A stretch of 64,000 bases of DNA from a virus (Duplodnaviria > Caudoviricetes): positions 1 to 64,000 of IMG/VR virus record IMGVR_UViG_3300031760_000032. One strand, given 5' to 3'. Below are positions 1-64,000 of this stretch, in pieces; position 1 is the first letter of the stretch, and each line of letters opens with the position of its first letter. The translations under genes were made by a program, and so were the position numbers. The notes below the pieces were generated by a model, which was given only the letters and a program-made list of their open reading frames with translations, was not told the origin of the DNA and made no database searches.

Positions 1-1766
1 AATACTTCATTACAAAGTTTAACAGCTTCAGTAATATTATAAATATCCTCATTAGACATACTACTAATATTATTATTAATAGTAGACATCAGTTCAGCCT
101 TAGTAAAGTCAAGTTGTTCATATAGAGTTGCAAGCATACCTACATATTTAACAGATTCTTCAAAATCAAAATCCATATCAAAATCGAAATCAAAGTCATC
201 ATCACCCATAGATGCTTCAGCTTCTTTAGCCCATTTCTCTTCCATACGCTTATCATTTTCTGCATCTGTATATAGGTCATTTTCTCTCAGCTCAAGAGTT
301 TCTGTGTCTTTTTTATACTGCTTATATAATGCAGTATACTTTTCTTTTTTCTTTTCATCTTCTGTTTCATCAGCAAGTTTCTTATACTTATCTCGTTCTT
401 TAGAATATTGCTCAACAACCTTAGCCATTTGTTCTCTAGATATCTTCATCTTTAAGAATAGGTCTGTAATAAGAGTAATAACACCTAATACAGGATTTAT
501 AGCAGTAGCTCCTAATACAACACCTAGTCTTACAAATTGCATAATATCTGGAAGTTCTTGAATAATAGCCTCTGGTCGTTGTACAAAGATTCTATTAATA
601 GCATCTTTAAACTTATTGATACTCTTTTTGTGTTCTTTCTTGAAGTCATGAATAATCTTTTTGATTTTCATTTTATCAACTTCATCTTTTTCTTTATTAG
701 TCTTAACTCTCTTTTCTTTCCACTTTAAGAACATGTCATGAATCTTATTTTCTTCAAGAGATTCTAAATCATCATTTTCTAAAGCTTCAATAATAGCACC
801 TTCATCTACCAATAGATAAGATACAGGCTCGATATCTTCTTCTGTAAAGAATTTAGCATTCTCAAGAATATACTTCATATCATGAAGTCTTTCATCTGTA
901 GATTCTTCCATCAAAAAATAATCTGTTACAGATTCAATAATAAATGAATTCGTCACAGGCACACAGTTTTTAGACATTAGATACATAATATTCTCTAATG
1001 CAATATTATACTTAACTCCAAAAGGAATATCATAGCTTTCAATAAGAGTACATATATCATATATACACTTTTGAAGAGATACTTCATTTAACGGACATTT
1101 ACGAACTCTAGATTCAAGATTATATCTCTTAGATAATTTAGCATGGTTGTTAAGAACTCTATCACATTGTTCATTAACCCAAGCCGCTTGAATAAATCTA
1201 TTATAACACTCCTCAGCAACTTCTTCTTTATTATTATCTTGAGATTGTTCTTCATCATTACCAGAATTAGTATTCTTAACCTCTCCCATTTTACGACCAT
1301 ATATATCACGTTTATATTTTCTATGTGGATGTAATGAGTTACCTAGATAACCGCCATTGGCTTTTGCTCTTTGAACTGCAGTTTCATTATCTTTAGTATC
1401 ATTAAGCATAGCAGTATGTCTATGCTTAATCCAACCACGTTTATAATTGTTTAATTGTCTGGTCTGTTTAGCATTACGTAATTTAGGAATAATCTTTCCC
1501 TCAATTAGACTAGCAGCATTTTCAATATTAGAATCTGTATCATTGTCTACAATCATTCCAAATACTTCTAATACTTTAGTCAATGCTTCTTCTTCATTGT
1601 TTGATAAGGCTTGCCAATTCTCTAATACCATCTTAGCTTTATTATATGAGTAATTTTCAGATAGATTCTCATATACATGTGATATATTGCAATTGATATT
1701 AGATACATAAGAATCTGTAATTAGATTTCTTTGACGAGCGATAATATCCTTATGTGTAAGATTCAT
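1..1766 (-). CDS. Large hypothetical protein, partial (runs off the window start), probably virion-associated
   Basis: Hand translation from ATG at 1766 (SD AAGGAGG upstream) gives MNLTHKDIIARQ... open to position 1. Absent from the ORF track because no stop lies in the window. Confidence 0.8.
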   Translation of the reverse strand, partial: MNLTHKDIIARQRNLITDSYVSNINCNISHVYENLSENYSYNKAKMVLENWQALSNNEEEALTKVLEVFGMIVDNDTDSNIENAASLIEGKIIPKLRNAKQTRQLNNYKRGWIKHRHTAMLNDTKDNETAVQRAKANGGYLGNSLHPHRKYKRDIYGRKMGEVKNTNSGNDEEQSQDNNKEEVAEECYNRFIQAAWVNEQCDRVLNNHAKLSKRYNLESRVRKCPLNEVSLQKCIYDICTLIESYDIPFGVKYNIALENIMYLMSKNCVPVTNSFIIESVTDYFLMEESTDERLHDMKYILENAKFFTEEDIEPVSYLLVDEGAIIEALENDDLESLEENKIHDMFLKWKEKRVKTNKEKDEVDKMKIKKIIHDFKKEHKKSINKFKDAINRIFVQRPEAIIQELPDIMQFVRLGVVLGATAINPVLGVITLITDLFLKMKISREQMAKVVEQYSKERDKYKKLADETEDEKKKEKYTALYKQYKKDTETLELRENDLYTDAENDKRMEEKWAKEAEASMGDDDFDFDFDMDFDFEESVKYVGMLATLYEQLDFTKAELMSTINNNISSMSNEDIYNITEAVKLCNEV

Positions 1767-1810
1767 GTTATATTGACCTCCTTTTCACAAGTGATTTTAT
1801 ATAAAAGTTC

Positions 1811-3112
1811 TTAATACACCCTGTTTGGGTCACTAGGAAGTACTTTATCAGATGTACCACCATAACTTTCTACCCTTAGACTATTTAAGTATTCTAGGTC
1901 AATATAAATTGCAATTGTAGATATTAATTTATCTGTAGGATTATCAGCATGTAACATCATATCATCCCAATTAATATCAGTATCAAGTTTTATTCCACCA
2001 CTATATAATTGTACATCAATGAATACAGATGGAGAAATAAACTTACTTACAAGATAATTAGAGATTTGAGATAACTCACCATCGAAGAGTTCATTTAAAT
2101 CAATGTCAATACTACCAGGTTTCTCTTCTTCCCATTGTGCATTAATAGTAAGCTTCCAACCTCTTGTATTGATTGGAGGTGGGTCATCATAATAATGCAG
2201 AGACATCATAAGAGTATTATCAATATTATATACTTCATCACCAAAAGTAATCTTTGTAAGTTCTTCTTTAGTGAAGTATACATATAATTGCATAGAAGGG
2301 AATCTTGTCTCTACTTGCATTTCGATACCGAAGTTATCTGATACATGACCGTATCTATTACCATCATCTTTAGTTACATCTTTAATTAAAAGACGTACTG
2401 GAATATGGTCTACTCTTACAAAGTATTCTTCACGAGCATTTACATTTGAACGCTTATAAGTGATTGGAATATAAGAACGGCTATTTAAATAAGTAAGAAA
2501 CTTGATAGGTTCTACAATTCTATCATCCTTAACTTCAAATCCTAAATCTCTTGCAATAAATAACATCATTGGATATGGTAATACATAATCTAAATCTACA
2601 TCATTAGATTCAGATAAGTTGGTTCTAAAAGCAAGCTTCATATATTTTTGAATATCAAGTTGCATTGCTCTAGATGGCACTTTAATTCTATAAGTGAAAT
2701 TAAGAAGCATCATATCCATCTTCATTAAGATATAACGTTGGTTTATCGGGTCTTGAAAGAATGCCTTATCAATTTTAGTAGTATTGATAAACTGGTCTAT
2801 ACCAAATAAATTTTGGTCAAGTCTATCTCTATTATAATCATCATCTATTGTAGGGATGATTGTTAGAGAAGCTTTATCATCAGACGTGTGAGACATAATA
2901 GTACCCTTATCTAATTTAGCCATTTCACCAAATACATGACTACCATCAGTATGAATCCAAGAAAAAAAGTCATCTTTGAACTTTTGTAAGAACCAATGTC
3001 TCATATATTCAATACATAATGCGTAGCTTTGATGCAAAGGAGCAACAGTAATATTCTTATTAAGTTGCATTTCTCTCTTTACATCTTCTACATGTATTTC
3101 TCTATAAGCCAT
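1811..3112 (-). CDS. Conserved jumbo-phage hypothetical protein, likely structural
   Basis: 433 aa ORF with AAAGGAGG SD, followed in the same strand by the large ORF; no recognisable catalytic motif. Confidence 0.6.
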   Translation of the reverse strand: MAYREIHVEDVKREMQLNKNITVAPLHQSYALCIEYMRHWFLQKFKDDFFSWIHTDGSHVFGEMAKLDKGTIMSHTSDDKASLTIIPTIDDDYNRDRLDQNLFGIDQFINTTKIDKAFFQDPINQRYILMKMDMMLLNFTYRIKVPSRAMQLDIQKYMKLAFRTNLSESNDVDLDYVLPYPMMLFIARDLGFEVKDDRIVEPIKFLTYLNSRSYIPITYKRSNVNAREEYFVRVDHIPVRLLIKDVTKDDGNRYGHVSDNFGIEMQVETRFPSMQLYVYFTKEELTKITFGDEVYNIDNTLMMSLHYYDDPPPINTRGWKLTINAQWEEEKPGSIDIDLNELFDGELSQISNYLVSKFISPSVFIDVQLYSGGIKLDTDINWDDMMLHADNPTDKLISTIAIYIDLEYLNSLRVESYGGTSDKVLPSDPNRVY

Positions 3113-3132
3113 ACTATCCCTCCTTTACAAAA

Positions 3133-3160
3133 AAGAATGAGCCATGATAGGCTCATTCTT
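3133..3160. terminator. Intrinsic terminator hairpin
   Basis: AAGAATGAGCC / GGCTCATTCTT inverted repeat flanked by A/T tracts. Confidence 0.7.
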
Positions 3161-3167
3161 TATTTTC

Positions 3168-3518
3168 TTATTCTGTTGTAGTATCAGGTTCAGAGAGAAG
3201 AATGTAGGGTGATGTGTGCTCTAAGTATTTATAATACTTAAGAACTCCACCCTGAAATGATTCAGTTATTACATTTAACTGTTCATCTAACTTACTACCT
3301 TCTGCTCTGAACCAGTAGTATATTCTTCCTGGTATTCTGCTGCTAGTATCAACTGCAGCTACTACGACTGGTATAATAGCGTAGAAGTCTGACTCACTAT
3401 CTACTAAACCAGTATCTAAGATAAAGCACTTATCTCCAATCTTAAGATTTTTTGGCTCGTCGCAGACATTCTTATTATTAAAGAAGTCCTGCGCAAGTTT
3501 TTCAATTCCATTTAACAT
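3168..3518 (-). CDS. Hypothetical protein
   Basis: ORF 3168..3575 of the track; start refined to ATG 3518 (MLNGIEK) behind a GAAAGGA SD. Confidence 0.6.
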   Translation of the reverse strand: MLNGIEKLAQDFFNNKNVCDEPKNLKIGDKCFILDTGLVDSESDFYAIIPVVVAAVDTSSRIPGRIYYWFRAEGSKLDEQLNVITESFQGGVLKYYKYLEHTSPYILLSEPDTTTE

Positions 3519-3575
3519 GATAAATCGTCCTTTCTTATATAAGATATGACTATTAGTCATATTTATTATATACAA

Positions 3576-4520
3576 TTAGAAACGATTTATCTGGTCTCCG
3601 ATAACTACAACCTTCCAAGACTGACCAATATTAGTATTAGATGCAATACCAGTACCAAAGTCAATACTTGTATCATCTAACAATCCTCTATCTGGTCTTG
3701 GATAATTAGGAACTGGCATACCAGTAGAAGTATCAATAACATCAAACATCTTATCACCAGTATTAGGGTCATATACTACAACAGTTTCGATATTAGGATT
3801 GTCTCCTAAAATCATACGATTCTGTTCTGGTGTAAGATTATTCATGAAGTTATTAAAGTTCTGCTCTTCATTTGCTGGTACTGCATTCATACCAGACATA
3901 AGAGCTCCCATATTACCAGCTACATTAGCAGAAGTATACTGAAGTGCTGGATGTTGTGCTGCTCCGATAGGTGTATTAATATATGCATTATAAAGGTCTG
4001 CAATATATTTATCATCATCTTGCTGATTTGCTGCAGCAGATTTAATATCTTTGATTCTACGAATTTCAAGTTCATGACACTTTGTCTTTACAGCGTTAAT
4101 TTCCTTAATAGCAGAAATCTTAGAAGAGACAAGAGAACTTGCTGTAGCACAAAGGTCGGAGATATACTTGTACTTACCCTTTAAAGTCTTACTTCCTCTG
4201 ATATGGTCAATCTCTCCTTTAACATCACCAGCAAGAATATCAAGCTGAGCGATAGATACTCTGAGCATATCATTAGTCTCTTCATATGTATCTTCGTATG
4301 GTTCATTAGTTTGACACAAAGGTAGACTAGAAGAATTACTATTACTTTGAACTACTGTAACTTCTCCATTTTGTTCAGACTTTCTAGGTCTTCCTCTTTT
4401 CTTTTTAGGTGGTTCTGCAATTGGATTTTCTACAACTGGAACAATTGTATTCTGAGTATCATTATCTTCTGGAATCTTAGCTCCTCTAGCTAAAACTTCC
4501 ATATCTAAAAAGCTCTGCAT
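3576..4520 (-). CDS. Hypothetical protein with AT-hook motif and coiled coil
   Basis: 314 aa, motif KKKRGRPRK, strong SD, late-type promoter at 4549-4560. Confidence 0.65.
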   Translation of the reverse strand: MQSFLDMEVLARGAKIPEDNDTQNTIVPVVENPIAEPPKKKRGRPRKSEQNGEVTVVQSNSNSSSLPLCQTNEPYEDTYEETNDMLRVSIAQLDILAGDVKGEIDHIRGSKTLKGKYKYISDLCATASSLVSSKISAIKEINAVKTKCHELEIRRIKDIKSAAANQQDDDKYIADLYNAYINTPIGAAQHPALQYTSANVAGNMGALMSGMNAVPANEEQNFNNFMNNLTPEQNRMILGDNPNIETVVVYDPNTGDKMFDVIDTSTGMPVPNYPRPDRGLLDDTSIDFGTGIASNTNIGQSWKVVVIGDQINRF

Positions 4521-4548
4521 ATTGATTTCCTCCTTCTATGAGCATTTT

Positions 4549-4560
4549 TATAGAGATGTT
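4549..4560 (-). promoter_or_regulatory. Late-type promoter AACA-N6-TA
   Basis: AACA TCTCTA TA on the minus strand, upstream of 3576..4520. Confidence 0.6.
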
Positions 4561-4589
4561 TTTGACATAAATGCTTAATAGGGTATGTT

Positions 4590-4735
4590 AACATTTAAAT
4601 AAGATGGTATTTAGGCCTCCATTTATACCATCTTGCGGTGAAAGGCATGAATGATTTCCTCTTTGATGCATTGTTTATTCCTCTGAAAAAGTCCTCCATG
4701 GTATCGGGGCCATGGAGGACAAACTTTATTTTTTA
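4590..4735 (+). ncRNA. Candidate small structured RNA
   Basis: AACA-N6-TA at 4590-4601, hairpin 4601-4634, hairpin 4691-4720 then a T tract; no SD-led ORF. Confidence 0.35.
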
Positions 4736-4745
4736 TACTAGAGGA

Positions 4746-4757
4746 AACAAATATATA
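4746..4757 (+). promoter_or_regulatory. Late-type promoter AACA-N6-TA
   Basis: AACA AATATA TA upstream of the DNA polymerase gene. Confidence 0.6.
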
Positions 4758-4807
4758 AATGACTCAGGTAACGTAATACGTAAGCTGAGAGAATGGAGGT
4801 TTTATAT

Positions 4808-6844
4808 ATGAAAGAATTCAATAACGATTTGTTGATTGGTAATTATCCTCCTGGATATGATTTAGCATTGTTTAATACAATCTATCATTATCCGCAGAAG
4901 GATAATAATGGTAAATGGAGACCTGGAGTAATTGACCTTATTATTAAGGATAATGAAACAGGAGAGAAGTTTCTTGAAACTATTGTAGACCCGTTATATG
5001 AGTATTATATGCTTAAACCAGATGTAATGGTGCCGAGTTATAATCTTGAATATGCAATGATGGATGACTGTAAGTGTATATTAGCACCTTATGGACAACT
5101 TCAAAAAGATATTGCTGAACGTCTTGGAGAGCTTGATAAGTTCTGGGAAAATATTCGTAATGGTAATAGAGAAGCAAATAAACGTTTGTGTAATTATCAT
5201 CCTGCAGTATTAATGTCTGATATGGATATTGAAGATAATATTCGTTTTCAATTCTCACACACTTATGCTAATACGTATAAGAAAGCTTCAAAGTCTTATC
5301 TGGATATCGAGGCAGATACAATTCATTGTAAAGGTGACTTTGTAGAGATGGGTGAGTGTCCGATTAATGCGGTATCATTTATTGATGACCAGTCATTAGT
5401 TATTCATTCATTCTTGTTGAGAAATGATGAGAATCCATTAATTGCAGAATTTGAAAAGATGGCTAATACACCAACAATGGAAAGTGAATTAAAGTCATTT
5501 TTGGTAGATGCAGTTGGTGGTCCAGCTAATGCTGATAAGTATAAAGTAAATCAGATGAGAGTACAATTCCATTTCTACGATGAGAAAGATGAATTAACAA
5601 TGCTCAAGCATCTGTTTAATTATATTAATAATCTGAAACCAGATTTTGTATTGGCATGGAATATGGCATTCGATATTCCGTATATCATTCAGAGAATCAT
5701 TAATCTTGGTGCTAATCCAAAAGATATTATGTGTAGTCCAGATTTCAGATTCAAAGAAGTTAAATACTTCATTGATGAAAGAAATGAATTCAATTATGAA
5801 GAACGTAATGACTTTGCAAAGATTAGTTCTTATTCTGTATATCTTGACCAGATGATTCATTTTGCATCTAGAAGAAAAGGACGAGCAGCATTACCATCTT
5901 ATAGATTGGATTTCATTGGACAGATGACTTGTGGAGTTAAGAAGCTCGATTATAGTCATATTACTCATAACCTTGCAGAGTTACCTTATAAAGATTATAA
6001 GACGTTTGTATTCTACAATATCATGGATACAATTGTACAGTATTGTATTGAATTCAAATCTGCGGATATCGATTCAGCATATAATAATGTACTTCTGAAT
6101 AATACACGTTGGAGTAAGATTTATAGACAGACTGTATATCTTAAGAATAGACAAGCTATCTTTAATTATAAGAATGGCTTTATAACAGGTAACAATGTAA
6201 ATGCAAATACACCTAAAGTATCTTTCCCTGGTGCATTTGTAGCAGACCCGAAACTCAATAGCGATTATTCAAAGCTTAGAATTAATGGTCGTCCAGTATC
6301 TATATATGATAACTTAGATGACTTTGATTATAAGGCTCTGTATCCGAGTATTACATCTGAATTTAATATGTCTCGTACAACTCTTATTGGTCATCTTACT
6401 ATACCAGAAAGAGTATATGAATTTGAAAATAGATTCAATAGAGATGAGATTAAGTGGAAGAGAGAAGCTCAGTTTATGGATGATTTACAATCACATAACT
6501 GGATTGAGTTTTTCCATCGTTGGTTCCATTTTGGTAGTTATGAAGACGTATATGATGATGTCATTGAATACTTTACTAAAGTCAAGTATCCTATGGGTGT
6601 ATTGACATATCATGATTTTGATGATGTATCTGGTACTCCTGAAGAAGATAATCGTAATGTATTTGTTCATTGTTCTACAGTAAGAGATTTACAGATTATA
6701 GATGCTATTGCAAGTAAGAAATTGGATTATATGTATCAACCGAGATTTGAGTTTGAAAAGTCTGACTTTAATAACTTTACAGAAATCTTTAATAGTCTTA
6801 AGGATGGTTATCTGTATAGTAAACCTAGACAAGTGGAGGGTTAA
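4808..6844 (+). CDS. Family B DNA polymerase, N-terminal (3-5 exonuclease + motif A) subunit of a split enzyme
   Basis: ExoI YLDIEAD, ExoII WNMAFDIPYI, ExoIII YNIMD, FPGAFV and motif A DFDYKALYPS; motifs B and C absent. Start refined to ATG 4808 behind GGAGG. Confidence 0.85.
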   Translation: MKEFNNDLLIGNYPPGYDLALFNTIYHYPQKDNNGKWRPGVIDLIIKDNETGEKFLETIVDPLYEYYMLKPDVMVPSYNLEYAMMDDCKCILAPYGQLQKDIAERLGELDKFWENIRNGNREANKRLCNYHPAVLMSDMDIEDNIRFQFSHTYANTYKKASKSYLDIEADTIHCKGDFVEMGECPINAVSFIDDQSLVIHSFLLRNDENPLIAEFEKMANTPTMESELKSFLVDAVGGPANADKYKVNQMRVQFHFYDEKDELTMLKHLFNYINNLKPDFVLAWNMAFDIPYIIQRIINLGANPKDIMCSPDFRFKEVKYFIDERNEFNYEERNDFAKISSYSVYLDQMIHFASRRKGRAALPSYRLDFIGQMTCGVKKLDYSHITHNLAELPYKDYKTFVFYNIMDTIVQYCIEFKSADIDSAYNNVLLNNTRWSKIYRQTVYLKNRQAIFNYKNGFITGNNVNANTPKVSFPGAFVADPKLNSDYSKLRINGRPVSIYDNLDDFDYKALYPSITSEFNMSRTTLIGHLTIPERVYEFENRFNRDEIKWKREAQFMDDLQSHNWIEFFHRWFHFGSYEDVYDDVIEYFTKVKYPMGVLTYHDFDDVSGTPEEDNRNVFVHCSTVRDLQIIDAIASKKLDYMYQPRFEFEKSDFNNFTEIFNSLKDGYLYSKPRQVEG

Positions 6845-6846
6845 TA

Positions 6847-7452
6847 ATGGATAATAAGGTAGCAATGATATTTGAACAGTATGTAAAAGACCTTAAGATG
6901 TCTGCAACCGAACAGTATGTATATGTCGTCAGAGATGATTTCTTTGGCGACATAGTCTTTACTGTAAACTCTACAAGTCTAAGTATGATGAAGTGTCCAG
7001 AATTGTCTGATAAGTATTTTGGTAAGATGATATATACTGACTTTATAAGACAGAAGACTATTGGATTTGAAACAGAAATTGGTATTCTTGATAATAATGA
7101 CTTCATAACTCTATATAATTGTAGAGAAAGATTTAACAGAAGTATCAAAATATTGAATCAGTTTAAATTCGATATTCAGAATGCAGATAAGATAAATCAG
7201 AAGTATGCATTAAATGAAGAAGAAGATTTCTTTAATAATGTATTAGCCCGAAAAGCTGATGAAGGTGCAGGAAGATATATCTTCAATGATAATATTATGT
7301 ATACAGCGCCTTGTATGTTTCCAGGTAGTAAAACAACTGGTATAGATGTAACTAGTTATTATAAGACTGGTAATGATTATTATATCTCGTTGTTTAATAC
7401 TCATAAGAAAACTGGTGACGTAGTAACACTAATGAGATTCTTATGTTTATAA
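6847..7452 (+). CDS. Hypothetical protein translationally coupled to the DNA polymerase gene
   Basis: 201 aa ORF starting 2 nt after the polymerase stop. Confidence 0.6.
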   Translation: MDNKVAMIFEQYVKDLKMSATEQYVYVVRDDFFGDIVFTVNSTSLSMMKCPELSDKYFGKMIYTDFIRQKTIGFETEIGILDNNDFITLYNCRERFNRSIKILNQFKFDIQNADKINQKYALNEEEDFFNNVLARKADEGAGRYIFNDNIMYTAPCMFPGSKTTGIDVTSYYKTGNDYYISLFNTHKKTGDVVTLMRFLCL

Positions 7453-7455
7453 TAT

Positions 7456-7488
7456 AAGAAGGGGTCGCTTTAGACCCCTTCTTATTTT
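7456..7488 (+). terminator. Intrinsic terminator
   Basis: AAGAAGGGGTC / GACCCCTTCTT stem followed by a T-rich tail. Confidence 0.75.
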
Positions 7489-7496
7489 ACTTCTTC

Positions 7497-7508
7497 AACA
7501 ATTTAGTA
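7497..7508 (+). promoter_or_regulatory. Late-type promoter AACA-N6-TA
   Basis: AACA ATTTAG TA upstream of the portal gene; the same 12-mer occurs at 33410 and 49506. Confidence 0.7.
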
Positions 7509-7537
7509 ATACTAATTGAGAGAAGGAGGTATTCCAA

Positions 7538-9838
7538 TTGGCTAAGAACGATAAGAAACGCTCATCTAATGGGCTTATAAAAAGACTTACTGATACAGTC
7601 CAGAATAATCTGGATAATCTATATCAAAAGACTTATTATTCTCAACCTAGCAATAAACAAGATATCGAGAATATAAAAACAAAACTTGATACATCTATTG
7701 ATAATATCGTTACAACCAATAGAAATAATACTGGTAACGGTACAATGTCTACCTTATATTCTAGAATTCAAGCTGCTCCTATGTTGGGTGGACAAGGTGA
7801 CGAACAAGCAAAGAAACTTGAAGAATTGATTAATGATAATCAGGTTATCGAATCTGGTTTGATGGGATTTATTAATAATACTACTACAGTATTTGACTAT
7901 GATAATAAGATTGATACAATCCTTAAGTATATGCCTAAGTTACAAGAGGCGATTGATACTAGAAAAGATAACGTATTATCAGCTGACCATTTCTCTAAGG
8001 ACTTTATCAATATTACATCATCTAATATCAATAATGATACAGAAACTTATAATGAGCATATCAAATACATTAAAGAAACATATAAGATTCAAGACTTAGT
8101 AGATGAGATTTATGATAAAGCATCTAAATACGGTGAAGCTTTTGTATATGTAGTACCATATAAGAAAGCTGTAGCTAGACTACTTCGTAATAAGAATAAT
8201 ATTAGAGCAGATTTAAATATAAGAGAACAGACTATTATTTCAGAATCTGGTAGTATAAGCATGGAATCGCTACCTGAAGGTCTAACACAAAAAGATTTTG
8301 AAGCTGCTGGTATGGGTGATATTAAACTCGAATGTTATACAGGAGCAATTAATTCAATTGTAGAAAACTGTGTGCGTTTTGAAAAAGCAGCTAAATCATT
8401 GAACGAGATGTCATTGAATTATGAAGGTGCAAATTTCTCAGAAGCAACAATTCTTGAAGCGGCTGAGAATGTACGCGATGTTGTAAAGGGACAATTTGAC
8501 AGGACTATTAAAGATGATTTATCATTTGATGGGTTTGACGACAGAGGTCAAGATGGTCTTGTTGATAAGAATAAAGTAAAGAAGAAAGGTAGAGATGATA
8601 AGTATATTAATGTACCTGGTACTATTATCAGAATACTAGAAAGAAAACACGTTATTCCAATTTATATTGATGAATACTGTTTTGGATATTATTATATTGA
8701 AGTAGAAGGTCCTTATAATCCAGTAGGTGATTATGATAAGATGCAAGACCCTACTATGTCTCTTAAGGGTTCTAACTCTATTTTATCTACTAATAGTATG
8801 ATGGACCAAACTCAAAAGCAGAACAATATTATTCGTTATCTATCTAATCAGATTTCTAATTTTATTGATGCTAAGTTTATTAATACTAACCAAGACCTTA
8901 GACAAGAGATTTATACTATTCTTAAGTATAATCAAGATAATAATTCTTCTAAGATGAATAAGATTAGAGTTACATTTATTCCTCCTGATGATATGGAACA
9001 TGTATACTTCAAAATGAATAAGGATACACATAGAGGTATCTCTGATTTAGATAAGTCTCTTTTCCCAGCTACATTATTCTCTAGTATGTATATTACTCAT
9101 ACTATCTGGAATATGACACGTGCTCAGGATAAACGTGTATACTATGTAAATCAGAATGTAGACACTAATATCTCTAAGACATTATTAAATACTATTAACC
9201 AGATTAAGAAAGGTAACTTCGGTATTCGTCAGATTGAGAATATCAACCATATTCTTAATATAACTGGTATGTTTAATGATTACATTATTCCTAGAGGTCC
9301 TGGTGGTACTCCAATTGATTTTGAAGTAATGCAAGGTCAATCGGTAGAATATCAAACTGAATTGATGAATATGTTAGAAGAGGCTGCAGTAAATGCAACT
9401 GAAGTTCCTATGGAAATGATTCAGATGCGTAACTCTGTAGACTATGCATCACAGTTAACAATGTCATCTTCTAAGTTCTTACGTAAAGTATATAATCGTC
9501 AATCTAAGTTTCAGAAAAACATTACACATATTATAAATAATATTTATAATAACGAGTTTGATGATAATATTACATTAAATGTAGTATTGCCACCACCAAT
9601 GTTCTTAAATATTACTAATACAAACCAGATGATGACCAACGTAAATGAATACTCTCAGTCAGTAGCACAATTGATTCTTGACCCAGATGAAGAAGAACCA
9701 ATCAAGAATGAAGTTATCCGTGAGATTAATAAATTCAATCTTGGTTCTTATCTTAATATCCCTGAGTTGGAAGAGATTGCACATAAAGCTAAACAACGTA
9801 TGGCTGCAGAAAATAACGATGAAAACGGAGAAGAATAA
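7538..9838 (+). CDS. Portal protein (T4 gp20-like fold, jumbo-phage type)
   Basis: KYGEAFVY, RAQDKRVYYVN and NDYIIPRGPGGTPIDFEVMQG match the T4-type portal motifs RAPERRIFY and EDYWLPRREG. Confidence 0.8.
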   Translation: MAKNDKKRSSNGLIKRLTDTVQNNLDNLYQKTYYSQPSNKQDIENIKTKLDTSIDNIVTTNRNNTGNGTMSTLYSRIQAAPMLGGQGDEQAKKLEELINDNQVIESGLMGFINNTTTVFDYDNKIDTILKYMPKLQEAIDTRKDNVLSADHFSKDFINITSSNINNDTETYNEHIKYIKETYKIQDLVDEIYDKASKYGEAFVYVVPYKKAVARLLRNKNNIRADLNIREQTIISESGSISMESLPEGLTQKDFEAAGMGDIKLECYTGAINSIVENCVRFEKAAKSLNEMSLNYEGANFSEATILEAAENVRDVVKGQFDRTIKDDLSFDGFDDRGQDGLVDKNKVKKKGRDDKYINVPGTIIRILERKHVIPIYIDEYCFGYYYIEVEGPYNPVGDYDKMQDPTMSLKGSNSILSTNSMMDQTQKQNNIIRYLSNQISNFIDAKFINTNQDLRQEIYTILKYNQDNNSSKMNKIRVTFIPPDDMEHVYFKMNKDTHRGISDLDKSLFPATLFSSMYITHTIWNMTRAQDKRVYYVNQNVDTNISKTLLNTINQIKKGNFGIRQIENINHILNITGMFNDYIIPRGPGGTPIDFEVMQGQSVEYQTELMNMLEEAAVNATEVPMEMIQMRNSVDYASQLTMSSSKFLRKVYNRQSKFQKNITHIINNIYNNEFDDNITLNVVLPPPMFLNITNTNQMMTNVNEYSQSVAQLILDPDEEEPIKNEVIREINKFNLGSYLNIPELEEIAHKAKQRMAAENNDENGEE

Positions 9839-9840
9839 AG

Positions 9841-9880
9841 AAATCCCCAGTGACCGAAGTCACTGGGGAATTTTATTTTA
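9841..9880. terminator. Bidirectional terminator between convergent portal and tail tube genes
   Basis: CCCCAGTGAC / GTCACTGGGG stem with A/T tails on both sides. Confidence 0.8.
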
Positions 9881-11062
9881 TCGACCAGTGTAAGCTCTTC
9901 TAGTATTAGCGTCCTGAATCTTCTGGTTCTGACGGTTGAGTGCATAAGTATCATTGGTTTTATTACCACCATTGATAAAATGCTCACCACCAGCTTCAGA
10001 ATCTGGACCCATAGATGCTACAACATCAGCATACTTAAAGTTCTCTTCACCAGTAATATTTCCTTCTTCTGTACCAGGATTGAAGCCATAATAAGCTCTG
10101 TTGTCTGTATTTGGCTTATTAACAATCTGGTCAGCCTTTGCTTTCGCATTGCCATCAGCTTCAGACCAATAACCAGGAGTAGAGAATTTGTCATTAACAC
10201 CTTCATGAATACCAGCCTGTGCAATAGCATTGTACTTGAAGTTATTGCTATCAACGATAACTCTGGTATTAGTAAGGTTAGCAGGATTACGCATAGCAAG
10301 AAGCATATCCTGAGCCTTCTGATATACATAGTCGTTATTGATGAAGAATCCATTGAATGGCAGAGATACTTCTGCGAACTGGATATCACCCTTAGTACCA
10401 GTATAAAGGTCAGAATAGTTTGCTGAGGTAGGCTGACAAGCTGCAATAAGGAATGCGCGCTCAATCTTAGTCATAGTGTTATCTGTGAGGAAGTACATGA
10501 ACGAGAAGCACTCCTGATGAGGACCTGGGTCTTTACCAGAAACAGTATCAACACCGTTAAAGGTCCAAGCATCGGTAAGACCATGATAATGCTTAACCTG
10601 AGTATCGGGGTCCTTAATACCTGTAAGATAAAGCTCGTGAGCCTTAGTCAGGATAGAACCAGAACGCTCGTAGTAGTTAAGTGTAAAGTTAGAGTTAGTA
10701 GGCTTCATAACCTTATTGATAACACTAACAGAACGAATACCGTTAGTAATTTCAGCAGCTTCACCTGTGATATTATCAATGTTATCAATACCTCTGAAGT
10801 CATTCTCAAGAATATGAACGTAGTTGTTAACAATAGTTCTGATATTCTCGTCCTGCTCTGCGAGGTCTCTCAGGAACTGAGGGATGGATACTACACAGAG
10901 AAATGGATAACCTTTTTCATAGAGGTCCCACTGCTCCAGGTTACTAAAGTCAGTAACACCTCTCATAAGGTTAAAGTTGAGAAGCTCACGAGGGGTCTTT
11001 AAGCCTTTGAATGCACCTGTTCCCATAGCAACGGAAGTAGGTGTTTTCTGATTTTTAGCCAT
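9878..11062 (-). CDS. Tail tube protein
   Basis: Directly downstream of the sheath; LYLTGIKDP...KHYHG and FMYFLTD...IERAFLIAACQPT resemble jumbo-phage tube proteins; strongly biased codon use. Confidence 0.65.
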   Translation of the reverse strand: MAKNQKTPTSVAMGTGAFKGLKTPRELLNFNLMRGVTDFSNLEQWDLYEKGYPFLCVVSIPQFLRDLAEQDENIRTIVNNYVHILENDFRGIDNIDNITGEAAEITNGIRSVSVINKVMKPTNSNFTLNYYERSGSILTKAHELYLTGIKDPDTQVKHYHGLTDAWTFNGVDTVSGKDPGPHQECFSFMYFLTDNTMTKIERAFLIAACQPTSANYSDLYTGTKGDIQFAEVSLPFNGFFINNDYVYQKAQDMLLAMRNPANLTNTRVIVDSNNFKYNAIAQAGIHEGVNDKFSTPGYWSEADGNAKAKADQIVNKPNTDNRAYYGFNPGTEEGNITGEENFKYADVVASMGPDSEAGGEHFINGGNKTNDTYALNRQNQKIQDANTRRAYTGR

Positions 11063-11078
11063 AATTTATCCCCCTTTC

Positions 11079-14000
11079 TTAGATACTGGTTACAGTACTA
11101 GAGAGAGTAGAATAATTCAGTGCAGTAAGTTCGAAGATTTCAGCCTGAGCAAATGGTCTGAATACAACTTCGATTGCTGCATAGAAAATCTTATTCTCAA
11201 GTGCTGCATCGTCTTGTACATACTTGAATCTTACAGAAGCAAACTTATTTCTCCAAGGCTTCATAGCAGTCTCGACAGCATCCTTATATACAGTGAGGTC
11301 ATCAGCTGTAATGAACTGATATCTAGCTGCTGGGCAAGCCTTACGAATAGCCTGCATCATCATACAAACAAGAGCAACATTGTTCCAGTAAGAGAATTCA
11401 CTCTCAGTAGGATTCATAGTATACTCTGTTTCGATAGAGAATCTATCATCATAGTAGCAACCATAGTTAACTCTAAGGTCACACATAAGCTGCTTCTCAT
11501 TAATGATAGTAGAATCATCAGATGGATATACACCACCGATATTATTAAGAGAAGTCATCTCAGAAGTTGGGTAAATCTTAGGAACATAGTTCACAGTACC
11601 TTCAATAATATTATTGATAGTAATACCATTAGAAATACCTGCAAATACATCACCTACATTATTTCTGAAATGGCTAACGTAAAGGTTAGAAAGACCATAA
11701 GTACCAGTAACCTGAATTACTCTGTTATCATATGGATTTCTAATCTTATAGTAGAGACAAGTAACTGAGATATGCATATCTCTTACATAAGAATAGCTGG
11801 AGTTCTCAGATGTAAGGTCAAGACCAGATTCGGTACCTGGAATGATGGTTGTACAATCTTCATAACTCTTAACTTTACCGATACCCATATCCATATAGCA
11901 CATGAAGTCACCACGATAAGCTGCAAGTCTCTGTATTGCAAGCTTTACATCATTATCGTAGTTAGCATCAAATACTGCGTTAGGGAAGTAAATATCAAGA
12001 TTAAAGATATCCTTATCGAATTCACCAGCATAGAATCTATAATAATGCTTCTGATAAATCTTATCTGCTGCATAATGAATGAATACTTCCTTAGAAGTAT
12101 AATCAGCAGCTTCATTATTGTTGGAAACAAATACAGCCCAGCCAGTCTCTTGAGCAATTTCCTTAGCTTCAGCTAATGTCTTATTCATAGACTCAAAGCA
12201 AACTCTGCTCATCTGTTTAGCTTTAGTAGTAGGAACTATAAAGCAATTTTTCTCTACAACAGTATCACCATTCTTAACGCATAGTGTACCAGGAATCATA
12301 TTAATCTTAACCTTAACAAAGTTCTCTGGAATTACAGGAGCATCTGTAAGATTAAGTGTCTCTGAAGAAATGATAGTACCATTCTTCTGACCAGTAACTT
12401 CAATAATTTCTGCCATAGAAGTTCCATAGTCACCATTAACTGGCTTAGAAACCCAAGTTTCATCAAGAGCGATGAATGGAATAAATTCTGTAGCAGAAGT
12501 ATCTTTTGTTCTAGTAAGATTATAACCGTTAGAACCAAATTCGAGTCTTTCGATAATCTGTTTATTGGTTCTAATCCAGTTATAATAATAACCCTTAGCG
12601 ATGAGGTTAGTATTGATAGAAGTCATGTTTTCCCAATCACAATATGTATTTACGGTGATAATATCATTATCAAATACATCGAGATGAGCGTAGTCATAAA
12701 CATAAGTCATTCTCTTAAGCAGGTTGGATACTGCATAAGAATTAAATGCCTTATACTTACCATTTGTAGCATGACCAAACAGAATATCGTAAGTACCAAT
12801 AAGGTCTGTGTCATTTGTCTGAAGAATGAGCTGAAGAGTTTCAAGAAGTGCATCATAAGACTCATAGTAAGTCTTAACAGAAATCTGGTTAGAGTTATAG
12901 TTTACTGTGCTTTCGATATCGAAAGTATAACCAGTACCATCATTTCTATTATAAGGATTAAGTGAGAACCAGAATGTCTCAAGCTTCTTAGAAGTTGCGT
13001 AATTATAAACACTAAGCTTATAAATAGACTTCTTCATAGTTGTAGAAGAAGCAGCATCATATTCGATACCGATAGTCTTGATAGATTCACCACGACCGTT
13101 ATCGAAGATAGAGAACATTGGGAATACCCACTCAGAAATGATGTAACCGCTAGCCTTTGTCATAAGGTCATTCATAAGTCTAACAGTATTATCATAAGGA
13201 GAAGTATCGATAATATCATCCCCGCTAGCGTAAACGATATTGTCTTCATCGATTTCCTTACTATCATCACCAGACTTCATAGTAACCTTACCCTGAATAA
13301 GAGCATATTCTGGATAATTGTTATCATAGCTAGAAGTATTCCAGCTAGGCTGAACAATACCCTTAAGGTCAGATACACTAGTAAAGAACCTAGTAATGTC
13401 AACTTTAGTAGCAATATCCTTAAATGTTGTTGCACCGTCAGTACCGCTACCTTTAACAGTAGTCCAATAACCAGTGTAGACACCACTACCTTCAGCAGTC
13501 TCTTCAACTACATACTTCATAATGGTATATCCAGCACCAGTATTTGAATAATCCTGATATGCTTCCTTGGTATTATCGATTGACTTACCGTCACCATTGT
13601 TGTCATCAATAATATCATTAGCAGCGTCAAATACAGAAGAATAAGTCTTCTGCTTTCCGCTTTCAAGACCAGTTGTAATGTTTGTAATCTTTCTTACCTG
13701 AGTCTTACCGTCAGAATTGATGTTGATAGTCCTGTCGTCAGCGTCATAGTATACAGACTGAGAGAAACCAGAAAGAATACCAGTACTTTCAACGCCATTA
13801 GGAATAAGCTTAGAAAGGAATCTATTATCAGGTGTATCTTCATTAGCGACTACATCGATAATATAATTTTTATAAAGGTCATATCTTTCTTTATGCTCGT
13901 TAAGTTCAACGTTAGCAAACTTATAATCATTATCATTCTTAATGCTAAACATAAGAGGAGCAATAGAATACTTTGCATCGCCGCTACCGATAGCAATAGA

Positions 14001-14381
14001 ACCAATAAGAGATGGATTATCACTATCTGGTGTAATAGTTACATCTTTATACTTAGTAAGAACAACAGCAAGAGTTGCATTACCAAGAGTAGCGTCATCA
14101 AGAACAGCTCTCTTTGCAAGAATAGCAGCACCGTTATTAACGTTCATAGAAGCCTGGAACAGAGGCTGACCATACTTCTTGAAATCAACGTTATCCTGTG
14201 TGCCATATCTATCGTAGAAATTGTTACCATAAGATAAAGTGATACCTTCAGGACCCTTAACAGAAGCAAAGGTACTGAGATATGTAACTGCATCGGCAGG
14301 ATTTGTAGTGGTAACTGGTACCATTGCAGTAGCCTGAGAGTTATCATACACTTTAAATTGTGTACCAGGATATCTACTCAT
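11079..14381 (-). CDS. Contractile tail sheath protein
   Basis: N-terminus MSRYPGTQFKVYDNS, YGQP motif, C-terminal sheath-like segment YQFITADDL...IEVVFRPFAQAEIFEL; 1100 aa. Confidence 0.85.
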   Translation of the reverse strand: MSRYPGTQFKVYDNSQATAMVPVTTTNPADAVTYLSTFASVKGPEGITLSYGNNFYDRYGTQDNVDFKKYGQPLFQASMNVNNGAAILAKRAVLDDATLGNATLAVVLTKYKDVTITPDSDNPSLIGSIAIGSGDAKYSIAPLMFSIKNDNDYKFANVELNEHKERYDLYKNYIIDVVANEDTPDNRFLSKLIPNGVESTGILSGFSQSVYYDADDRTININSDGKTQVRKITNITTGLESGKQKTYSSVFDAANDIIDDNNGDGKSIDNTKEAYQDYSNTGAGYTIMKYVVEETAEGSGVYTGYWTTVKGSGTDGATTFKDIATKVDITRFFTSVSDLKGIVQPSWNTSSYDNNYPEYALIQGKVTMKSGDDSKEIDEDNIVYASGDDIIDTSPYDNTVRLMNDLMTKASGYIISEWVFPMFSIFDNGRGESIKTIGIEYDAASSTTMKKSIYKLSVYNYATSKKLETFWFSLNPYNRNDGTGYTFDIESTVNYNSNQISVKTYYESYDALLETLQLILQTNDTDLIGTYDILFGHATNGKYKAFNSYAVSNLLKRMTYVYDYAHLDVFDNDIITVNTYCDWENMTSINTNLIAKGYYYNWIRTNKQIIERLEFGSNGYNLTRTKDTSATEFIPFIALDETWVSKPVNGDYGTSMAEIIEVTGQKNGTIISSETLNLTDAPVIPENFVKVKINMIPGTLCVKNGDTVVEKNCFIVPTTKAKQMSRVCFESMNKTLAEAKEIAQETGWAVFVSNNNEAADYTSKEVFIHYAADKIYQKHYYRFYAGEFDKDIFNLDIYFPNAVFDANYDNDVKLAIQRLAAYRGDFMCYMDMGIGKVKSYEDCTTIIPGTESGLDLTSENSSYSYVRDMHISVTCLYYKIRNPYDNRVIQVTGTYGLSNLYVSHFRNNVGDVFAGISNGITINNIIEGTVNYVPKIYPTSEMTSLNNIGGVYPSDDSTIINEKQLMCDLRVNYGCYYDDRFSIETEYTMNPTESEFSYWNNVALVCMMMQAIRKACPAARYQFITADDLTVYKDAVETAMKPWRNKFASVRFKYVQDDAALENKIFYAAIEVVFRPFAQAEIFELTALNYSTLSSTVTSI

Positions 14382-14472
14382 GTTTTATCCTCCTTTATTA
14401 AAAATTTTGTTATAATATTTTATTATTTGTGTGTGTGGTTAGTCAAGTAGTATGTTAGGCTACTAGACCATT

Positions 14473-14484
14473 TATCTTTATGTT
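14473..14484 (-). promoter_or_regulatory. Late-type promoter AACA-N6-TA
   Basis: AACA TAAAGA TA upstream of the sheath-tube operon. Confidence 0.65.
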
Positions 14485-14499
14485 AAAAATCTACGACTC

Positions 14500-15222
14500 T
14501 CAATCCATCATAATCTTCTCAAGAGGAGAGTCTCTATTATTATCATTAGTAATTGATGAAATAACAGCTAAATCCCATTGTTCAGCTTGAATAGCTGTAA
14601 AGGGTGATGTTCCTCTAGGTACATCTCTGATAGCAATCCATTGGTACTCATTATTATCATTACTATTGGTGAGTCTAAATGGAGTATCAATATCTTTATT
14701 AGAACGGCATAGCTCTCCAATTACAACTCCAATAAGTTGTAGAGATACTCCATATCCGTTACCAGTGATTTGAGCATTTCTTAAAAAGTAATTCTGAAGT
14801 TCATCATAAGGAATATTATTAGGAAGTGAGCCTGTATCAAGTGCAGAATACCAACGTTGGATATTCTCTGCATCTTGAGAGATATTATAGTTTACAACGA
14901 TAACTCCTTCTTTATAATATTTCAGAATACGATAATCTTCAGGTTTGTTATTCTTTGTTAATACAATTCCCTTAGCAATTTCAATCTCATCTGGTTTAGT
15001 GAGAAATGTATTAGGAAATTTAAAGTTTCTTAGCTTTCCGATTGGTTTATCATTCTTGTCAAAGAGAGCATAAGGTATTACTCCAAACAGAGCAATACAT
15101 TCACCAATAAACTCTGCAAGTTTATTAGAAAAGAACTTCTCAGGAACATAGAATTTAAAACAACCATCATTAGCAAATACATAAGAGTCACCTTTAACTT
15201 TAATGAAACTAGGTGTATCCAT
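14500..15222 (-). CDS. Putative RNA polymerase beta-prime C-terminal fragment (split multisubunit RNAP)
   Basis: LQLIGVVIGELCR and IRDVPRGTSPFTAIQAEQWDLAVISSI...SPLEKIM parallel beta-prime regions G/H (KHIEVIVRQM; ITKASLATDSFISAASFQ...GLKEN). Late promoter at 15253-15264. Confidence 0.55.
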   Translation of the reverse strand: MDTPSFIKVKGDSYVFANDGCFKFYVPEKFFSNKLAEFIGECIALFGVIPYALFDKNDKPIGKLRNFKFPNTFLTKPDEIEIAKGIVLTKNNKPEDYRILKYYKEGVIVVNYNISQDAENIQRWYSALDTGSLPNNIPYDELQNYFLRNAQITGNGYGVSLQLIGVVIGELCRSNKDIDTPFRLTNSNDNNEYQWIAIRDVPRGTSPFTAIQAEQWDLAVISSITNDNNRDSPLEKIMMD

Positions 15223-15287
15223 GTATATCGCCTCCTATCTATATCAATTTATTACTTGGATGTTAAAGGTATAAAAATTGTGGGTTA

Positions 15288-15317
15288 TATATAATAGATA
15301 TGAAGAGACCTAGTCTC
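15288..15317 (+). promoter_or_regulatory. Early-type promoter TATATAAT plus 5-prime hairpin
   Basis: TATATAAT 15288-95, GAGAC-CTA-GTCTC hairpin 15305-17, then SD. Confidence 0.55.
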
Positions 15318-15343
15318 AAATATATTTTAAGGAGGACATTATT

Positions 15344-16024
15344 ATGTCTAAGAGAATGAAAAAGAAGAAAATGAGATACGCTAAGCTTGGAGATTTTAAA
15401 ACACCAAGCAGGATTCTTTATGAAGGAAGAATAAAAGGTTATAAAGTAGCTATAGTAAATGTATGTGGTAGAAATCCCTCCGCATATATCCAAGTACCAG
15501 AGGATTTAGCTGATATAGTTTTTGAATTGCTGCCAGTACATGGTGGTTGTTCTTTTAACGAAAAAATCTTCTTTAATGGAAAAGAAGAAGATGAAGGCTA
15601 CAGATGGGTTGGCTGGGATTATGGTCACTTATGTGATTATACTCCACCCATTGACAAAAACCACAAGTATTCTAAAGAATATCTCAATCGTCCTAGACAT
15701 ACTACAGAAGAAGTATATCGAGATATCATCAGAGCAGTAAAAGAACTTAGATATATTAATCAGGCTAAAAAAGATTTCTATTTCGAAGTTAATACAAATA
15801 AAGGTAAAGGTGATAATTATTATTGGGATGACTTGAAAGAACAATTTAGAAGTCTTGAAGTTGCAATATCATCACCAGTAAGAGAGTGGAGTAAACTCTG
15901 GCTTAAAGGACTCTCTTCTGTTGGATTCAATACACCAGAACAGCAGATTAAGGTAATCGATTATATAGGTTACATAATTAGTATGGCTAAATTAGGTGAG
16001 TTGAAAATTATTTCTGAAGATTAA
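15344..16024 (+). CDS. Hypothetical early protein
   Basis: 226 aa, SD AAGGAGG, own promoter and terminator; VHGG...WVGWDYGH motif typical of phage hypotheticals. Confidence 0.7.
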   Translation: MSKRMKKKKMRYAKLGDFKTPSRILYEGRIKGYKVAIVNVCGRNPSAYIQVPEDLADIVFELLPVHGGCSFNEKIFFNGKEEDEGYRWVGWDYGHLCDYTPPIDKNHKYSKEYLNRPRHTTEEVYRDIIRAVKELRYINQAKKDFYFEVNTNKGKGDNYYWDDLKEQFRSLEVAISSPVREWSKLWLKGLSSVGFNTPEQQIKVIDYIGYIISMAKLGELKIISED

Positions 16025-16032
16025 GACTGATA

Positions 16033-16067
16033 AAGAATGGTGAGTGTTAAACTCACCATTCTTTTTT
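16033..16067 (+). terminator. Intrinsic terminator
   Basis: AAGAATGGTGAG / CTCACCATTCTT plus T tract. Confidence 0.8.
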
Positions 16068-16135
16068 ATATATTATTAACGTGTAAGAGGTTACCGTAAA
16101 CGGTTATAAAGACTCCACAACCTCTTGGAGGTAAT

Positions 16136-16453
16136 ATGAAAATATCCGACCAATATTATTTTATGAAAAAGGATTGTTCAATAAATCTCGGACGGTTTCC
16201 ATCCAGACACATCCAAGAAATTTTAAAACCGTCTGGTTCAATCCAAATGTACTGGACATCAGATACTCCTCATTTACTTGAGAAAGGAATTCCTGGAGGA
16301 ATTCTGTTCTTTAGTCTTGAGAGGCATAATCTTTATATAGATAAGATAGTAATAGAATCAGACTGCTGCTGTAAAGTGAACGTATATAAGAAAGGAGATA
16401 AGTATGTCATGAAAATTAAAGCTGTTATGAAAGGAGGCGAAAGCAATGGCTGA
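16136..16453 (+). CDS. Hypothetical protein
   Basis: 105 aa, GGAGG SD, early-type promoter at 16069-76. Confidence 0.6.
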   Translation: MKISDQYYFMKKDCSINLGRFPSRHIQEILKPSGSIQMYWTSDTPHLLEKGIPGGILFFSLERHNLYIDKIVIESDCCCKVNVYKKGDKYVMKIKAVMKGGESNG

Positions 16454-16637
16454 TAATATCAACATCAACGGAATCGATGAACATGGTATTTCATACTCAC
16501 TATACTTAGATGAGTGTGAATTTTATGACGAAGAGCCGCTCAGTTATGACGAGTGGCTCGAACAGGAGAAGTATGAGCAGGAGCAAATTGACAGAATGCT
16601 CCTTACCGACTCTGAAAGGTATGGAGAGGAGGATTAA
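16446..16637 (+). CDS. Small acidic hypothetical protein
   Basis: 63 aa, AAAGGAGG SD, overlaps the previous stop. Confidence 0.6.
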   Translation: MADNININGIDEHGISYSLYLDECEFYDEEPLSYDEWLEQEKYEQEQIDRMLLTDSERYGEED

Positions 16638-16654
16638 CTTTTAGAGTCAAGAAG

Positions 16655-16687
16655 GAAGGCGGGACTTTACATCCCGCCTTCTTTTTT
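16655..16687. terminator. Bidirectional terminator
   Basis: GAAGGCGGGA / TCCCGCCTTC between convergent genes. Confidence 0.8.
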
Positions 16688-17708
16688 ATCGTCTTACCAT
16701 TACTACCTTAATAGCACTTGTGATTTCTGTATCTGTATGAAGAGTAATCTTCTTGCTTTCTGGATTATAGCTCCACTTAATATCACTAGGAACACCTTCT
16801 GTAGTGATATTTGTTTTTTGTGTGCTATCCTTCTTAGCAATGATTTCATCATACTTATAATCAGATTCAGTTGCTTCAGATGTACCAAGTACGTGTAATT
16901 CGAATACACGATTTTCATGGTAATCTTCTACAAGCTTAGGAATGAGTACTTCTGCATCGATTGTTGTATCTGCCGCATTAACAGTAATCTCATCAGAAAT
17001 CCACATATAAGTACCCCAAGGATTCTTACCACAAAGCAGAGTTTCAAAGATTTCAGAGATAGTCATACCCTTAAGAGAATCTCCTTCTTTAAATCCACCC
17101 ATAGGATATTTAACAGTAGAATTCAATACGGTCTTACCATCTGCAGTTTCACAAGCATAATCATCTTCTTCTACTCCATCCTTAGGATATAACATAAGGC
17201 ACATGAGTTGAGCAAATGTAAGCTTGCGGAATTTAGTACCCTTCTTAATACCACCTACAGATACAGTAGTACCATTTTCAGAAAGGTCTCTAAAGATATC
17301 TGCATCAGCGATATGCATAAGAATATGATTAAGTTCACCTTTAGTCACATATCTATTGTCTTCTTCCCAATGCATAGGATGAATACATCTATCATGTGGT
17401 GGAGGTGGAGGAGGGCAAGGTTTAGGTGGTGGGCATTTACGTCCAGGAACAAAATAAGTATTTGGTACTGGATTAGGTTGTGCATCATCATAACCGTCTA
17501 CATAATAATCTGGTCTATATGGACCAGGAGTAGGTTTATCAGAGTAAGGTCTATTGATAACTTCTGGTCTCCTGAAATACTCTCTTGGATTTGGAGCAGG
17601 CTTAGGTGGTGGAGGAGGGCAACAACCATCATCCACACCAGAAACCAATTCAGGTTTATCATTATCAATGAAGGCACTCTCAAATTCATCATAGAAATCG
17701 TTTGCCAT
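16686..17708 (-). CDS. Proline-rich putative virion/tail fibre-associated protein
   Basis: CCPPPPPP and CPPPKPCPPPPPPH tracts; internal repeat T-x-VGGIKKGT...LMLYP / PMGGFKEGD...TLLCG; last gene of the LRR operon. Confidence 0.5.
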   Translation of the reverse strand: MANDFYDEFESAFIDNDKPELVSGVDDGCCPPPPPKPAPNPREYFRRPEVINRPYSDKPTPGPYRPDYYVDGYDDAQPNPVPNTYFVPGRKCPPPKPCPPPPPPHDRCIHPMHWEEDNRYVTKGELNHILMHIADADIFRDLSENGTTVSVGGIKKGTKFRKLTFAQLMCLMLYPKDGVEEDDYACETADGKTVLNSTVKYPMGGFKEGDSLKGMTISEIFETLLCGKNPWGTYMWISDEITVNAADTTIDAEVLIPKLVEDYHENRVFELHVLGTSEATESDYKYDEIIAKKDSTQKTNITTEGVPSDIKWSYNPESKKITLHTDTEITSAIKVVMVRR

Positions 17709-17726
17709 ATGTCTTCACTCTCCTTT

Positions 17727-18167
17727 TTATACTACAATTACTGCTACATATTTACCAGAAGAAATTTCATCAGTCTTCTTAAAGATAATAGTGATTTCTT
17801 CATCAGTAAAATTAACAGATACATCTGCTAATACCATTTCACCAGTATTTACTTCATATAAATTTACAGATGGATACTGATTTGCTTCGATAGTAATATC
17901 GTCAATTACCCAAGAACAATCATTATTTACATCTGCGGTAAGAGCAGGATTAGATTTACGATAGATATTAATATTAGAACCACCGCCTCCACCGCCAGAA
18001 CCAATAGTAACCCACTCGTTACCATTATAATATTTCAGTTTGTTTTCAGTTGTATTAAAGATAATCCAGCCTTTAGCAAGTTTGGTTGTAGGGTCAACAG
18101 CAACTTTCTGAATTATACAATTTAAAAGCTGATTTTTAGCAAGGTTAAGGTTAGTTAAAAACTTCAT
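17727..18167 (-). CDS. Short tail-fibre-like protein
   Basis: N-terminus MKFLTNLNLAKNQLLN...IFNTTENKLKYYNGNEW and a GSGGGGGS linker, shared in style with the 620 aa LRR protein. Confidence 0.5.
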   Translation of the reverse strand: MKFLTNLNLAKNQLLNCIIQKVAVDPTTKLAKGWIIFNTTENKLKYYNGNEWVTIGSGGGGGGSNINIYRKSNPALTADVNNDCSWVIDDITIEANQYPSVNLYEVNTGEMVLADVSVNFTDEEITIIFKKTDEISSGKYVAVIVV

Positions 18168-18182
18168 ATATTAACACCTCCT

Positions 18183-18857
18183 TTATCCATTCCATTTAAC
18201 TGTAGCATTTGGCGCACCCCAAGGAGCACCAGATATACTTCCCTCTGGTTTATTTATAGTAATAGATGTAAGAGATGTACATTCAGCAAATGCACCACCA
18301 CTAATACTAGTTACACTACTAGGTATAGTAATAGATGTAAGAGATGCACAACCAGCAAATGCATTACCAATAATACTAGTTACACCATCAGGTATATTAA
18401 TAGATGCAAGAGATGTACATCCAGCAAATGCGTTAGCACCAATACTAGTTACACTATCAGGTATAGTAATAGATGCAAGAGATGCACAACTACTAAATGC
18501 AGCATCACCAATACTAGTTACACCATCAGGTATAGTAATAGATGTAAGAGATTTACAACTAACAAATGCACCACTACCAATACTAGTTACACCATCAGGA
18601 ATAGTGATAGATTCAAGAGATGTACAGTTAGAAAATGTACCCTCACCAATAATACTAGTCGCACCATCGGGTATAGTAATAGATGCAAGAGATGTACAAC
18701 CCATAAATGCATAAGCACCAATACTAGTTACACTATCAGGTATAGTAACAGATGCAAGAGATGTACAACCCATAAATGCATATTCACCGATACTAGTTAT
18801 TCCATTAGGTATAACAATAGATGACACTTTTCTAGAAATAATATTTTCTAATAACAT
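18183..18857 (-). CDS. BspA-type leucine-rich repeat protein (LRR_5-like), about 8 repeats
   Basis: 23-aa repeats SITIPDGVTSIGxxAFxxCTSL; start refined to ATG 18857 behind GGAGG; C-cap GAPWGA. Confidence 0.9.
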   Translation of the reverse strand: MLLENIISRKVSSIVIPNGITSIGEYAFMGCTSLASVTIPDSVTSIGAYAFMGCTSLASITIPDGATSIIGEGTFSNCTSLESITIPDGVTSIGSGAFVSCKSLTSITIPDGVTSIGDAAFSSCASLASITIPDSVTSIGANAFAGCTSLASINIPDGVTSIIGNAFAGCASLTSITIPSSVTSISGGAFAECTSLTSITINKPEGSISGAPWGAPNATVKWNG

Positions 18858-20400
18858 ACTAACACCTCCATTTATCCATTCCATTGAACTGTAGCATTTG
18901 TTGCACCCCAAGGAGCACCAGATATACTTCCTTCAGGTTTATTTATAATAATAGATGTAAGAGATGTACATCCATTAAATGTTTTACTACCAATATTGGT
19001 TACACTACTAGGAATAGTAATAGATGTAAGAGATGTGCATCCTTTAAATGCTTCATTACCAATATTAGTTACACCATCAGGTATAGTAACAGATGTAAGA
19101 GATGTACATCCATTAAATGTTTTACTACCAATACTAGTTACACCATCTGGTATAGTAACAGATGTAAGAGATTTACATCCACTAAATGATTCATTACCGA
19201 TACTAGTTACACCATCGGGTATAGTAATAGATGCAAGAGCTGTACATCCACTAAATGCATAAGCGCCGATACTAGTTACACCATCGGGTATAGTAATAGA
19301 TGTAAGAGATGTGCATCCTCTAAATGCTTCACTATCAATACTAGTTACATCTTTAGGTATAGTAATAGATGTAAGAGATGTATTCCCTCTAAATACTCCA
19401 CTACCAATACTAGTTACACCATCGGGTATAGTAATAGATGCAAGAGATGTACAACTCATAAATGCTTTATTACCAATACTAGTTACACTATCAGGTATAG
19501 TAACAGATGTAAGAGATGCACAATTAGCAAATGCACTGTCACCAATACTAGTCACACCGTCAGCTATATCAATTGATGAGATAGTTCTTTCTATATATTC
19601 TTTTAGATAATCCATATCAAATTTTATAGAAAACATGTTTTCTGTAATAAAATTATATACACCATTAGCAGTAGGCACTTGTCTATCGGTACTACTCTCA
19701 TCAATAGTAATGGTAACATCTTCGTTTTGAATCAGTATATTAGCACCCCAAGGATAACCAGTTCTAGATTTATAGTCTTCAAGTATTAATATATCACAAT
19801 TACTAAATGCATTGTCACCAATACTAGTTACACTACTAGGTATAGTAATAGATTTAAGTGATGTACAACCATCAAATGCATTGTTACCAATACTAGTTAC
19901 TCTATTAGGTATAGTAATAGATATAAGGGATGTACAACCCATAAATGCTTTATTACCAATACTAGTTACACTATTATATATAGTAATAGATTTAAGTGAT
20001 GTACAACCAGAAAATACACCCTCACCAATACTAGTTACTCTATTAGGTATAATAATAGATGTAAGAGATGTACAATTTCTAAATGCATTAATATCAATAC
20101 TAGTTACACTATCAGGTATAGTAATAGATGTAGGAGATGTAATAGATTTAAGTGATGTACAACCATCAAATGTAGCTTCATTAATTTTAGTTACTCTATT
20201 AGGTATAGTAATAGATACAAGAGATGTACAACCCATGAATACACCAGCACCAATACTAGTTACACTATTAGGTATAGCAATAGATACAAGAGATGTACAA
20301 CCATTAAATGCAAGTTGGTCGATTTTAGTTACACTATTAGGTATAGTAATAGATACAAGAGATGTACAACCAGAAAATGTATCGCTATAGATACTAGTTA
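18183..20400. repeat. Degenerate 69-bp tandem repeats (LRR coding) plus an about 99-bp direct repeat 18183-18281 / 18872-18970
   Basis: Recurring ccaatactagttacaccatc-ggtatagtaatagatg-aagagatgtaca unit; near-identical 3-prime ends of the two LRR genes. Confidence 0.9.
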
Positions 20401-20728
20401 TACTTGTATTAGAACCTATAATAACACTTTTTGGTTTATTATTAGACTTAATATAAGTTTTAAAATCAGATAATGTATCAAACGTATGTAGTGTTATTTC
20501 GTCGTCTATTACATTTATTTTCCCTTCATCAATTTTAAGTGTTTCTCCTTCGATATTACACCATTCTTCGCCGTTATAGTAATATATTGAACCCATAGTT
20601 TCATCTTCATCAATTAGTAAACAAGTTCTACCTACGAATAAATTAGTGTCTGGAAGATTATAAACTTTTTCTGGGACAGCTAGTTTAATTTCATTTCCCT
20701 GAAAATCTAAGCATGTGTTAATTTTCAT
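18872..20728 (-). CDS. BspA-type LRR protein with tail-fibre-like N-terminal domain, two LRR blocks
   Basis: Two arrays of about 9 23-aa LRRs, each capped by GxPWGA; N-terminus MKINTCLDFQGNEIK...YYYNGEEW. Confidence 0.9.
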   Translation of the reverse strand: MKINTCLDFQGNEIKLAVPEKVYNLPDTNLFVGRTCLLIDEDETMGSIYYYNGEEWCNIEGETLKIDEGKINVIDDEITLHTFDTLSDFKTYIKSNNKPKSVIIGSNTSITSIYSDTFSGCTSLVSITIPNSVTKIDQLAFNGCTSLVSIAIPNSVTSIGAGVFMGCTSLVSITIPNRVTKINEATFDGCTSLKSITSPTSITIPDSVTSIDINAFRNCTSLTSIIIPNRVTSIGEGVFSGCTSLKSITIYNSVTSIGNKAFMGCTSLISITIPNRVTSIGNNAFDGCTSLKSITIPSSVTSIGDNAFSNCDILILEDYKSRTGYPWGANILIQNEDVTITIDESSTDRQVPTANGVYNFITENMFSIKFDMDYLKEYIERTISSIDIADGVTSIGDSAFANCASLTSVTIPDSVTSIGNKAFMSCTSLASITIPDGVTSIGSGVFRGNTSLTSITIPKDVTSIDSEAFRGCTSLTSITIPDGVTSIGAYAFSGCTALASITIPDGVTSIGNESFSGCKSLTSVTIPDGVTSIGSKTFNGCTSLTSVTIPDGVTNIGNEAFKGCTSLTSITIPSSVTNIGSKTFNGCTSLTSIIINKPEGSISGAPWGATNATVQWNG

Positions 20729-20748
20729 ATACATTAACCTCCTTTGTA

Positions 20749-21309
20749 TTAATCATTAGAGAATGGGTCGTTTATAACATACTCCTCGTATCCAGATGGG
20801 CTACATTCACAATAATGTGGTGGAGATACTGGTTCTGGACACTGAGGTACAAAATCAGGAATCATACCATCAAAACACTTTACAGGCTTAATAGAAATGA
20901 TATTCTCGATACCGATTCTAAGAAGCTTGCTTTCATATGCATCAGAGTAATCTACAATAATTGCAGTTACATCAATCATATGAGGCTTATCAATAAGCTT
21001 TTCAATACCCTTAGAGCATTCAAAGTCAATGATTCTTGCAGCAAAAGTACAAACTCCACGAGTCTGACTAACTGCTTTAATCTCATAAGTTTCATTCTCA
21101 TGAATGTCAAATGTCTGTACGTGACCATGACAATCCACATAACGAACAGATAATACTGTTCTTCCTACAATACCAACTTTGCCATGATAATGTGGATGAC
21201 AATGATGGTGAGGAGGAGGGCATGGATGTGGCGCTGGGCAAGGTCTAGGGCCACAATTATAATCATCAAAATGTGATACATTCTGATAGTAATAAACAGG
21301 CTTCTTCAT
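20749..21309 (-). CDS. Hypothetical protein with Pro/His/Cys-rich N-terminus; paralog of 52419..52805
   Basis: CGPRPCPAPHPCPPPHHHCHPHYHG tract; late promoter at 21338-21349. Confidence 0.65.
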   Translation of the reverse strand: MKKPVYYYQNVSHFDDYNCGPRPCPAPHPCPPPHHHCHPHYHGKVGIVGRTVLSVRYVDCHGHVQTFDIHENETYEIKAVSQTRGVCTFAARIIDFECSKGIEKLIDKPHMIDVTAIIVDYSDAYESKLLRIGIENIISIKPVKCFDGMIPDFVPQCPEPVSPPHYCECSPSGYEEYVINDPFSND

Positions 21310-21407
21310 ATAGAATATCCTCCTTTATAATCAATTTTATATGTATGTTTTGTTAGAATAGATAGGTGGAACTTTATAATAAAATGCTCAAAAGGAGGTA
21401 TTCTCAT

Positions 21408-23246
21408 ATGCTTATTGACCAAGCTAAATTTATATATGACTTTACTACACCAGATGTAGAAGTAACAACAGAAGGTGCTTTATTAAATGAAGCAGCAGCT
21501 ACTTCAGAACATTTTAAAACTGAAGTACTTGATGTAGATAAGTTTATCAAGAATAATATACTTAAAGAAGTATCTAATCCTGTATTCTTTAATGGTCCAA
21601 CTCCAACAGAAGATGGATTGTTAAGTAATGAAATCTTTGGTATCACTAAAGCTGAACGTGCTGGTATATATGCCTATATTAATCTAGGTGGTCAGTTTAT
21701 TCAGCCATTAATCTATAAGACATTACTTAAACTCAATGGTAAAATCGCAGATGTAGTAAATGGTACAGATTATTTTATCATTAATGATAAAGGAGAACTT
21801 GTACAGAGCGATGATGGTGATACTGGTATTGACTGGTTAAAGAAAAACTTCTCTAAGATTAAGTTTAAGAAGAATGAATCTGCATCTAGAAATAAGAGAA
21901 TTGATTTTATTGAGAAAGTAAAAAATAAGATGTGGGTAGATAAGTGGGTTGTTATTCCTGCTTATTATAGAGACGTAGATACTAGAGATGCTGGTATCGG
22001 TGTAGGTGAAATCAATAAACTCTATAGTAGCTTGATAATGGCTACAAAAGCACTTAAAGAAACATCTGGTTATGGTCTTACATTAAGTGATGTCACTAAA
22101 GCAAGAGTACAGAATATCTTAGTACAGATTTTTGACTGGTTTGGTAATGGTACTACTATTAATGGACAAGAAACTCCTGCTAACTTACCTGGTAAGATGG
22201 GTCTTATTAAACGTGGTACATTGTATAAGACTATTGACTATTCTGCTCGTCTAGTTATGTCTGCTCCTGATGTAAGTGGAGAAGATATAGATGACTTGAT
22301 GATTGACATGGACCACTGTGCATTACCGCTTGCTGCAGCGCTTTGTTGTTTTAAGCCATTTATCATGTTCTGGTTAAGACGTTTCTTTGAGAATAGATTT
22401 GCTGGTAAATTAGAGTATCCTATTATGATTAATGATAAAGAGTCTGTCATGGTTCCTCTAGTAGACTATCAAATTGCATTTTCTGATATAGAGATTGATA
22501 AACAGATTGAACGTTTTATTCATGGCTATAGTAATCGTTTTATTCCTATTGAAATTCCAGTAGATAAAGAAGAGTTTGCTAGACGTGCTAAGAATCATCA
22601 AATAGTAGGAGCTATTTCTGGTAAAGAAATTAAAGATTTGAAAAATTTAAATTTTTGGATGGGATTTACTGGATATAAACTTAATAATTCAGAAGAATAT
22701 AAAGAGACTAAACAAGATTATTCAGAAACTCTTAAAGTAAATAGACGTATTACATGGTGTGATTTATTCTATATGGCAGCATGTGATGTTACATCAGATA
22801 AGATGTGTCTTATTACTCGTTTCCCTATTGACTCTTATCTTAACCAATATCCTACAAAGGTTAGAATTAAATCTACAGTTAAAACTGCACCTATGGTTAT
22901 TCAGTCTGACTTTGAAGATAATATGAAATTATATAAGTGGTATCCTGTTATTGAAGATACGGACATTAACTCTAATACATCTCCAGTATTTGAAGATACT
23001 CTTTCTATTAGTAATGGTCTTATTGAAGCTATGGGTATGGACTATGATGGTGATACAGCAATTGTTAAACCAGTGTACACAATTGAGGCTAATCAGGAAT
23101 GTGAAAAACAAGCTAACGCAAAGATTCAGGTTCTTGGTATGAATGGCTTCACTACAAGAGGTGTATCAAAAGAAAACATTCTTTGTCTATATGAACTTAC
23201 TATTCATCCAGATAAAAGTGTTAAGTTTGTTAATCCAGAGTTCTAA
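21408..23246 (+). CDS. RNA polymerase beta-prime N-terminal/catalytic subunit (probably virion RNAP)
   Basis: GLLSNEIFG, VIPAYYRD, GKMGLIKRGTLYKTIDYSARLVM, LITRFP, catalytic GMDYDGD (NADFDGD equivalent); no Cys zinc-binding domain. Start refined to ATG 21408 behind AGGAGG. Confidence 0.85.
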   Translation: MLIDQAKFIYDFTTPDVEVTTEGALLNEAAATSEHFKTEVLDVDKFIKNNILKEVSNPVFFNGPTPTEDGLLSNEIFGITKAERAGIYAYINLGGQFIQPLIYKTLLKLNGKIADVVNGTDYFIINDKGELVQSDDGDTGIDWLKKNFSKIKFKKNESASRNKRIDFIEKVKNKMWVDKWVVIPAYYRDVDTRDAGIGVGEINKLYSSLIMATKALKETSGYGLTLSDVTKARVQNILVQIFDWFGNGTTINGQETPANLPGKMGLIKRGTLYKTIDYSARLVMSAPDVSGEDIDDLMIDMDHCALPLAAALCCFKPFIMFWLRRFFENRFAGKLEYPIMINDKESVMVPLVDYQIAFSDIEIDKQIERFIHGYSNRFIPIEIPVDKEEFARRAKNHQIVGAISGKEIKDLKNLNFWMGFTGYKLNNSEEYKETKQDYSETLKVNRRITWCDLFYMAACDVTSDKMCLITRFPIDSYLNQYPTKVRIKSTVKTAPMVIQSDFEDNMKLYKWYPVIEDTDINSNTSPVFEDTLSISNGLIEAMGMDYDGDTAIVKPVYTIEANQECEKQANAKIQVLGMNGFTTRGVSKENILCLYELTIHPDKSVKFVNPEF

Positions 23247-23476
23247 AATTGTATATCATAATAGTGATGAGAGTAAATATATTATACTTTCATGTATAGC
23301 CTCACTCTCATCCATACTATCCGAAAGGAGGTGTTAGTATGGGTGACGGATTTGGAGGCTTCGTTGACTGAAAATATTAATATTAATTCAGTCAAGCAAA
23401 CGAGATTTTCAAAATTCTATTCTTTAGAAAGGAGCAAGAATTATGAGTAAACTATAACAACTCAAGTTTGAAACAA

Positions 23477-23511
23477 AACCCACACGCTCATCGGCGTGTG
23501 GGTTATTTTTT
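23477..23511. terminator. Bidirectional terminator
   Basis: AACCCACACGC / GCGTGTGGGTT plus T tract. Confidence 0.8.
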
Positions 23512-23514
23512 GTA

Positions 23515-24003
23515 TTATTCATCGTTACCTTCATAATAAGGTGTATCACTGAACTTATCTTCATCTTCAGGGTCTTCCTGAATAAATTCCTCATTCTGTT
23601 CACTAGTAGGTTCTGTAACAGTTGTAGCTTCTTCTACAGGCTGTTCAACAACAGCAGCCTTCTTAGAAGAGGTTGTAGTAGTTACGGTCTCTTCCTTAAT
23701 CTTCTCTACACGAGCAGTATTGTTTCTCTCATCTTCAGCGATGCCCTTATTTATTTCAGTATCGTTGAGCTGAGCAGCATAAGAACGAAGTACTTCCTTG
23801 AAATTATCTGCAGTAAGTCTAACCTTAGTTCCGTTATTTTTTTCCAAAGTAACGATAGCATAACAAGAAAGACACTGAGCAATTTCAGAAGCATTCATCT
23901 TCTTACGAATTCTAGCATAACGCTGAATAGTTGGTCTAATAGTAACAACAGGATAATTCTTAGTCTCTACAGTTACCATGAACTTAGTTACATTATTAGT
24001 CAT
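23515..24003 (-). CDS. Hypothetical protein, acidic C-terminus
   Basis: 162 aa, GGAGG SD, part of a late operon starting at 26174. Confidence 0.65.
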   Translation of the reverse strand: MTNNVTKFMVTVETKNYPVVTIRPTIQRYARIRKKMNASEIAQCLSCYAIVTLEKNNGTKVRLTADNFKEVLRSYAAQLNDTEINKGIAEDERNNTARVEKIKEETVTTTTSSKKAAVVEQPVEEATTVTEPTSEQNEEFIQEDPEDEDKFSDTPYYEGNDE

Positions 24004-24019
24004 TGTTTATATCCTCCAA

Positions 24020-24445
24020 TCAATAGTCAACATCGATATCACCGTCAATTAGAGAGTCAATATCATCTCCATCATCAACAAGTGCTTCTAAGTCCTCATA
24101 TGGACAAAGAACATCTTCGATATCTTCAATAAGGTCATCTTCATCATCAATACCACAATCATCTAATGTATCTTGAAAAAGGTCACCTTCTCCTTCAATA
24201 TCATCAGTGATTTCAGCATCAATAAATGCATTTACTTCCTCATCATCTTCAAGAAACTGAGTCTCGTCATCATAACCAGAATCGATTTCAAGGTCAGCCA
24301 TCTTATCTGCTGCAGTAGTAGCTTCGGTAAGAATATCCTTCTCGGCAAGAAGCCATTCATCTACAGCATTTTCTACGACTAGGTCTCTCTGAGCATTCAT
24401 AACGTCTTCAATAATCTGGTCGACTGAAGCAGTTTTAGTAAGCAT
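24020..24445 (-). CDS. Highly acidic small protein (possible internal head protein)
   Basis: 141 aa, very Asp/Glu rich. Confidence 0.6.
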   Translation of the reverse strand: MLTKTASVDQIIEDVMNAQRDLVVENAVDEWLLAEKDILTEATTAADKMADLEIDSGYDDETQFLEDDEEVNAFIDAEITDDIEGEGDLFQDTLDDCGIDDEDDLIEDIEDVLCPYEDLEALVDDGDDIDSLIDGDIDVDY

Positions 24446-24462
24446 AATATAACACTCCTTTC

Positions 24463-24948
24463 TTAAGCATTAAAGATAGAATCATATTCAGAAGTTACAT
24501 TAGTTCCATCATCTGTAGTAAAGTGTACATCATTTTCATCTGCATCACCATCTACATTAGGAACTGAGATATATAACTGAAAATCTTCAGGAGTAATCTC
24601 ATCAAAGTTTACATCTTCGCAATAGTCAGGGTCCATATTATTAAGATGCTCATCATCTGCTTTTAGACCAAGCTGTTTCTTAAGAACTTCACCATATGAA
24701 TCATCAGCAATATCTTCTACAGTATCAATTCTTTCAAGTACCTTATCTATAATATAATTAAAAGGTAACTCACCTTCATCTCTATCAGCTTCAAAGATAT
24801 TATTCTCATCATCCATAACTCTAAGACATAAATCATCAATGAAGTTATCTACACATGTAAAGATAGAATCAGATAATTCGTCATCTGCTACTACCATATC
24901 ACATACAAAATCAGTCATAAGACTATCAAGTGTAACAGGCTGAGACAT
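24463..24948 (-). CDS. Highly acidic small protein
   Basis: 161 aa, Asp/Glu rich, AAAGGAGG SD. Confidence 0.6.
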   Translation of the reverse strand: MSQPVTLDSLMTDFVCDMVVADDELSDSIFTCVDNFIDDLCLRVMDDENNIFEADRDEGELPFNYIIDKVLERIDTVEDIADDSYGEVLKKQLGLKADDEHLNNMDPDYCEDVNFDEITPEDFQLYISVPNVDGDADENDVHFTTDDGTNVTSEYDSIFNA

Positions 24949-24980
24949 ATAAAGTCCTCCTTTCCTAGATTATTGGTATG

Positions 24981-26174
24981 TTAAGACATGAGCTTTTTAA
25001 TGCTATACTCAAGTACAAATATTAACATAGGTATTGTGTAGAATAAATCAACTGTAGGTTTAAAATCAATAGCTTCTAATAATGGTATAATAGAAGAATC
25101 AAGTTTAACATCGTTGAAATAGTCTATGATAATATTATAGTATGCTTTTGGGTCATTCGGTAATAGCTTTTCTTTAAATTTAACGCTACTAATCAATTGT
25201 GCATCTACTGGATTAAACAATGATAGACCAAAATCTTTATGTTTAATAATGTAGTAATCATCTGCTACAGTAGAGAATAACGAATACTGGTCTTGTATAA
25301 GCTCAGCATTACAATTTTGATTAGTAAACTTCTCTACAGTTTTAGTCTCTAAAGCTCTAAATAGACTCTGATTATAATCAATAGAGAAAGTTCTTGGAAC
25401 TGGTACTTCATGATTAACATAGATATACTCAGTAGAGCCAGATAAGATATCATTTCTAGATAAGAATTCAATCATGTAAGGGTCATAGAGATTACCATAA
25501 GGACCAGTATAAGTAAATGTCTGTACAGAGTCATTATAGAATAGAGAGATATAATAATCCTTCATTTGTATAAGCAGACTATCTAATGTATCAATACAAT
25601 CATAGATAGTTTCTTTTACTATAGCATTATAACTTGTACCGACATTATTGATAATCATTCTATAAGTTTCAGTAACCTGGTTATCAATATAAGATTCACC
25701 TGTTTGGTCAATTTGTGCATCAAACTTATAGACGTTATTGTTATTATCTATAGTGTCATACGATACTGAATTGACTCTATAGATAAATTCTTTACCAGCC
25801 TGTTTAAGAGTAAAATGGTCGCCTTGATAAGGAATCCATGTATTAGGAAGCACAATACCACTAATAGATGGAGGTGCAGTAGATAAACCATCTTCATCAT
25901 ACTCTAAGTCAATTTCAATTCGAATACCTTGAGCATAAAAGACTGCATCTTTAATGAGTTTATAACGAATTGGACTATTCTTACCAATTGCTACATATTC
26001 TGCTCCAGTACCTTCATCTAGTGTAGTAGCATCTTTATCAATATTACGCCAATCACAAATAACAGGAGACATATTATTGAATACATAGTTAGCAGTTTTT
26101 ACTTTCTGTATCGTACCAGAAGTAAGAGCGTCAATAGCCCTAGCATATGACTTATTAATAAACTTGCCACTCAT
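24981..26174 (-). CDS. Putative virion structural (neck/head-tail type) protein
   Basis: 397 aa; SPIRY, GIVLPNTWIPYQGDHF pattern seen in jumbo-phage structural proteins; late promoter at 26201-26212. Confidence 0.5.
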   Translation of the reverse strand: MSGKFINKSYARAIDALTSGTIQKVKTANYVFNNMSPVICDWRNIDKDATTLDEGTGAEYVAIGKNSPIRYKLIKDAVFYAQGIRIEIDLEYDEDGLSTAPPSISGIVLPNTWIPYQGDHFTLKQAGKEFIYRVNSVSYDTIDNNNNVYKFDAQIDQTGESYIDNQVTETYRMIINNVGTSYNAIVKETIYDCIDTLDSLLIQMKDYYISLFYNDSVQTFTYTGPYGNLYDPYMIEFLSRNDILSGSTEYIYVNHEVPVPRTFSIDYNQSLFRALETKTVEKFTNQNCNAELIQDQYSLFSTVADDYYIIKHKDFGLSLFNPVDAQLISSVKFKEKLLPNDPKAYYNIIIDYFNDVKLDSSIIPLLEAIDFKPTVDLFYTIPMLIFVLEYSIKKLMS

Positions 26175-26249
26175 TTATATACCTCCTTGTATGGTTATAT
26201 TATTGAAATGTTCAACAAACAAAAAATAAGGGGTGAAGTAAATCACCCC

Positions 26250-27281
26250 TTATATTTTATAACAGAAGTCGTCCATTCTCCATTCTGGTACACCGAAGTC
26301 TTTCTCATTTCTGTACTTGTTTCTATGCAAGAAGAACTGATATCCGAATACAGAGTAGTTCATAACTATATTAGTTATCATCTTGTCATCTACATCTGCA
26401 TCTGGGAAGAAGTGTACTTCTAAACTAAATGGCATTGCAGTATGAATAAACCAATATAAAGCTTTCTCATACGCTTTACCACGTCCAGCAATATATACAC
26501 AATTATCTTCAGACTTTATTAGATTGTATTTTATACCCAATACATCAAACGGTCCTTCTGCAATATATAACTTTATATGTCTACCTAAGTCTACATTACA
26601 TGGAAGTATATAGAAGTCATTATCAGGTGTATTCTTAAACACTTTATAATTAATATACTTCTGCTGTAATGATTCTTCTAGTTTACTTTCTGCATAACTA
26701 CCAGATATGATATTTCTCATATTCAAACTAGCATTACTTCTAGAAAGAAATCCTATAAAGTAGTAGTTAAGTTGTTGTACAGTATTAGGATGTCTTGTAA
26801 GATAGTTAATACCATTGCGAGATAATAAGTCTGATATATTGAGTATAATCTTATTTCTTATACAATCTTCATATGTGAATCTTAAGCCAAGTCTATCATT
26901 TACATACTTAAGTTTATATTCAGATAACTCATTCACGGTTACATTATCCCATAATAGATTATAGAATGAATTGTTTCCAGAGAATCCCATTTTAAAGTCT
27001 GAGCCTTTATTAGAATTCAATATCTCTGGGTCAAGTTGTTTTGATATTCCAATATCATCTAAAAAGTCTTGATTCAGATAACCATGAGATTTACATATGA
27101 AACAGTTATAAGTTATTGGTTTATTAGGGTCATTAAATGGTCCTATATATAGCTTTGGTCTTTGTTCACCACAAAATGGACAAGGACAAGCTATTTCATT
27201 ACCACCTGAAACAATTGATGGTCTATCAAGTACTTGTAGAAGATATTGTTTTATCGCTTCCTTCTGTATCATTATCATCAA
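26250..27281 (-). CDS. DNA primase (zinc finger + TOPRIM)
   Basis: CPCPFCG...YNCFIC zinc finger, YIAEGPFDV and FFPDAD TOPRIM motifs; start may be 27272. Confidence 0.8.
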   Translation of the reverse strand: MMIMIQKEAIKQYLLQVLDRPSIVSGGNEIACPCPFCGEQRPKLYIGPFNDPNKPITYNCFICKSHGYLNQDFLDDIGISKQLDPEILNSNKGSDFKMGFSGNNSFYNLLWDNVTVNELSEYKLKYVNDRLGLRFTYEDCIRNKIILNISDLLSRNGINYLTRHPNTVQQLNYYFIGFLSRSNASLNMRNIISGSYAESKLEESLQQKYINYKVFKNTPDNDFYILPCNVDLGRHIKLYIAEGPFDVLGIKYNLIKSEDNCVYIAGRGKAYEKALYWFIHTAMPFSLEVHFFPDADVDDKMITNIVMNYSVFGYQFFLHRNKYRNEKDFGVPEWRMDDFCYKI

Positions 27282-27513
27282 CTACTTTCTTATCTATATT
27301 AATCTCATACCCTAATGCTTCAGCATAACGTATAAGACTTCTAAGAGTATAAGAGTTTTCTCCACTCTCTATATTACTTATTGTAGCTGTTGATAGTCCA
27401 CTCATTTCTGATAATTGTTTCTGAGTAAGACCATGAGACTTACGAATATTCGTAAGTCTCATTCTAATGAATTGGTCTTGAATATACACATCTATATTAT
27501 TCACATATACCAA
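27226..27513 (-). CDS. XRE/Cro-family helix-turn-helix protein
   Basis: IRKSHGLTQKQLSEMSGLSTATISNIESG...LIRYAEALG; overlaps the primase start. Confidence 0.85.
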   Translation of the reverse strand: MVYVNNIDVYIQDQFIRMRLTNIRKSHGLTQKQLSEMSGLSTATISNIESGENSYTLRSLIRYAEALGYEINIDKKVVDDNDTEGSDKTISSTST

Positions 27514-28153
27514 TCCTCACTTTCAATTCAAGCTCTATAAGTTTATCTACATCTACGTTAGCACATTCGTTGGCATCTGATTCTGGAGAAAGACTATAAT
27601 ATTTTTTACAAGTCTCTCTATAGAATACATCATCATCGTCATTTTCATGTTCATTATAAAATGTCCAATACTCTTGATTAAACATTTCATTTTCTAAATA
27701 TAACCACACGTTTAAATCCTCTGTACCTCCTCTATCCTCTATTTCTTTCTCTATATGAAGAACATGTCCTATTTCATGTCTAAGACAGATTTCGATATAT
27801 TCCTTTATGATAGAGGTGTCCTGGTTATGATATAGCAGTTCTATAATATGCTGTTTAGAAATGATTGTTCTGTATGATAATTTACCATCATCTCTTTCAT
27901 CGTATTTTGTAAGAGCAAATGCATCATCATATAATTTATTATCATTATAAATTTCAGCATACAGACTATCAACGCAGTCACATTTATCTTTATATCTTAT
28001 TTCATATTCCTGTTCAAGGTATTCGTTATATGTTTCAGGGATAGAAAATTTCCATCTTGATTTATCTATATTATATTCACTAGAGAGTTTATTAGCCATC
28101 TCTTTAGCGAATAAAACGATTTCATAATATCTTCTAGCAGTCTGTCTAAGCAT
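27497..28153 (-). CDS. Zincin-like metallopeptidase (HExxH)
   Basis: CLRHEIGHVLH and a downstream ESDANE third-ligand-like motif. Confidence 0.6.
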   Translation of the reverse strand: MLRQTARRYYEIVLFAKEMANKLSSEYNIDKSRWKFSIPETYNEYLEQEYEIRYKDKCDCVDSLYAEIYNDNKLYDDAFALTKYDERDDGKLSYRTIISKQHIIELLYHNQDTSIIKEYIEICLRHEIGHVLHIEKEIEDRGGTEDLNVWLYLENEMFNQEYWTFYNEHENDDDDVFYRETCKKYYSLSPESDANECANVDVDKLIELELKVRIGICE

Positions 28154-28154
28154 A

Positions 28155-28820
28155 TTACTCACTCTCCTTTTCAAGTCTGATTTCCCACTCTACTGTATCA
28201 GCAATATTTATGCCTACAGCTTCATTAGCCTTCTTTTCCATAGGAAGATTATGATAATAGGTATAATATTCTCTCATACCATCTTCATCAAGAGTATCGA
28301 AATCATGTTCTTTGATATATTCTTCCCATAATTTCTCTTGTTCTTTTACATCATTATTAAAGATTTCACCAGCTTCTTTTACTTTGTGTTCTTTAAAAAT
28401 TTTAATATTAGCCACAACATGTCCGACTTCATGTCTAAGACAATGTTTGAGATAATCAATCAATATATCTTCTGGACAATCTACATGATAATACAGAAAT
28501 TTGCAAAGTGTTTCTTCTGGTATAATGATAGCTTGTACAGGAGCTCCATCTGTTAGTACACATAATAATTTATTATACATAAGTGTACCGTCAAAACGCT
28601 CATCGTCTAAATAAGCTTTATACAATTCTTCCTTTGTTACTGTGCTAAACTTCCAGAGTTTTTCATAGTTAACCATGAACTCAAGTTTAGAATTTGCTAC
28701 GACGAAAAACAGATTAGATTTACTAATTGGTTCAATCAATCCAAATTCCTCACTAAGTTTATCGAATTCATTATAAAGCATAGCTTTAATTTTTGTTAAG
28801 AAACTATATCTCTTATTCAT
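28155..28820 (-). CDS. Zincin-like metallopeptidase (HExxH), paralog of the preceding gene
   Basis: CLRHEVGHVVA and EKKANE. Confidence 0.6.
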   Translation of the reverse strand: MNKRYSFLTKIKAMLYNEFDKLSEEFGLIEPISKSNLFFVVANSKLEFMVNYEKLWKFSTVTKEELYKAYLDDERFDGTLMYNKLLCVLTDGAPVQAIIIPEETLCKFLYYHVDCPEDILIDYLKHCLRHEVGHVVANIKIFKEHKVKEAGEIFNNDVKEQEKLWEEYIKEHDFDTLDEDGMREYYTYYHNLPMEKKANEAVGINIADTVEWEIRLEKESE

Positions 28821-29838
28821 TACAATCATCCTCCTCATCATTTCTAAAGAATGGTATATTTGGTCTATTTGGAACACTTAACATAGTGATTCTGTGTGAT
28901 GAAAAGTAAGAAGAATTTCTATCTTCCCACTTATCATAACATGCAGATACAAAATTGTCCACCTCATCAAGGTCAGAGATATCAAATATACATACAGCAA
29001 TCTGTTCTCCTTTAGATGTGATACCTACGAGGAATACAATATTGTTAGAATGTAATGCTTTAGCTACAGCTTTCTTAAGAGCATCTATATCTCCCTGCAC
29101 AATATATTGATACTTCTTTTCTGGTGGAATCATTGCTTGTGGTGGAAATTCCTCTTCAAGTAAATCAAGAGCTTTATCAATAAAGTCATCTCTATCTTCG
29201 CTAGAAAACAGATAATGCTTTACTACATCATCAAATTTCTCGTAGAAACCTGATTCCTGTATTATATCTTTAAAGCCTTCTTCAGCACTCTCTACTTTTT
29301 CAATAGATTCTTCTGCTGCTTTAGTAATTGCTTCTACAAGTTCTATTTTTTGAGATTTTAATTTTTCTTTCTCTTGGAATTTATCTATATCGTGCTTGAT
29401 ATTACCTATAGTAGTAAGCATATGCTTATAATGAGAAATTTCTGCATATTTCTTAATCTTATCTCTGAGTTTATCAACAGATGCCTTGACTTCTTCATTT
29501 AATGCTTTGAATTCCTCATCTTCAATCTTTTCAGCCATCATATCAAGACCTTCTGTTATAATCTCGAAGAGTGCTACATCTCCAAAATTAAATTCTGTTG
29601 TTCCATAATGACAACGAACAATATCGACTACATCATCATAATCAACATACTCTGTTAAAAGACTTTCAGGACATTCAAAGATATCTCCGTTATTAACAGA
29701 GAGTACCACCCAGTAATTCTTCTTTTTAGCCTTTTTAATTGTAGTTACTACACTTGTACTTGCTGCCATGTTGCTCTCATTAAGAGCATCAAAGATGTAA
29801 GTAACTCCAGCATAAATCGGTTTTCTCTTTTCAAACAT
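28813..29838 (-). CDS. Hypothetical coiled-coil protein
   Basis: About 341 aa from ATG 29838, GGAGG SD. Confidence 0.6.
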   Translation of the reverse strand: MFEKRKPIYAGVTYIFDALNESNMAASTSVVTTIKKAKKKNYWVVLSVNNGDIFECPESLLTEYVDYDDVVDIVRCHYGTTEFNFGDVALFEIITEGLDMMAEKIEDEEFKALNEEVKASVDKLRDKIKKYAEISHYKHMLTTIGNIKHDIDKFQEKEKLKSQKIELVEAITKAAEESIEKVESAEEGFKDIIQESGFYEKFDDVVKHYLFSSEDRDDFIDKALDLLEEEFPPQAMIPPEKKYQYIVQGDIDALKKAVAKALHSNNIVFLVGITSKGEQIAVCIFDISDLDEVDNFVSACYDKWEDRNSSYFSSHRITMLSVPNRPNIPFFRNDEEDDCNE

Positions 29839-29865
29839 AATTAAGACCTCCAAAAATTTTATTAT

Positions 29866-29897
29866 AGACAGAGAGGAGTTAAGTCTCCTCTCTGTCT
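29866..29897 (-). terminator. Hairpin after the sigma-like gene
   Basis: AGACAGAGAGGAG / CTCCTCTCTGTCT stem. Confidence 0.6.
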
Positions 29898-29902
29898 TTA
29901 AA

Positions 29903-31483
29903 TCATACTTGAATAATAAATCTTAAGACTTCATCGATAAGAATATCTGATTCCATCTTAATATCCATACCATCAATATCCTTGTTATAATAATCTATAA
30001 CTTGGAATTTGCTACTAAGCATTGTTGCTACCAATGCTAGTATCTGTCTAATCTTCTTTTCGTCACCATTATACTTTTTCATGATTTCGTTATAGTATTC
30101 AGACTGTTCAAGTTTGATAAGCTCTTTCTTACAGAGAGTTGTTCTTTGAGAAATCTGAATAACATTACTTGCAAAAATATAAGGTAACAGACGCATACCA
30201 CTATTAAGCATATGACGTTTACCTGCGATTATAAGCGTAATATATTGGTCTGCATTAATAGAATTGATGCTTACTGTATCACCAAAATACTTGTAAAACA
30301 TGTTATTCACAAGATTCTGTTGGAATCTATTGATAACAGGTCTTCCATGTTTGGTGAGTTCTCTCTTATAATAATCAATCTCTGCTTGTTCAAATGGTCC
30401 AAACTTTGCAACGATTGATTCCATAATCTTCTCACATCTGAAGTCATTCTGAATAAGAAGAGATTCATCTGTCTTAATAAGATGAGCCTCGAACTTATCA
30501 ATCTGAGAAGTATTATCTTCTCCATCTCTTTTACTACTACTGAGAGATGAATAGTCGTATTCATAACTGATATCAGAAATATTATACTTGATATTATTAC
30601 GAACACTTGATATGTTATAACTCACTATATTACCATTATAGGTATACTTAGGCATTACTTGCATAATAGTAGTATTGATAGCATCATTCGAATTAATGGT
30701 AGGTGAGTATCCTCTAATCTCACTAATAGTCCAAAGAATCTTATTTGTCTTATAGTGAGATTGCATTGTTGTGCTTGCAGTTTCATAAAGCTTTGCATAC
30801 ATATCTGCAGGCTTTAATCCTCTAGCAGCCATTTTATCGAAGTCTACATATACTTCGAATAACCAATTGTATACAGTAAAGATAATCTCATGAATCTTCT
30901 CTGTAGAAGTGATTCGATTTCTGTATACAAAATGCATAATCAGTGGGATAAGCATATTCATAAAGAGACTCATCTCCATAAAATACTTACCGTGATTATT
31001 ATTATACTGAAGTCCCTCATTACTTTTATTCTTGTAATTCAGGTCAAGCTGGTAATTTGTACTTACCATATTCCATGCTTTATTATACATAGAATCTGAC
31101 AGGATATATGTTTTAATATCGCTTAAGAAATCTTGAAGAGTATAAGCTCTAATAAGATTCCCATTATTATCAATAAATCCTGTGTCCATAAGCTGCTTCA
31201 TTCTAAACATATAGAACAGCAGCTCATGTTCTGAATCGAAATACTTTTCAAAGTAATTCATATACTGACAGATGTGAGCTCTAACTTCATCAGAGTTATA
31301 ACATCTTTTCGGGGTCAGCATAAAGCTGTCCAGTACTTTGCTTTCTTCAATACCGAAGAAGCGAGATACTGGTAAGATAATTGCATTCTTACATTCTCTA
31401 AAAATTCTTTCCTCCTCTCTCGGATACCATTCATCTACTCTAGGTAGAAATGATGGTGACATTAATATTTCGTAAAGTTCCAT
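29903..31483 (-). CDS. Probable non-virion RNAP promoter-specificity (sigma-like) subunit, AR9 gp226 / phiKZ gp68 family
   Basis: 526 aa; FFG...KRCY, YQLDLN...LQ, LIPLIMHF, KLYE...ILWT, SQIDKFE and C-terminal DEVLRFIIQV match the AR9 gp226 pattern as recalled; early-type promoter at 31526-33. Confidence 0.65.
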   Translation of the reverse strand: MELYEILMSPSFLPRVDEWYPREEERIFRECKNAIILPVSRFFGIEESKVLDSFMLTPKRCYNSDEVRAHICQYMNYFEKYFDSEHELLFYMFRMKQLMDTGFIDNNGNLIRAYTLQDFLSDIKTYILSDSMYNKAWNMVSTNYQLDLNYKNKSNEGLQYNNNHGKYFMEMSLFMNMLIPLIMHFVYRNRITSTEKIHEIIFTVYNWLFEVYVDFDKMAARGLKPADMYAKLYETASTTMQSHYKTNKILWTISEIRGYSPTINSNDAINTTIMQVMPKYTYNGNIVSYNISSVRNNIKYNISDISYEYDYSSLSSSKRDGEDNTSQIDKFEAHLIKTDESLLIQNDFRCEKIMESIVAKFGPFEQAEIDYYKRELTKHGRPVINRFQQNLVNNMFYKYFGDTVSINSINADQYITLIIAGKRHMLNSGMRLLPYIFASNVIQISQRTTLCKKELIKLEQSEYYNEIMKKYNGDEKKIRQILALVATMLSSKFQVIDYYNKDIDGMDIKMESDILIDEVLRFIIQV

Positions 31484-31538
31484 ATAAATACCTCCTATTC
31501 ATATAGAGATTGTATTTACGCAATAATAGTATACAATC

Positions 31539-32315
31539 TTATCTCTTTTTAACCTTTTTAATGGTTGAAGTAGTCTTGGTTTTACCTACAATCTTAGTAA
31601 TCTTAGGTTTAAGTGTATCTAATGGATTCTCACCAATAAGATTCTTAGATTTGATTACTTTACTTTTGGGTTCCTCTTTGATTCCTTTTTCTTTTTGCTC
31701 TTTTGTAATTTTATTACGTTCCTGGAGCTTTTTATCAAAACTTGGAATAGTACCAGCAAGTTTGACAATACCACCGCTAGAGGCAATTCTATTGAGTGTA
31801 TCTTTCTCAAACAGATTCTCTCTATTCATAACGATATAAGCAAAGTAAAGTGATTTATTATAACCCATAGCATTATCGGGATTTCGCATTGTAGGTTTTT
31901 GTACAAGACATCTGAATGGGAGATGTTTTTCAAGGTCAGAAATTAAAACTCCATGAGTCTTAAATGTGTATGCATATGTATATACGAAATTAGTATCATT
32001 AGAAAAGAATCTAACGTTATATTTCTTAATGCTTCTATTAGCAGACGAATCACCCTCGTTCTGAGTAAATTCTACCACTACATCATTGAAAAAACCTTTA
32101 GTAGAAGATGGAATGAGAAAGTGAATATAATATAACTGTTTACCACCAGTCTTAGTCTGTCTATAAACAGTATACTTCACTTTATCATTTCTACTTTCAA
32201 GTGACATAAGTTCTTTTTCATAAGGCTCACTATTAGAAGCCATAGAATTAACTGCACTACCTCTGCCAGAAGGATTAGCAATATAGTCGTCAAACGTATA
32301 TTTTAATTTAGCCAT
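31539..32315 (-). CDS. Conserved jumbo-phage hypothetical protein, basic C-terminus
   Basis: Start refined to ATG 32315 (MAKLKY); RFFSND..FVYTYAY and RNP motifs. Confidence 0.6.
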   Translation of the reverse strand: MAKLKYTFDDYIANPSGRGSAVNSMASNSEPYEKELMSLESRNDKVKYTVYRQTKTGGKQLYYIHFLIPSSTKGFFNDVVVEFTQNEGDSSANRSIKKYNVRFFSNDTNFVYTYAYTFKTHGVLISDLEKHLPFRCLVQKPTMRNPDNAMGYNKSLYFAYIVMNRENLFEKDTLNRIASSGGIVKLAGTIPSFDKKLQERNKITKEQKEKGIKEEPKSKVIKSKNLIGENPLDTLKPKITKIVGKTKTTSTIKKVKKR

Positions 32316-32440
32316 ATATAATGTTCCTTTCTGAGAAATATTTATAGTTAAGTTTCTACACCTGTAAAAACAAATCATTAGATATATACTATATCTATGA
32401 TAGACAATCTATCATAAAATTTTTTAAGGAGGTACTTATT

Positions 32441-33358
32441 ATGAGTACAAAAATTCTCGACATTATTAAAAATGCAGACCCTAAGAAGGATATAATCACC
32501 CTTGTTACACATAAGGGTAAGTTTCATTCTGATGATGTAATGGCTACTGCTATTCTTAAGATTATCTTTGAGAAGGAACTTAAATTCAAGACAAATCTTG
32601 TACGTACTTTTACTCCTAAAGAGGATGGTTATGATGATGATACTCCTAATACTGTAGTATATGATATCGGTCTTGGTCAGTATGACCATCATCAGATAGG
32701 AGAAGATGCAAAGCATTGTATCAGACTTGACAAATATCTGGACGAATATGGTATTGAACATACAGCTATCAGAAAACATGCTGCAGTTGGTCTTATTTGG
32801 AATGAGATTGGTATACAGTGGATTGGAGAGAAATATGCCCCTGTAATCTATGATTCTATTATCCGTTCCATTGATGACCACGATAACGGATTTGGTCATA
32901 ATCCTTTATCTACACTTATCAGTAATTTTAATCCAAATATCCTTAATCCTACAGATGAGATGTTTGATGAAGCTTTCAATAAAGCTGTTTCTCTCTGTAT
33001 TAGTTTCTTTATGCGTACTATTACTCATTATAGATTTATTCAGAGATGTGAAAAAACTCTTGTTGCTGAAGCGGATAAAAGTGATGGAGTGTGCCTTATA
33101 ACAGATTATTATTTACCTGGAGCTGATGATATCTGTAGAGAAAGAAATATCCCATTTTATGTATATCCGAATCAGAGAGGTGGATGGTGTTTCAAAACTA
33201 TCTCTGTATCCGCCGAGGATATGAATACACACCTCTGCGATATTCCTGATGATGTACGTAACTGGGAAGGTGTAACATTCCTACATCCTAGTTGCTTCCT
33301 TGGCTCAGCTGTAACTAAGGAAAGAGCAATTGAGATTTGTCATAAAATCTATTCTTGA
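32441..33358 (+). CDS. MYG1 (UPF0160) family DHH-type hydrolase/exonuclease
   Basis: THKGKFHSDDV, VYDIG...YDHHQ, GLIW, IDDHDNG, FLHPSCF motifs; own early promoter and terminator. Confidence 0.85.
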   Translation: MSTKILDIIKNADPKKDIITLVTHKGKFHSDDVMATAILKIIFEKELKFKTNLVRTFTPKEDGYDDDTPNTVVYDIGLGQYDHHQIGEDAKHCIRLDKYLDEYGIEHTAIRKHAAVGLIWNEIGIQWIGEKYAPVIYDSIIRSIDDHDNGFGHNPLSTLISNFNPNILNPTDEMFDEAFNKAVSLCISFFMRTITHYRFIQRCEKTLVAEADKSDGVCLITDYYLPGADDICRERNIPFYVYPNQRGGWCFKTISVSAEDMNTHLCDIPDDVRNWEGVTFLHPSCFLGSAVTKERAIEICHKIYS

Positions 33359-33367
33359 TGAAAGTAA

Positions 33368-33401
33368 AACGGGTACTGTTATCAGTACCCGTTATTTTTT
33401 T
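33368..33401 (+). terminator. Intrinsic terminator
   Basis: AACGGGTACTG / CAGTACCCGTT plus T tract. Confidence 0.8.
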
Positions 33402-33445
33402 AATACAGAAACAATTTAGTAATATATGAAAGGAGGTTATCTCCT

Positions 33446-33877
33446 ATGGCTACTGATGGTAAATATACAGATTACTTTGTGGATAAAACTGAACCACTGT
33501 TATCTGTAGATAAATACTATAAACCTCTTGTTGCTAAGGATGAAAATTATGCGACATTATTACTAGTAAGATTGATTCTGTTAGAACCTGGAACTATTCA
33601 AACACACCCAGATTGCGGTGTAGGTTTAGTTTCTAAATTCAGATATGCTACCGACGTAGATATGATTGAATTACAGAAAAGAATTAAAGACCAAATCATG
33701 TTATATTTACCTCAATACTCACTTGTCAATGTAAAGTGTGAATTGGGTGATAATAAAACTGGTGATGAGAAAGTCATCAAAATTTATATTACATCTGAGC
33801 AACTCAATGTCTTTTTACCAATCAATGTAGAGACAGGTGAGGTCTTAGAAACTACAAAATTAAGTGATTTTAGATAA
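33446..33877 (+). CDS. Baseplate wedge gp25-like protein
   Basis: RLILLEPGT...HPDCGVGL, typical of the gp25/GPW family; late promoter at 33410-21. Confidence 0.65.
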   Translation: MATDGKYTDYFVDKTEPLLSVDKYYKPLVAKDENYATLLLVRLILLEPGTIQTHPDCGVGLVSKFRYATDVDMIELQKRIKDQIMLYLPQYSLVNVKCELGDNKTGDEKVIKIYITSEQLNVFLPINVETGEVLETTKLSDFR

Positions 33878-33901
33878 GTATTGCATAAGGAGGAAATTAT
33901 T

Positions 33902-35629
33902 ATGTCTGAAAACGTAACTCTATCTGAGCTTGCTAACGGTGCTGTTCCTACTGCTACACCAGTTGGCATGCCAGCAAAGCCAAAGCTCAACACTAAAAAT
34001 GTAAAGGAAGCTAATCTTGCCGAAGTTGTACTTCCTGGTGATGATGGTTCTGTAGTAGGTAAGGGTACAGGTAACCCAATGCTCGATGCAGCATTTGAAG
34101 GTCTTGATTCTACTATTGATAGACTTGCTACAGAATCTACTGAACTTATCGAAAAGGGTAATGAAGAGAGAATTGAACAGGCTATCGAAAATGGTGATGC
34201 TGATATTGATGATGACGATGATGTTAATGTAATCGCTGCTCAAACAATTAAGGTTAATACATTTGATGATGTACAGCTTAAGAGTACTTCTTCTAATCCT
34301 GTAGAAGTAGTAGCACCTTCTGAGACAGTATCCATTACTAAGCCAGCTATGGTAGAACAGGAAGTAGATGTATCTGCTCCAGTTGCTGGTACTAAGAAGG
34401 AAACCATTTCTATGGTGCAGGATGCGTCTGTATATGATGCTGTCAATGCTACAGATGATGAAGACGACCATCTTTTTGATGGTATCGATGATGAAGATAT
34501 GAAGTTCCTTGATGATGATGAATCTTCTGATGACACAACTGAGTCTGATGAAGAGGATGATGCTAAGGCAAAGCAGGAAGCTATTAAGCAGAATATCAGA
34601 CAGGAAATTAATCATAACTTTAATCCTGTTGCTCATAAGCTTGACCTTAAGAATTTCACAATCTCTAAGAAGCCTATCAATGCTTCTAAGATTATCAATG
34701 AGATTAAGACTAGAGCTATTGAATGTGCAGATGGTGTTCTGTGGTCTGAAAAGCGTGCAGTAAGAATGTCTGCATTTAAGCCTATGGAAATTCAGTCTCT
34801 TGACCCACAGCTGCTTCGTGGTAATAATGCAAACTATAATAAGTTCATTGAGAATAAGCTTAAGCTTATCTATGAGCATATTATTGATGCTAATAAGCCT
34901 AAGACTTTTGAAGCATGGGCTATGATTACACCTAATACTGTAATGGATGATTATATGTTTACTGCATATAAGGCTACATTCGGTACAGCAAACATTGTTA
35001 CATTCAATTGTAATGATGATAATTGTAATAATATATTCATGGAAAATGTACCAGTACATTCTATGATTAAGTTTACCGATGATAAGAAGAAGGAAGAATA
35101 TATGACTATCCTTACTCAGGGTAATACAGATTCTACCACTTCTGAATATAAGGTTGACCTATATCAAGCTTCCGATGATTATGTATTTGGTCTCAAGATT
35201 CCGTCTCTTTATAATACTTATATTGAACCTACTCTTGTTGACCAGAAATTCGCTTCTAAGTATGAAGACTTAATTCTTCTGTTGACTTATATTGATTCTG
35301 TATATAGAATTGATTATAATACTCGTCAACTTATTCCTATTGATACTAGACCTGTAGCTGATAAGGTACTTACTTATAAGCGTCGTGTAAAGACATATGC
35401 TACTATCCTTAAGTCTCTTACTTCTGACCAGCTTCAGGCACTTTCTGTAGAAACTGATAAGTATGATGCTGGTACACTCGATGATGACGGTAATCTTGTT
35501 AGAGATATTACTTATGTATATCCTGAACGTCGTTGTCCTAAGTGTGGTAAGAAAATCGACGAGGTTGAGGTAAATCCTGATAACTTACTTTTTACCAGAC
35601 ATCAGCTGGGTCTTATGAAAAAGATATAA
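33902..35629 (+). CDS. Baseplate hub assembly / tail assembly chaperone-like protein (T4 gp26/gp51-like C-terminal part)
   Basis: Acidic disordered N-terminus; D-YMFTAYKATF...FNCNDDNC and RCPKCG motifs; start refined to ATG 33902. Confidence 0.5.
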   Translation: MSENVTLSELANGAVPTATPVGMPAKPKLNTKNVKEANLAEVVLPGDDGSVVGKGTGNPMLDAAFEGLDSTIDRLATESTELIEKGNEERIEQAIENGDADIDDDDDVNVIAAQTIKVNTFDDVQLKSTSSNPVEVVAPSETVSITKPAMVEQEVDVSAPVAGTKKETISMVQDASVYDAVNATDDEDDHLFDGIDDEDMKFLDDDESSDDTTESDEEDDAKAKQEAIKQNIRQEINHNFNPVAHKLDLKNFTISKKPINASKIINEIKTRAIECADGVLWSEKRAVRMSAFKPMEIQSLDPQLLRGNNANYNKFIENKLKLIYEHIIDANKPKTFEAWAMITPNTVMDDYMFTAYKATFGTANIVTFNCNDDNCNNIFMENVPVHSMIKFTDDKKKEEYMTILTQGNTDSTTSEYKVDLYQASDDYVFGLKIPSLYNTYIEPTLVDQKFASKYEDLILLLTYIDSVYRIDYNTRQLIPIDTRPVADKVLTYKRRVKTYATILKSLTSDQLQALSVETDKYDAGTLDDDGNLVRDITYVYPERRCPKCGKKIDEVEVNPDNLLFTRHQLGLMKKI

Positions 35630-35820
35630 GAAAACTTGAACAATTAAGCACTTATTATAAAGGACGGGTATCTCTTATGGAATTATATGAGATGCCCGTT
35701 GCTATGTGTCAAGTCTTATATATGATTGCCTTCGAAAAAATGCAAAGTGAAGAAGGTAAGAAAGAAGCTCAAGCTGATGCTGTAGAAGAAGTAATGGAAG
35801 AGGGAGGGTTAATACCATAA
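35584..35820 (+). CDS. Open -1 frame overlapping the end of the chaperone gene (candidate frameshift extension)
   Basis: Hand translation ...KDIRKLEQLSTYYKGRVSLMELYEMPVAMCQVLY...GGLIP*; frame open from 35584; G AAA AAG at 35617-23. Confidence 0.55.
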   Translation, partial: LTFYQTSAGSYEKDIRKLEQLSTYYKGRVSLMELYEMPVAMCQVLYMIAFEKMQSEEGKKEAQADAVEEVMEEGGLIP

Positions 35821-36131
35821 TGACCAACGATATCTTGAGTTTTACAAAACAAATATCTGGTATTGACCTTGTCGATTACGTTATAAACTACGTTGACCAA
35901 AATATGATTGCATACTCATTGCTCAAAAACATGAGTTTTGATATTAAGACTTGTGTTGATGGTACATGTGTAGTATATGATATTAGCAATCTATCTGACA
36001 TTGATATGACTACTATCAAGTCATTACCAGATAATCAAATTGTATATCTATATGGAAAAGCATATAGAGTAGAGTTTGCAATACAAGATGGTTACAACAA
36101 GCTACTGATTACTATTATGCTTTTGAATTAA
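35820..36131 (+). CDS. Hypothetical protein
   Basis: 103 aa, GGAGG SD within the preceding frame. Confidence 0.65.
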   Translation: MTNDILSFTKQISGIDLVDYVINYVDQNMIAYSLLKNMSFDIKTCVDGTCVVYDISNLSDIDMTTIKSLPDNQIVYLYGKAYRVEFAIQDGYNKLLITIMLLN

Positions 36132-36238
36132 TATATACGATGCTAGACTTTGGTCTAGCATCTTTCTTTTGTATTATATATTATATTAGCGATAGTACAT
36201 AACACTATCGTAAAATATTTTGAAAGGAGCATGTTATC

Positions 36239-36865
36239 ATGCAAAAAGAACAATACAATCTTAATAACCCAATGGAAAGGGCTAGAATCATAATTGATTC
36301 TTTAAATAATTTTAAATGCAAAAAGGTGATTCTAATGGCACCAGCATCACTTACTTATACGTTCAATAACATTGTAGAAGCATTAGAGTTCATATTCTAC
36401 CATACACAAGAGGTAGACTATAGAGGTACATTCCTCGAAGCTCATATTACAGAAAGACCTTGTAATGTTTATATAAGGTCTGATTATGGGTCTTATACAA
36501 TTAAGAAACTTTCAGACTTCGAATATAAATATGACCCTAACGAAGATGAAAGATTCGTTAGCGATGAGAAATTCAAGATTGAACTTATGGAAAGAGAGTT
36601 CAACAGCCAATTCACAACTAATGAGCTTGAAGATAGAATGACAAATCAAGCTCTTGATATGCTCAATGATTCTAATATGCACACTATGATTGAGCATAAA
36701 CTAGAACAGTTCCTTAACCGTTATTTTAACGGTCAGTGGTTATCATATTGTGTTGAGTCTAGACAACTCGATGCAATTTCTACACAGTATACTTTACGTG
36801 TAAAGTATAATAGTGGTGAAACAATAGAGTTGAATAAGCCACAGATATCTCTTAAGAAGAAGTAA
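36239..36865 (+). CDS. Hypothetical early protein
   Basis: 208 aa; TATATTAT promoter 36177-84, hairpin, SD, terminator 36870-36900. Confidence 0.65.
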   Translation: MQKEQYNLNNPMERARIIIDSLNNFKCKKVILMAPASLTYTFNNIVEALEFIFYHTQEVDYRGTFLEAHITERPCNVYIRSDYGSYTIKKLSDFEYKYDPNEDERFVSDEKFKIELMEREFNSQFTTNELEDRMTNQALDMLNDSNMHTMIEHKLEQFLNRYFNGQWLSYCVESRQLDAISTQYTLRVKYNSGETIELNKPQISLKKK

Positions 36866-36941
36866 ATATAAAGGGTGGTTAACTCCACCCTTTGTTTTTT
36901 GGTATCTTTAACATTTAAGTAATATGAAGGGAGGAGATTAT

Positions 36942-37718
36942 ATGCCAATTAATAAGATGAATCTCTTGCTTAACAAGATAGAAAGGCGTCTAGGAACAAA
37001 GCCATTAATGCTTCCTGAAGATATTGCCAAGGATAAGTGGGTAGATGAAGTAATTATTCCAGACACACTATTAACGTTTAGTCGTTACTTTCCTCATATG
37101 GTAAGGATTATGGTTGATACTAATGATAAAGCTAATAAGAGGAATGGTTATTTTTTAATTAATACGGATTTGCTCGGTGGTGCTGAATTGCTTGGCGTAA
37201 GAGATATTGCGTGGGATGTATATGGAAAAGAAGATGCATTAGCACAACAATCATCTTTAGGATATTATGATTATATGTCAGCATATAATAATTACAGCAT
37301 GGATGATACGATGCTCTTAAGCGGTAGGGCAGATATGACATCTGTATTTAATAATACTATATTTGTAGATTTTAAAGAGCCTAATATGATTAGATTACAG
37401 AGTGTTACGACAGGAGACATAACTGGAGGCTTAGGTTGCATACCTTTAGATTGTTTTGTTACACATCCTGTTAATTTAATGACTATTTCACCTACTAAAA
37501 TGGGTGTATTTGAAAATCTTGCTACAGCAGATGTAGCATCTTTTCTAGTAGCATATTTACAACACTATGATGGACTTGAAACAGTGTTTGCTGGTGTTGA
37601 CCTTAAATTAAACTTCCTTGAAAATTGGGCTGGTCGTAGAGAAGATTTCATAAATGAACTTAAGGAAGCATATGTTAGTCCTAGTAATGATAATCAGCCA
37701 ATTATGTATTGTGTTTAA
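36942..37718 (+). CDS. Putative neck / head-tail connector protein
   Basis: KIERRLG...DTLLTFSRYFP and C-terminal WAGRREDFINEL pattern; late promoter 36910-21. Confidence 0.45.
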   Translation: MPINKMNLLLNKIERRLGTKPLMLPEDIAKDKWVDEVIIPDTLLTFSRYFPHMVRIMVDTNDKANKRNGYFLINTDLLGGAELLGVRDIAWDVYGKEDALAQQSSLGYYDYMSAYNNYSMDDTMLLSGRADMTSVFNNTIFVDFKEPNMIRLQSVTTGDITGGLGCIPLDCFVTHPVNLMTISPTKMGVFENLATADVASFLVAYLQHYDGLETVFAGVDLKLNFLENWAGRREDFINELKEAYVSPSNDNQPIMYCV

Positions 37719-37802
37719 AATAATCATTATTTGTATATTATATTTGTGATAGGACCCAGTTCCTATCACAAATATTTTATCTAGAAAGGAGGTGTCTTCA
37801 TA

Positions 37803-38048
37803 ATGGAGAACAAAATTACAATGACTACGAATAATAACGGTTCACGTTATCCTTTTGACGATGAATCAAAAGATGTTTTTAATGTCACTCTTCATGTTGA
37901 CAAAAAAGCTCTTGAAGGGATGACATATGGACAGATTATCGCTGCAATTACATTGGCAGTATCGGAAAAGTTAGTTGTAGCACCGTCCAAAAGAACATTC
38001 TATCCCCAAGGGTTGTACAATATTAATGTAAAATCAATACTATTGTAG
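37803..38048 (+). CDS. Hypothetical protein (possibly frameshift-truncated)
   Basis: 81 aa, AAAGGAGG SD, early promoter 37734-41. Confidence 0.5.
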   Translation: MENKITMTTNNNGSRYPFDDESKDVFNVTLHVDKKALEGMTYGQIIAAITLAVSEKLVVAPSKRTFYPQGLYNINVKSILL

Positions 38049-38176
38049 AACCCGATAGTATCTGCTTGGTAATGGAGAATAATCCATTTGAACCAACAGA
38101 TAAAGATAATATTGGACCTTTCAGCATCGTAGTTGAAGCTGGAGAATTTATGGGTCCTGAAGATTGAGGTGATATT

Positions 38177-38434
38177 ATGAAATCTAATTATCGTCCTAAA
38201 CCAGAGTTTTTATGGAATGAGAAGAAACAGATTTTGGATACTGTAACAACCAATGAAAAGTTATTGTACAATAGTCTTATACCATATAAACATATAAAGT
38301 TCATAAGTGAACATCCTGATGAGTTTATTACCAGTTCTAATAATGGTGATGGTACTCATATTGCTACGATGACTTTACAAACTCTTTGTAAGCTTATGAT
38401 GAGCACTGATAAACAACATAAAGGAGGAAAATAA
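38177..38434 (+). CDS. Hypothetical protein
   Basis: 85 aa, GAGGTG SD. Confidence 0.6.
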   Translation: MKSNYRPKPEFLWNEKKQILDTVTTNEKLLYNSLIPYKHIKFISEHPDEFITSSNNGDGTHIATMTLQTLCKLMMSTDKQHKGGK

Positions 38435-38438
38435 TAAT

Positions 38439-38783
38439 ATGAATAAGGGAACAGTAATAGCTGAAAACACAGGCAAGACTTACAAGCAGCTCAAGGAGTT
38501 CGGTCTCTTTGAACTCATGCCAAACGGATTTAACGTATATCTCGATGATGAAGATATCGTTAAATCCGATGACTCATACTATGCTCATTTTGAGTATAGT
38601 TTAGATGAGGGTGTATATAAGACACCTAATGGTATTGTATTAACTTCAGAAGAATTAATGGAGTCCAATGTGACTTTCATTGGTTCTGACCCTATGGGTG
38701 ATTTCGAAGTGCCTGCATTATGGATTATTCCAAATGATGCATGGTATGAAAAACAGAAGAGAATTGATGAAGCCCTAAAATAA
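38439..38783 (+). CDS. Hypothetical protein
   Basis: 114 aa, AGGAGG SD; terminator 38822-60 downstream. Confidence 0.65.
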   Translation: MNKGTVIAENTGKTYKQLKEFGLFELMPNGFNVYLDDEDIVKSDDSYYAHFEYSLDEGVYKTPNGIVLTSEELMESNVTFIGSDPMGDFEVPALWIIPNDAWYEKQKRIDEALK

Positions 38784-38928
38784 TATGTCTAAACAGACAT
38801 ATTATAAGTTATTAAGAAAATACGTCAGCGTACCAATAGAGTACGCTGACGTTCATTTTTCCTTATTTTTTGTTTTAACGAACAGATAACATTGAAGTAA
38901 ACCAAATAAGAAAGGAGTCGTGTTTATC

Positions 38929-39432
38929 ATGACTGTAAAAGAATTTAAAGAAATATTTAAAGGAGATATAAAATTCTTTGATTATGTAACTGGAAAAGCT
39001 ATTGGTGAAGAATTTAAAACAGAGAAAAATGAATCACTACAAGAACTGGAAATCGCTAATATAGAATTAGGAATTAAAGCTAATTCTACTAACAGCAGAC
39101 CAAAATATTCTGCTAGCAAAAGCGAAGAATATTCAGCTTATGTGAAAGTTTTTGTAGACATTGATACAAAAACACTTAAAATGAGAGAAGCTGTTAGAAC
39201 TGTCGCTATGTCTCTATATAATACTTGGTATATTAGAGATACTGGAGATAATCTCTTATATACAAATGATGAATATTTTAAAGGCGATGCAGACCCAAGA
39301 TATATAGCGAATATAAAAGATTTACAAGTTAAGATTCTTAATTCTTTAGTAACTAAAATCAGAACTACTTTGTATAAAGATACTTCCAAATGGTCTATTA
39401 CATTTAATATTATTAATGAAGAAGAGGAGTGA
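38929..39432 (+). CDS. Hypothetical protein, MTVKE paralog family
   Basis: Starts MTVKEFKEIF; paralog of the next gene. Confidence 0.65.
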   Translation: MTVKEFKEIFKGDIKFFDYVTGKAIGEEFKTEKNESLQELEIANIELGIKANSTNSRPKYSASKSEEYSAYVKVFVDIDTKTLKMREAVRTVAMSLYNTWYIRDTGDNLLYTNDEYFKGDADPRYIANIKDLQVKILNSLVTKIRTTLYKDTSKWSITFNIINEEEE

Positions 39433-39438
39433 GTTATC

Positions 39439-39912
39439 ATGACTGTAAAAGAACTCAAAGATTTAATTACAGATATGAATAAGGTAAACTTTATCGACAT
39501 CGTATCTGGTAAACAAGTATCTATGCCTACAAACAAAGATGGCTCTATCAGGTCTAACTGGGAAAAGTTAGAGATTATCAAGCTACAACCAACCAGTAAT
39601 ATCGCAACCACTTATGACGGCTATAAACCAATGCTAAATGCTTATGTTGACCTGAAATATAAAACACTCACTTTAAGAGAACTCATCGATACTATGAGAT
39701 TAGAGTTTGACTATAGAGAGTGGCAAATCAAGACTTTTGAAAATATACTCTATACAAACGACGAAGTAATGAGTGGAAGCAATGTTTTCTTAGATGATAT
39801 TTCCAAATTACCTAGAGACATGATGGATAATATGATTGTACAAAATATTGCCTTTATTATTAATGGAGGCGGTAAGATAGTAATTACTGTTTTACCTAGA
39901 AGTAAGGAGTGA
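39439..39912 (+). CDS. Hypothetical protein, MTVKE paralog family
   Basis: Starts MTVKELKDLI; shares LYTNDE. Confidence 0.65.
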   Translation: MTVKELKDLITDMNKVNFIDIVSGKQVSMPTNKDGSIRSNWEKLEIIKLQPTSNIATTYDGYKPMLNAYVDLKYKTLTLRELIDTMRLEFDYREWQIKTFENILYTNDEVMSGSNVFLDDISKLPRDMMDNMIVQNIAFIINGGGKIVITVLPRSKE

Positions 39913-39918
39913 GTTATC

Positions 39919-40143
39919 ATGACCTTAAAAGAAGTATTGAAGAATTTGTCTGGTTATTACTTTATTCTTGATAAGGATACTGAGTGTATTTGTACAAACC
40001 ATCAAGACTATATTGATGAGTTGCCAGAAGCTACAGAAGAAATCTTAAAACAATATGAAGATTATGAAGTTTATAAGATATCCTCATCATATGATGGATG
40101 GTCTGACCCATGGATTGATTTATATATCGATAAGGAGAGTTAA
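39919..40143 (+). CDS. Hypothetical protein, MTLKE family
   Basis: 74 aa; same AGGAGTGAGTTATCATGAC start context as 39439. Confidence 0.6.
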   Translation: MTLKEVLKNLSGYYFILDKDTECICTNHQDYIDELPEATEEILKQYEDYEVYKISSSYDGWSDPWIDLYIDKES

Positions 40144-40144
40144 T

Positions 40145-40678
40145 ATGGAGTTATTTACACTCAACTCTAATGGAACAGTACCTTTAACTACAATGATAGA
40201 GGCACTTGAAAGAAGAAAATGCCGTTATGTAGTGAATCTCTTCGATGAGTTCTATGGAAATTATAGTAAATGGGCATCAGACCCAGTGTTATATGATGAC
40301 TTTACCCATAACTTCTTAGAGATTCGTAGAGGGGATGATAAAGAAACTATTGTAAAGAGAACGCTTCAAGAAGCTATTCCTAATATAGAGGATGTAGTTG
40401 TTGATGGTATAATACCGACGCATTTCTCTACAGAAGGTTCTTTCATGATAGTAGACCCAGAATATGAGCATTACTATATAATATACTGTAGACATAAATC
40501 TCAGTATGATGAATTTTTGAATTTCTTGCTCGGTCCACCAATGGACTTCAATAAACTTACATCTAGTCTTGCTAAAGTAGATGCGTTTGAGAAGAGTCTT
40601 ATTGGATGGAAAGAGGCTCGCAAATACGGAATGAACGAAAAGGACTTATTAAAGTCATATTATAAGGAGGGAAACTAA
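40145..40678 (+). CDS. Hypothetical protein
   Basis: Start refined to ATG 40145 (MELFTL) behind AAGGAG. Confidence 0.6.
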   Translation: MELFTLNSNGTVPLTTMIEALERRKCRYVVNLFDEFYGNYSKWASDPVLYDDFTHNFLEIRRGDDKETIVKRTLQEAIPNIEDVVVDGIIPTHFSTEGSFMIVDPEYEHYYIIYCRHKSQYDEFLNFLLGPPMDFNKLTSSLAKVDAFEKSLIGWKEARKYGMNEKDLLKSYYKEGN

Positions 40679-40679
40679 T

Positions 40680-41240
40680 ATGGATAAGAAGAAGATTACA
40701 TTAGGTGACATTAAGTCACTGATTATGTATACACCTACATATTTATTATTCGATAGAGATGAGAATGCAATTGATTCTACGACTATATCATTATCAGGGC
40801 ATGAAACTATTAACGATATTCCTGTAAAAGGCATATATGCAGAGGGTGGTATTATCTGTATAGTATTGGACTATAAACAAGATATCATCAAGGAGTTAGG
40901 TATACAGGATACTGACGTTCAACTTAGTGCTATACTTGCTATACTGATTAAGAGTGCACAACATATAAAGGTAGTAGAAACAATTAACAAAACAACATGT
41001 ACAGGTAATACCATATTCTCTATCAATGCAAATGGTGAGCTAAACTATAATTCATACTTTGAGTATATGCTTACTAAATTCAGTGAGACTGATAAAGATA
41101 CTGAAAAGGCTAAGGCTATAAGAGAAGGAGTCAAAGACAAGATAAAAGAAGTCATGCAGTACAATGTTAATAATGTAGAAGCTAAAAAAGATGAGTTTAC
41201 TGATATAATATATTATATCGTATACATATCTAAAGACTAA
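40680..41240 (+). CDS. Hypothetical protein
   Basis: 186 aa, AAGGAGG SD. Confidence 0.6.
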   Translation: MDKKKITLGDIKSLIMYTPTYLLFDRDENAIDSTTISLSGHETINDIPVKGIYAEGGIICIVLDYKQDIIKELGIQDTDVQLSAILAILIKSAQHIKVVETINKTTCTGNTIFSINANGELNYNSYFEYMLTKFSETDKDTEKAKAIREGVKDKIKEVMQYNVNNVEAKKDEFTDIIYYIVYISKD

Positions 41241-41250
41241 GGAGGATAAT

Positions 41251-44200
41251 ATGATGCAGGTAATTAAACGTGACGGTAAGACAATTGAAGAATTTGATGA
41301 CAATAAGATACGTACTGCAATTATGAAAGCAGTAGAAGGCTCACATTCTAAGGAAGAGCTTAAAGAGAGATTTGATGAGTCAAAACTAAACGACTTAATA
41401 GCAAAAATCTGGCTTGATATAGTGCTTCAGTGCAATAAGTCTGAATTAATGGATGACAGAGTTGCCATTGAAGTAGAGAAGATTCAGGATATTGTAGAAC
41501 GTAATCTTATCAAAGCTGGCTTTGCTGATACTGCTAAAGCATATATCTTATATCGTAGAAAGAGAGACGAAATTCGTAGTACGAGAGATAGTATCTCTAA
41601 AACAATCTCTGATGTACTTATGAGTGACTCTAAAGACAGTGATACTAAACGTGAGAATGCTAATATTGACGGTAATACAGCTATGGGTACTATGCTGCAG
41701 GTTGGTGCTAATGTATCCAAGAATTATTATCTCAATAATATGATGAGTAAAGATATTGCTAAAGCGCATATTGATGGATATATTCATATTCACGACCTTG
41801 ACTTCTATAAACTTACAGTTACTTGTTGTCAAATTGATTTTGAGAAACTTGCTAAGGGTGGTTTTAATACAGGTCACGGTTATTTAAGAGAACCGCAGTC
41901 GATTGGCTCTTATGCTACTCTTGCAGCTATTGCAATTCAATCAGACCAAAATGATTGCCATAGTTTCTGTGGCTCTATTCAGAAATGAATAGATAAAAAC
42001 GGCGTGAACCTGTTTATCAGCAGGGTGTAAAAGAATCGTTAAGATTTGAGTAGTAAATGACTCATTAATTCTTTTGCTAACGGGGGATACACCAGAATCC
42101 CGTGCCAAGCTTCTTCTATAATCTCACTACTATTATATTAGGTGGTGATATTATGATTAAAATAAATGAACTCTATAGCTTAGAGAATATATCAGATTGT
42201 TATTATGTAAACGATAATCATATTAAAAATACTTATGGTATATTAAGAATAGAGATTATAGAAGATAGAAGGTCTAGAGACTATCGAAAGGATATATATC
42301 TCGCTTAAGGAGATTGAAAACCGAGTAGAGTAGGGCTGAGATTGATACAGACCCAAAGTGCGTCGGAGCTGACCGCTTGAAGGCGAAGCTCATGATATAG
42401 TCCTGGTTATGTAGTGTAACCAGGGTGGACAATCTATTCCTAATTTTGATTATTCTATGACACCAGGTATCTATAAATCATTCAGAAAAGCACTAAAACG
42501 TAATACTGATAAATTCAATGAGTTTAATGCTGAAGAAGAACTCAGTATAGTAGATAATGATATGAATGACGAATATATTGATAAACTTCTTGTTGATGAT
42601 ATGGATTGGAATGGTAATCTTAGAAAGATTCTAAATGTCACTAGAAAAGACTTAGAGCGTGAGTGTTATCAAGCTATGGAGGGATTTGTTCATAATCTTA
42701 ATACACTTCATTCTAGAGCAGGTGGACAGGTAAAATAAGTTGCCTAGTATAATGGAAACATTATACGGAGTTCGGGCAAAATCGGTGAAGGCTTGTTTCA
42801 TATCACATTTGAAAGGTGGTATGATATGTCTATTATAATATCAAATGATTATAAACAAATGATAGTGAACGATTATAGTTCACATGTTCAAACAATTGAA
42901 TCTTTAAGTCATAAATATAACTTAAGCCGTCCTACTATAATTAAAATTCTTAAAGAATATAATATACCTACGTATACTAAACAACAATTGTATTCTATAG
43001 GACTTAAAGAAGATATCTTTAGTGTTATAGATACAGAAGAAAAAGCATACTTTTTAGGATTTTTATTAGCAGATGGATGTGTATTCTATGATAAGAATAG
43101 ATTGAACGCTTCTCCAAAAATATTATTTGGATTAAAAAGTGAAGATTCTTATATGGTAGAATTATTCCATAAGTTTATAAATGCTCAAACTTCTTTACGA
43201 ATTGATAATAGGGCTGGTAAAGGCACAGTAAATTGTGTAGTTTCAAGTTTTAAAATGGCTGAAGATTTAAGTTTTATGGCATAGCTAATCCAAAATTTCT
43301 TAGACCATTACCTATAGTAAGATATGATTTAGTACATCATCTTATTAGAGGTTTCTTTGATGGAGATGGTTGTTTTACATTCAGATTAGCACATCCAGAA
43401 CGTAAGATATGTAATTCATATTCTGGAAAAGTCGCTCTTGTAACATATGAGATATTAAAAGAAGATATAATAAGAATACTTGAATGTATCGGTATATCTC
43501 ATTGGCTAACTGAAAGATGTAATAGTCAGATATATTTAGAAATGGTTGATATTAGAAGAAAGGATGAAATAGCTTTATTCTATAATTTCATATATCAAAA
43601 TGCTACAATATATCTCACTAGAAAGAAAGAAAAGTTTGAACAGTATTTTCAATTAAATCATATGATATGAAACATGTTAATACCGAGGTAACTTTATACT
43701 TTAACAAGTATAAGAACCGTAACGAGTAGTGGTTGAAACTCTTATAGAGAATATAATACCACCAAGAGTGTCCGACACAATAATCTATAGGATTATTCGT
43801 TCAATTTCACCGCATTGAATGCCTAACGTTAAACGAGGGTGAAAATCTACTCTGAGCTGGTCTGAATTAACAGACGTATCGTTTTGAAAATATAAACGTA
43901 TGAGCGAAATCATAAGCTCCAGAAGTATAGGATAAAGAGCCTATACGATAACATAACTGACCTTTTTCATCAATCAACTTGGGTACAGATACTTCTAATG
44001 CAGGACGTATGGTTATTAAGAATCTTCTCCTTGCTATGGAAGCTGGATTGGGACATGGTGAAACTTGTATCTTCCCGATTGTAATCTTTAAGGTAAAAGA
44101 AGGAGTAAACTATAATCCAGAAGACCCGAATTATGATTTACTTCAATTATCTTATAGAGTTACTGGTAAGCGTCTGTTTCCTAATTACGTATTTCTTGAC

Positions 44201-45244
44201 TCGCCGTTTAATCTTCAATATTATAAACCAGGTCATCCTGAAACTGAAGTAGCACAGATGGGATGTAGAACCCGTGTAATCGGAAATGTCTATGACCCGA
44301 CAAGAGAGATTTCTCACTCTAGAGGTAATCTTTCTTTCACTACAATTAATCTTCCTATGCTTGCTATTGAAGCTAATCATGACGAAAAGAAATTCTATGA
44401 GCTTCTTGATAAGTATTTAGAGCTTGTAAAGAAACAACTCTTAGAAAGATTTGAAATTCAGTCTCATCTTAAGGTAAAGAATCTTCCTTTCCTTATGGGA
44501 CAAGGTGTATGGCTTGATTCTGAAAAACTTGGTCCAGAAGATGAAGTTGGAGAAGTACTTAAACACGGTTCTCTTTCTATTGGCTTTGTTGGACTTGCAG
44601 AAGCATTAGTTGCACTATATGGTCATCATCATGGTGAGGGTCAAGAGTATTGGGATAAGGGATATGCTATTGTAAAACATATGAGAGAGTATACAGATAA
44701 GGTAGCTTCTGAAACTCATCTTAATTTCTCTGTACTTGCTACACCTGCAGAAGGTCTGTGTGGTTCTGCATTAAGAAAGTGTAGAGCTAAGTATGGTGTA
44801 ATTGAAGGTGTTACAGATAGAGACTATTTCACTAATAGCAATCATATTCCAGTTTATTATAATATTACAGCATATGATAAGATTAGACTCGAAGCACCTT
44901 TCCATGAACTTACAAATGCAGGTCATATTGCATATATTGAAATCGACGGCGACGCTGCATCTAACGTTAAGGCAATCGAAGCCATTGTTAAGTGTATGCA
45001 TGACCAAGGTGTAGGATATGGTGCTATTAATCATCCAGTAGATAGAGACCCTGTATGTGGATATACTGGAGTTATTGGCGATACTTGTCCTTATTGTGGA
45101 CGTAAAGAAGAAGACGGTATTAAGTTTGACAGAATCAGACGTGTAACAGGATATCTTTCTGGTACATTAGACACTTTTAATGATGCAAAGAAGGCTGAAG
45201 AAAAAGACCGTGTAAAACATGGTGCTAGATTCCATGAAGAGTAA
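41251..45244 (+). CDS. nrdD: Anaerobic (class III) ribonucleoside-triphosphate reductase, spliced: exons 41251-41961, 42424-42731, 43960-45244 (767 aa)
   Basis: ATP cone VIKRDG, HIHDLDF, TCC, joined NDCH|GGQSIPNFD and RAGGQV|PFSSINLGTD, QMGCR, CxxC..CxxC, glycyl-radical RRVTGYL. Confidence 0.92.
41962..42423 (+). mobile_element. Group I intron 1 in nrdD (462 nt)
   Basis: Exon ends in U, intron ends in G; P1 GCCAU/GUGGC; AATCCCGTGCCAAG 42096-109, GAGACTA 42277-83, GATATAGTCC 42394-403; removal restores the frame. Confidence 0.88.
42153..42308 (+). pseudogene. Truncated intron-encoded ORF, probable homing endonuclease remnant
   Basis: SD AGGTGGTG then MIKINELYSLENISDCYYVND, running into the intron core after about 51 codons. 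Confidence 0.45.
42732..43959 (+). mobile_element. Group I intron 2 in nrdD (1228 nt)
   Basis: Splits Val codon GT|A; P1 AGGUAA/UUGCCU; P4 TCGGTG (42782-87)/TACCGA (43681-86); P7 GAGTAG (43724-29)/CTACTC (43847-52); terminal G. Confidence 0.88.
42826..43670 (+). pseudogene. LAGLIDADG homing endonuclease with N-terminal HTH, frameshifted at about 43275
   Basis: Motif 1 AYFLGFLLADGC in frame 0; motif 2 HHLIRGFFDGDGC in the -1 frame after the T4 run at 43272-75; ends TGA 43670. Confidence 0.8.
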
Positions 45245-45250
45245 TTAATA

Positions 45251-45281
45251 AGAGAGTGGTGTAAATATTACACCACTCTCT
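45251..45281 (+). terminator. Hairpin terminator after nrdD
   Basis: AGAGAGTGGTGTAA / TTACACCACTCTCT. Confidence 0.7.
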
Positions 45282-45352
45282 ACATATAAATAATGATATG
45301 GATTTTGGATTTTCGTATCATAATAAAATAATATCCTTAAGGAGGAATATAT

Positions 45353-45685
45353 ATGTATAATGTAATTCTTCAAGATGATGGCACGCATGCACCTTGGTGT
45401 AATTGTCCAAGATGTGGTGAAAACGCAATCTCTAGAGAAGAAATTAATAAGAAATTCGGAACTAGAGTAATGGCAAATAAAAAAAGAATCCCTCAGTCTA
45501 ATTGTAGAGACTGTAGAAGTGAGGAGAGAAAAGACCCAGTAAAACAGAAGGATATCTTTACTAAAGAAGAAAGAGACATTATTAGAAATGGTAAATCTTT
45601 ATTTATGCCATGGAGGTATGAAGATTTAGATAGATTTTATTATATTATAGCACATGCTGCTCCAAATGTAAAATATGTATATTAA
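45353..45685 (+). CDS. Small zinc-finger-like protein
   Basis: CNCPRCG...QSNCRDCR. Confidence 0.6.
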   Translation: MYNVILQDDGTHAPWCNCPRCGENAISREEINKKFGTRVMANKKRIPQSNCRDCRSEERKDPVKQKDIFTKEERDIIRNGKSLFMPWRYEDLDRFYYIIAHAAPNVKYVY

Positions 45686-45708
45686 TCAATTTCAAGAAGG
45701 AATATATT

Positions 45709-46044
45709 ATGAACAACAAGAATATCAAAAACAGAGCTTATGAGTTTCTTAAAACTCAACCAGAAACTAGACTTGATGATAGAGCTCTAGGATTCGCATT
45801 TGTAAAGGCTTCTCCTAATTATGTAATTCAACCTATTAGTCTTGAAGAGTACTTAACTGTATCAGTAGAATATCTTTTCAATTTCTATGGTATGCCTAGA
45901 TTGGAGACTATTGGTCGTTATCGTAGAGAATTTCTCAGAACTAATCAGGTATTTAAACCTAATAATGATGCTAATACAAGAGCTACAGACCCAAGTAAGA
46001 AGTTTAAGGCTGGACCCGAAAGTTTGTTCACTCAATATAAATAA
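45709..46044 (+). CDS. Hypothetical protein
   Basis: 111 aa, AGAAGGA SD. Confidence 0.6.
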   Translation: MNNKNIKNRAYEFLKTQPETRLDDRALGFAFVKASPNYVIQPISLEEYLTVSVEYLFNFYGMPRLETIGRYRREFLRTNQVFKPNNDANTRATDPSKKFKAGPESLFTQYK

Positions 46045-46117
46045 TATTTATATAATATTAAGGTGAGTAGCAATGCTACTCACCTTATTTTAATCTTTAT
46101 GAAAGGAACAAAATCTT

Positions 46118-46786
46118 ATGAGAAACGAAAACTTTTTATCAAATGACGTCATAAAAAGGAACTGGGTATACATTGTTGTACCTGAAGAAATTTATGACGT
46201 ATTTGCTAATCAAGCAAAAACAGCTCATGTCTCAATGGCATCAATCTTTGGCAGATTTCTTATGTCTGCTAAATACGAAGAATTTAAAATAGCAGTAGAG
46301 AAACAGGAAGATTTTTCTGGCTCATTCAATATTGCTTGCGGATTCGACAACAAAAAGTTTAGCATACTTCTTAGGTATGCTAAAAGGCTAGGTGTACCTG
46401 TAAACCAAATGGTTAAACAATACACGCTATATAGCTTCAGAGATAAGTATGAAGTCTCTGTAAAAGATAACCCTATAGTGTATTCAAAATACATTAGGGT
46501 CGAGCCTTCATTTAAGAAGGCTGTGATACGAGTGCTTAATAGATATAATAAACTCAATAGCACTAACTATAAACTCAGCAAATTCATTGCTGGTATCTTA
46601 ACTGATAAAATTGATATCTCTGATATCAATTATAAGTCAAAAAGATATGATACTGGGAGTGGAAGTGAGTTTATCTATCTTAGCTTCACTGAAGAAGAGC
46701 ATAAATATGTATTTGCTAGAGCTGAAACTTGCAAAGAGTTCAGAAGATTAATAGCAAGATATATATCTAAGGACTTATCTCAGTAA
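46118..46786 (+). CDS. Putative DNA-binding protein with tandem ribbon-helix-helix-like units
   Basis: Repeated beta-strand + helix pairs (VYIVVPEEIY...; YIRVEPSFK...; IYLSFTEEEH...); early promoter 46049-56 with hairpin. Confidence 0.4.
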   Translation: MRNENFLSNDVIKRNWVYIVVPEEIYDVFANQAKTAHVSMASIFGRFLMSAKYEEFKIAVEKQEDFSGSFNIACGFDNKKFSILLRYAKRLGVPVNQMVKQYTLYSFRDKYEVSVKDNPIVYSKYIRVEPSFKKAVIRVLNRYNKLNSTNYKLSKFIAGILTDKIDISDINYKSKRYDTGSGSEFIYLSFTEEEHKYVFARAETCKEFRRLIARYISKDLSQ

Positions 46787-46865
46787 TATGATGGTAATTA
46801 GGTTGGAGATTAACATGTCTCCAACCTTTTTATAAAAATTTTATAATCGAAAGGAAAGAATTATT

Positions 46866-48110
46866 ATGAACAACATGAACAACAACGAGAGAAACCCCTT
46901 TGCAGAGGCTATTATGAAGCCTATGGAGGAAGAAATCAAAAACGCACATGACGAAATCGATAACTGTGAGAAGAACGGTGTTCGTTATGTAAACACTACT
47001 CACGAAGAATTCGCTAAGATGATGTGTGAAATACATAAAGATAATGCATCTGATTTCAATCTTTCTGCATTAAAGGTTACTGAATACAAGTGTGACCTTG
47101 GTCCTGGACCTGACGATGCTTCTAAAGATTGGGGTGCTATATATTTATTCCCTCACTATCTTATTAAGTCACCTAAGTATAGAATCGAACCTGATATCGA
47201 GGATACTGGCTTAGTAGACATTACTTATATCTGTACTTACAATGAGCTGCTTACAGTACTCATTGATAAGAAGGATATGTCCTGCGAAGGATTCAGAAGA
47301 TTCATATTTGATACTCTGGAAAATGCACTCCATACTGTCAACGGATGCAAGATTCCTAAGACAAAAGAGCCAGAGAATTATGCATCTTATCGTCAGTTAA
47401 TGACACTGATATGCTTTGTCAACAAATATAGCAAGTATCTTTATTATAGATTTAGATATGTGCTTGTTCATATTCTTGGCGATAATAAATGCCGTTATCG
47501 TCGTTATACTATCATTGCTATTGATGAGAAAGGCAGCAAAGTCAGAGATACCATGAATACTCATCTTGTTGAAAAATCTACAGTAAAAAAGACTGCTAAC
47601 GATTATAGAAATGATAATCCTAATTATAAGTATGAGGCAGCTATGAATTTCACAAAGATGAGTGATAAGATTGACTACGAGATTGCTAGTCATGATACTT
47701 TTATGGCTGACCTCATTACCTATTACGATGGTAATATCAGAAAGCTCGTAAAAGAGTTCAATGAGAAAGTAGATGAAATAGGCATCGAAGAAGCCTGGAA
47801 GACAAAGGTAGGCTTTATTATACTTAAATATATCGACTATATTGCCGAGTTTAAAACCGATAAAATGAAGCCCATTAAACTCTATGTAGATGATTATAAG
47901 CATTTATGCTTCACTGATAGAGTAAAGAAATCAGAAATCTCAAATAATTTCGGTATATTTCCTGCATTTCCTAAACCTGAGCCGAACTCAGACTACAAGT
48001 ATAATCCTGACGATTTCAAAGTTGACGATGATTATATTACAGAACCTGGTAGTATGATTATCATCTACGACAATAAAAATCTCAATAATCTTGAGGATGA
48101 TGTTGAATAA
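46866..48110 (+). CDS. Hypothetical protein
   Basis: 414 aa, GAAAGGA SD; terminator 48121-54. Confidence 0.65.
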   Translation: MNNMNNNERNPFAEAIMKPMEEEIKNAHDEIDNCEKNGVRYVNTTHEEFAKMMCEIHKDNASDFNLSALKVTEYKCDLGPGPDDASKDWGAIYLFPHYLIKSPKYRIEPDIEDTGLVDITYICTYNELLTVLIDKKDMSCEGFRRFIFDTLENALHTVNGCKIPKTKEPENYASYRQLMTLICFVNKYSKYLYYRFRYVLVHILGDNKCRYRRYTIIAIDEKGSKVRDTMNTHLVEKSTVKKTANDYRNDNPNYKYEAAMNFTKMSDKIDYEIASHDTFMADLITYYDGNIRKLVKEFNEKVDEIGIEEAWKTKVGFIILKYIDYIAEFKTDKMKPIKLYVDDYKHLCFTDRVKKSEISNNFGIFPAFPKPEPNSDYKYNPDDFKVDDDYITEPGSMIIIYDNKNLNNLEDDVE

Positions 48111-48260
48111 TCGTAATATAAAGAAGACTGGCTACTTGTCAGTCTTCTTTTTTTGCTTTGTATATTATTATTGTGATATGGGAGTCATAAACCCTATCCT
48201 GTGGAGGACCGCTAGCCCATAGAGGCACTATAAATTTATTATGGTCCAAGAGCAGTACCT

Positions 48261-49445
48261 ATGAGGTATATTATGAAAAAGGTTATCACCATTAAAGGGG
48301 ACCTCATCCCCACTTTTATAACTAAAATTGACGGTGTCGGTGTCGTCGATACAGCAATCATGAGAATAAGAGTAAAGGATTTGAAGTTTCTGCCCATAGA
48401 GGCCAACCCTCGCTCTTTTCATGATGGTACAACAACAAAGAAAATAGAGCATACAATAGTTCAGGAACCAGAACTTTTTGAGGTTCTAAATCGTGGCATG
48501 ACTATTGTATGCTCTGATTGTATCTACGATAAAGGGGAAGTGTCCTTTATATTCACAGACAAAAATCAGGGTCTCGTGGATGGAGGACATAGCTTTAATG
48601 TTGCTATGAGAAACTCTGATTCTAACGCAAAAATCATTGCCAAAATTATTTATGGTGATGGAGCTGCTATCCTAGCAAATAGAATTGCAGAGACGTTCAA
48701 TACGTCTGAAAAGGTTTCAGAAATGTCATTAAATAACCTTAAAGGTTATTTTGATTTTATCAAGAAAGAAATATTAAATCAACCATATTTCTTTGATATT
48801 AAGTGGGAAGAGAATGCGAAAAAGAGAATTCTCTCCACTAGAATAGTAGGATTAATGAATTCCTTTGACCCTGATAGATGGGGTCATGGGGATGTATGCG
48901 AAAAAGCTCCAACTGATTCATACAATTCTGCACGTCATACACAAAATGACTATGCAAAGATGTATGAAAATTTTGGGGAGACTATAGATAATCCCTATTA
49001 TGCATTAAAAAATGTAATAGTCCAGATAATCGATTTATTCGATTGGACTGAACAAAATTTTGTCAGATTATATAATAAGGTGGGAGGACGATACAAAAAT
49101 ATCACCGTAACACTACCTGATAAGACTAAAGTAAAATTGGTTGAAATTGATAAGAACAAGAAGTTCAAATCAACTTTTTATGGTCAAAATTTGCCAGGCT
49201 ATATTCCTACATCTCTTATCTATGCAATTATTTCTCCTATGAGAATTCTTTTACAAAGAGATGGAAATGGGTTCTGGCAATTCACCACTGACCCAAAGCA
49301 AATCATAGAGGCAATAGGTCCTCAGCTAATTAAGTATGCACTGTCATACTATTCCATATGGAATCCGAATGCGGCTATGAAGGACCCCAAATTTTGGGTC
49401 TATCTATATGATAAAACAATTTTATTAAAAAATCAGATGAAGTAA
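48261..49445 (+). CDS. AIPR-family protein
   Basis: EANPR, FEVLNRGMTIV, GLVDGGHS, IAETFNTSEKV motif order; own early promoter (48161-68) and terminator (49455-87). Confidence 0.7.
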   Translation: MRYIMKKVITIKGDLIPTFITKIDGVGVVDTAIMRIRVKDLKFLPIEANPRSFHDGTTTKKIEHTIVQEPELFEVLNRGMTIVCSDCIYDKGEVSFIFTDKNQGLVDGGHSFNVAMRNSDSNAKIIAKIIYGDGAAILANRIAETFNTSEKVSEMSLNNLKGYFDFIKKEILNQPYFFDIKWEENAKKRILSTRIVGLMNSFDPDRWGHGDVCEKAPTDSYNSARHTQNDYAKMYENFGETIDNPYYALKNVIVQIIDLFDWTEQNFVRLYNKVGGRYKNITVTLPDKTKVKLVEIDKNKKFKSTFYGQNLPGYIPTSLIYAIISPMRILLQRDGNGFWQFTTDPKQIIEAIGPQLIKYALSYYSIWNPNAAMKDPKFWVYLYDKTILLKNQMK

Positions 49446-49545
49446 TATTGTTTTAGAAGGGCTGTTCCACTCCAGCCCTTCTTTTTTGTCCTCAACACAT
49501 AATTTAACAATTTAGTAATATTTATATATAAAGGAGTGTGTCCCT

Positions 49546-50346
49546 ATGTTTGACTTATATAGAAACGACCAAATTTATAATATGGTCGCAGAGGGTGAGG
49601 TAGCTACACTATTATCTCAATTCTCTAGCTCATATGTTATGGATGTTATTAACAACTCTATTAGAAATAGATTTGCTTATAATCCAGCTGTTACTAACCC
49701 AAATATTGTTAACTCTTATGAGATTAACTTTAAGGATATGCTAGGTAGATTTCCGTCTGATGCTGATAATATTATGTCTATTAGATATGAAACCTATCTA
49801 ACTATCATAAATAAGATTTGTTCTTCTTTCAATGTACAATATGTTGGAAATGAACCAGACTGTTATATTCTAGCATATAATCTATATGACCTATTTGTTT
49901 CTGGCTATGCTAGAAACATCATTAATTTTTTCGCTCGTTATATTTATGCTAACAGAGAACAACTATATGCTGCTATGAATCTAGACCGATATAAGAAGAT
50001 TAAAGATAGTACTTCTAATTATATACGAAAAGCATATAATGACCAAACTGTATCTATTATAATTGCTAGAATCAAAGAAGTAATTTACTATATCTCTGGT
50101 TTCGATATTGATTTCTATACTTTCTTGACATTCAATTATAATAGAGATATGTGTGATTTCTTATATCAAAACATTCAACCTTTTGGAAATATATTTAAGG
50201 ATGAATTCTGTCAAGTTATCAATAATCCAGAAATTCTAACAGAGATTAGAATTGCAATTCAAAAAATGATGGAAGCTGATATGTCAGCTTCTCAACAACA
50301 ACCACAAGACAATAATCTAGAAGAGGAAGAAGGAGCTGAGTATTAA
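49546..50346 (+). CDS. Hypothetical late protein
   Basis: 266 aa; late promoter 49506-17. Confidence 0.65.
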   Translation: MFDLYRNDQIYNMVAEGEVATLLSQFSSSYVMDVINNSIRNRFAYNPAVTNPNIVNSYEINFKDMLGRFPSDADNIMSIRYETYLTIINKICSSFNVQYVGNEPDCYILAYNLYDLFVSGYARNIINFFARYIYANREQLYAAMNLDRYKKIKDSTSNYIRKAYNDQTVSIIIARIKEVIYYISGFDIDFYTFLTFNYNRDMCDFLYQNIQPFGNIFKDEFCQVINNPEILTEIRIAIQKMMEADMSASQQQPQDNNLEEEEGAEY

Positions 50347-52355
50347 TGCCAGTTATTAACAATGCATATCCTGTAGATGAAAGTAATTATGCTTATTCAC
50401 CATCTGATATGGATATTACTCATAAAGATATGAGTAGAAAAGACATCAATAATTTGATTGATTCTCTATGTAAAGTCCGTATGGAGAATCCAGATGTAGT
50501 ATTGATGGACCAGATTAGAGATGAGTCTAAATTCTATGACCCTATTGCTCAAGAAAAGAGAGAGCTTGAACAGGATAATATCGCTGTTGAAGAAGAAATT
50601 CTCAAAGGCATTTTTGAATCTGATACGCCAATGAGTGTTGAAGAACAAAATGAACTTATTGCTAAGGGTGTGTATCAAAAATATCAAGAAATGAAAGCAA
50701 GAAAACAAGGTAAATCTGTACAACAAATGGCTAAGGAGGATAATGAAGCTATGAATGATATCGAAGCAGAGCTCAGAGCAAGTATGAATACACCTATGGT
50801 AGGTGATATTGAACAAGTGACAGAAGTTATTTCTGAAACACCAATGGAGGAAATTACGGAGAGTTCATTTCCAGTCGAGTTTACAGAAGAAAAAGAGTCT
50901 ACTGGAACAGGTGAAATTGCTAATCCAGTTGAAGGTACTACTCTGGTTGAAGAAGGTACTAGAGCGGATGCAATAAAGGAATATAATGAAGCATTGAAAA
51001 CTGTCAATAATAATCTTAATACTATTTTTGATAAGATGGACCCTCCTAAATTAGAATATGACTTAACAGAAGAAGAGCTCAATACAATGGCTAATTGTGA
51101 TACACTAGCTATAGATGCTATGGAAGATACTACTCTGGTTGAAGAAGGTGCTGGAATGGATGCAGAGTCTGTAATTGATACTTTTGAAACAGAGAGAAAT
51201 AAACCTGAAGAGAAGCATCATCTTTCTAAAAAGAGTATTGCTAAGCTTGTAGGTGGTTTTCCTACTGCAGCAGCTGTAATGGCTAATCCACAGGAAGAAA
51301 CTCTTGAAGATGTTATGACAGAGTTTAATGATACTGTAGATAGTATCAAGAATCTGCCAGAAGCTATTAATGCTAATAACAATGATGATGTAGAAGAAGA
51401 CAAACCTATGTCTGTTGAAGAGTTTAATGACGTTCCTGCAACTGAAATTAATCTTCCTGATGATGTAGTTACTTCTGCCCTTATGAAGCAGTATGATAAT
51501 GTAACTTATGAAGAAGCAATGCAGCTTGTAGATGTAATGAATCGTTATAAGGCACATGAGAAGTTTAATGTATTTGAAGCTTTACCAATGTCTATTAAGA
51601 CAGTGATTCTTCAAGAAGCTGCATCTGTTGGAGCAGACCGTTCTACAGTTAACTTCTTTGCAAAGACATTCATTAATGACCTTGTAAATAATACTTATCT
51701 CGATAGAGAGATTAAAGATTTCAATGATGAACTTCAGAAAGCAATGGCTCCTATGGGTAATATTGTAGGAACTATGATGGATGAGTATAATGATGAAGTA
51801 TACGATAAGTTTACTACTAAGCTTTTTGAAAAGGCTGATGAGATTAGAAACTCTGACCCAGAAAAGGCACGTCAGCTTAATACTATTGGTACTAACTTTG
51901 AAGCTGCTGTAACACTTAGCAGAATCCGTTCTAATCTTGCTGTTAATAATTCAATCTCTAATAAGCATTACAAGTATGCTAGAGATAACTGGAAGAAGCT
52001 TGTAGAAGAGTATAGAGATATTATCGCTAATGTAAATCCAAAGCCTAGAGATTTAGATACATGTCTCAAAGGTCTTATTACTGCTGGTTATCCAGAAGAT
52101 TATGCTAAGACTATTATTTCTCTTGTAGTATCTGAAGTAAAGGATGCCATAGAGAATGGTAGTCTTGAAGAGCATATCTACGCATATTATCTTACTAATT
52201 CTCTGCTCAATCTTAACTATACTGCTAATAACAGTAAAGTAATTGAGAAGATTAAGTATGGTGTTGATGATGCTATCGATATGATTGATAAGTATATGGC
52301 ACCTCTTAAGATGAGAAATACTAAGAAGAACAGAAAGAGAAATAAGAGAAAGTAA
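50346..52355 (+). CDS. Large acidic hypothetical protein with basic C-terminal tail
   Basis: 669 aa; repeat TTLVEEG twice; ends KKNRKRNKRK. Confidence 0.7.
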   Translation: MPVINNAYPVDESNYAYSPSDMDITHKDMSRKDINNLIDSLCKVRMENPDVVLMDQIRDESKFYDPIAQEKRELEQDNIAVEEEILKGIFESDTPMSVEEQNELIAKGVYQKYQEMKARKQGKSVQQMAKEDNEAMNDIEAELRASMNTPMVGDIEQVTEVISETPMEEITESSFPVEFTEEKESTGTGEIANPVEGTTLVEEGTRADAIKEYNEALKTVNNNLNTIFDKMDPPKLEYDLTEEELNTMANCDTLAIDAMEDTTLVEEGAGMDAESVIDTFETERNKPEEKHHLSKKSIAKLVGGFPTAAAVMANPQEETLEDVMTEFNDTVDSIKNLPEAINANNNDDVEEDKPMSVEEFNDVPATEINLPDDVVTSALMKQYDNVTYEEAMQLVDVMNRYKAHEKFNVFEALPMSIKTVILQEAASVGADRSTVNFFAKTFINDLVNNTYLDREIKDFNDELQKAMAPMGNIVGTMMDEYNDEVYDKFTTKLFEKADEIRNSDPEKARQLNTIGTNFEAAVTLSRIRSNLAVNNSISNKHYKYARDNWKKLVEEYRDIIANVNPKPRDLDTCLKGLITAGYPEDYAKTIISLVVSEVKDAIENGSLEEHIYAYYLTNSLLNLNYTANNSKVIEKIKYGVDDAIDMIDKYMAPLKMRNTKKNRKRNKRK

Positions 52356-52418
52356 TATATGAGGGGTGAGTAAAATCACCCCTAAACATTTTATTAAAAT
52401 ACCAAAGGAGGTAATATT

Positions 52419-52805
52419 ATGGTTTCTTTTTTAACTTGTAATGCAAAAGCTGTATTAAGACTTATCCTTGAAGTATCGTATCAAAAGAAGGATAAGATTG
52501 CTAAATGTATATACGAGATTTCTTCTGATAAGGTATATAAGATTACTGTAGCTGATAATATGACTGGTCTATATACTTATAATGCTCGTGTTACTGGATA
52601 TACTATGTGTAATACAGAAGAGGTATTATCTTTTGTAAATCAGAATACTAAACCTACTGTAGTAGATACTCTTAAGATTGACTATTCAGAGGATAATATT
52701 TCCAAAACTACTTCTATTAATGTGGCAGATATTCGTTACATTGAGGAGTTATCTACATCTGGTTTTGATGAGATTCTGAATCGTGAAATCCCGACTTTTA
52801 AATAA
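52419..52805 (+). CDS. Hypothetical protein, paralog of 20749..21309
   Basis: 128 aa; YEI...G..T..AR..., IDYS....SK..SI.V.DI..I pattern; late promoter 52385-96. Confidence 0.6.
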   Translation: MVSFLTCNAKAVLRLILEVSYQKKDKIAKCIYEISSDKVYKITVADNMTGLYTYNARVTGYTMCNTEEVLSFVNQNTKPTVVDTLKIDYSEDNISKTTSINVADIRYIEELSTSGFDEILNREIPTFK

Positions 52806-52850
52806 TACACACGAAACAAAATAATAATAATTTATAAGGAGGAATCTATC

Positions 52851-53105
52851 ATGTTTGATAAGATGAGAAAAGCAGTATACGACTATGTTGTATCACACCT
52901 TGATAAGACCGATGAGGTTTCTATCTCACTTAATGATGTTTACATCATATGGACTTGTAAGACACTTCAGAACTGGAAGGCTTGTATTAGTACTACTCTT
53001 CCCGATGGTATGTACTATGAGTGTACATATAATGGAGATACTAATGAGCTCTATCTGGATGCTTATAAGAAGTTCGAAAACAAAGTCATTAAAGATTTTA
53101 ATTAA
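52851..53105 (+). CDS. DUF6275-like phage protein
   Basis: VYIIWTCKTLQNWKACIST..PDGMYYECTYNGD..ELYLDAYKK. Confidence 0.75.
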   Translation: MFDKMRKAVYDYVVSHLDKTDEVSISLNDVYIIWTCKTLQNWKACISTTLPDGMYYECTYNGDTNELYLDAYKKFENKVIKDFN

Positions 53106-53119
53106 TGGAGGTAACTAAC

Positions 53120-53731
53120 ATGGTTGATATGTATGAAGAAAGAACTACTCCAGACAATTGTAATTATGATGTAGTTGAAAATTGTCTTTCTTTTGGTAAA
53201 GCTCTTGATAAGCTGATTGAAAGAGAGAACGATGATAAAGATACTAATGAATACGGCATTAGAATCCGTACATGGCCCGAAGGTATAGTAATTAGAATCC
53301 AGACTCCTGATGTAAATTCTAAGATGTCTAATAGATATCTTTATAAAAATCATAAAGGTAAGAATACTCCTTGGGTTCCTAATAATGAATTCATCTTTAA
53401 TCACTTCTGGGAATTAGTTAAGTTTAATAAGAACGAAGATGTAATTCCTGATAATAAGAACTACGAAGATTGGTTCAAGAATCCAGATATTCAGAAAGAA
53501 CTCGACAAATGTAGACGTAAGTGTGAAGAGCTTAAGAAAGATTATGCTAAATATTGTAATCTTGCAGCTAAGGATATCGATAAGTGCTCTCCTAATTGTA
53601 TTAAGAAGTGTCTTAATGAGTGTCATAAAGCTGAGATAAAACCTAATACCAATCATACAATCATTGTCAAAGGTAATGTAAGAAAACTTGCTGATACATT
53701 TGATGAAATTATTGATGCTCTGTTAAGTTAA
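53120..53731 (+). CDS. DUF2829 / Tad2-like domain protein with C-terminal extension
   Basis: SFGKALDKL...RTW...NSKM..YLY...PWVP.......WELV; start refined to ATG 53120. Confidence 0.5.
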   Translation: MVDMYEERTTPDNCNYDVVENCLSFGKALDKLIERENDDKDTNEYGIRIRTWPEGIVIRIQTPDVNSKMSNRYLYKNHKGKNTPWVPNNEFIFNHFWELVKFNKNEDVIPDNKNYEDWFKNPDIQKELDKCRRKCEELKKDYAKYCNLAAKDIDKCSPNCIKKCLNECHKAEIKPNTNHTIIVKGNVRKLADTFDEIIDALLS

Positions 53732-53737
53732 TATAAG

Positions 53738-53770
53738 TCCCCACACCTTGATTGGTGTGGGGATTATTTT
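53738..53770. terminator. Bidirectional terminator
   Basis: TCCCCACACC / GGTGTGGGGA between convergent genes. Confidence 0.8.
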
Positions 53771-56111
53771 ATTTCCAAGAGTATCCATTATTGTTTTTAT
53801 AATCATTACTATCCATAGATTCAGAATAGAAGTTATCAATAGCTCCTAGCATACTATATCCATTATCTTCCCCTTCTAATTGTTCGAGAGGAATATTAAA
53901 TTGTCTAGAGTATGCTTCTTTACCAACTTTAGTTGCTAGTATTTGAGCCATTGCCATATCATTTTCCATCTTTTGTTGTTCTAAGAACTGACTATATAGT
54001 TTTGTCTTATCAAGCTGTTTTAATTGCTCGTTAACCATATCATCATGTTCAAGATTTTCTATATCTCTAACAATAGATATTTCTTCTGTAGCATTAAAGT
54101 CTTGGAAAATTTCTTGTGCTTCATCATCTGCTGTTCTAAGTGTAGGAATAGAGATGTGCCAATTCTCTCTAACATTCTTTCCATAATAAATAGGATAGAT
54201 AGAATATAAATAAGAGAATGTACTATCGTCATGACTATTAGCAGAATGGTCAATACGACCTGTCTTCTTAATCTCAAGATTCTTTAATTCTTCATATAGA
54301 ATTGGAGAAATGAATTTATCATAATGGTCTCTTACACGGTCTGTAAGTAAGTCCATTAACTGTTCTCTTACAGTACCAGTGTTATCTACACCATATACTT
54401 TAGTAAGTTGCTTTCTCTTATGAGACCTTAATCCATCAGGACGTTCTTCTATAGTACGCTCTTTAATCTCATAATATAGATTATTTCTAATCTTAGATTT
54501 CATTAACTTAGCTAGTGTACCAGTACCTACACCATTACGCTCGATAGTGATTAACGAATTAGGTAAATAGTTTAATACAAGATTATATATTACTGTAGCT
54601 AAATCAACTGGGTTAATATAGTTACAGTTAAAGTCTGCAACAAGTTTAGTAGTCTTAGAATCTGTAACAGAAATTGCAGAAGAGTCCTTAGAATAACCTG
54701 CTGCAACGTCGACACCAATCAATGTCTTATCTCTTGGGGATATCTCAGAATAGATATTGAACAGGAAGTTAGAGATATAAACCTGTTTAATTGGGTTACG
54801 TACATATCTCTGTACATTTCTAAGTTCCTCTTGTGTAAATGGACAATTCTCGGAAGATGTAGCCCATTCAAGTAAGAATTCACGTCTGATGTCAGTCCAT
54901 TTTTGGTTCTGTTCTTTGATTCTTTCCTTAAGCCATTCTTCAGAATATCCAAGCTGTTGATAAGTAGTTCTAATATATACAAAGATAGACTTCTCGTTTG
55001 CATTTAATGTCTCTGTAAGTTTCTGTAGAGAGAAATCATACCAAAGTTCTGAGAATGGAGTCATCTTATTCTTAAGGTCATACATATATTGACCTTCTTC
55101 TGTAGTTAAGAAACCAGGTGTAGATGTAAGGCATAGACCATGAGGTGCTCCATTCATTCTACAGTTTCTAAACGCAGTAGTCAATGCAGGCATACCGTTT
55201 TGTAAGGATTCTTCTAAGTATTGGAAGAACGCAGACTCGTCTATCCAACAGTTAGTAATAGTTTGACCACGAAGTAAAGATATAGCTGCCGTTCTATTAC
55301 GTGCCATTGGAAGAGCCTTGATATTATTAAAGTTAATCTTATGCTGGATATATTGTACTGTGTTAGATGCTTTAAGTTTCTTACCATCTACACCGAATGC
55401 TTGGTCAAATCGTAAATAAGATGGTAATGCTTTAATAATATCTTTAAGAGAAGATAAGTTACGCTTAGCATCATCATGTTTCTTATTAAGGAATATCATA
55501 TTAGCATTTCGAGAACCAAAGTTATATACCCAAGAATACCATACTTCAGTAGCAACAGTTTTACCTGTCTGACGAGGTTGTTCTTGATAAATATTAAGAT
55601 TCAATGTAAAGCAAAAGTTTAGTGCTAAGTTACCTCTATCAAGTCTATATCTTACATAAGGTCCACCCTGACTCTGTACTCTAACAACTTCTCTTATATA
55701 ATACCAAAAGTTTCTCTGACATTCTAGAAATACTTTTTGTTTTGTATAAGGGTCTAAGTAAGGGTCATGTGGGTCTATATATGCTAAGTCCTTATCATAT
55801 AATAATAGATGGAATTTATTATTTTTTATACCTTTAGCCTTTAGGTAGTAGTGCATATCTAAGAAAGACTGGTTTTTTGTATTCATTTGATAAAAGATAG
55901 ATACATATCCAGAACCATCATATCTTCTATCTTCTTCTACACCATTACTATTTTTATTAGACATGAAACTTAATAATGGAACATATCTACGTTGGTTAGA
56001 ATTATTTGGTATAGGATTCATAGTAGACAAATTATCTGGTTGATTATACTGTACATCAGTATTATCTTCTTTTTCTTCTATGATAGTAATACCAGTATTT
56101 ACTACTTTCAT
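53769..56111 (-). CDS. terL: Terminase large subunit
   Basis: Walker A EQPRQTGKT, Walker B WIDES, TSTPG coupling motif, RNase H-like IGVDVAAG and HDD; promoter variant AACT-N6-TA at 56142-53. Confidence 0.9.
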   Translation of the reverse strand: MKVVNTGITIIEEKEDNTDVQYNQPDNLSTMNPIPNNSNQRRYVPLLSFMSNKNSNGVEEDRRYDGSGYVSIFYQMNTKNQSFLDMHYYLKAKGIKNNKFHLLLYDKDLAYIDPHDPYLDPYTKQKVFLECQRNFWYYIREVVRVQSQGGPYVRYRLDRGNLALNFCFTLNLNIYQEQPRQTGKTVATEVWYSWVYNFGSRNANMIFLNKKHDDAKRNLSSLKDIIKALPSYLRFDQAFGVDGKKLKASNTVQYIQHKINFNNIKALPMARNRTAAISLLRGQTITNCWIDESAFFQYLEESLQNGMPALTTAFRNCRMNGAPHGLCLTSTPGFLTTEEGQYMYDLKNKMTPFSELWYDFSLQKLTETLNANEKSIFVYIRTTYQQLGYSEEWLKERIKEQNQKWTDIRREFLLEWATSSENCPFTQEELRNVQRYVRNPIKQVYISNFLFNIYSEISPRDKTLIGVDVAAGYSKDSSAISVTDSKTTKLVADFNCNYINPVDLATVIYNLVLNYLPNSLITIERNGVGTGTLAKLMKSKIRNNLYYEIKERTIEERPDGLRSHKRKQLTKVYGVDNTGTVREQLMDLLTDRVRDHYDKFISPILYEELKNLEIKKTGRIDHSANSHDDSTFSYLYSIYPIYYGKNVRENWHISIPTLRTADDEAQEIFQDFNATEEISIVRDIENLEHDDMVNEQLKQLDKTKLYSQFLEQQKMENDMAMAQILATKVGKEAYSRQFNIPLEQLEGEDNGYSMLGAIDNFYSESMDSNDYKNNNGYSWK

Positions 56112-56242
56112 GATATAATAACACTCCTTTCTTAAGATTTTTATTAATAAGTTGACCTAATCAGGTACGATTAGAGTTATAAATTACAATACCATAAACA
56201 AATAAGTAAAATATTATGGCTAAAAGCCAGGAGGTAAGTATT

Positions 56243-57055
56243 ATGAATAATAACAATTACAACGGTCAGAACAACAACGGTGGAAATGATATCTTTACTC
56301 CCACTACTCGTTCAGCTTACAGATTCTTTAACTCTGAATCTGAAATTGACAACACTTCCATGAGTTTCAATTTCTGGAACTCTCTGCTCAAGATTACAAT
56401 GAATCCTATCATTGTAAAGGAAGGTTCTGCTAATAAAGTAGATACAGATAATCATGTAGATATTTATCTGTCTCCTTCTAAGGCTAAGATGCTTCTGTAT
56501 TGCGTAAAGGAATTCAGAAAGAATCCTGATGCTTATACAAACATCGGTGTTAATACAAACAAGGGCATTATCTTTATCGCAAATGGTGATAAAATGTTTG
56601 GTCACGGTGGAGTTTGTGTAGTAATCAATCTTATTAACAATGAGACTGGTGAAAAGGAAGCAGAAGCAGCATATGAGTTTAACACTAAGGACCTGTATGC
56701 TATTACAAATTACATGGGTGGTTCTGACTTCGGCAAGGATTCTGGTTATGCAGATAGTCTTGAACTCGACATGTTTGAAAATCTACTTGTACAGTTTATC
56801 AATGCATCTACAAATGCAGTAGCAGCATCTATCATGGAGACTGGTAAGTTTAATGAAGCAAGACAGTTTAGCTTCATTAAGGATGTAAGAGAGAAGCTTG
56901 GAATTTCTAAGAGTGATGGAAGTAAGAATTATAATCGTTCTAGCTGGTTCAATAATAATGGTAATGGTTCTTCTTCTGTATCTTCTGAAAGTTCAAGTAA
57001 TAATTCTTCTACCTATGAAGACGTTATGAATGATATCGCATCTATCATGGACTAA
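56243..57055 (+). CDS. Hypothetical protein, possibly ssDNA-binding
   Basis: Beta-rich core, N/S/G-rich linker, acidic C-terminal tail (YEDVMNDIASIMD); late promoter 56197-208. Confidence 0.4.
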   Translation: MNNNNYNGQNNNGGNDIFTPTTRSAYRFFNSESEIDNTSMSFNFWNSLLKITMNPIIVKEGSANKVDTDNHVDIYLSPSKAKMLLYCVKEFRKNPDAYTNIGVNTNKGIIFIANGDKMFGHGGVCVVINLINNETGEKEAEAAYEFNTKDLYAITNYMGGSDFGKDSGYADSLELDMFENLLVQFINASTNAVAASIMETGKFNEARQFSFIKDVREKLGISKSDGSKNYNRSSWFNNNGNGSSSVSSESSSNNSSTYEDVMNDIASIMD

Positions 57056-57059
57056 AGAT

Positions 57060-57176
57060 ATGGACACAATACTAGCTATTATAGGAGCATTATTCCTAGG
57101 AAATATAATTCACGGTATTCTCGATATACCATTTATGAATGATATAAAAGGTAACGAAGATGACCCAGATGAATAA
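57060..57176 (+). CDS. Small membrane peptide (38 aa)
   Basis: Hand translation MDTILAIIGALFLGNIIHGILDIPFMNDIKGNEDDPDE*; fills the gap after 57055. Confidence 0.4.
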   Translation: MDTILAIIGALFLGNIIHGILDIPFMNDIKGNEDDPDE

Positions 57177-57235
57177 TTTGTAAAATTTTGAGAGGGAATG
57201 TAATCATTCCCTCTTTTATTAAGAGGTGTATACGT

Positions 57236-57433
57236 ATGATTTCAACAATAATAACATTAATAGTGGGACTCTTCTGTTATATATGTATAATAGTTAGAGT
57301 CAAAGATAAAGAGTATAAAACTTATATAGAAGACTTACTCTTTAAAAGAATACATCCTTACTTATATCTTATTGGATTAGGTATAACTACATGGATTATC
57401 GTAATTAAACTTATCAGGAGGTTAGTTAATTAA
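57236..57433 (+). CDS. Small membrane protein, two hydrophobic segments
   Basis: Start refined to ATG 57236 behind AAGAGGTG. Confidence 0.6.
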   Translation: MISTIITLIVGLFCYICIIVRVKDKEYKTYIEDLLFKRIHPYLYLIGLGITTWIIVIKLIRRLVN

Positions 57434-57981
57434 TGTATACGCTTATTAACAATGACGGTCAATATCTTTACAAAACTTATAGAGGAGATTTTATCTTTTC
57501 TAATTCAACCAACATGCTTTTCGATACAGAAGAACAGGCTACAAATTGGTTACATTATAACTCATTTAGATTTAAAAATGAGGATGTAACTGTAGTTAAT
57601 CTAGAAAATAAGAATAAAAGAGTTTACGATTATAACGGTTTCCTTAATAGTATTAATGAAACCTTTAAAAGTGATATAAATATTCCTGATATTCCAATAC
57701 TAGTCAAACAACATATACCAATCTATGATAAAGAAATGATACCTCAAGAAAAAGTACAATGGACTCACGAAGATTCTGTTAGAGAAGCTAAAAACTTATT
57801 AAAAGGTGTTTTTACTCCATGTTTTGATGATATTGAACAGGGTAAGACTAAAGAAATATATGAATATATTGATAGCTTAACTGATGAAGAATTAATTCAT
57901 TTAGCGACCTCTGTAGCAAATTCTATTGTATCTTCGTCAGATAATAATACAGATAACCCTCTAGTTAAAGAGGAGGAATAA
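57433..57981 (+). CDS. Hypothetical protein
   Basis: 182 aa, CAGGAGG SD. Confidence 0.6.
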   Translation: MYTLINNDGQYLYKTYRGDFIFSNSTNMLFDTEEQATNWLHYNSFRFKNEDVTVVNLENKNKRVYDYNGFLNSINETFKSDINIPDIPILVKQHIPIYDKEMIPQEKVQWTHEDSVREAKNLLKGVFTPCFDDIEQGKTKEIYEYIDSLTDEELIHLATSVANSIVSSSDNNTDNPLVKEEE

Positions 57982-57983
57982 TT

Positions 57984-58763
57984 ATGGCAATTGATTCTAT
58001 TAAAGTAGAAGAAGTTCAACCTGATGGTAGTAAGAAAGAAATAAAAGTAGATAAGGCTGCAGCTGGATATCATAATTATCTAGTTATGTTTAATACTCTT
58101 ATTGACCTTGATTTTGCTGTACTTAGAATGGTGCAAGCTGAGTATAATAATCCTAAGTTTGTAGACCAGAAAGTTATGCATATGACTACTAAAGAGGTTA
58201 AGTTTCTTCTTATCAATAGAGAAGACTCTAACCCATTAACTATCTGCTTTAAAGATAAGATTATTGCTGATTCTATCTATAAAGAAATCATGTCTACCAG
58301 ATATGGTGATTTGCTTAAGGAAGATAAGTATATGGCAATCACTGGCATATTCTTCTTAATATCTGTATATGCTGCTATGGATAATACACATGTTACTGTA
58401 GTATGTGGAAATGAATTAGAAGAGAAAATCATAAGACGTTATCATAAAAACATTAACGTCAAAGTAGTCAATGAGTTAACTGACATCAATGTAAATGATT
58501 ATACTGAATTCATTTTCAAAAGTAAGTATGATGTATATAAGTTTAAGCAAAAATTCATTGAGAAACGACTTTTGTTATTAAACTACAAATTCAATGTCTA
58601 CTTTAAAGATGGTATCTTATTCTCTGATTTAGAGCTTGGACATTGGTTATGGGAAACTGGATTCTCTAAAGCTGCAATCATTGATACTTACAGCAAAGAA
58701 GACGATGACTATGCTACTCTGAAATTCAAAAGAGTAGTAAAAAAGAAACCAGAAAACAAATAA
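57984..58763 (+). CDS. Hypothetical protein (possible degenerate HAD-like fold)
   Basis: 259 aa; LVMFNTLIDLDF resembles a HAD motif I lacking the first Asp. Confidence 0.5.
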   Translation: MAIDSIKVEEVQPDGSKKEIKVDKAAAGYHNYLVMFNTLIDLDFAVLRMVQAEYNNPKFVDQKVMHMTTKEVKFLLINREDSNPLTICFKDKIIADSIYKEIMSTRYGDLLKEDKYMAITGIFFLISVYAAMDNTHVTVVCGNELEEKIIRRYHKNINVKVVNELTDINVNDYTEFIFKSKYDVYKFKQKFIEKRLLLLNYKFNVYFKDGILFSDLELGHWLWETGFSKAAIIDTYSKEDDDYATLKFKRVVKKKPENK

Positions 58764-58795
58764 ATAATATTATATATTTAAGGAGGAACCGAAAT

Positions 58796-60499
58796 ATGGT
58801 TTATTCAAACGTAGTAGAAAAGGAAGCTCTGAGACGTGTTCAGAGCGAAACACTCGCTGTAATCTCAGATGCACTTCTGAAGTCTTTTGGACCTTATGGT
58901 TCTAATTCTATTATTGGTAAGGATGGCGCACTTTCTAGATATACTAAAGATGGTCATACTATTCTTTCTAATCTTCAGTTTGTAGACCCAATTGCAAAGG
59001 CTGTACATGCTGATATCGAAGAGGAAACACTTGCTCAGGCTAAGAAGGTCGGTGATTCTACAACAAGTATTACACTTCTTTCTTCTGCTATCTTTGATGC
59101 TCTTGCTGGTTATGAAAAAGAGCACAATTATAGACCAGCTTCTATCGTAAAGGCTTTCAAGAATGTAGCTGAAATGATTAAGAATAAGATTAAGGATTAT
59201 GGTAGAGAAGCTACTATCGAAGATATGTATAATATTACTCTTATTGCTACTAACGGCGATGAGAACCTTGCTAAGATTCTTAATCAGGTATACAAAACAT
59301 ATGGTCTTGATGTATATATTGACGTTAAAGCATCTATGAATGGTACTACCTATCTTAAGGAAATCAATGGTATGACAATGGAGTGTGGTTTCCTTGACCC
59401 TACTCTTATTAACGATACTACAAAGAATACAGTAGACATTAAGAATCCTAAGATTTATGCATTCAAGGACCCAATTGATACAGCAGAGATGGGTATGTTC
59501 CTGGATGCTATTCTGGTAAAGAATATTCTTAAACCTATCAGTGAAAAGAAGCCTGAGAATGTAGTACCCACAATTATCATGGCTCCGAGAATCTCCAGAG
59601 ATTATTCTGCATATATGGATACTCTGATGGCTTCTATTGCTCAGACACCTGCAGCAAATCGTGGTATTCTAAATATCATCACTGATATTCAGGGTTGCGA
59701 TATGGAACAGTTCGAAGATATTTGTGACCTTTGTGGTTGTAAGTATATTAAGAAGTATCTTGACCCTGAGATTCAGAAGAAGGATATCGAATCTGGTCTT
59801 GCTCCTACACCAGATAATATCGAGACTTTTGCTGGTGAAGCAGAACTTGTATCTTCTGATGCATATAAGACTACTTTTGTAAATCCTAAGAAGATGTTTA
59901 ACTCTAATGGTGAGCATTCAGAGCTTTTCAATCAGAGAACAGATTATCTTCAGAAGCAGATTGATAAGCTGACAGTAGAAGGTAATACTACTACAGAAAT
60001 CTATACTCTTAAGAAGAGACTCAATTCTCTTAAGGGTAAGATGGTTGAAATCTATATCGGTGGTGTTACTATCGCAGACCGTGATGCAGAACGTGACCTT
60101 CTTGAAGATGCAGTACTTAACTGTCGTAGTGCAGCAATTAACGGTGTAGGATATGCAGCAAACTTCGAGGGTTATAGAGCAGCGCTGTCTGTAACAGAAG
60201 ATGAGCTTACTGGTATTGAAGCTGATATTGCAGATATTCTGGTTAAGCAGTATTATGAAATCGTATATGCTTTATATGATAGTGTAGGAGAAGAGGAAAT
60301 TGATAATCCTCATGAGATTATAGAACAGTGTATCGTTCATGGTTGTCCTTACAATATTACTACTGGTAAGTATGATGGTAAGGTTCTAACAAGTATTGAT
60401 ACAGATATCTGCATCATTGATACTATCTCTAAGATTATCACTATCATGGTAACTGCAAACCAGTTCATTCTTCCTACAATCAATATGAATAATTATTAA
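58796..60499 (+). CDS. Phage GroEL-like chaperonin
   Basis: SFGPYG, YTKDGHTIL, VGDSTTS (GDGTTT equivalent), IYIGGVT...LLEDAV; 567 aa. Confidence 0.9.
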   Translation: MVYSNVVEKEALRRVQSETLAVISDALLKSFGPYGSNSIIGKDGALSRYTKDGHTILSNLQFVDPIAKAVHADIEEETLAQAKKVGDSTTSITLLSSAIFDALAGYEKEHNYRPASIVKAFKNVAEMIKNKIKDYGREATIEDMYNITLIATNGDENLAKILNQVYKTYGLDVYIDVKASMNGTTYLKEINGMTMECGFLDPTLINDTTKNTVDIKNPKIYAFKDPIDTAEMGMFLDAILVKNILKPISEKKPENVVPTIIMAPRISRDYSAYMDTLMASIAQTPAANRGILNIITDIQGCDMEQFEDICDLCGCKYIKKYLDPEIQKKDIESGLAPTPDNIETFAGEAELVSSDAYKTTFVNPKKMFNSNGEHSELFNQRTDYLQKQIDKLTVEGNTTTEIYTLKKRLNSLKGKMVEIYIGGVTIADRDAERDLLEDAVLNCRSAAINGVGYAANFEGYRAALSVTEDELTGIEADIADILVKQYYEIVYALYDSVGEEEIDNPHEIIEQCIVHGCPYNITTGKYDGKVLTSIDTDICIIDTISKIITIMVTANQFILPTINMNNY

Positions 60500-60505
60500 T
60501 AATAC

Positions 60506-60545
60506 AAAAAAAAGAACGGGCTCATTAAGAGCCCGTTCTCTTTGT
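60506..60545. terminator. Bidirectional terminator
   Basis: AGAACGGGCTC / GAGCCCGTTCT with an A tract. Confidence 0.8.
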
Positions 60546-60551
60546 TATTTG

Positions 60552-61007
60552 TCAAATTAAATCATTAAATGAACCACAGAAGCGGTTCATTTTCTGAAGT
60601 GAAACCCACATATCGAGAAAGCATTCTTCTGATTTTTTATTACCATCTACCGCTTCTTTAAAAAGACAGAAGATGGTATTTTCAACTTGCTCACCGAAAG
60701 GACGAGCAAGCTTTATAATCGCCGAGCAATAGCAATCGTCGGCGTTAACTACTCCTGAAAGCTCCCTAATTAAGCTAGGGAACTTATTCGAGTGGCTCTT
60801 AGCATAACGAGCTACATTAATGATGTCTCTACCAGTTCCGCTGCATATGAATTCTACAGCGTTTTCAAAATTGTAATTATCATCATTGGCAGAGTCCTCG
60901 ACTCGCTCGACTACAGCGTTTCCGTCTCTGCAGACATAGACGTATCCATCTACTACAAAGACGGACACATTACTTGTTTTTACTACAACCTTAACTTCTC
61001 TAGCCAT
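60552..61007 (-). CDS. Hypothetical protein, GC-richer than its neighbours
   Basis: 151 aa, AAAGGAG SD; frequent CG-containing codons. Confidence 0.65.
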   Translation of the reverse strand: MAREVKVVVKTSNVSVFVVDGYVYVCRDGNAVVERVEDSANDDNYNFENAVEFICSGTGRDIINVARYAKSHSNKFPSLIRELSGVVNADDCYCSAIIKLARPFGEQVENTIFCLFKEAVDGNKKSEECFLDMWVSLQKMNRFCGSFNDLI

Positions 61008-61229
61008 ATTTATGACTCCTTTGGATAAATTTACTCCTATTTCAGGAGCATAGATAGTTGTTCTGGTTTTAAAGGCTATTCCAGAAACCTAGGACGCAAC
61101 TCCTCTTAGATAGTCTCTCGGTACTTTTAGTGTAGTATGGCTGTCGCTAAGCCTCTACCGAGAGTCCGTGAGTAAAAGATAATGAGTGGTTCGATGTGAC
61201 GGCATCGAGATTTATTATCTCTTACTCAC
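61008..61229 (-). ncRNA. Candidate multi-hairpin leader or ncRNA
   Basis: Early promoter TATATAAT at 61234-41 (minus), then several stems before the 151 aa ORF. Confidence 0.35.
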
Positions 61230-61322
61230 TTATATTATATACATACCAAATATTAAACTTTTACAATCTCGTTATCTTTGATTTCCAGAACATTGAAATA
61301 ATACTATGAAAGGAGGACCGTT

Positions 61323-62789
61323 ATGGCTTCAACAAGAAAGTATAAGTGTCCATTTTGTAGTAAATCTTTTGAAAGACCTAAGTTAGCTAGTCATATTGAT
61401 AAGTATCATGATGACATGTTAAATCCTGATAAAGGATATACTGCAAATAGAATTGTATTTGACATTTGTAATAAGAAAGAACCTATTGGTGCTGGGCAAG
61501 GAGTATGTCGCATTTGTAAGAAACCTACAGAATGGGACGAAGACTCTGTACGTTATAAATCTTATTGCTCTGAAAAATGTAAGCAACAGGCTAGAGAGAA
61601 TTATAAGAATAATATGCTAAGAGTATATGGTAAAACTACTTTACTTGATGATATGGAATGGCAAGAAACTAAGATGCTTGCTAATCGTTCTATCTCTGGT
61701 AAATATCGCTGGTCTGATGGTACATACAAAACTTACGTAGGAAGTTATGAAAAGAAGTTCCTAGAGTTTTGTGATAACGTATTAGGTATTAAGTCTGAAG
61801 ACTTATTAACTCCTGGACCCACTATCTATTATGAGTATGACGGAGAAGAACATACTTGGATTACTGATGCGATTTATCTACCATATAATCTTGTATTCGA
61901 TATCAAAGATGGTGGAGATAATAAGAACAATCGTGAAATGCCAGAATATAGAGCAAAGCAATTAGAGAAAGAGAAGTTTATTACAGACCAAGGTGAGTAT
62001 AATTATATTAGACTTACTAATAATGAGTTTGTTCAGCTTCTTACAATCTTTGCTGAGCTTAAAGAAAACTATATGGATAGCACAGAACCTAAGACTATCT
62101 CTAGAGTTCATGAGCATATGAGCCCAGCGGGTCCAGGTGGTATGCCAGCTGTAGGTACTGATGTAAATCCTAGTGTATTTATTACCAATTATATGAATAA
62201 GAATACATTTGAATCTGGATTTGCTATTTCTAATGACGTTACTTCTGAGTATATGATTGCTAGAGATAAGAAATCTGGTAAGCTTAAGAAAGTAAAGTCT
62301 AAAGATTTACTAGAAGATTGTGAATGTGAAACTTATAAGTATATTGGTGATAATATTTCTAATATTCTTAAAGAACTGTATTCTGTATATAAAGCTGAGG
62401 AATATGTAGACTATCATTATCTACCATGTCTTGTTACAGAGTTTACAGAGATTCTATCAGATGACCAATTAGAATATAGTGAACTATTGGAAATGGTGAA
62501 TTGGGAACAGATTCATGAGAACTTTAATAGTTCTTTAGCTACATTACAGTTCCAATCTGAAGCAATATTAGAAGGTAATAAACCTATCGTATTTAATGTA
62601 TTAGACCCAGTTAAGTATGAGTATAAGAAAAAGCTCTTGAGAGAATATGAAGACTTGACTATTCTACAGAGTTTAAATGGAAAATACTTTGGGTATAATA
62701 AACTCACTTGTAAAAGAACTAAAGGAGTAGATAGCATATATGATATAACTGAGTGTATGCTTAACTCTATATCTACTAACTCACAATAA
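61323..62789 (+). CDS. Zinc finger + TnsA-like/PD-(D/E)XK nuclease domain protein (head-completion nuclease-like)
   Basis: CPFC...HIDKYH, CRIC...YCSEKC, SYEKKFLEFCD...WITDAIYLPYNLVFDIKDG; late promoter 61289-300. Confidence 0.55.
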   Translation: MASTRKYKCPFCSKSFERPKLASHIDKYHDDMLNPDKGYTANRIVFDICNKKEPIGAGQGVCRICKKPTEWDEDSVRYKSYCSEKCKQQARENYKNNMLRVYGKTTLLDDMEWQETKMLANRSISGKYRWSDGTYKTYVGSYEKKFLEFCDNVLGIKSEDLLTPGPTIYYEYDGEEHTWITDAIYLPYNLVFDIKDGGDNKNNREMPEYRAKQLEKEKFITDQGEYNYIRLTNNEFVQLLTIFAELKENYMDSTEPKTISRVHEHMSPAGPGGMPAVGTDVNPSVFITNYMNKNTFESGFAISNDVTSEYMIARDKKSGKLKKVKSKDLLEDCECETYKYIGDNISNILKELYSVYKAEEYVDYHYLPCLVTEFTEILSDDQLEYSELLEMVNWEQIHENFNSSLATLQFQSEAILEGNKPIVFNVLDPVKYEYKKKLLREYEDLTILQSLNGKYFGYNKLTCKRTKGVDSIYDITECMLNSISTNSQ

Positions 62790-62802
62790 GGAGGAAATAA
62801 TC

Positions 62803-63312
62803 ATGAGTATGTTTAATGAGAGAGTATTCAATATTCTTCTTGAATCTAGTAAGTGTAAGAGCACTTCTAAAGAAGAGTGTGGTAATGAGTGTGCTGATTT
62901 CCAGGATACTATCGGTAATGGTCATAACTTCTCTGATGTTATTGTACCATCTAATGTAAAGATGAACAAGGATACTATTCCAGTTTGTAAGGTTTCTAAG
63001 AAGGAATGTGGTGCAGAGTGTAAAGAATGCGGTGATAACTGCAATGAATCTGCATACTTTATCGACGGTAGAATGCTTGACATTTATATGGATGACAACG
63101 GTATTAATGATGATGCTCAGGCAGTACATGATATCTGTGAGCATTATGGTATTGACGTAGATGATGTTTATGTAGTAGTAGAATGCGATGAAGTAAACAA
63201 AGGTCTTATTGACCATGCTAAGACATATGTTGACTGTGGTCTGCTTCGTAGATGTCATGACCAGATTCGCAATTGTATCAATGCAGGTATTAAGGTAGCT
63301 AAACGTTCTTAA
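62803..63312 (+). CDS. Cys-rich acidic hypothetical protein
   Basis: 169 aa; EECGNECAD and KECGAECKECGDNC. Confidence 0.65.
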   Translation: MSMFNERVFNILLESSKCKSTSKEECGNECADFQDTIGNGHNFSDVIVPSNVKMNKDTIPVCKVSKKECGAECKECGDNCNESAYFIDGRMLDIYMDDNGINDDAQAVHDICEHYGIDVDDVYVVVECDEVNKGLIDHAKTYVDCGLLRRCHDQIRNCINAGIKVAKRS

Positions 63313-63388
63313 CATATGAGAGAGGGTAGGTTGATTCCTACCCTCTCTTTAACTTCCTTATAATATATTATAAATGGAGGTGTTCTAA

Positions 63389-63832
63389 TTGAGTAGAACA
63401 TATAGACGTCGTAATAAGAAGAAGAGGAGTTATAGTTATTGTAATTCTAAAAAGAGTACTGCACCTGTTAGTTATAAGGTGTCACAAGACCTTACTAAAG
63501 ATAAGTCTCCTGAAGTTAAAAGAGATGCTTCTGGTAATATTATCTATTCTTCTAAATACATAGGTGATGAAAAGTTTGAATATTGGGTAGAATATAACTC
63601 AGATAAACAGCCTATTCATTATCATGACACTAGAGGTGGAGAATGGTGGATTAAGTATAATTCCAAAGGAAATATCTCTAACTTCTGGGATAATACTGGA
63701 TATGAAGAAGTGTATAACTACTATAAGAATGATATAGTAATTAGTACAGATTCTTATGGTATTAAAACTAAAAAAGTTATAGACAGAGAGCGTTGTAACA
63801 TTACACGTGATGTATTCTTAAATACACCATAA
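63389..63832 (+). CDS. Hypothetical protein, basic N-terminus, short YD-like repeats
   Basis: TTG start behind GGAGG; RDASGN / YNSDKQ / YNSKGN repeats. Confidence 0.6.
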   Translation: MSRTYRRRNKKKRSYSYCNSKKSTAPVSYKVSQDLTKDKSPEVKRDASGNIIYSSKYIGDEKFEYWVEYNSDKQPIHYHDTRGGEWWIKYNSKGNISNFWDNTGYEEVYNYYKNDIVISTDSYGIKTKKVIDRERCNITRDVFLNTP

Positions 63833-63891
63833 GTTATATATTATTTTAGTGTAAGCAAGACTTACAAATATATTTTGAAAGGAAGATGTAT

Positions 63892-64000
63892 ATGCCAAAC
63901 TGGTGTAACAACTTTATCACATTCTGGAGCGATGGAACTCCAGAAGGAAATTGTGCTTTAATAGATTTGCACAATAAAATGGAACAAGTCGCTAAACTTA
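63892..64000 (+). CDS. Partial ORF, MPNWCNN-type (DUF1281/Api92-like) N-terminus
   Basis: ATG 63892 after GAAAGGA, early promoter 63837-44 and hairpin; runs off the window. Confidence 0.55.
   Translation, partial: MPNWCNNFITFWSDGTPEGNCALIDLHNKMEQVAKL

Follow-up and report, generated by a model that had tools for sequence, protein, structure and literature searches.

Predicted AR9-type late promoters in an uncultured jumbo phage that most likely carries thymine DNA

The non-virion polymerase of Bacillus phage AR9 is the textbook case of promoter reading on the template strand, and solely when that strand contains uracil. This uracil requirement has reportedly been proposed as the means by which AR9 spares host DNA from transcription. 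The AR9 protein gp226 is the sigma-like promoter-specificity subunit of this polymerase, and AR9, phiR1-37 and S6 are all deoxyuridine-DNA phages. The element recognized on the template strand is 3'-UUGU-5', and the system is active on single-stranded DNA. The late promoters of AR9/PBS1 (Takahashivirus) are read by a non-virion RNA polymerase (nvRNAP) holoenzyme composed of gp105, gp089, gp270 and gp154 together with gp226 (PDB 7S01, 7UM0, 7UM1), which recognizes the template strand (PMC5312081, PMC5449584, PMC9209446). Written on the non-template strand, their consensus is A(-11)ACA-N6-T-A/G(+1) (PMC5312081, PMC7598289), while the early promoters of AR9, read by the virion RNA polymerase, follow AAATATATATTAT-N6-G(+1) (PMC5312081).

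The window analysed here is a stretch of 64,000 nt from a 79.8-kb record that is itself a 36%-complete fragment. The phage has a genome of about 224 kb and is distantly related to Bacillus phage AR9/PBS1; a complete relative, G001, is collinear with the record at ~90% nucleotide identity. Neither megablast of 20 kb nor tblastn of the 1100-aa ORF yielded a match in the phage collection, and in the window itself neither Rfam nor a tRNA scan found anything. A sequence-only reading had listed 17 AACA-N6-TA elements in the window, plus one AACT-N6-TA element before terL, and ascribed them to the uracil-dependent transcription logic of AR9. Each of the 17 is exact on the strand given, and the AACT element was located as well (Table 1). 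The same reading placed nearly all of them just upstream of a gene in the right orientation. This holds for 15 of the 17, which have a co-oriented start codon 32-47 nt downstream (a count that uses the SD-supported starts 36942 and 56243), but not for the sites at 4590 and 14473, which lie farther from their genes. With a further site at 24971-24982 (-), absent from that list, the window has 16 AACA sites pointing to a gene with a start codon at this distance, and the canonical-position sites comprise 16 AACA and 3 AACT elements. Among the genes behind them are those for portal, terL, virion-like proteins (similar to gp125, gp165, gp112 and gp115), a GroEL-like protein and DNA polymerase, with an amidase gene just past the window end also preceded by the late motif. 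Beyond the search pattern, A is found at +12 in 17 of 19 sites and at +14 in 15 of 19.

Table 1. Predicted promoter elements and polymerase subunit genes in the window
Feature	Position	Strand	Context
AACT-N6-TA variant	1798..1809	-	43 nt before start 1766 of gene similar to AR9 gp115 virion protein; identical in G001
Predicted late promoter	4549..4560	-	40 nt before gene 3576-4520 (-); predicted TSS 4549; in G001 core kept, spacer changed
AACA-N6-TA, uncertain	4590..4601	+	203 nt before polymerase gene start; hairpin follows; conserved in G001
Predicted late promoter	4746..4757	+	47 nt before B-family DNA polymerase gene 4793-6844, similar to AR9 gp132
Predicted late promoter	7497..7508	+	directly after terminator hairpin; 41 nt before portal gene 7538-9838; the similar AR9 gene gp128 also has AACA-N6-TA
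AACA-N6-TA, uncertain	14473..14484	-	103 nt before 1100-aa gene 11079-14381, which occupies the tail-sheath position
Predicted late promoter	15253..15264	-	42 nt before gene 14500-15222, similar to AR9 gp125 virion protein
Early-type promoter, TATATTAT-N5-TG	16069..16083	+	67 nt before gene 16136-16453
Predicted late promoter	21338..21349	-	40 nt before gene 20749-21309, head of operon with BspA-type LRR proteins
Virion RNA polymerase beta'-N gene	21366..23246	+	similar to AR9 gp145; phrog_2986, E 4.8e-82
Predicted late promoter	24971..24982	-	34 nt before gene 24463-24948; AACATACC(A/T)ATA kept in 8/8 distinct orthologous upstream regions
Predicted late promoter	26201..26212	-	after terminator; 38 nt before gene 24981-26174, similar to AR9 gp165 virion protein
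gp226-like gene, 526 aa	29903..31483	-	homologue of AR9 gp226
Early-type promoter, TATACTAT-N4-GCG	31519..31533	-	50 nt before gp226-like gene
Predicted late promoter	33410..33421	+	after terminator 33368-33393; 36 nt before gene 33446-33877, whose G001 orthologue matches AR9 gp232 baseplate wedge
Early-type promoter	36177..36191	+	before gene 36239-36865; hairpin follows
Predicted late promoter	36910..36921	+	after terminator 36868-36895; 32 nt before SD-supported start 36942 of gene similar to AR9 gp112 virion protein
Early-type promoter	37734..37748	+	before gene 37803-38048
Predicted late promoter	38888..38899	+	after hairpin 38822-38852; 32 nt before gene 38920-39432
Early-type promoter	48161..48175	+	before AIPR-domain gene 48261-49445
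Predicted late promoter	49506..49517	+	after terminator 49455-49482; 40 nt before gene 49546-50346
Predicted late promoter	52385..52396	+	34 nt before gene 52419-52805
Predicted late promoter	52815..52826	+	36 nt before gene 52851-53105
AACT-N6-TA variant	56142..56153	-	42 nt before start 56111 of terminase large subunit gene 53769-56111; AR9 terL gp121 has AACA-N6-TA
Predicted late promoter	56197..56208	+	46 nt before SD-supported start 56243 of gene 56216-57055
Predicted late promoter	58755..58766	+	41 nt before GroEL-like gene 58796-60499, similar to AR9 gp228
Predicted late promoter	61289..61300	+	34 nt before gene 61323-62789; the similar AR9 gene gp233 also has AACA-N6-TA
AACT-N6-TA variant	63351..63362	+	38 nt before gene 63389-63832

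Over the whole window and both strands, AACA-N6-TA is not enriched (63 matches, against 75.2±9.1 in dinucleotide shuffles), the excess being confined to intergenic DNA. There, the 79.8-kb record has 22 matches, whereas dinucleotide shuffling within regions predicts 8.0±2.8 and did not reach 22 in any of 1000 rounds. The corresponding densities are 3.27/kb intergenic and 0.67/kb coding. The spacer length is specific too, with 22 intergenic matches for N6 and 6-14 for the other lengths in N2-N10. As a gauge of selection against stray copies in coding DNA, the genes of G001 were compared with synonymous-codon shuffles; the motif gave z values of -2.4 (sense) and -1.8 (antisense), and control motifs behaved alike. 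When the promoter search was run identically on AR9, taken as positive control, the signal was equally strong, with 72 of 316 ORFs served there and 20 of 91 here. Three further AACA-N6-TA matches are probably coincidental: 36201-36212 falls within the hairpin after the early promoter at 36177, 46107-46118 overlaps a start codon, and 61051-61062 is not kept in G001.

The arrangement is conserved among relatives. At all canonical sites both AAC(A/T) and TA are kept in G001. Across 80 related loci with 1918 genes, the motif occurs at -62 to -12 in 224 genes, compared to 41 for N5, 41 for N7 and 25 for the reverse orientation in the same loci. Upstream of the gp165-like virion gene it was found in 28 of 47 distinct orthologous regions, down to ~31% protein identity, and 13 of 18 AR9 orthologues bear AACA-N6-T[AG] at a similar position. 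It could be argued that the motif is no promoter at all but acts in the leader RNA, as a signal for processing or translation, or that it simply reflects how AT-rich intergenic DNA is, given that it always lies within the would-be 5' leader region and that its genome-wide count does not exceed chance. This explanation is highly improbable: shuffles of intergenic DNA that preserve its dinucleotides never attain the count seen, the motif is specific in both spacing and orientation, it is class-specific across the clade, standing before virion genes and not before the gp226 gene, and it matches exactly a promoter consensus that was mapped experimentally (PMC5312081). Judged from these patterns in the DNA, the AAC(A/T)-N6-TA sites 32-47 nt before start codons are very probably the late promoters of an AR9-like jumbo phage.

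A second element, the AR9-like early motif TATATTAT-N5-TG, is present upstream of early-type genes (Table 1), and in G001 it also precedes the nvRNAP beta-C and beta'-C genes. Most relatives retain the early motif upstream of their gp226-like gene, where AACA-N6-TA occurs in only 1 of 61.

Several comparisons tie the gp226-like protein to the AR9 subunit. It matches phrog_25005 (E 6.8e-19), and tblastn finds AR9/PBS1-type phages only, at the gene annotated gp226. Single-sequence phmmer against the PDB gave no match and a 27-sequence profile was required; this family profile aligns to 7S01_A over the full length (E 1.6e-26), with 99.84% in hhalign. Furthermore, a Foldseek search with the AlphaFold model (pLDDT 84.8) returned 7S01_A as best match (E 8.8e-16), followed by phiKZ gp68, the third-best structural match (8QUE_B, E 2.8e-6). 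The gene order primase-gp226-gp227 is the same as in AR9, and the clade, with genomes of ~200-340 kb, contains at least 625 gp226-like protein clusters. By analogy with AR9, the gp226-like protein likely reads AACA-N6-TA.

The nvRNAP core genes were seen in relatives and lie outside the 79.8-kb record; G001 encodes all four split core subunits (beta-N, beta-C, beta'-N and beta'-C). On the record itself, the Pfam model RNA_pol_Rpb1_2 had no match, RNA polymerase subunits being too divergent for it; PHROGs and AR9 tblastn detected them instead. For the pocket residues of AR9 gp105, a pairwise alignment with G001 beta-N pairs Lys375 with Lys and Arg363 with Asn, but at 24% identity it is too uncertain to rely on. 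A phage equipped with two polymerases also speaks against a reading in which host RNA polymerase, with a housekeeping sigma or a phage sigma or activator, uses the motif as an extended -10-like element in the manner of T4-type late promoters. The downstream half of the motif (RTAAT) is indeed AT-rich and resembles a -10 hexamer. However, no conserved -35-like element lies upstream of the sites, and sigma-70-type matches (-35 TTGACA, 16-18 nt, -10 TATAAT) number 127, barely above the 107±10 in shuffles, none coinciding with the sites. An invariant AACA at a fixed 6-nt distance is, moreover, the signature of the AR9 nvRNAP. Reading of the motif by host polymerase is highly improbable.

The extension of the AR9 transcription logic to this phage held for the consensus, the gene classes, the gp226-like subunit and the nvRNAP core of G001, but not for uracil dependence. 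A deoxyuridine genome, transcribed by a gp226-like holoenzyme that depends, as in AR9, on uracil at template positions -11 and -10, would fit the identical promoter consensus and the homologous specificity subunit, and it would fit the window's own fragment, in which no thymidylate synthase was found; the fragment covers 36% of the genome and the ThyX region lies outside it. The relatives speak against this. According to a published criterion, uracil DNA requires the absence of thymidylate synthase or Thy1 (PMC7824862). ThyX is present in G001-G005, the five closest complete relatives, and that of the collinear G001 scores 116 bits with Pfam and passes the TIGR02170 equivalog cut-off (97 vs 87.9). 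ThyX or ThyA was found in 44 of 46 near-complete relatives, G001 included, compared to none of the five AR9-group isolates AR9, phiR1-37, S6, LPJP1 and JD-Fnp4. In addition, homologues of the AR9-type Ugi, dNMPase and dCMP deaminase were not detectable in G001; tblastn of AR9 gp104, gp151 and gp221 against it gave nothing at E<0.01, a search that small, fast-evolving proteins could escape. The absence of dUTPase, one of two published negative determinants of uracil DNA, points the other way: no trimeric dUTPase (PF00692) was found in G001-G005, which for this family show the trait of deoxyuridine-DNA jumbo phages.

Within gp226, the uracil-discriminating pocket of AR9 (Val206, with Ile207 and Tyr210) is not conserved here. 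Val206 is invariant in 7 isolates and aligns to Ile249 of the window's protein, a residue as bulky as valine, which would favour a uracil requirement; in the clade, however, this column varies freely, with at least 11 kinds of residue (I, T, V, L, G, K, D, Q, P, A and R) besides gaps. Tyr210 is not kept, its counterpart being Ile253, whereas Trp208 aligns to the invariant Trp251. Ile249 is beta-branched like valine and, given the AR9 pocket geometry, would also clash with the thymine methyl group. The residue at the Val206 position shows no clean pattern with the presence or type of thymidylate synthase; glycine is common there in one ThyA-bearing subclade, but the genomes of that subclade are closely related to one another. 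A uracil requirement in this phage is on balance unlikely. Judging by these gene contents and alignments, the phage probably works on thymine DNA, in which case the gp226-like subunit must accept thymine at the uracil positions of AR9 or read the element otherwise. It also seems likely that a large clade of uncultured jumbo phages runs the "uracil-only" promoter system of AR9 on thymine DNA.

Taken together, AR9-type late promoters read by the phage's own polymerase, most likely on thymine DNA, are the best joint explanation, to which we assign a probability of about 0.8. By analogy with AR9, the virion-packaged RNA polymerase would read the early promoters (TATATTAT-N5-TG), which would drive, among others, the gp226-like gene and, in G001, some nvRNAP core genes. 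The new non-virion polymerase would then consist of the split beta and beta' subunits and the gp226-like sigma-type subunit (29903-31483); that it reads the motif we infer from AR9. Transcription would start at the A of TA, which lies 11 nt past the A that opens AACA, giving predicted leaders of 21-36 nt that bear the Shine-Dalgarno sites of virion, packaging, lysis and some replication genes.

If the clade does use this system on thymine DNA, uracil dependence would be a specialization of the AR9 lineage and not intrinsic to the promoter system. The gp226-like subunits would have either a remodelled -10/-11 pocket, in which nature would parallel the engineered V206G enzyme, or a non-template reading of AACA. 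These phages would have to keep their polymerase off host DNA by other means, and comparison of natural gp226 variants would be a direct and testable approach to how the structure tells U from T. As a pair, TATATTAT-N5-TG for early and AAC(A/T)-N6-TA for late genes may allow temporal gene classes in uncultured jumbo phages to be assigned from sequence alone.

Compared to known systems, the split-subunit architecture is shared with the phiKZ nvRNAP. The promoter consensus is unrelated to the T(-3)ATG(+1) of phiKZ late promoters, read by its nvRNAP with gp68 (PMC7598289, PMC7618050), and phiKZ differs further in its thymine DNA within a phage nucleus and in the need of gp68 for core assembly. 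The early promoters share with those of AR9 the core TATATTAT followed by N5-TG, but a T/G-rich stretch (TTGTATATTAT) replaces the upstream AAA and a hairpin commonly follows, at the predicted 5' end of the transcript. The AR9 proteins are only ~21-35% identical to those found here, where +1 is nearly always A, A is also favoured at +2 and +4, and AACT is a frequent variant. Other differences are the ThyX of close relatives alongside undetectable Ugi, dNMPase and dCMP deaminase, and the unconserved Val206 and Tyr210 of gp226. The likeness to AR9 nevertheless extends to the tetranucleotide, the 6-nt spacer and the TA of the late promoters, their placement before virion, packaging and lysis genes, and the fraction of genes served (~20% in both). 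It further includes a gp226 homologue whose gene neighbours are in the same order, split beta/beta' homologues (here in the complete relative G001), and the division into two promoter classes, the early motif being AR9-like.

The window covers the leading 64 kb of an IMG/VR virus record of 79,787 bp, rated 36% complete by CheckV; its GC content is ~33% and its genes have strong AGGAGG ribosome-binding sites. In tblastn searches against the AR9 genome, its ORFs match AR9 counterparts (see table) with identities of 21-39%, and the AR9 gene orders primase-gp226-gp227 and gp125/tube/portal are kept. Over its full length the record aligns collinearly, at ~90% nucleotide identity, with G001, a relative whose complete genome (223,528 bp) has direct terminal repeats. 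Judging by the AR9 gene matches and this collinear genome, the sequence comes from an uncultured jumbo phage with a genome of about 224 kb, a distant relation of AR9/PBS1. The stretch least conserved with G001 (window ~37.7-49.4 kb; G001 137.9-148.7 kb) is 76-82% identical or unalignable, compared to 89-96% in its flanks, and looks like a variable accessory region of mostly small early-type genes. NrdD, an anaerobic ribonucleotide reductase, is split in two, with ~2 kb containing small ORFs between the parts; the interruption is probably a mobile element or at least one intron. No group I intron was found here by Rfam at the gathering score.

All 17 AACA-N6-TA sites listed in the sequence-only reading are exact copies of the late consensus read in AR9 by the non-virion RNA polymerase (nvRNAP). 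Counted across the entire window, the motif shows no enrichment (63 copies versus 75.2±9.1 in shuffles), and the claim of a late promoter therefore rests on the location of the copies. With each intergenic region shuffled separately under preservation of dinucleotides, 8.0±2.8 intergenic copies are expected in the record, whereas 22 are found, a number reached in 0 of 1000 shuffles; the density is 3.27 per kb in intergenic versus 0.67 per kb in coding DNA, which bears out the proposed enrichment. Only the N6 spacer is enriched (22 intergenic copies versus 6-14 for other spacers of 2-10 nt), and conservation extends beyond the search pattern, with A at +12 in 17 of 19 sites and at +14 in 15 of 19. 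A co-oriented start codon lies 32-47 nt downstream of 16 window copies, which often directly follow a terminator hairpin, and the variant AACT-N6-TA occurs at the same distance upstream of terL and two other window genes. Most of the listed sites are thus located just upstream of genes as had been stated, except those at 4590 and 14473, which are far from a start and uncertain. In AR9, this motif is present at 94 of the 118 late start sites that have been mapped (PMC5312081); by the same procedure it is found upstream of 72 of 316 ORFs in AR9 and 20 of 91 here, so the signal is equally strong. Recognition of these sites by a host sigma-70-type factor is unlikely, as a -35 element is absent upstream of them and sigma-70 consensus matches barely exceed shuffles and are located elsewhere.

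Intrinsic-terminator-like hairpins are strongly enriched in window 30001-50000 (30 versus 6.0±2.5 in shuffles), several of them directly upstream of late promoters in a terminator-promoter-SD cassette layout. One late operon encodes BspA-type leucine-rich-repeat proteins, and its repeat array matches G001 at ~117.4-120.5 kb at many shifted positions, as expected for an internally repetitive array.

The putative reader of the late motif is also encoded. Sequence and a structural model identify the 526-aa product of the gp226-like gene as homologous to AR9 gp226, which acts as the sigma-like promoter-specificity subunit of nvRNAP. It matches PHROG 25005 (E 6.8e-19), and its tblastn matches are confined to AR9/PBS1-type phages, where they fall on gp226, annotated 'non-virion RNAP subunit'. 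With a cut-off of E ≤ 0.001 it has 625 metagenomic relatives, a large number of them on contigs of at least 200 kb; a profile of 27 relatives aligns over the full length with PDB 7S01 chain A (E 1.6e-26), and a comparison of profiles with seven isolate homologues returns a probability of 99.84%. The AlphaFold model (pLDDT 84.8) matches AR9 gp226 best (E 8.8e-16), followed by phiKZ gp68. In G001, the nvRNAP core is represented by homologues of each of its four subunits (gp089, gp105, gp154, gp270), and homologues of the virion polymerase subunits are likewise present.

The annotated early promoters of AR9 yield the consensus AAATATATATTAT-N5-TG (cf. PMC5312081). In the window, TATATTAT-N5-TG or close variants are found 49-100 nt upstream of genes and would constitute a second promoter class that closely resembles the early consensus of AR9, which virion RNAP reads. 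In G001 this motif also stands upstream of the genes for nvRNAP beta-C and beta'-C, as the AR9 scheme demands. A hairpin usually follows the motif at the predicted 5' end of the transcript, and a phage-encoded AIPR-domain (abortive-infection-type) protein lies behind one such promoter.

Predicted features and AR9 counterparts (window positions unless stated otherwise)
Feature	Position	Strand	Remark
Early-type promoter	16069-16083		TATATTAT-N5-TG or close variant
Early-type promoter	36177-36191		TATATTAT-N5-TG or close variant
Early-type promoter	37734-37748		TATATTAT-N5-TG or close variant
Early-type promoter	48161-48175		TATATTAT-N5-TG or close variant
Early-type promoter	31519-31533	-	Upstream of gp226-like gene
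Early-type promoter	63837-63851 of record		TATATTAT-N5-TG class
Late motif	24971-24982		AACA-N6-TA, additional to the 17 listed
Late operon	16686-21309	-	Promoter 21338-21349
Leucine-rich-repeat gene	18872-20734		LRR_5, 449 bits
Phage RNA polymerase beta/beta' subunit	21366-23246		PHROGs; matches AR9 virion-polymerase beta'-N gp145
gp226-like gene	29903-31483	-
NrdD, whole split locus	41251-45244
NrdD, first part	41251-41988		ATP-cone and NRDD profile positions 1-103
Small ORF between NrdD parts	42793-43284		Weak HTH match
NrdD, second part	43979-45244		NRDD profile positions 164-562
AIPR-domain protein	48261-49445
AR9 counterparts (tblastn)			DNA polymerase gp132, portal gp128, tail tube gp127
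AR9 counterparts (tblastn)			Virion proteins gp125, gp165, gp112, gp115
AR9 counterparts (tblastn)			Primase gp225, gp226, gp227
AR9 counterparts (tblastn)			terL gp121, GroEL gp228, gp233

Across 80 IMG/VR loci encoding gp226 relatives (1918 genes), AACA-N6-TA occurs between -62 and -12 of 224 genes, compared to 41, 41 and 39 genes for N5, N7 and N8 spacers and 25 for the reverse orientation. Upstream of the gp165-like virion gene, 28 of 47 distinct orthologous regions have the late motif, which persists down to ~31% protein identity and within diverged flanks. The gp226 gene has it in only 1 of 61 cases and carries the early motif instead in most relatives examined; AR9 itself has the late motif at 13 of 18 orthologues and gp226 under an early promoter. 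With the late motif at the gp165-like gene and the early one at gp226, promoter class is conserved and agrees with AR9. In G001, AAC(A/T) and TA are kept at all canonical window sites, while this core is not kept at the doubtful site 61051. A leader element instead of a promoter would leave both the class-specific distribution of the motif and its identity with a mapped promoter consensus unexplained.

The late promoter had also been described as uracil-dependent. In AR9, the promoter is no longer recognised when the template has thymine at -11 or -10; a 5-methyl group collides with gp226 Val206, whereas thymine is accepted by the V206G variant (PMC9209446). By the published genomic criterion, uracil DNA goes with the absence of both thymidylate synthases, ThyX and ThyA (PMC7824862), and neither was found in AR9, phiR1-37, Staphylococcus phage S6, LPJP1 or JD-Fnp4. 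ThyX is encoded by G001 (116 bits to Pfam Thy1; 97 bits to the TIGR02170 equivalog, cut-off 87.9 bits) and by the relatives G002-G005. ThyX occurs in 34 of 46 near-complete relatives, and a ThyA-family gene in 10 of the other 12. Furthermore, no homologue of the AR9 Ugi, dNMPase or dCMP deaminase was detectable in G001. All seven isolate homologues have Val206 even though they share only 29-59% identity with AR9 gp226; in this clade, the aligned column contains a gap or any of eleven residues, and Tyr210 is not conserved, although Trp208 next to it never varies. Taken together, thymidylate synthases, support genes and pocket residues argue, at the level of sequence, for a phage without the uracil requirement of AR9. 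Three points count against thymine: the window residue at the Val206 position, Ile249, equals valine in bulk; no trimeric dUTPase was found in G001-G005; and ThyX was detected only in relatives, as the record of the window is incomplete. On balance, uracil dependence in this phage appears improbable.

The sole gp226-bearing near-complete relatives without ThyX and ThyA, G012 and G013 (201 and 225 kb; 2 of 46), would be candidates for true uracil DNA in the clade. At G001 36145-38109, beyond the record, ThyX (387 aa) has a ~130-residue insertion between its N- and C-terminal Pfam segments, and its direct upstream neighbour is a 265-aa P-loop protein (GGDNVGKTT) without a family match, possibly a nucleotide kinase; the pair may serve as a module for dTTP supply.

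The promoter, the polymerase and the two-class scheme are already known from AR9. In the literature searched, no description was found of gp226-type systems in phages encoding thymidylate synthase, and close orthologues are, according to Fraser et al., found in phages with uracil shown or presumed. Compared to AR9, this phage differs by its likely thymine context and a relaxed pocket residue.
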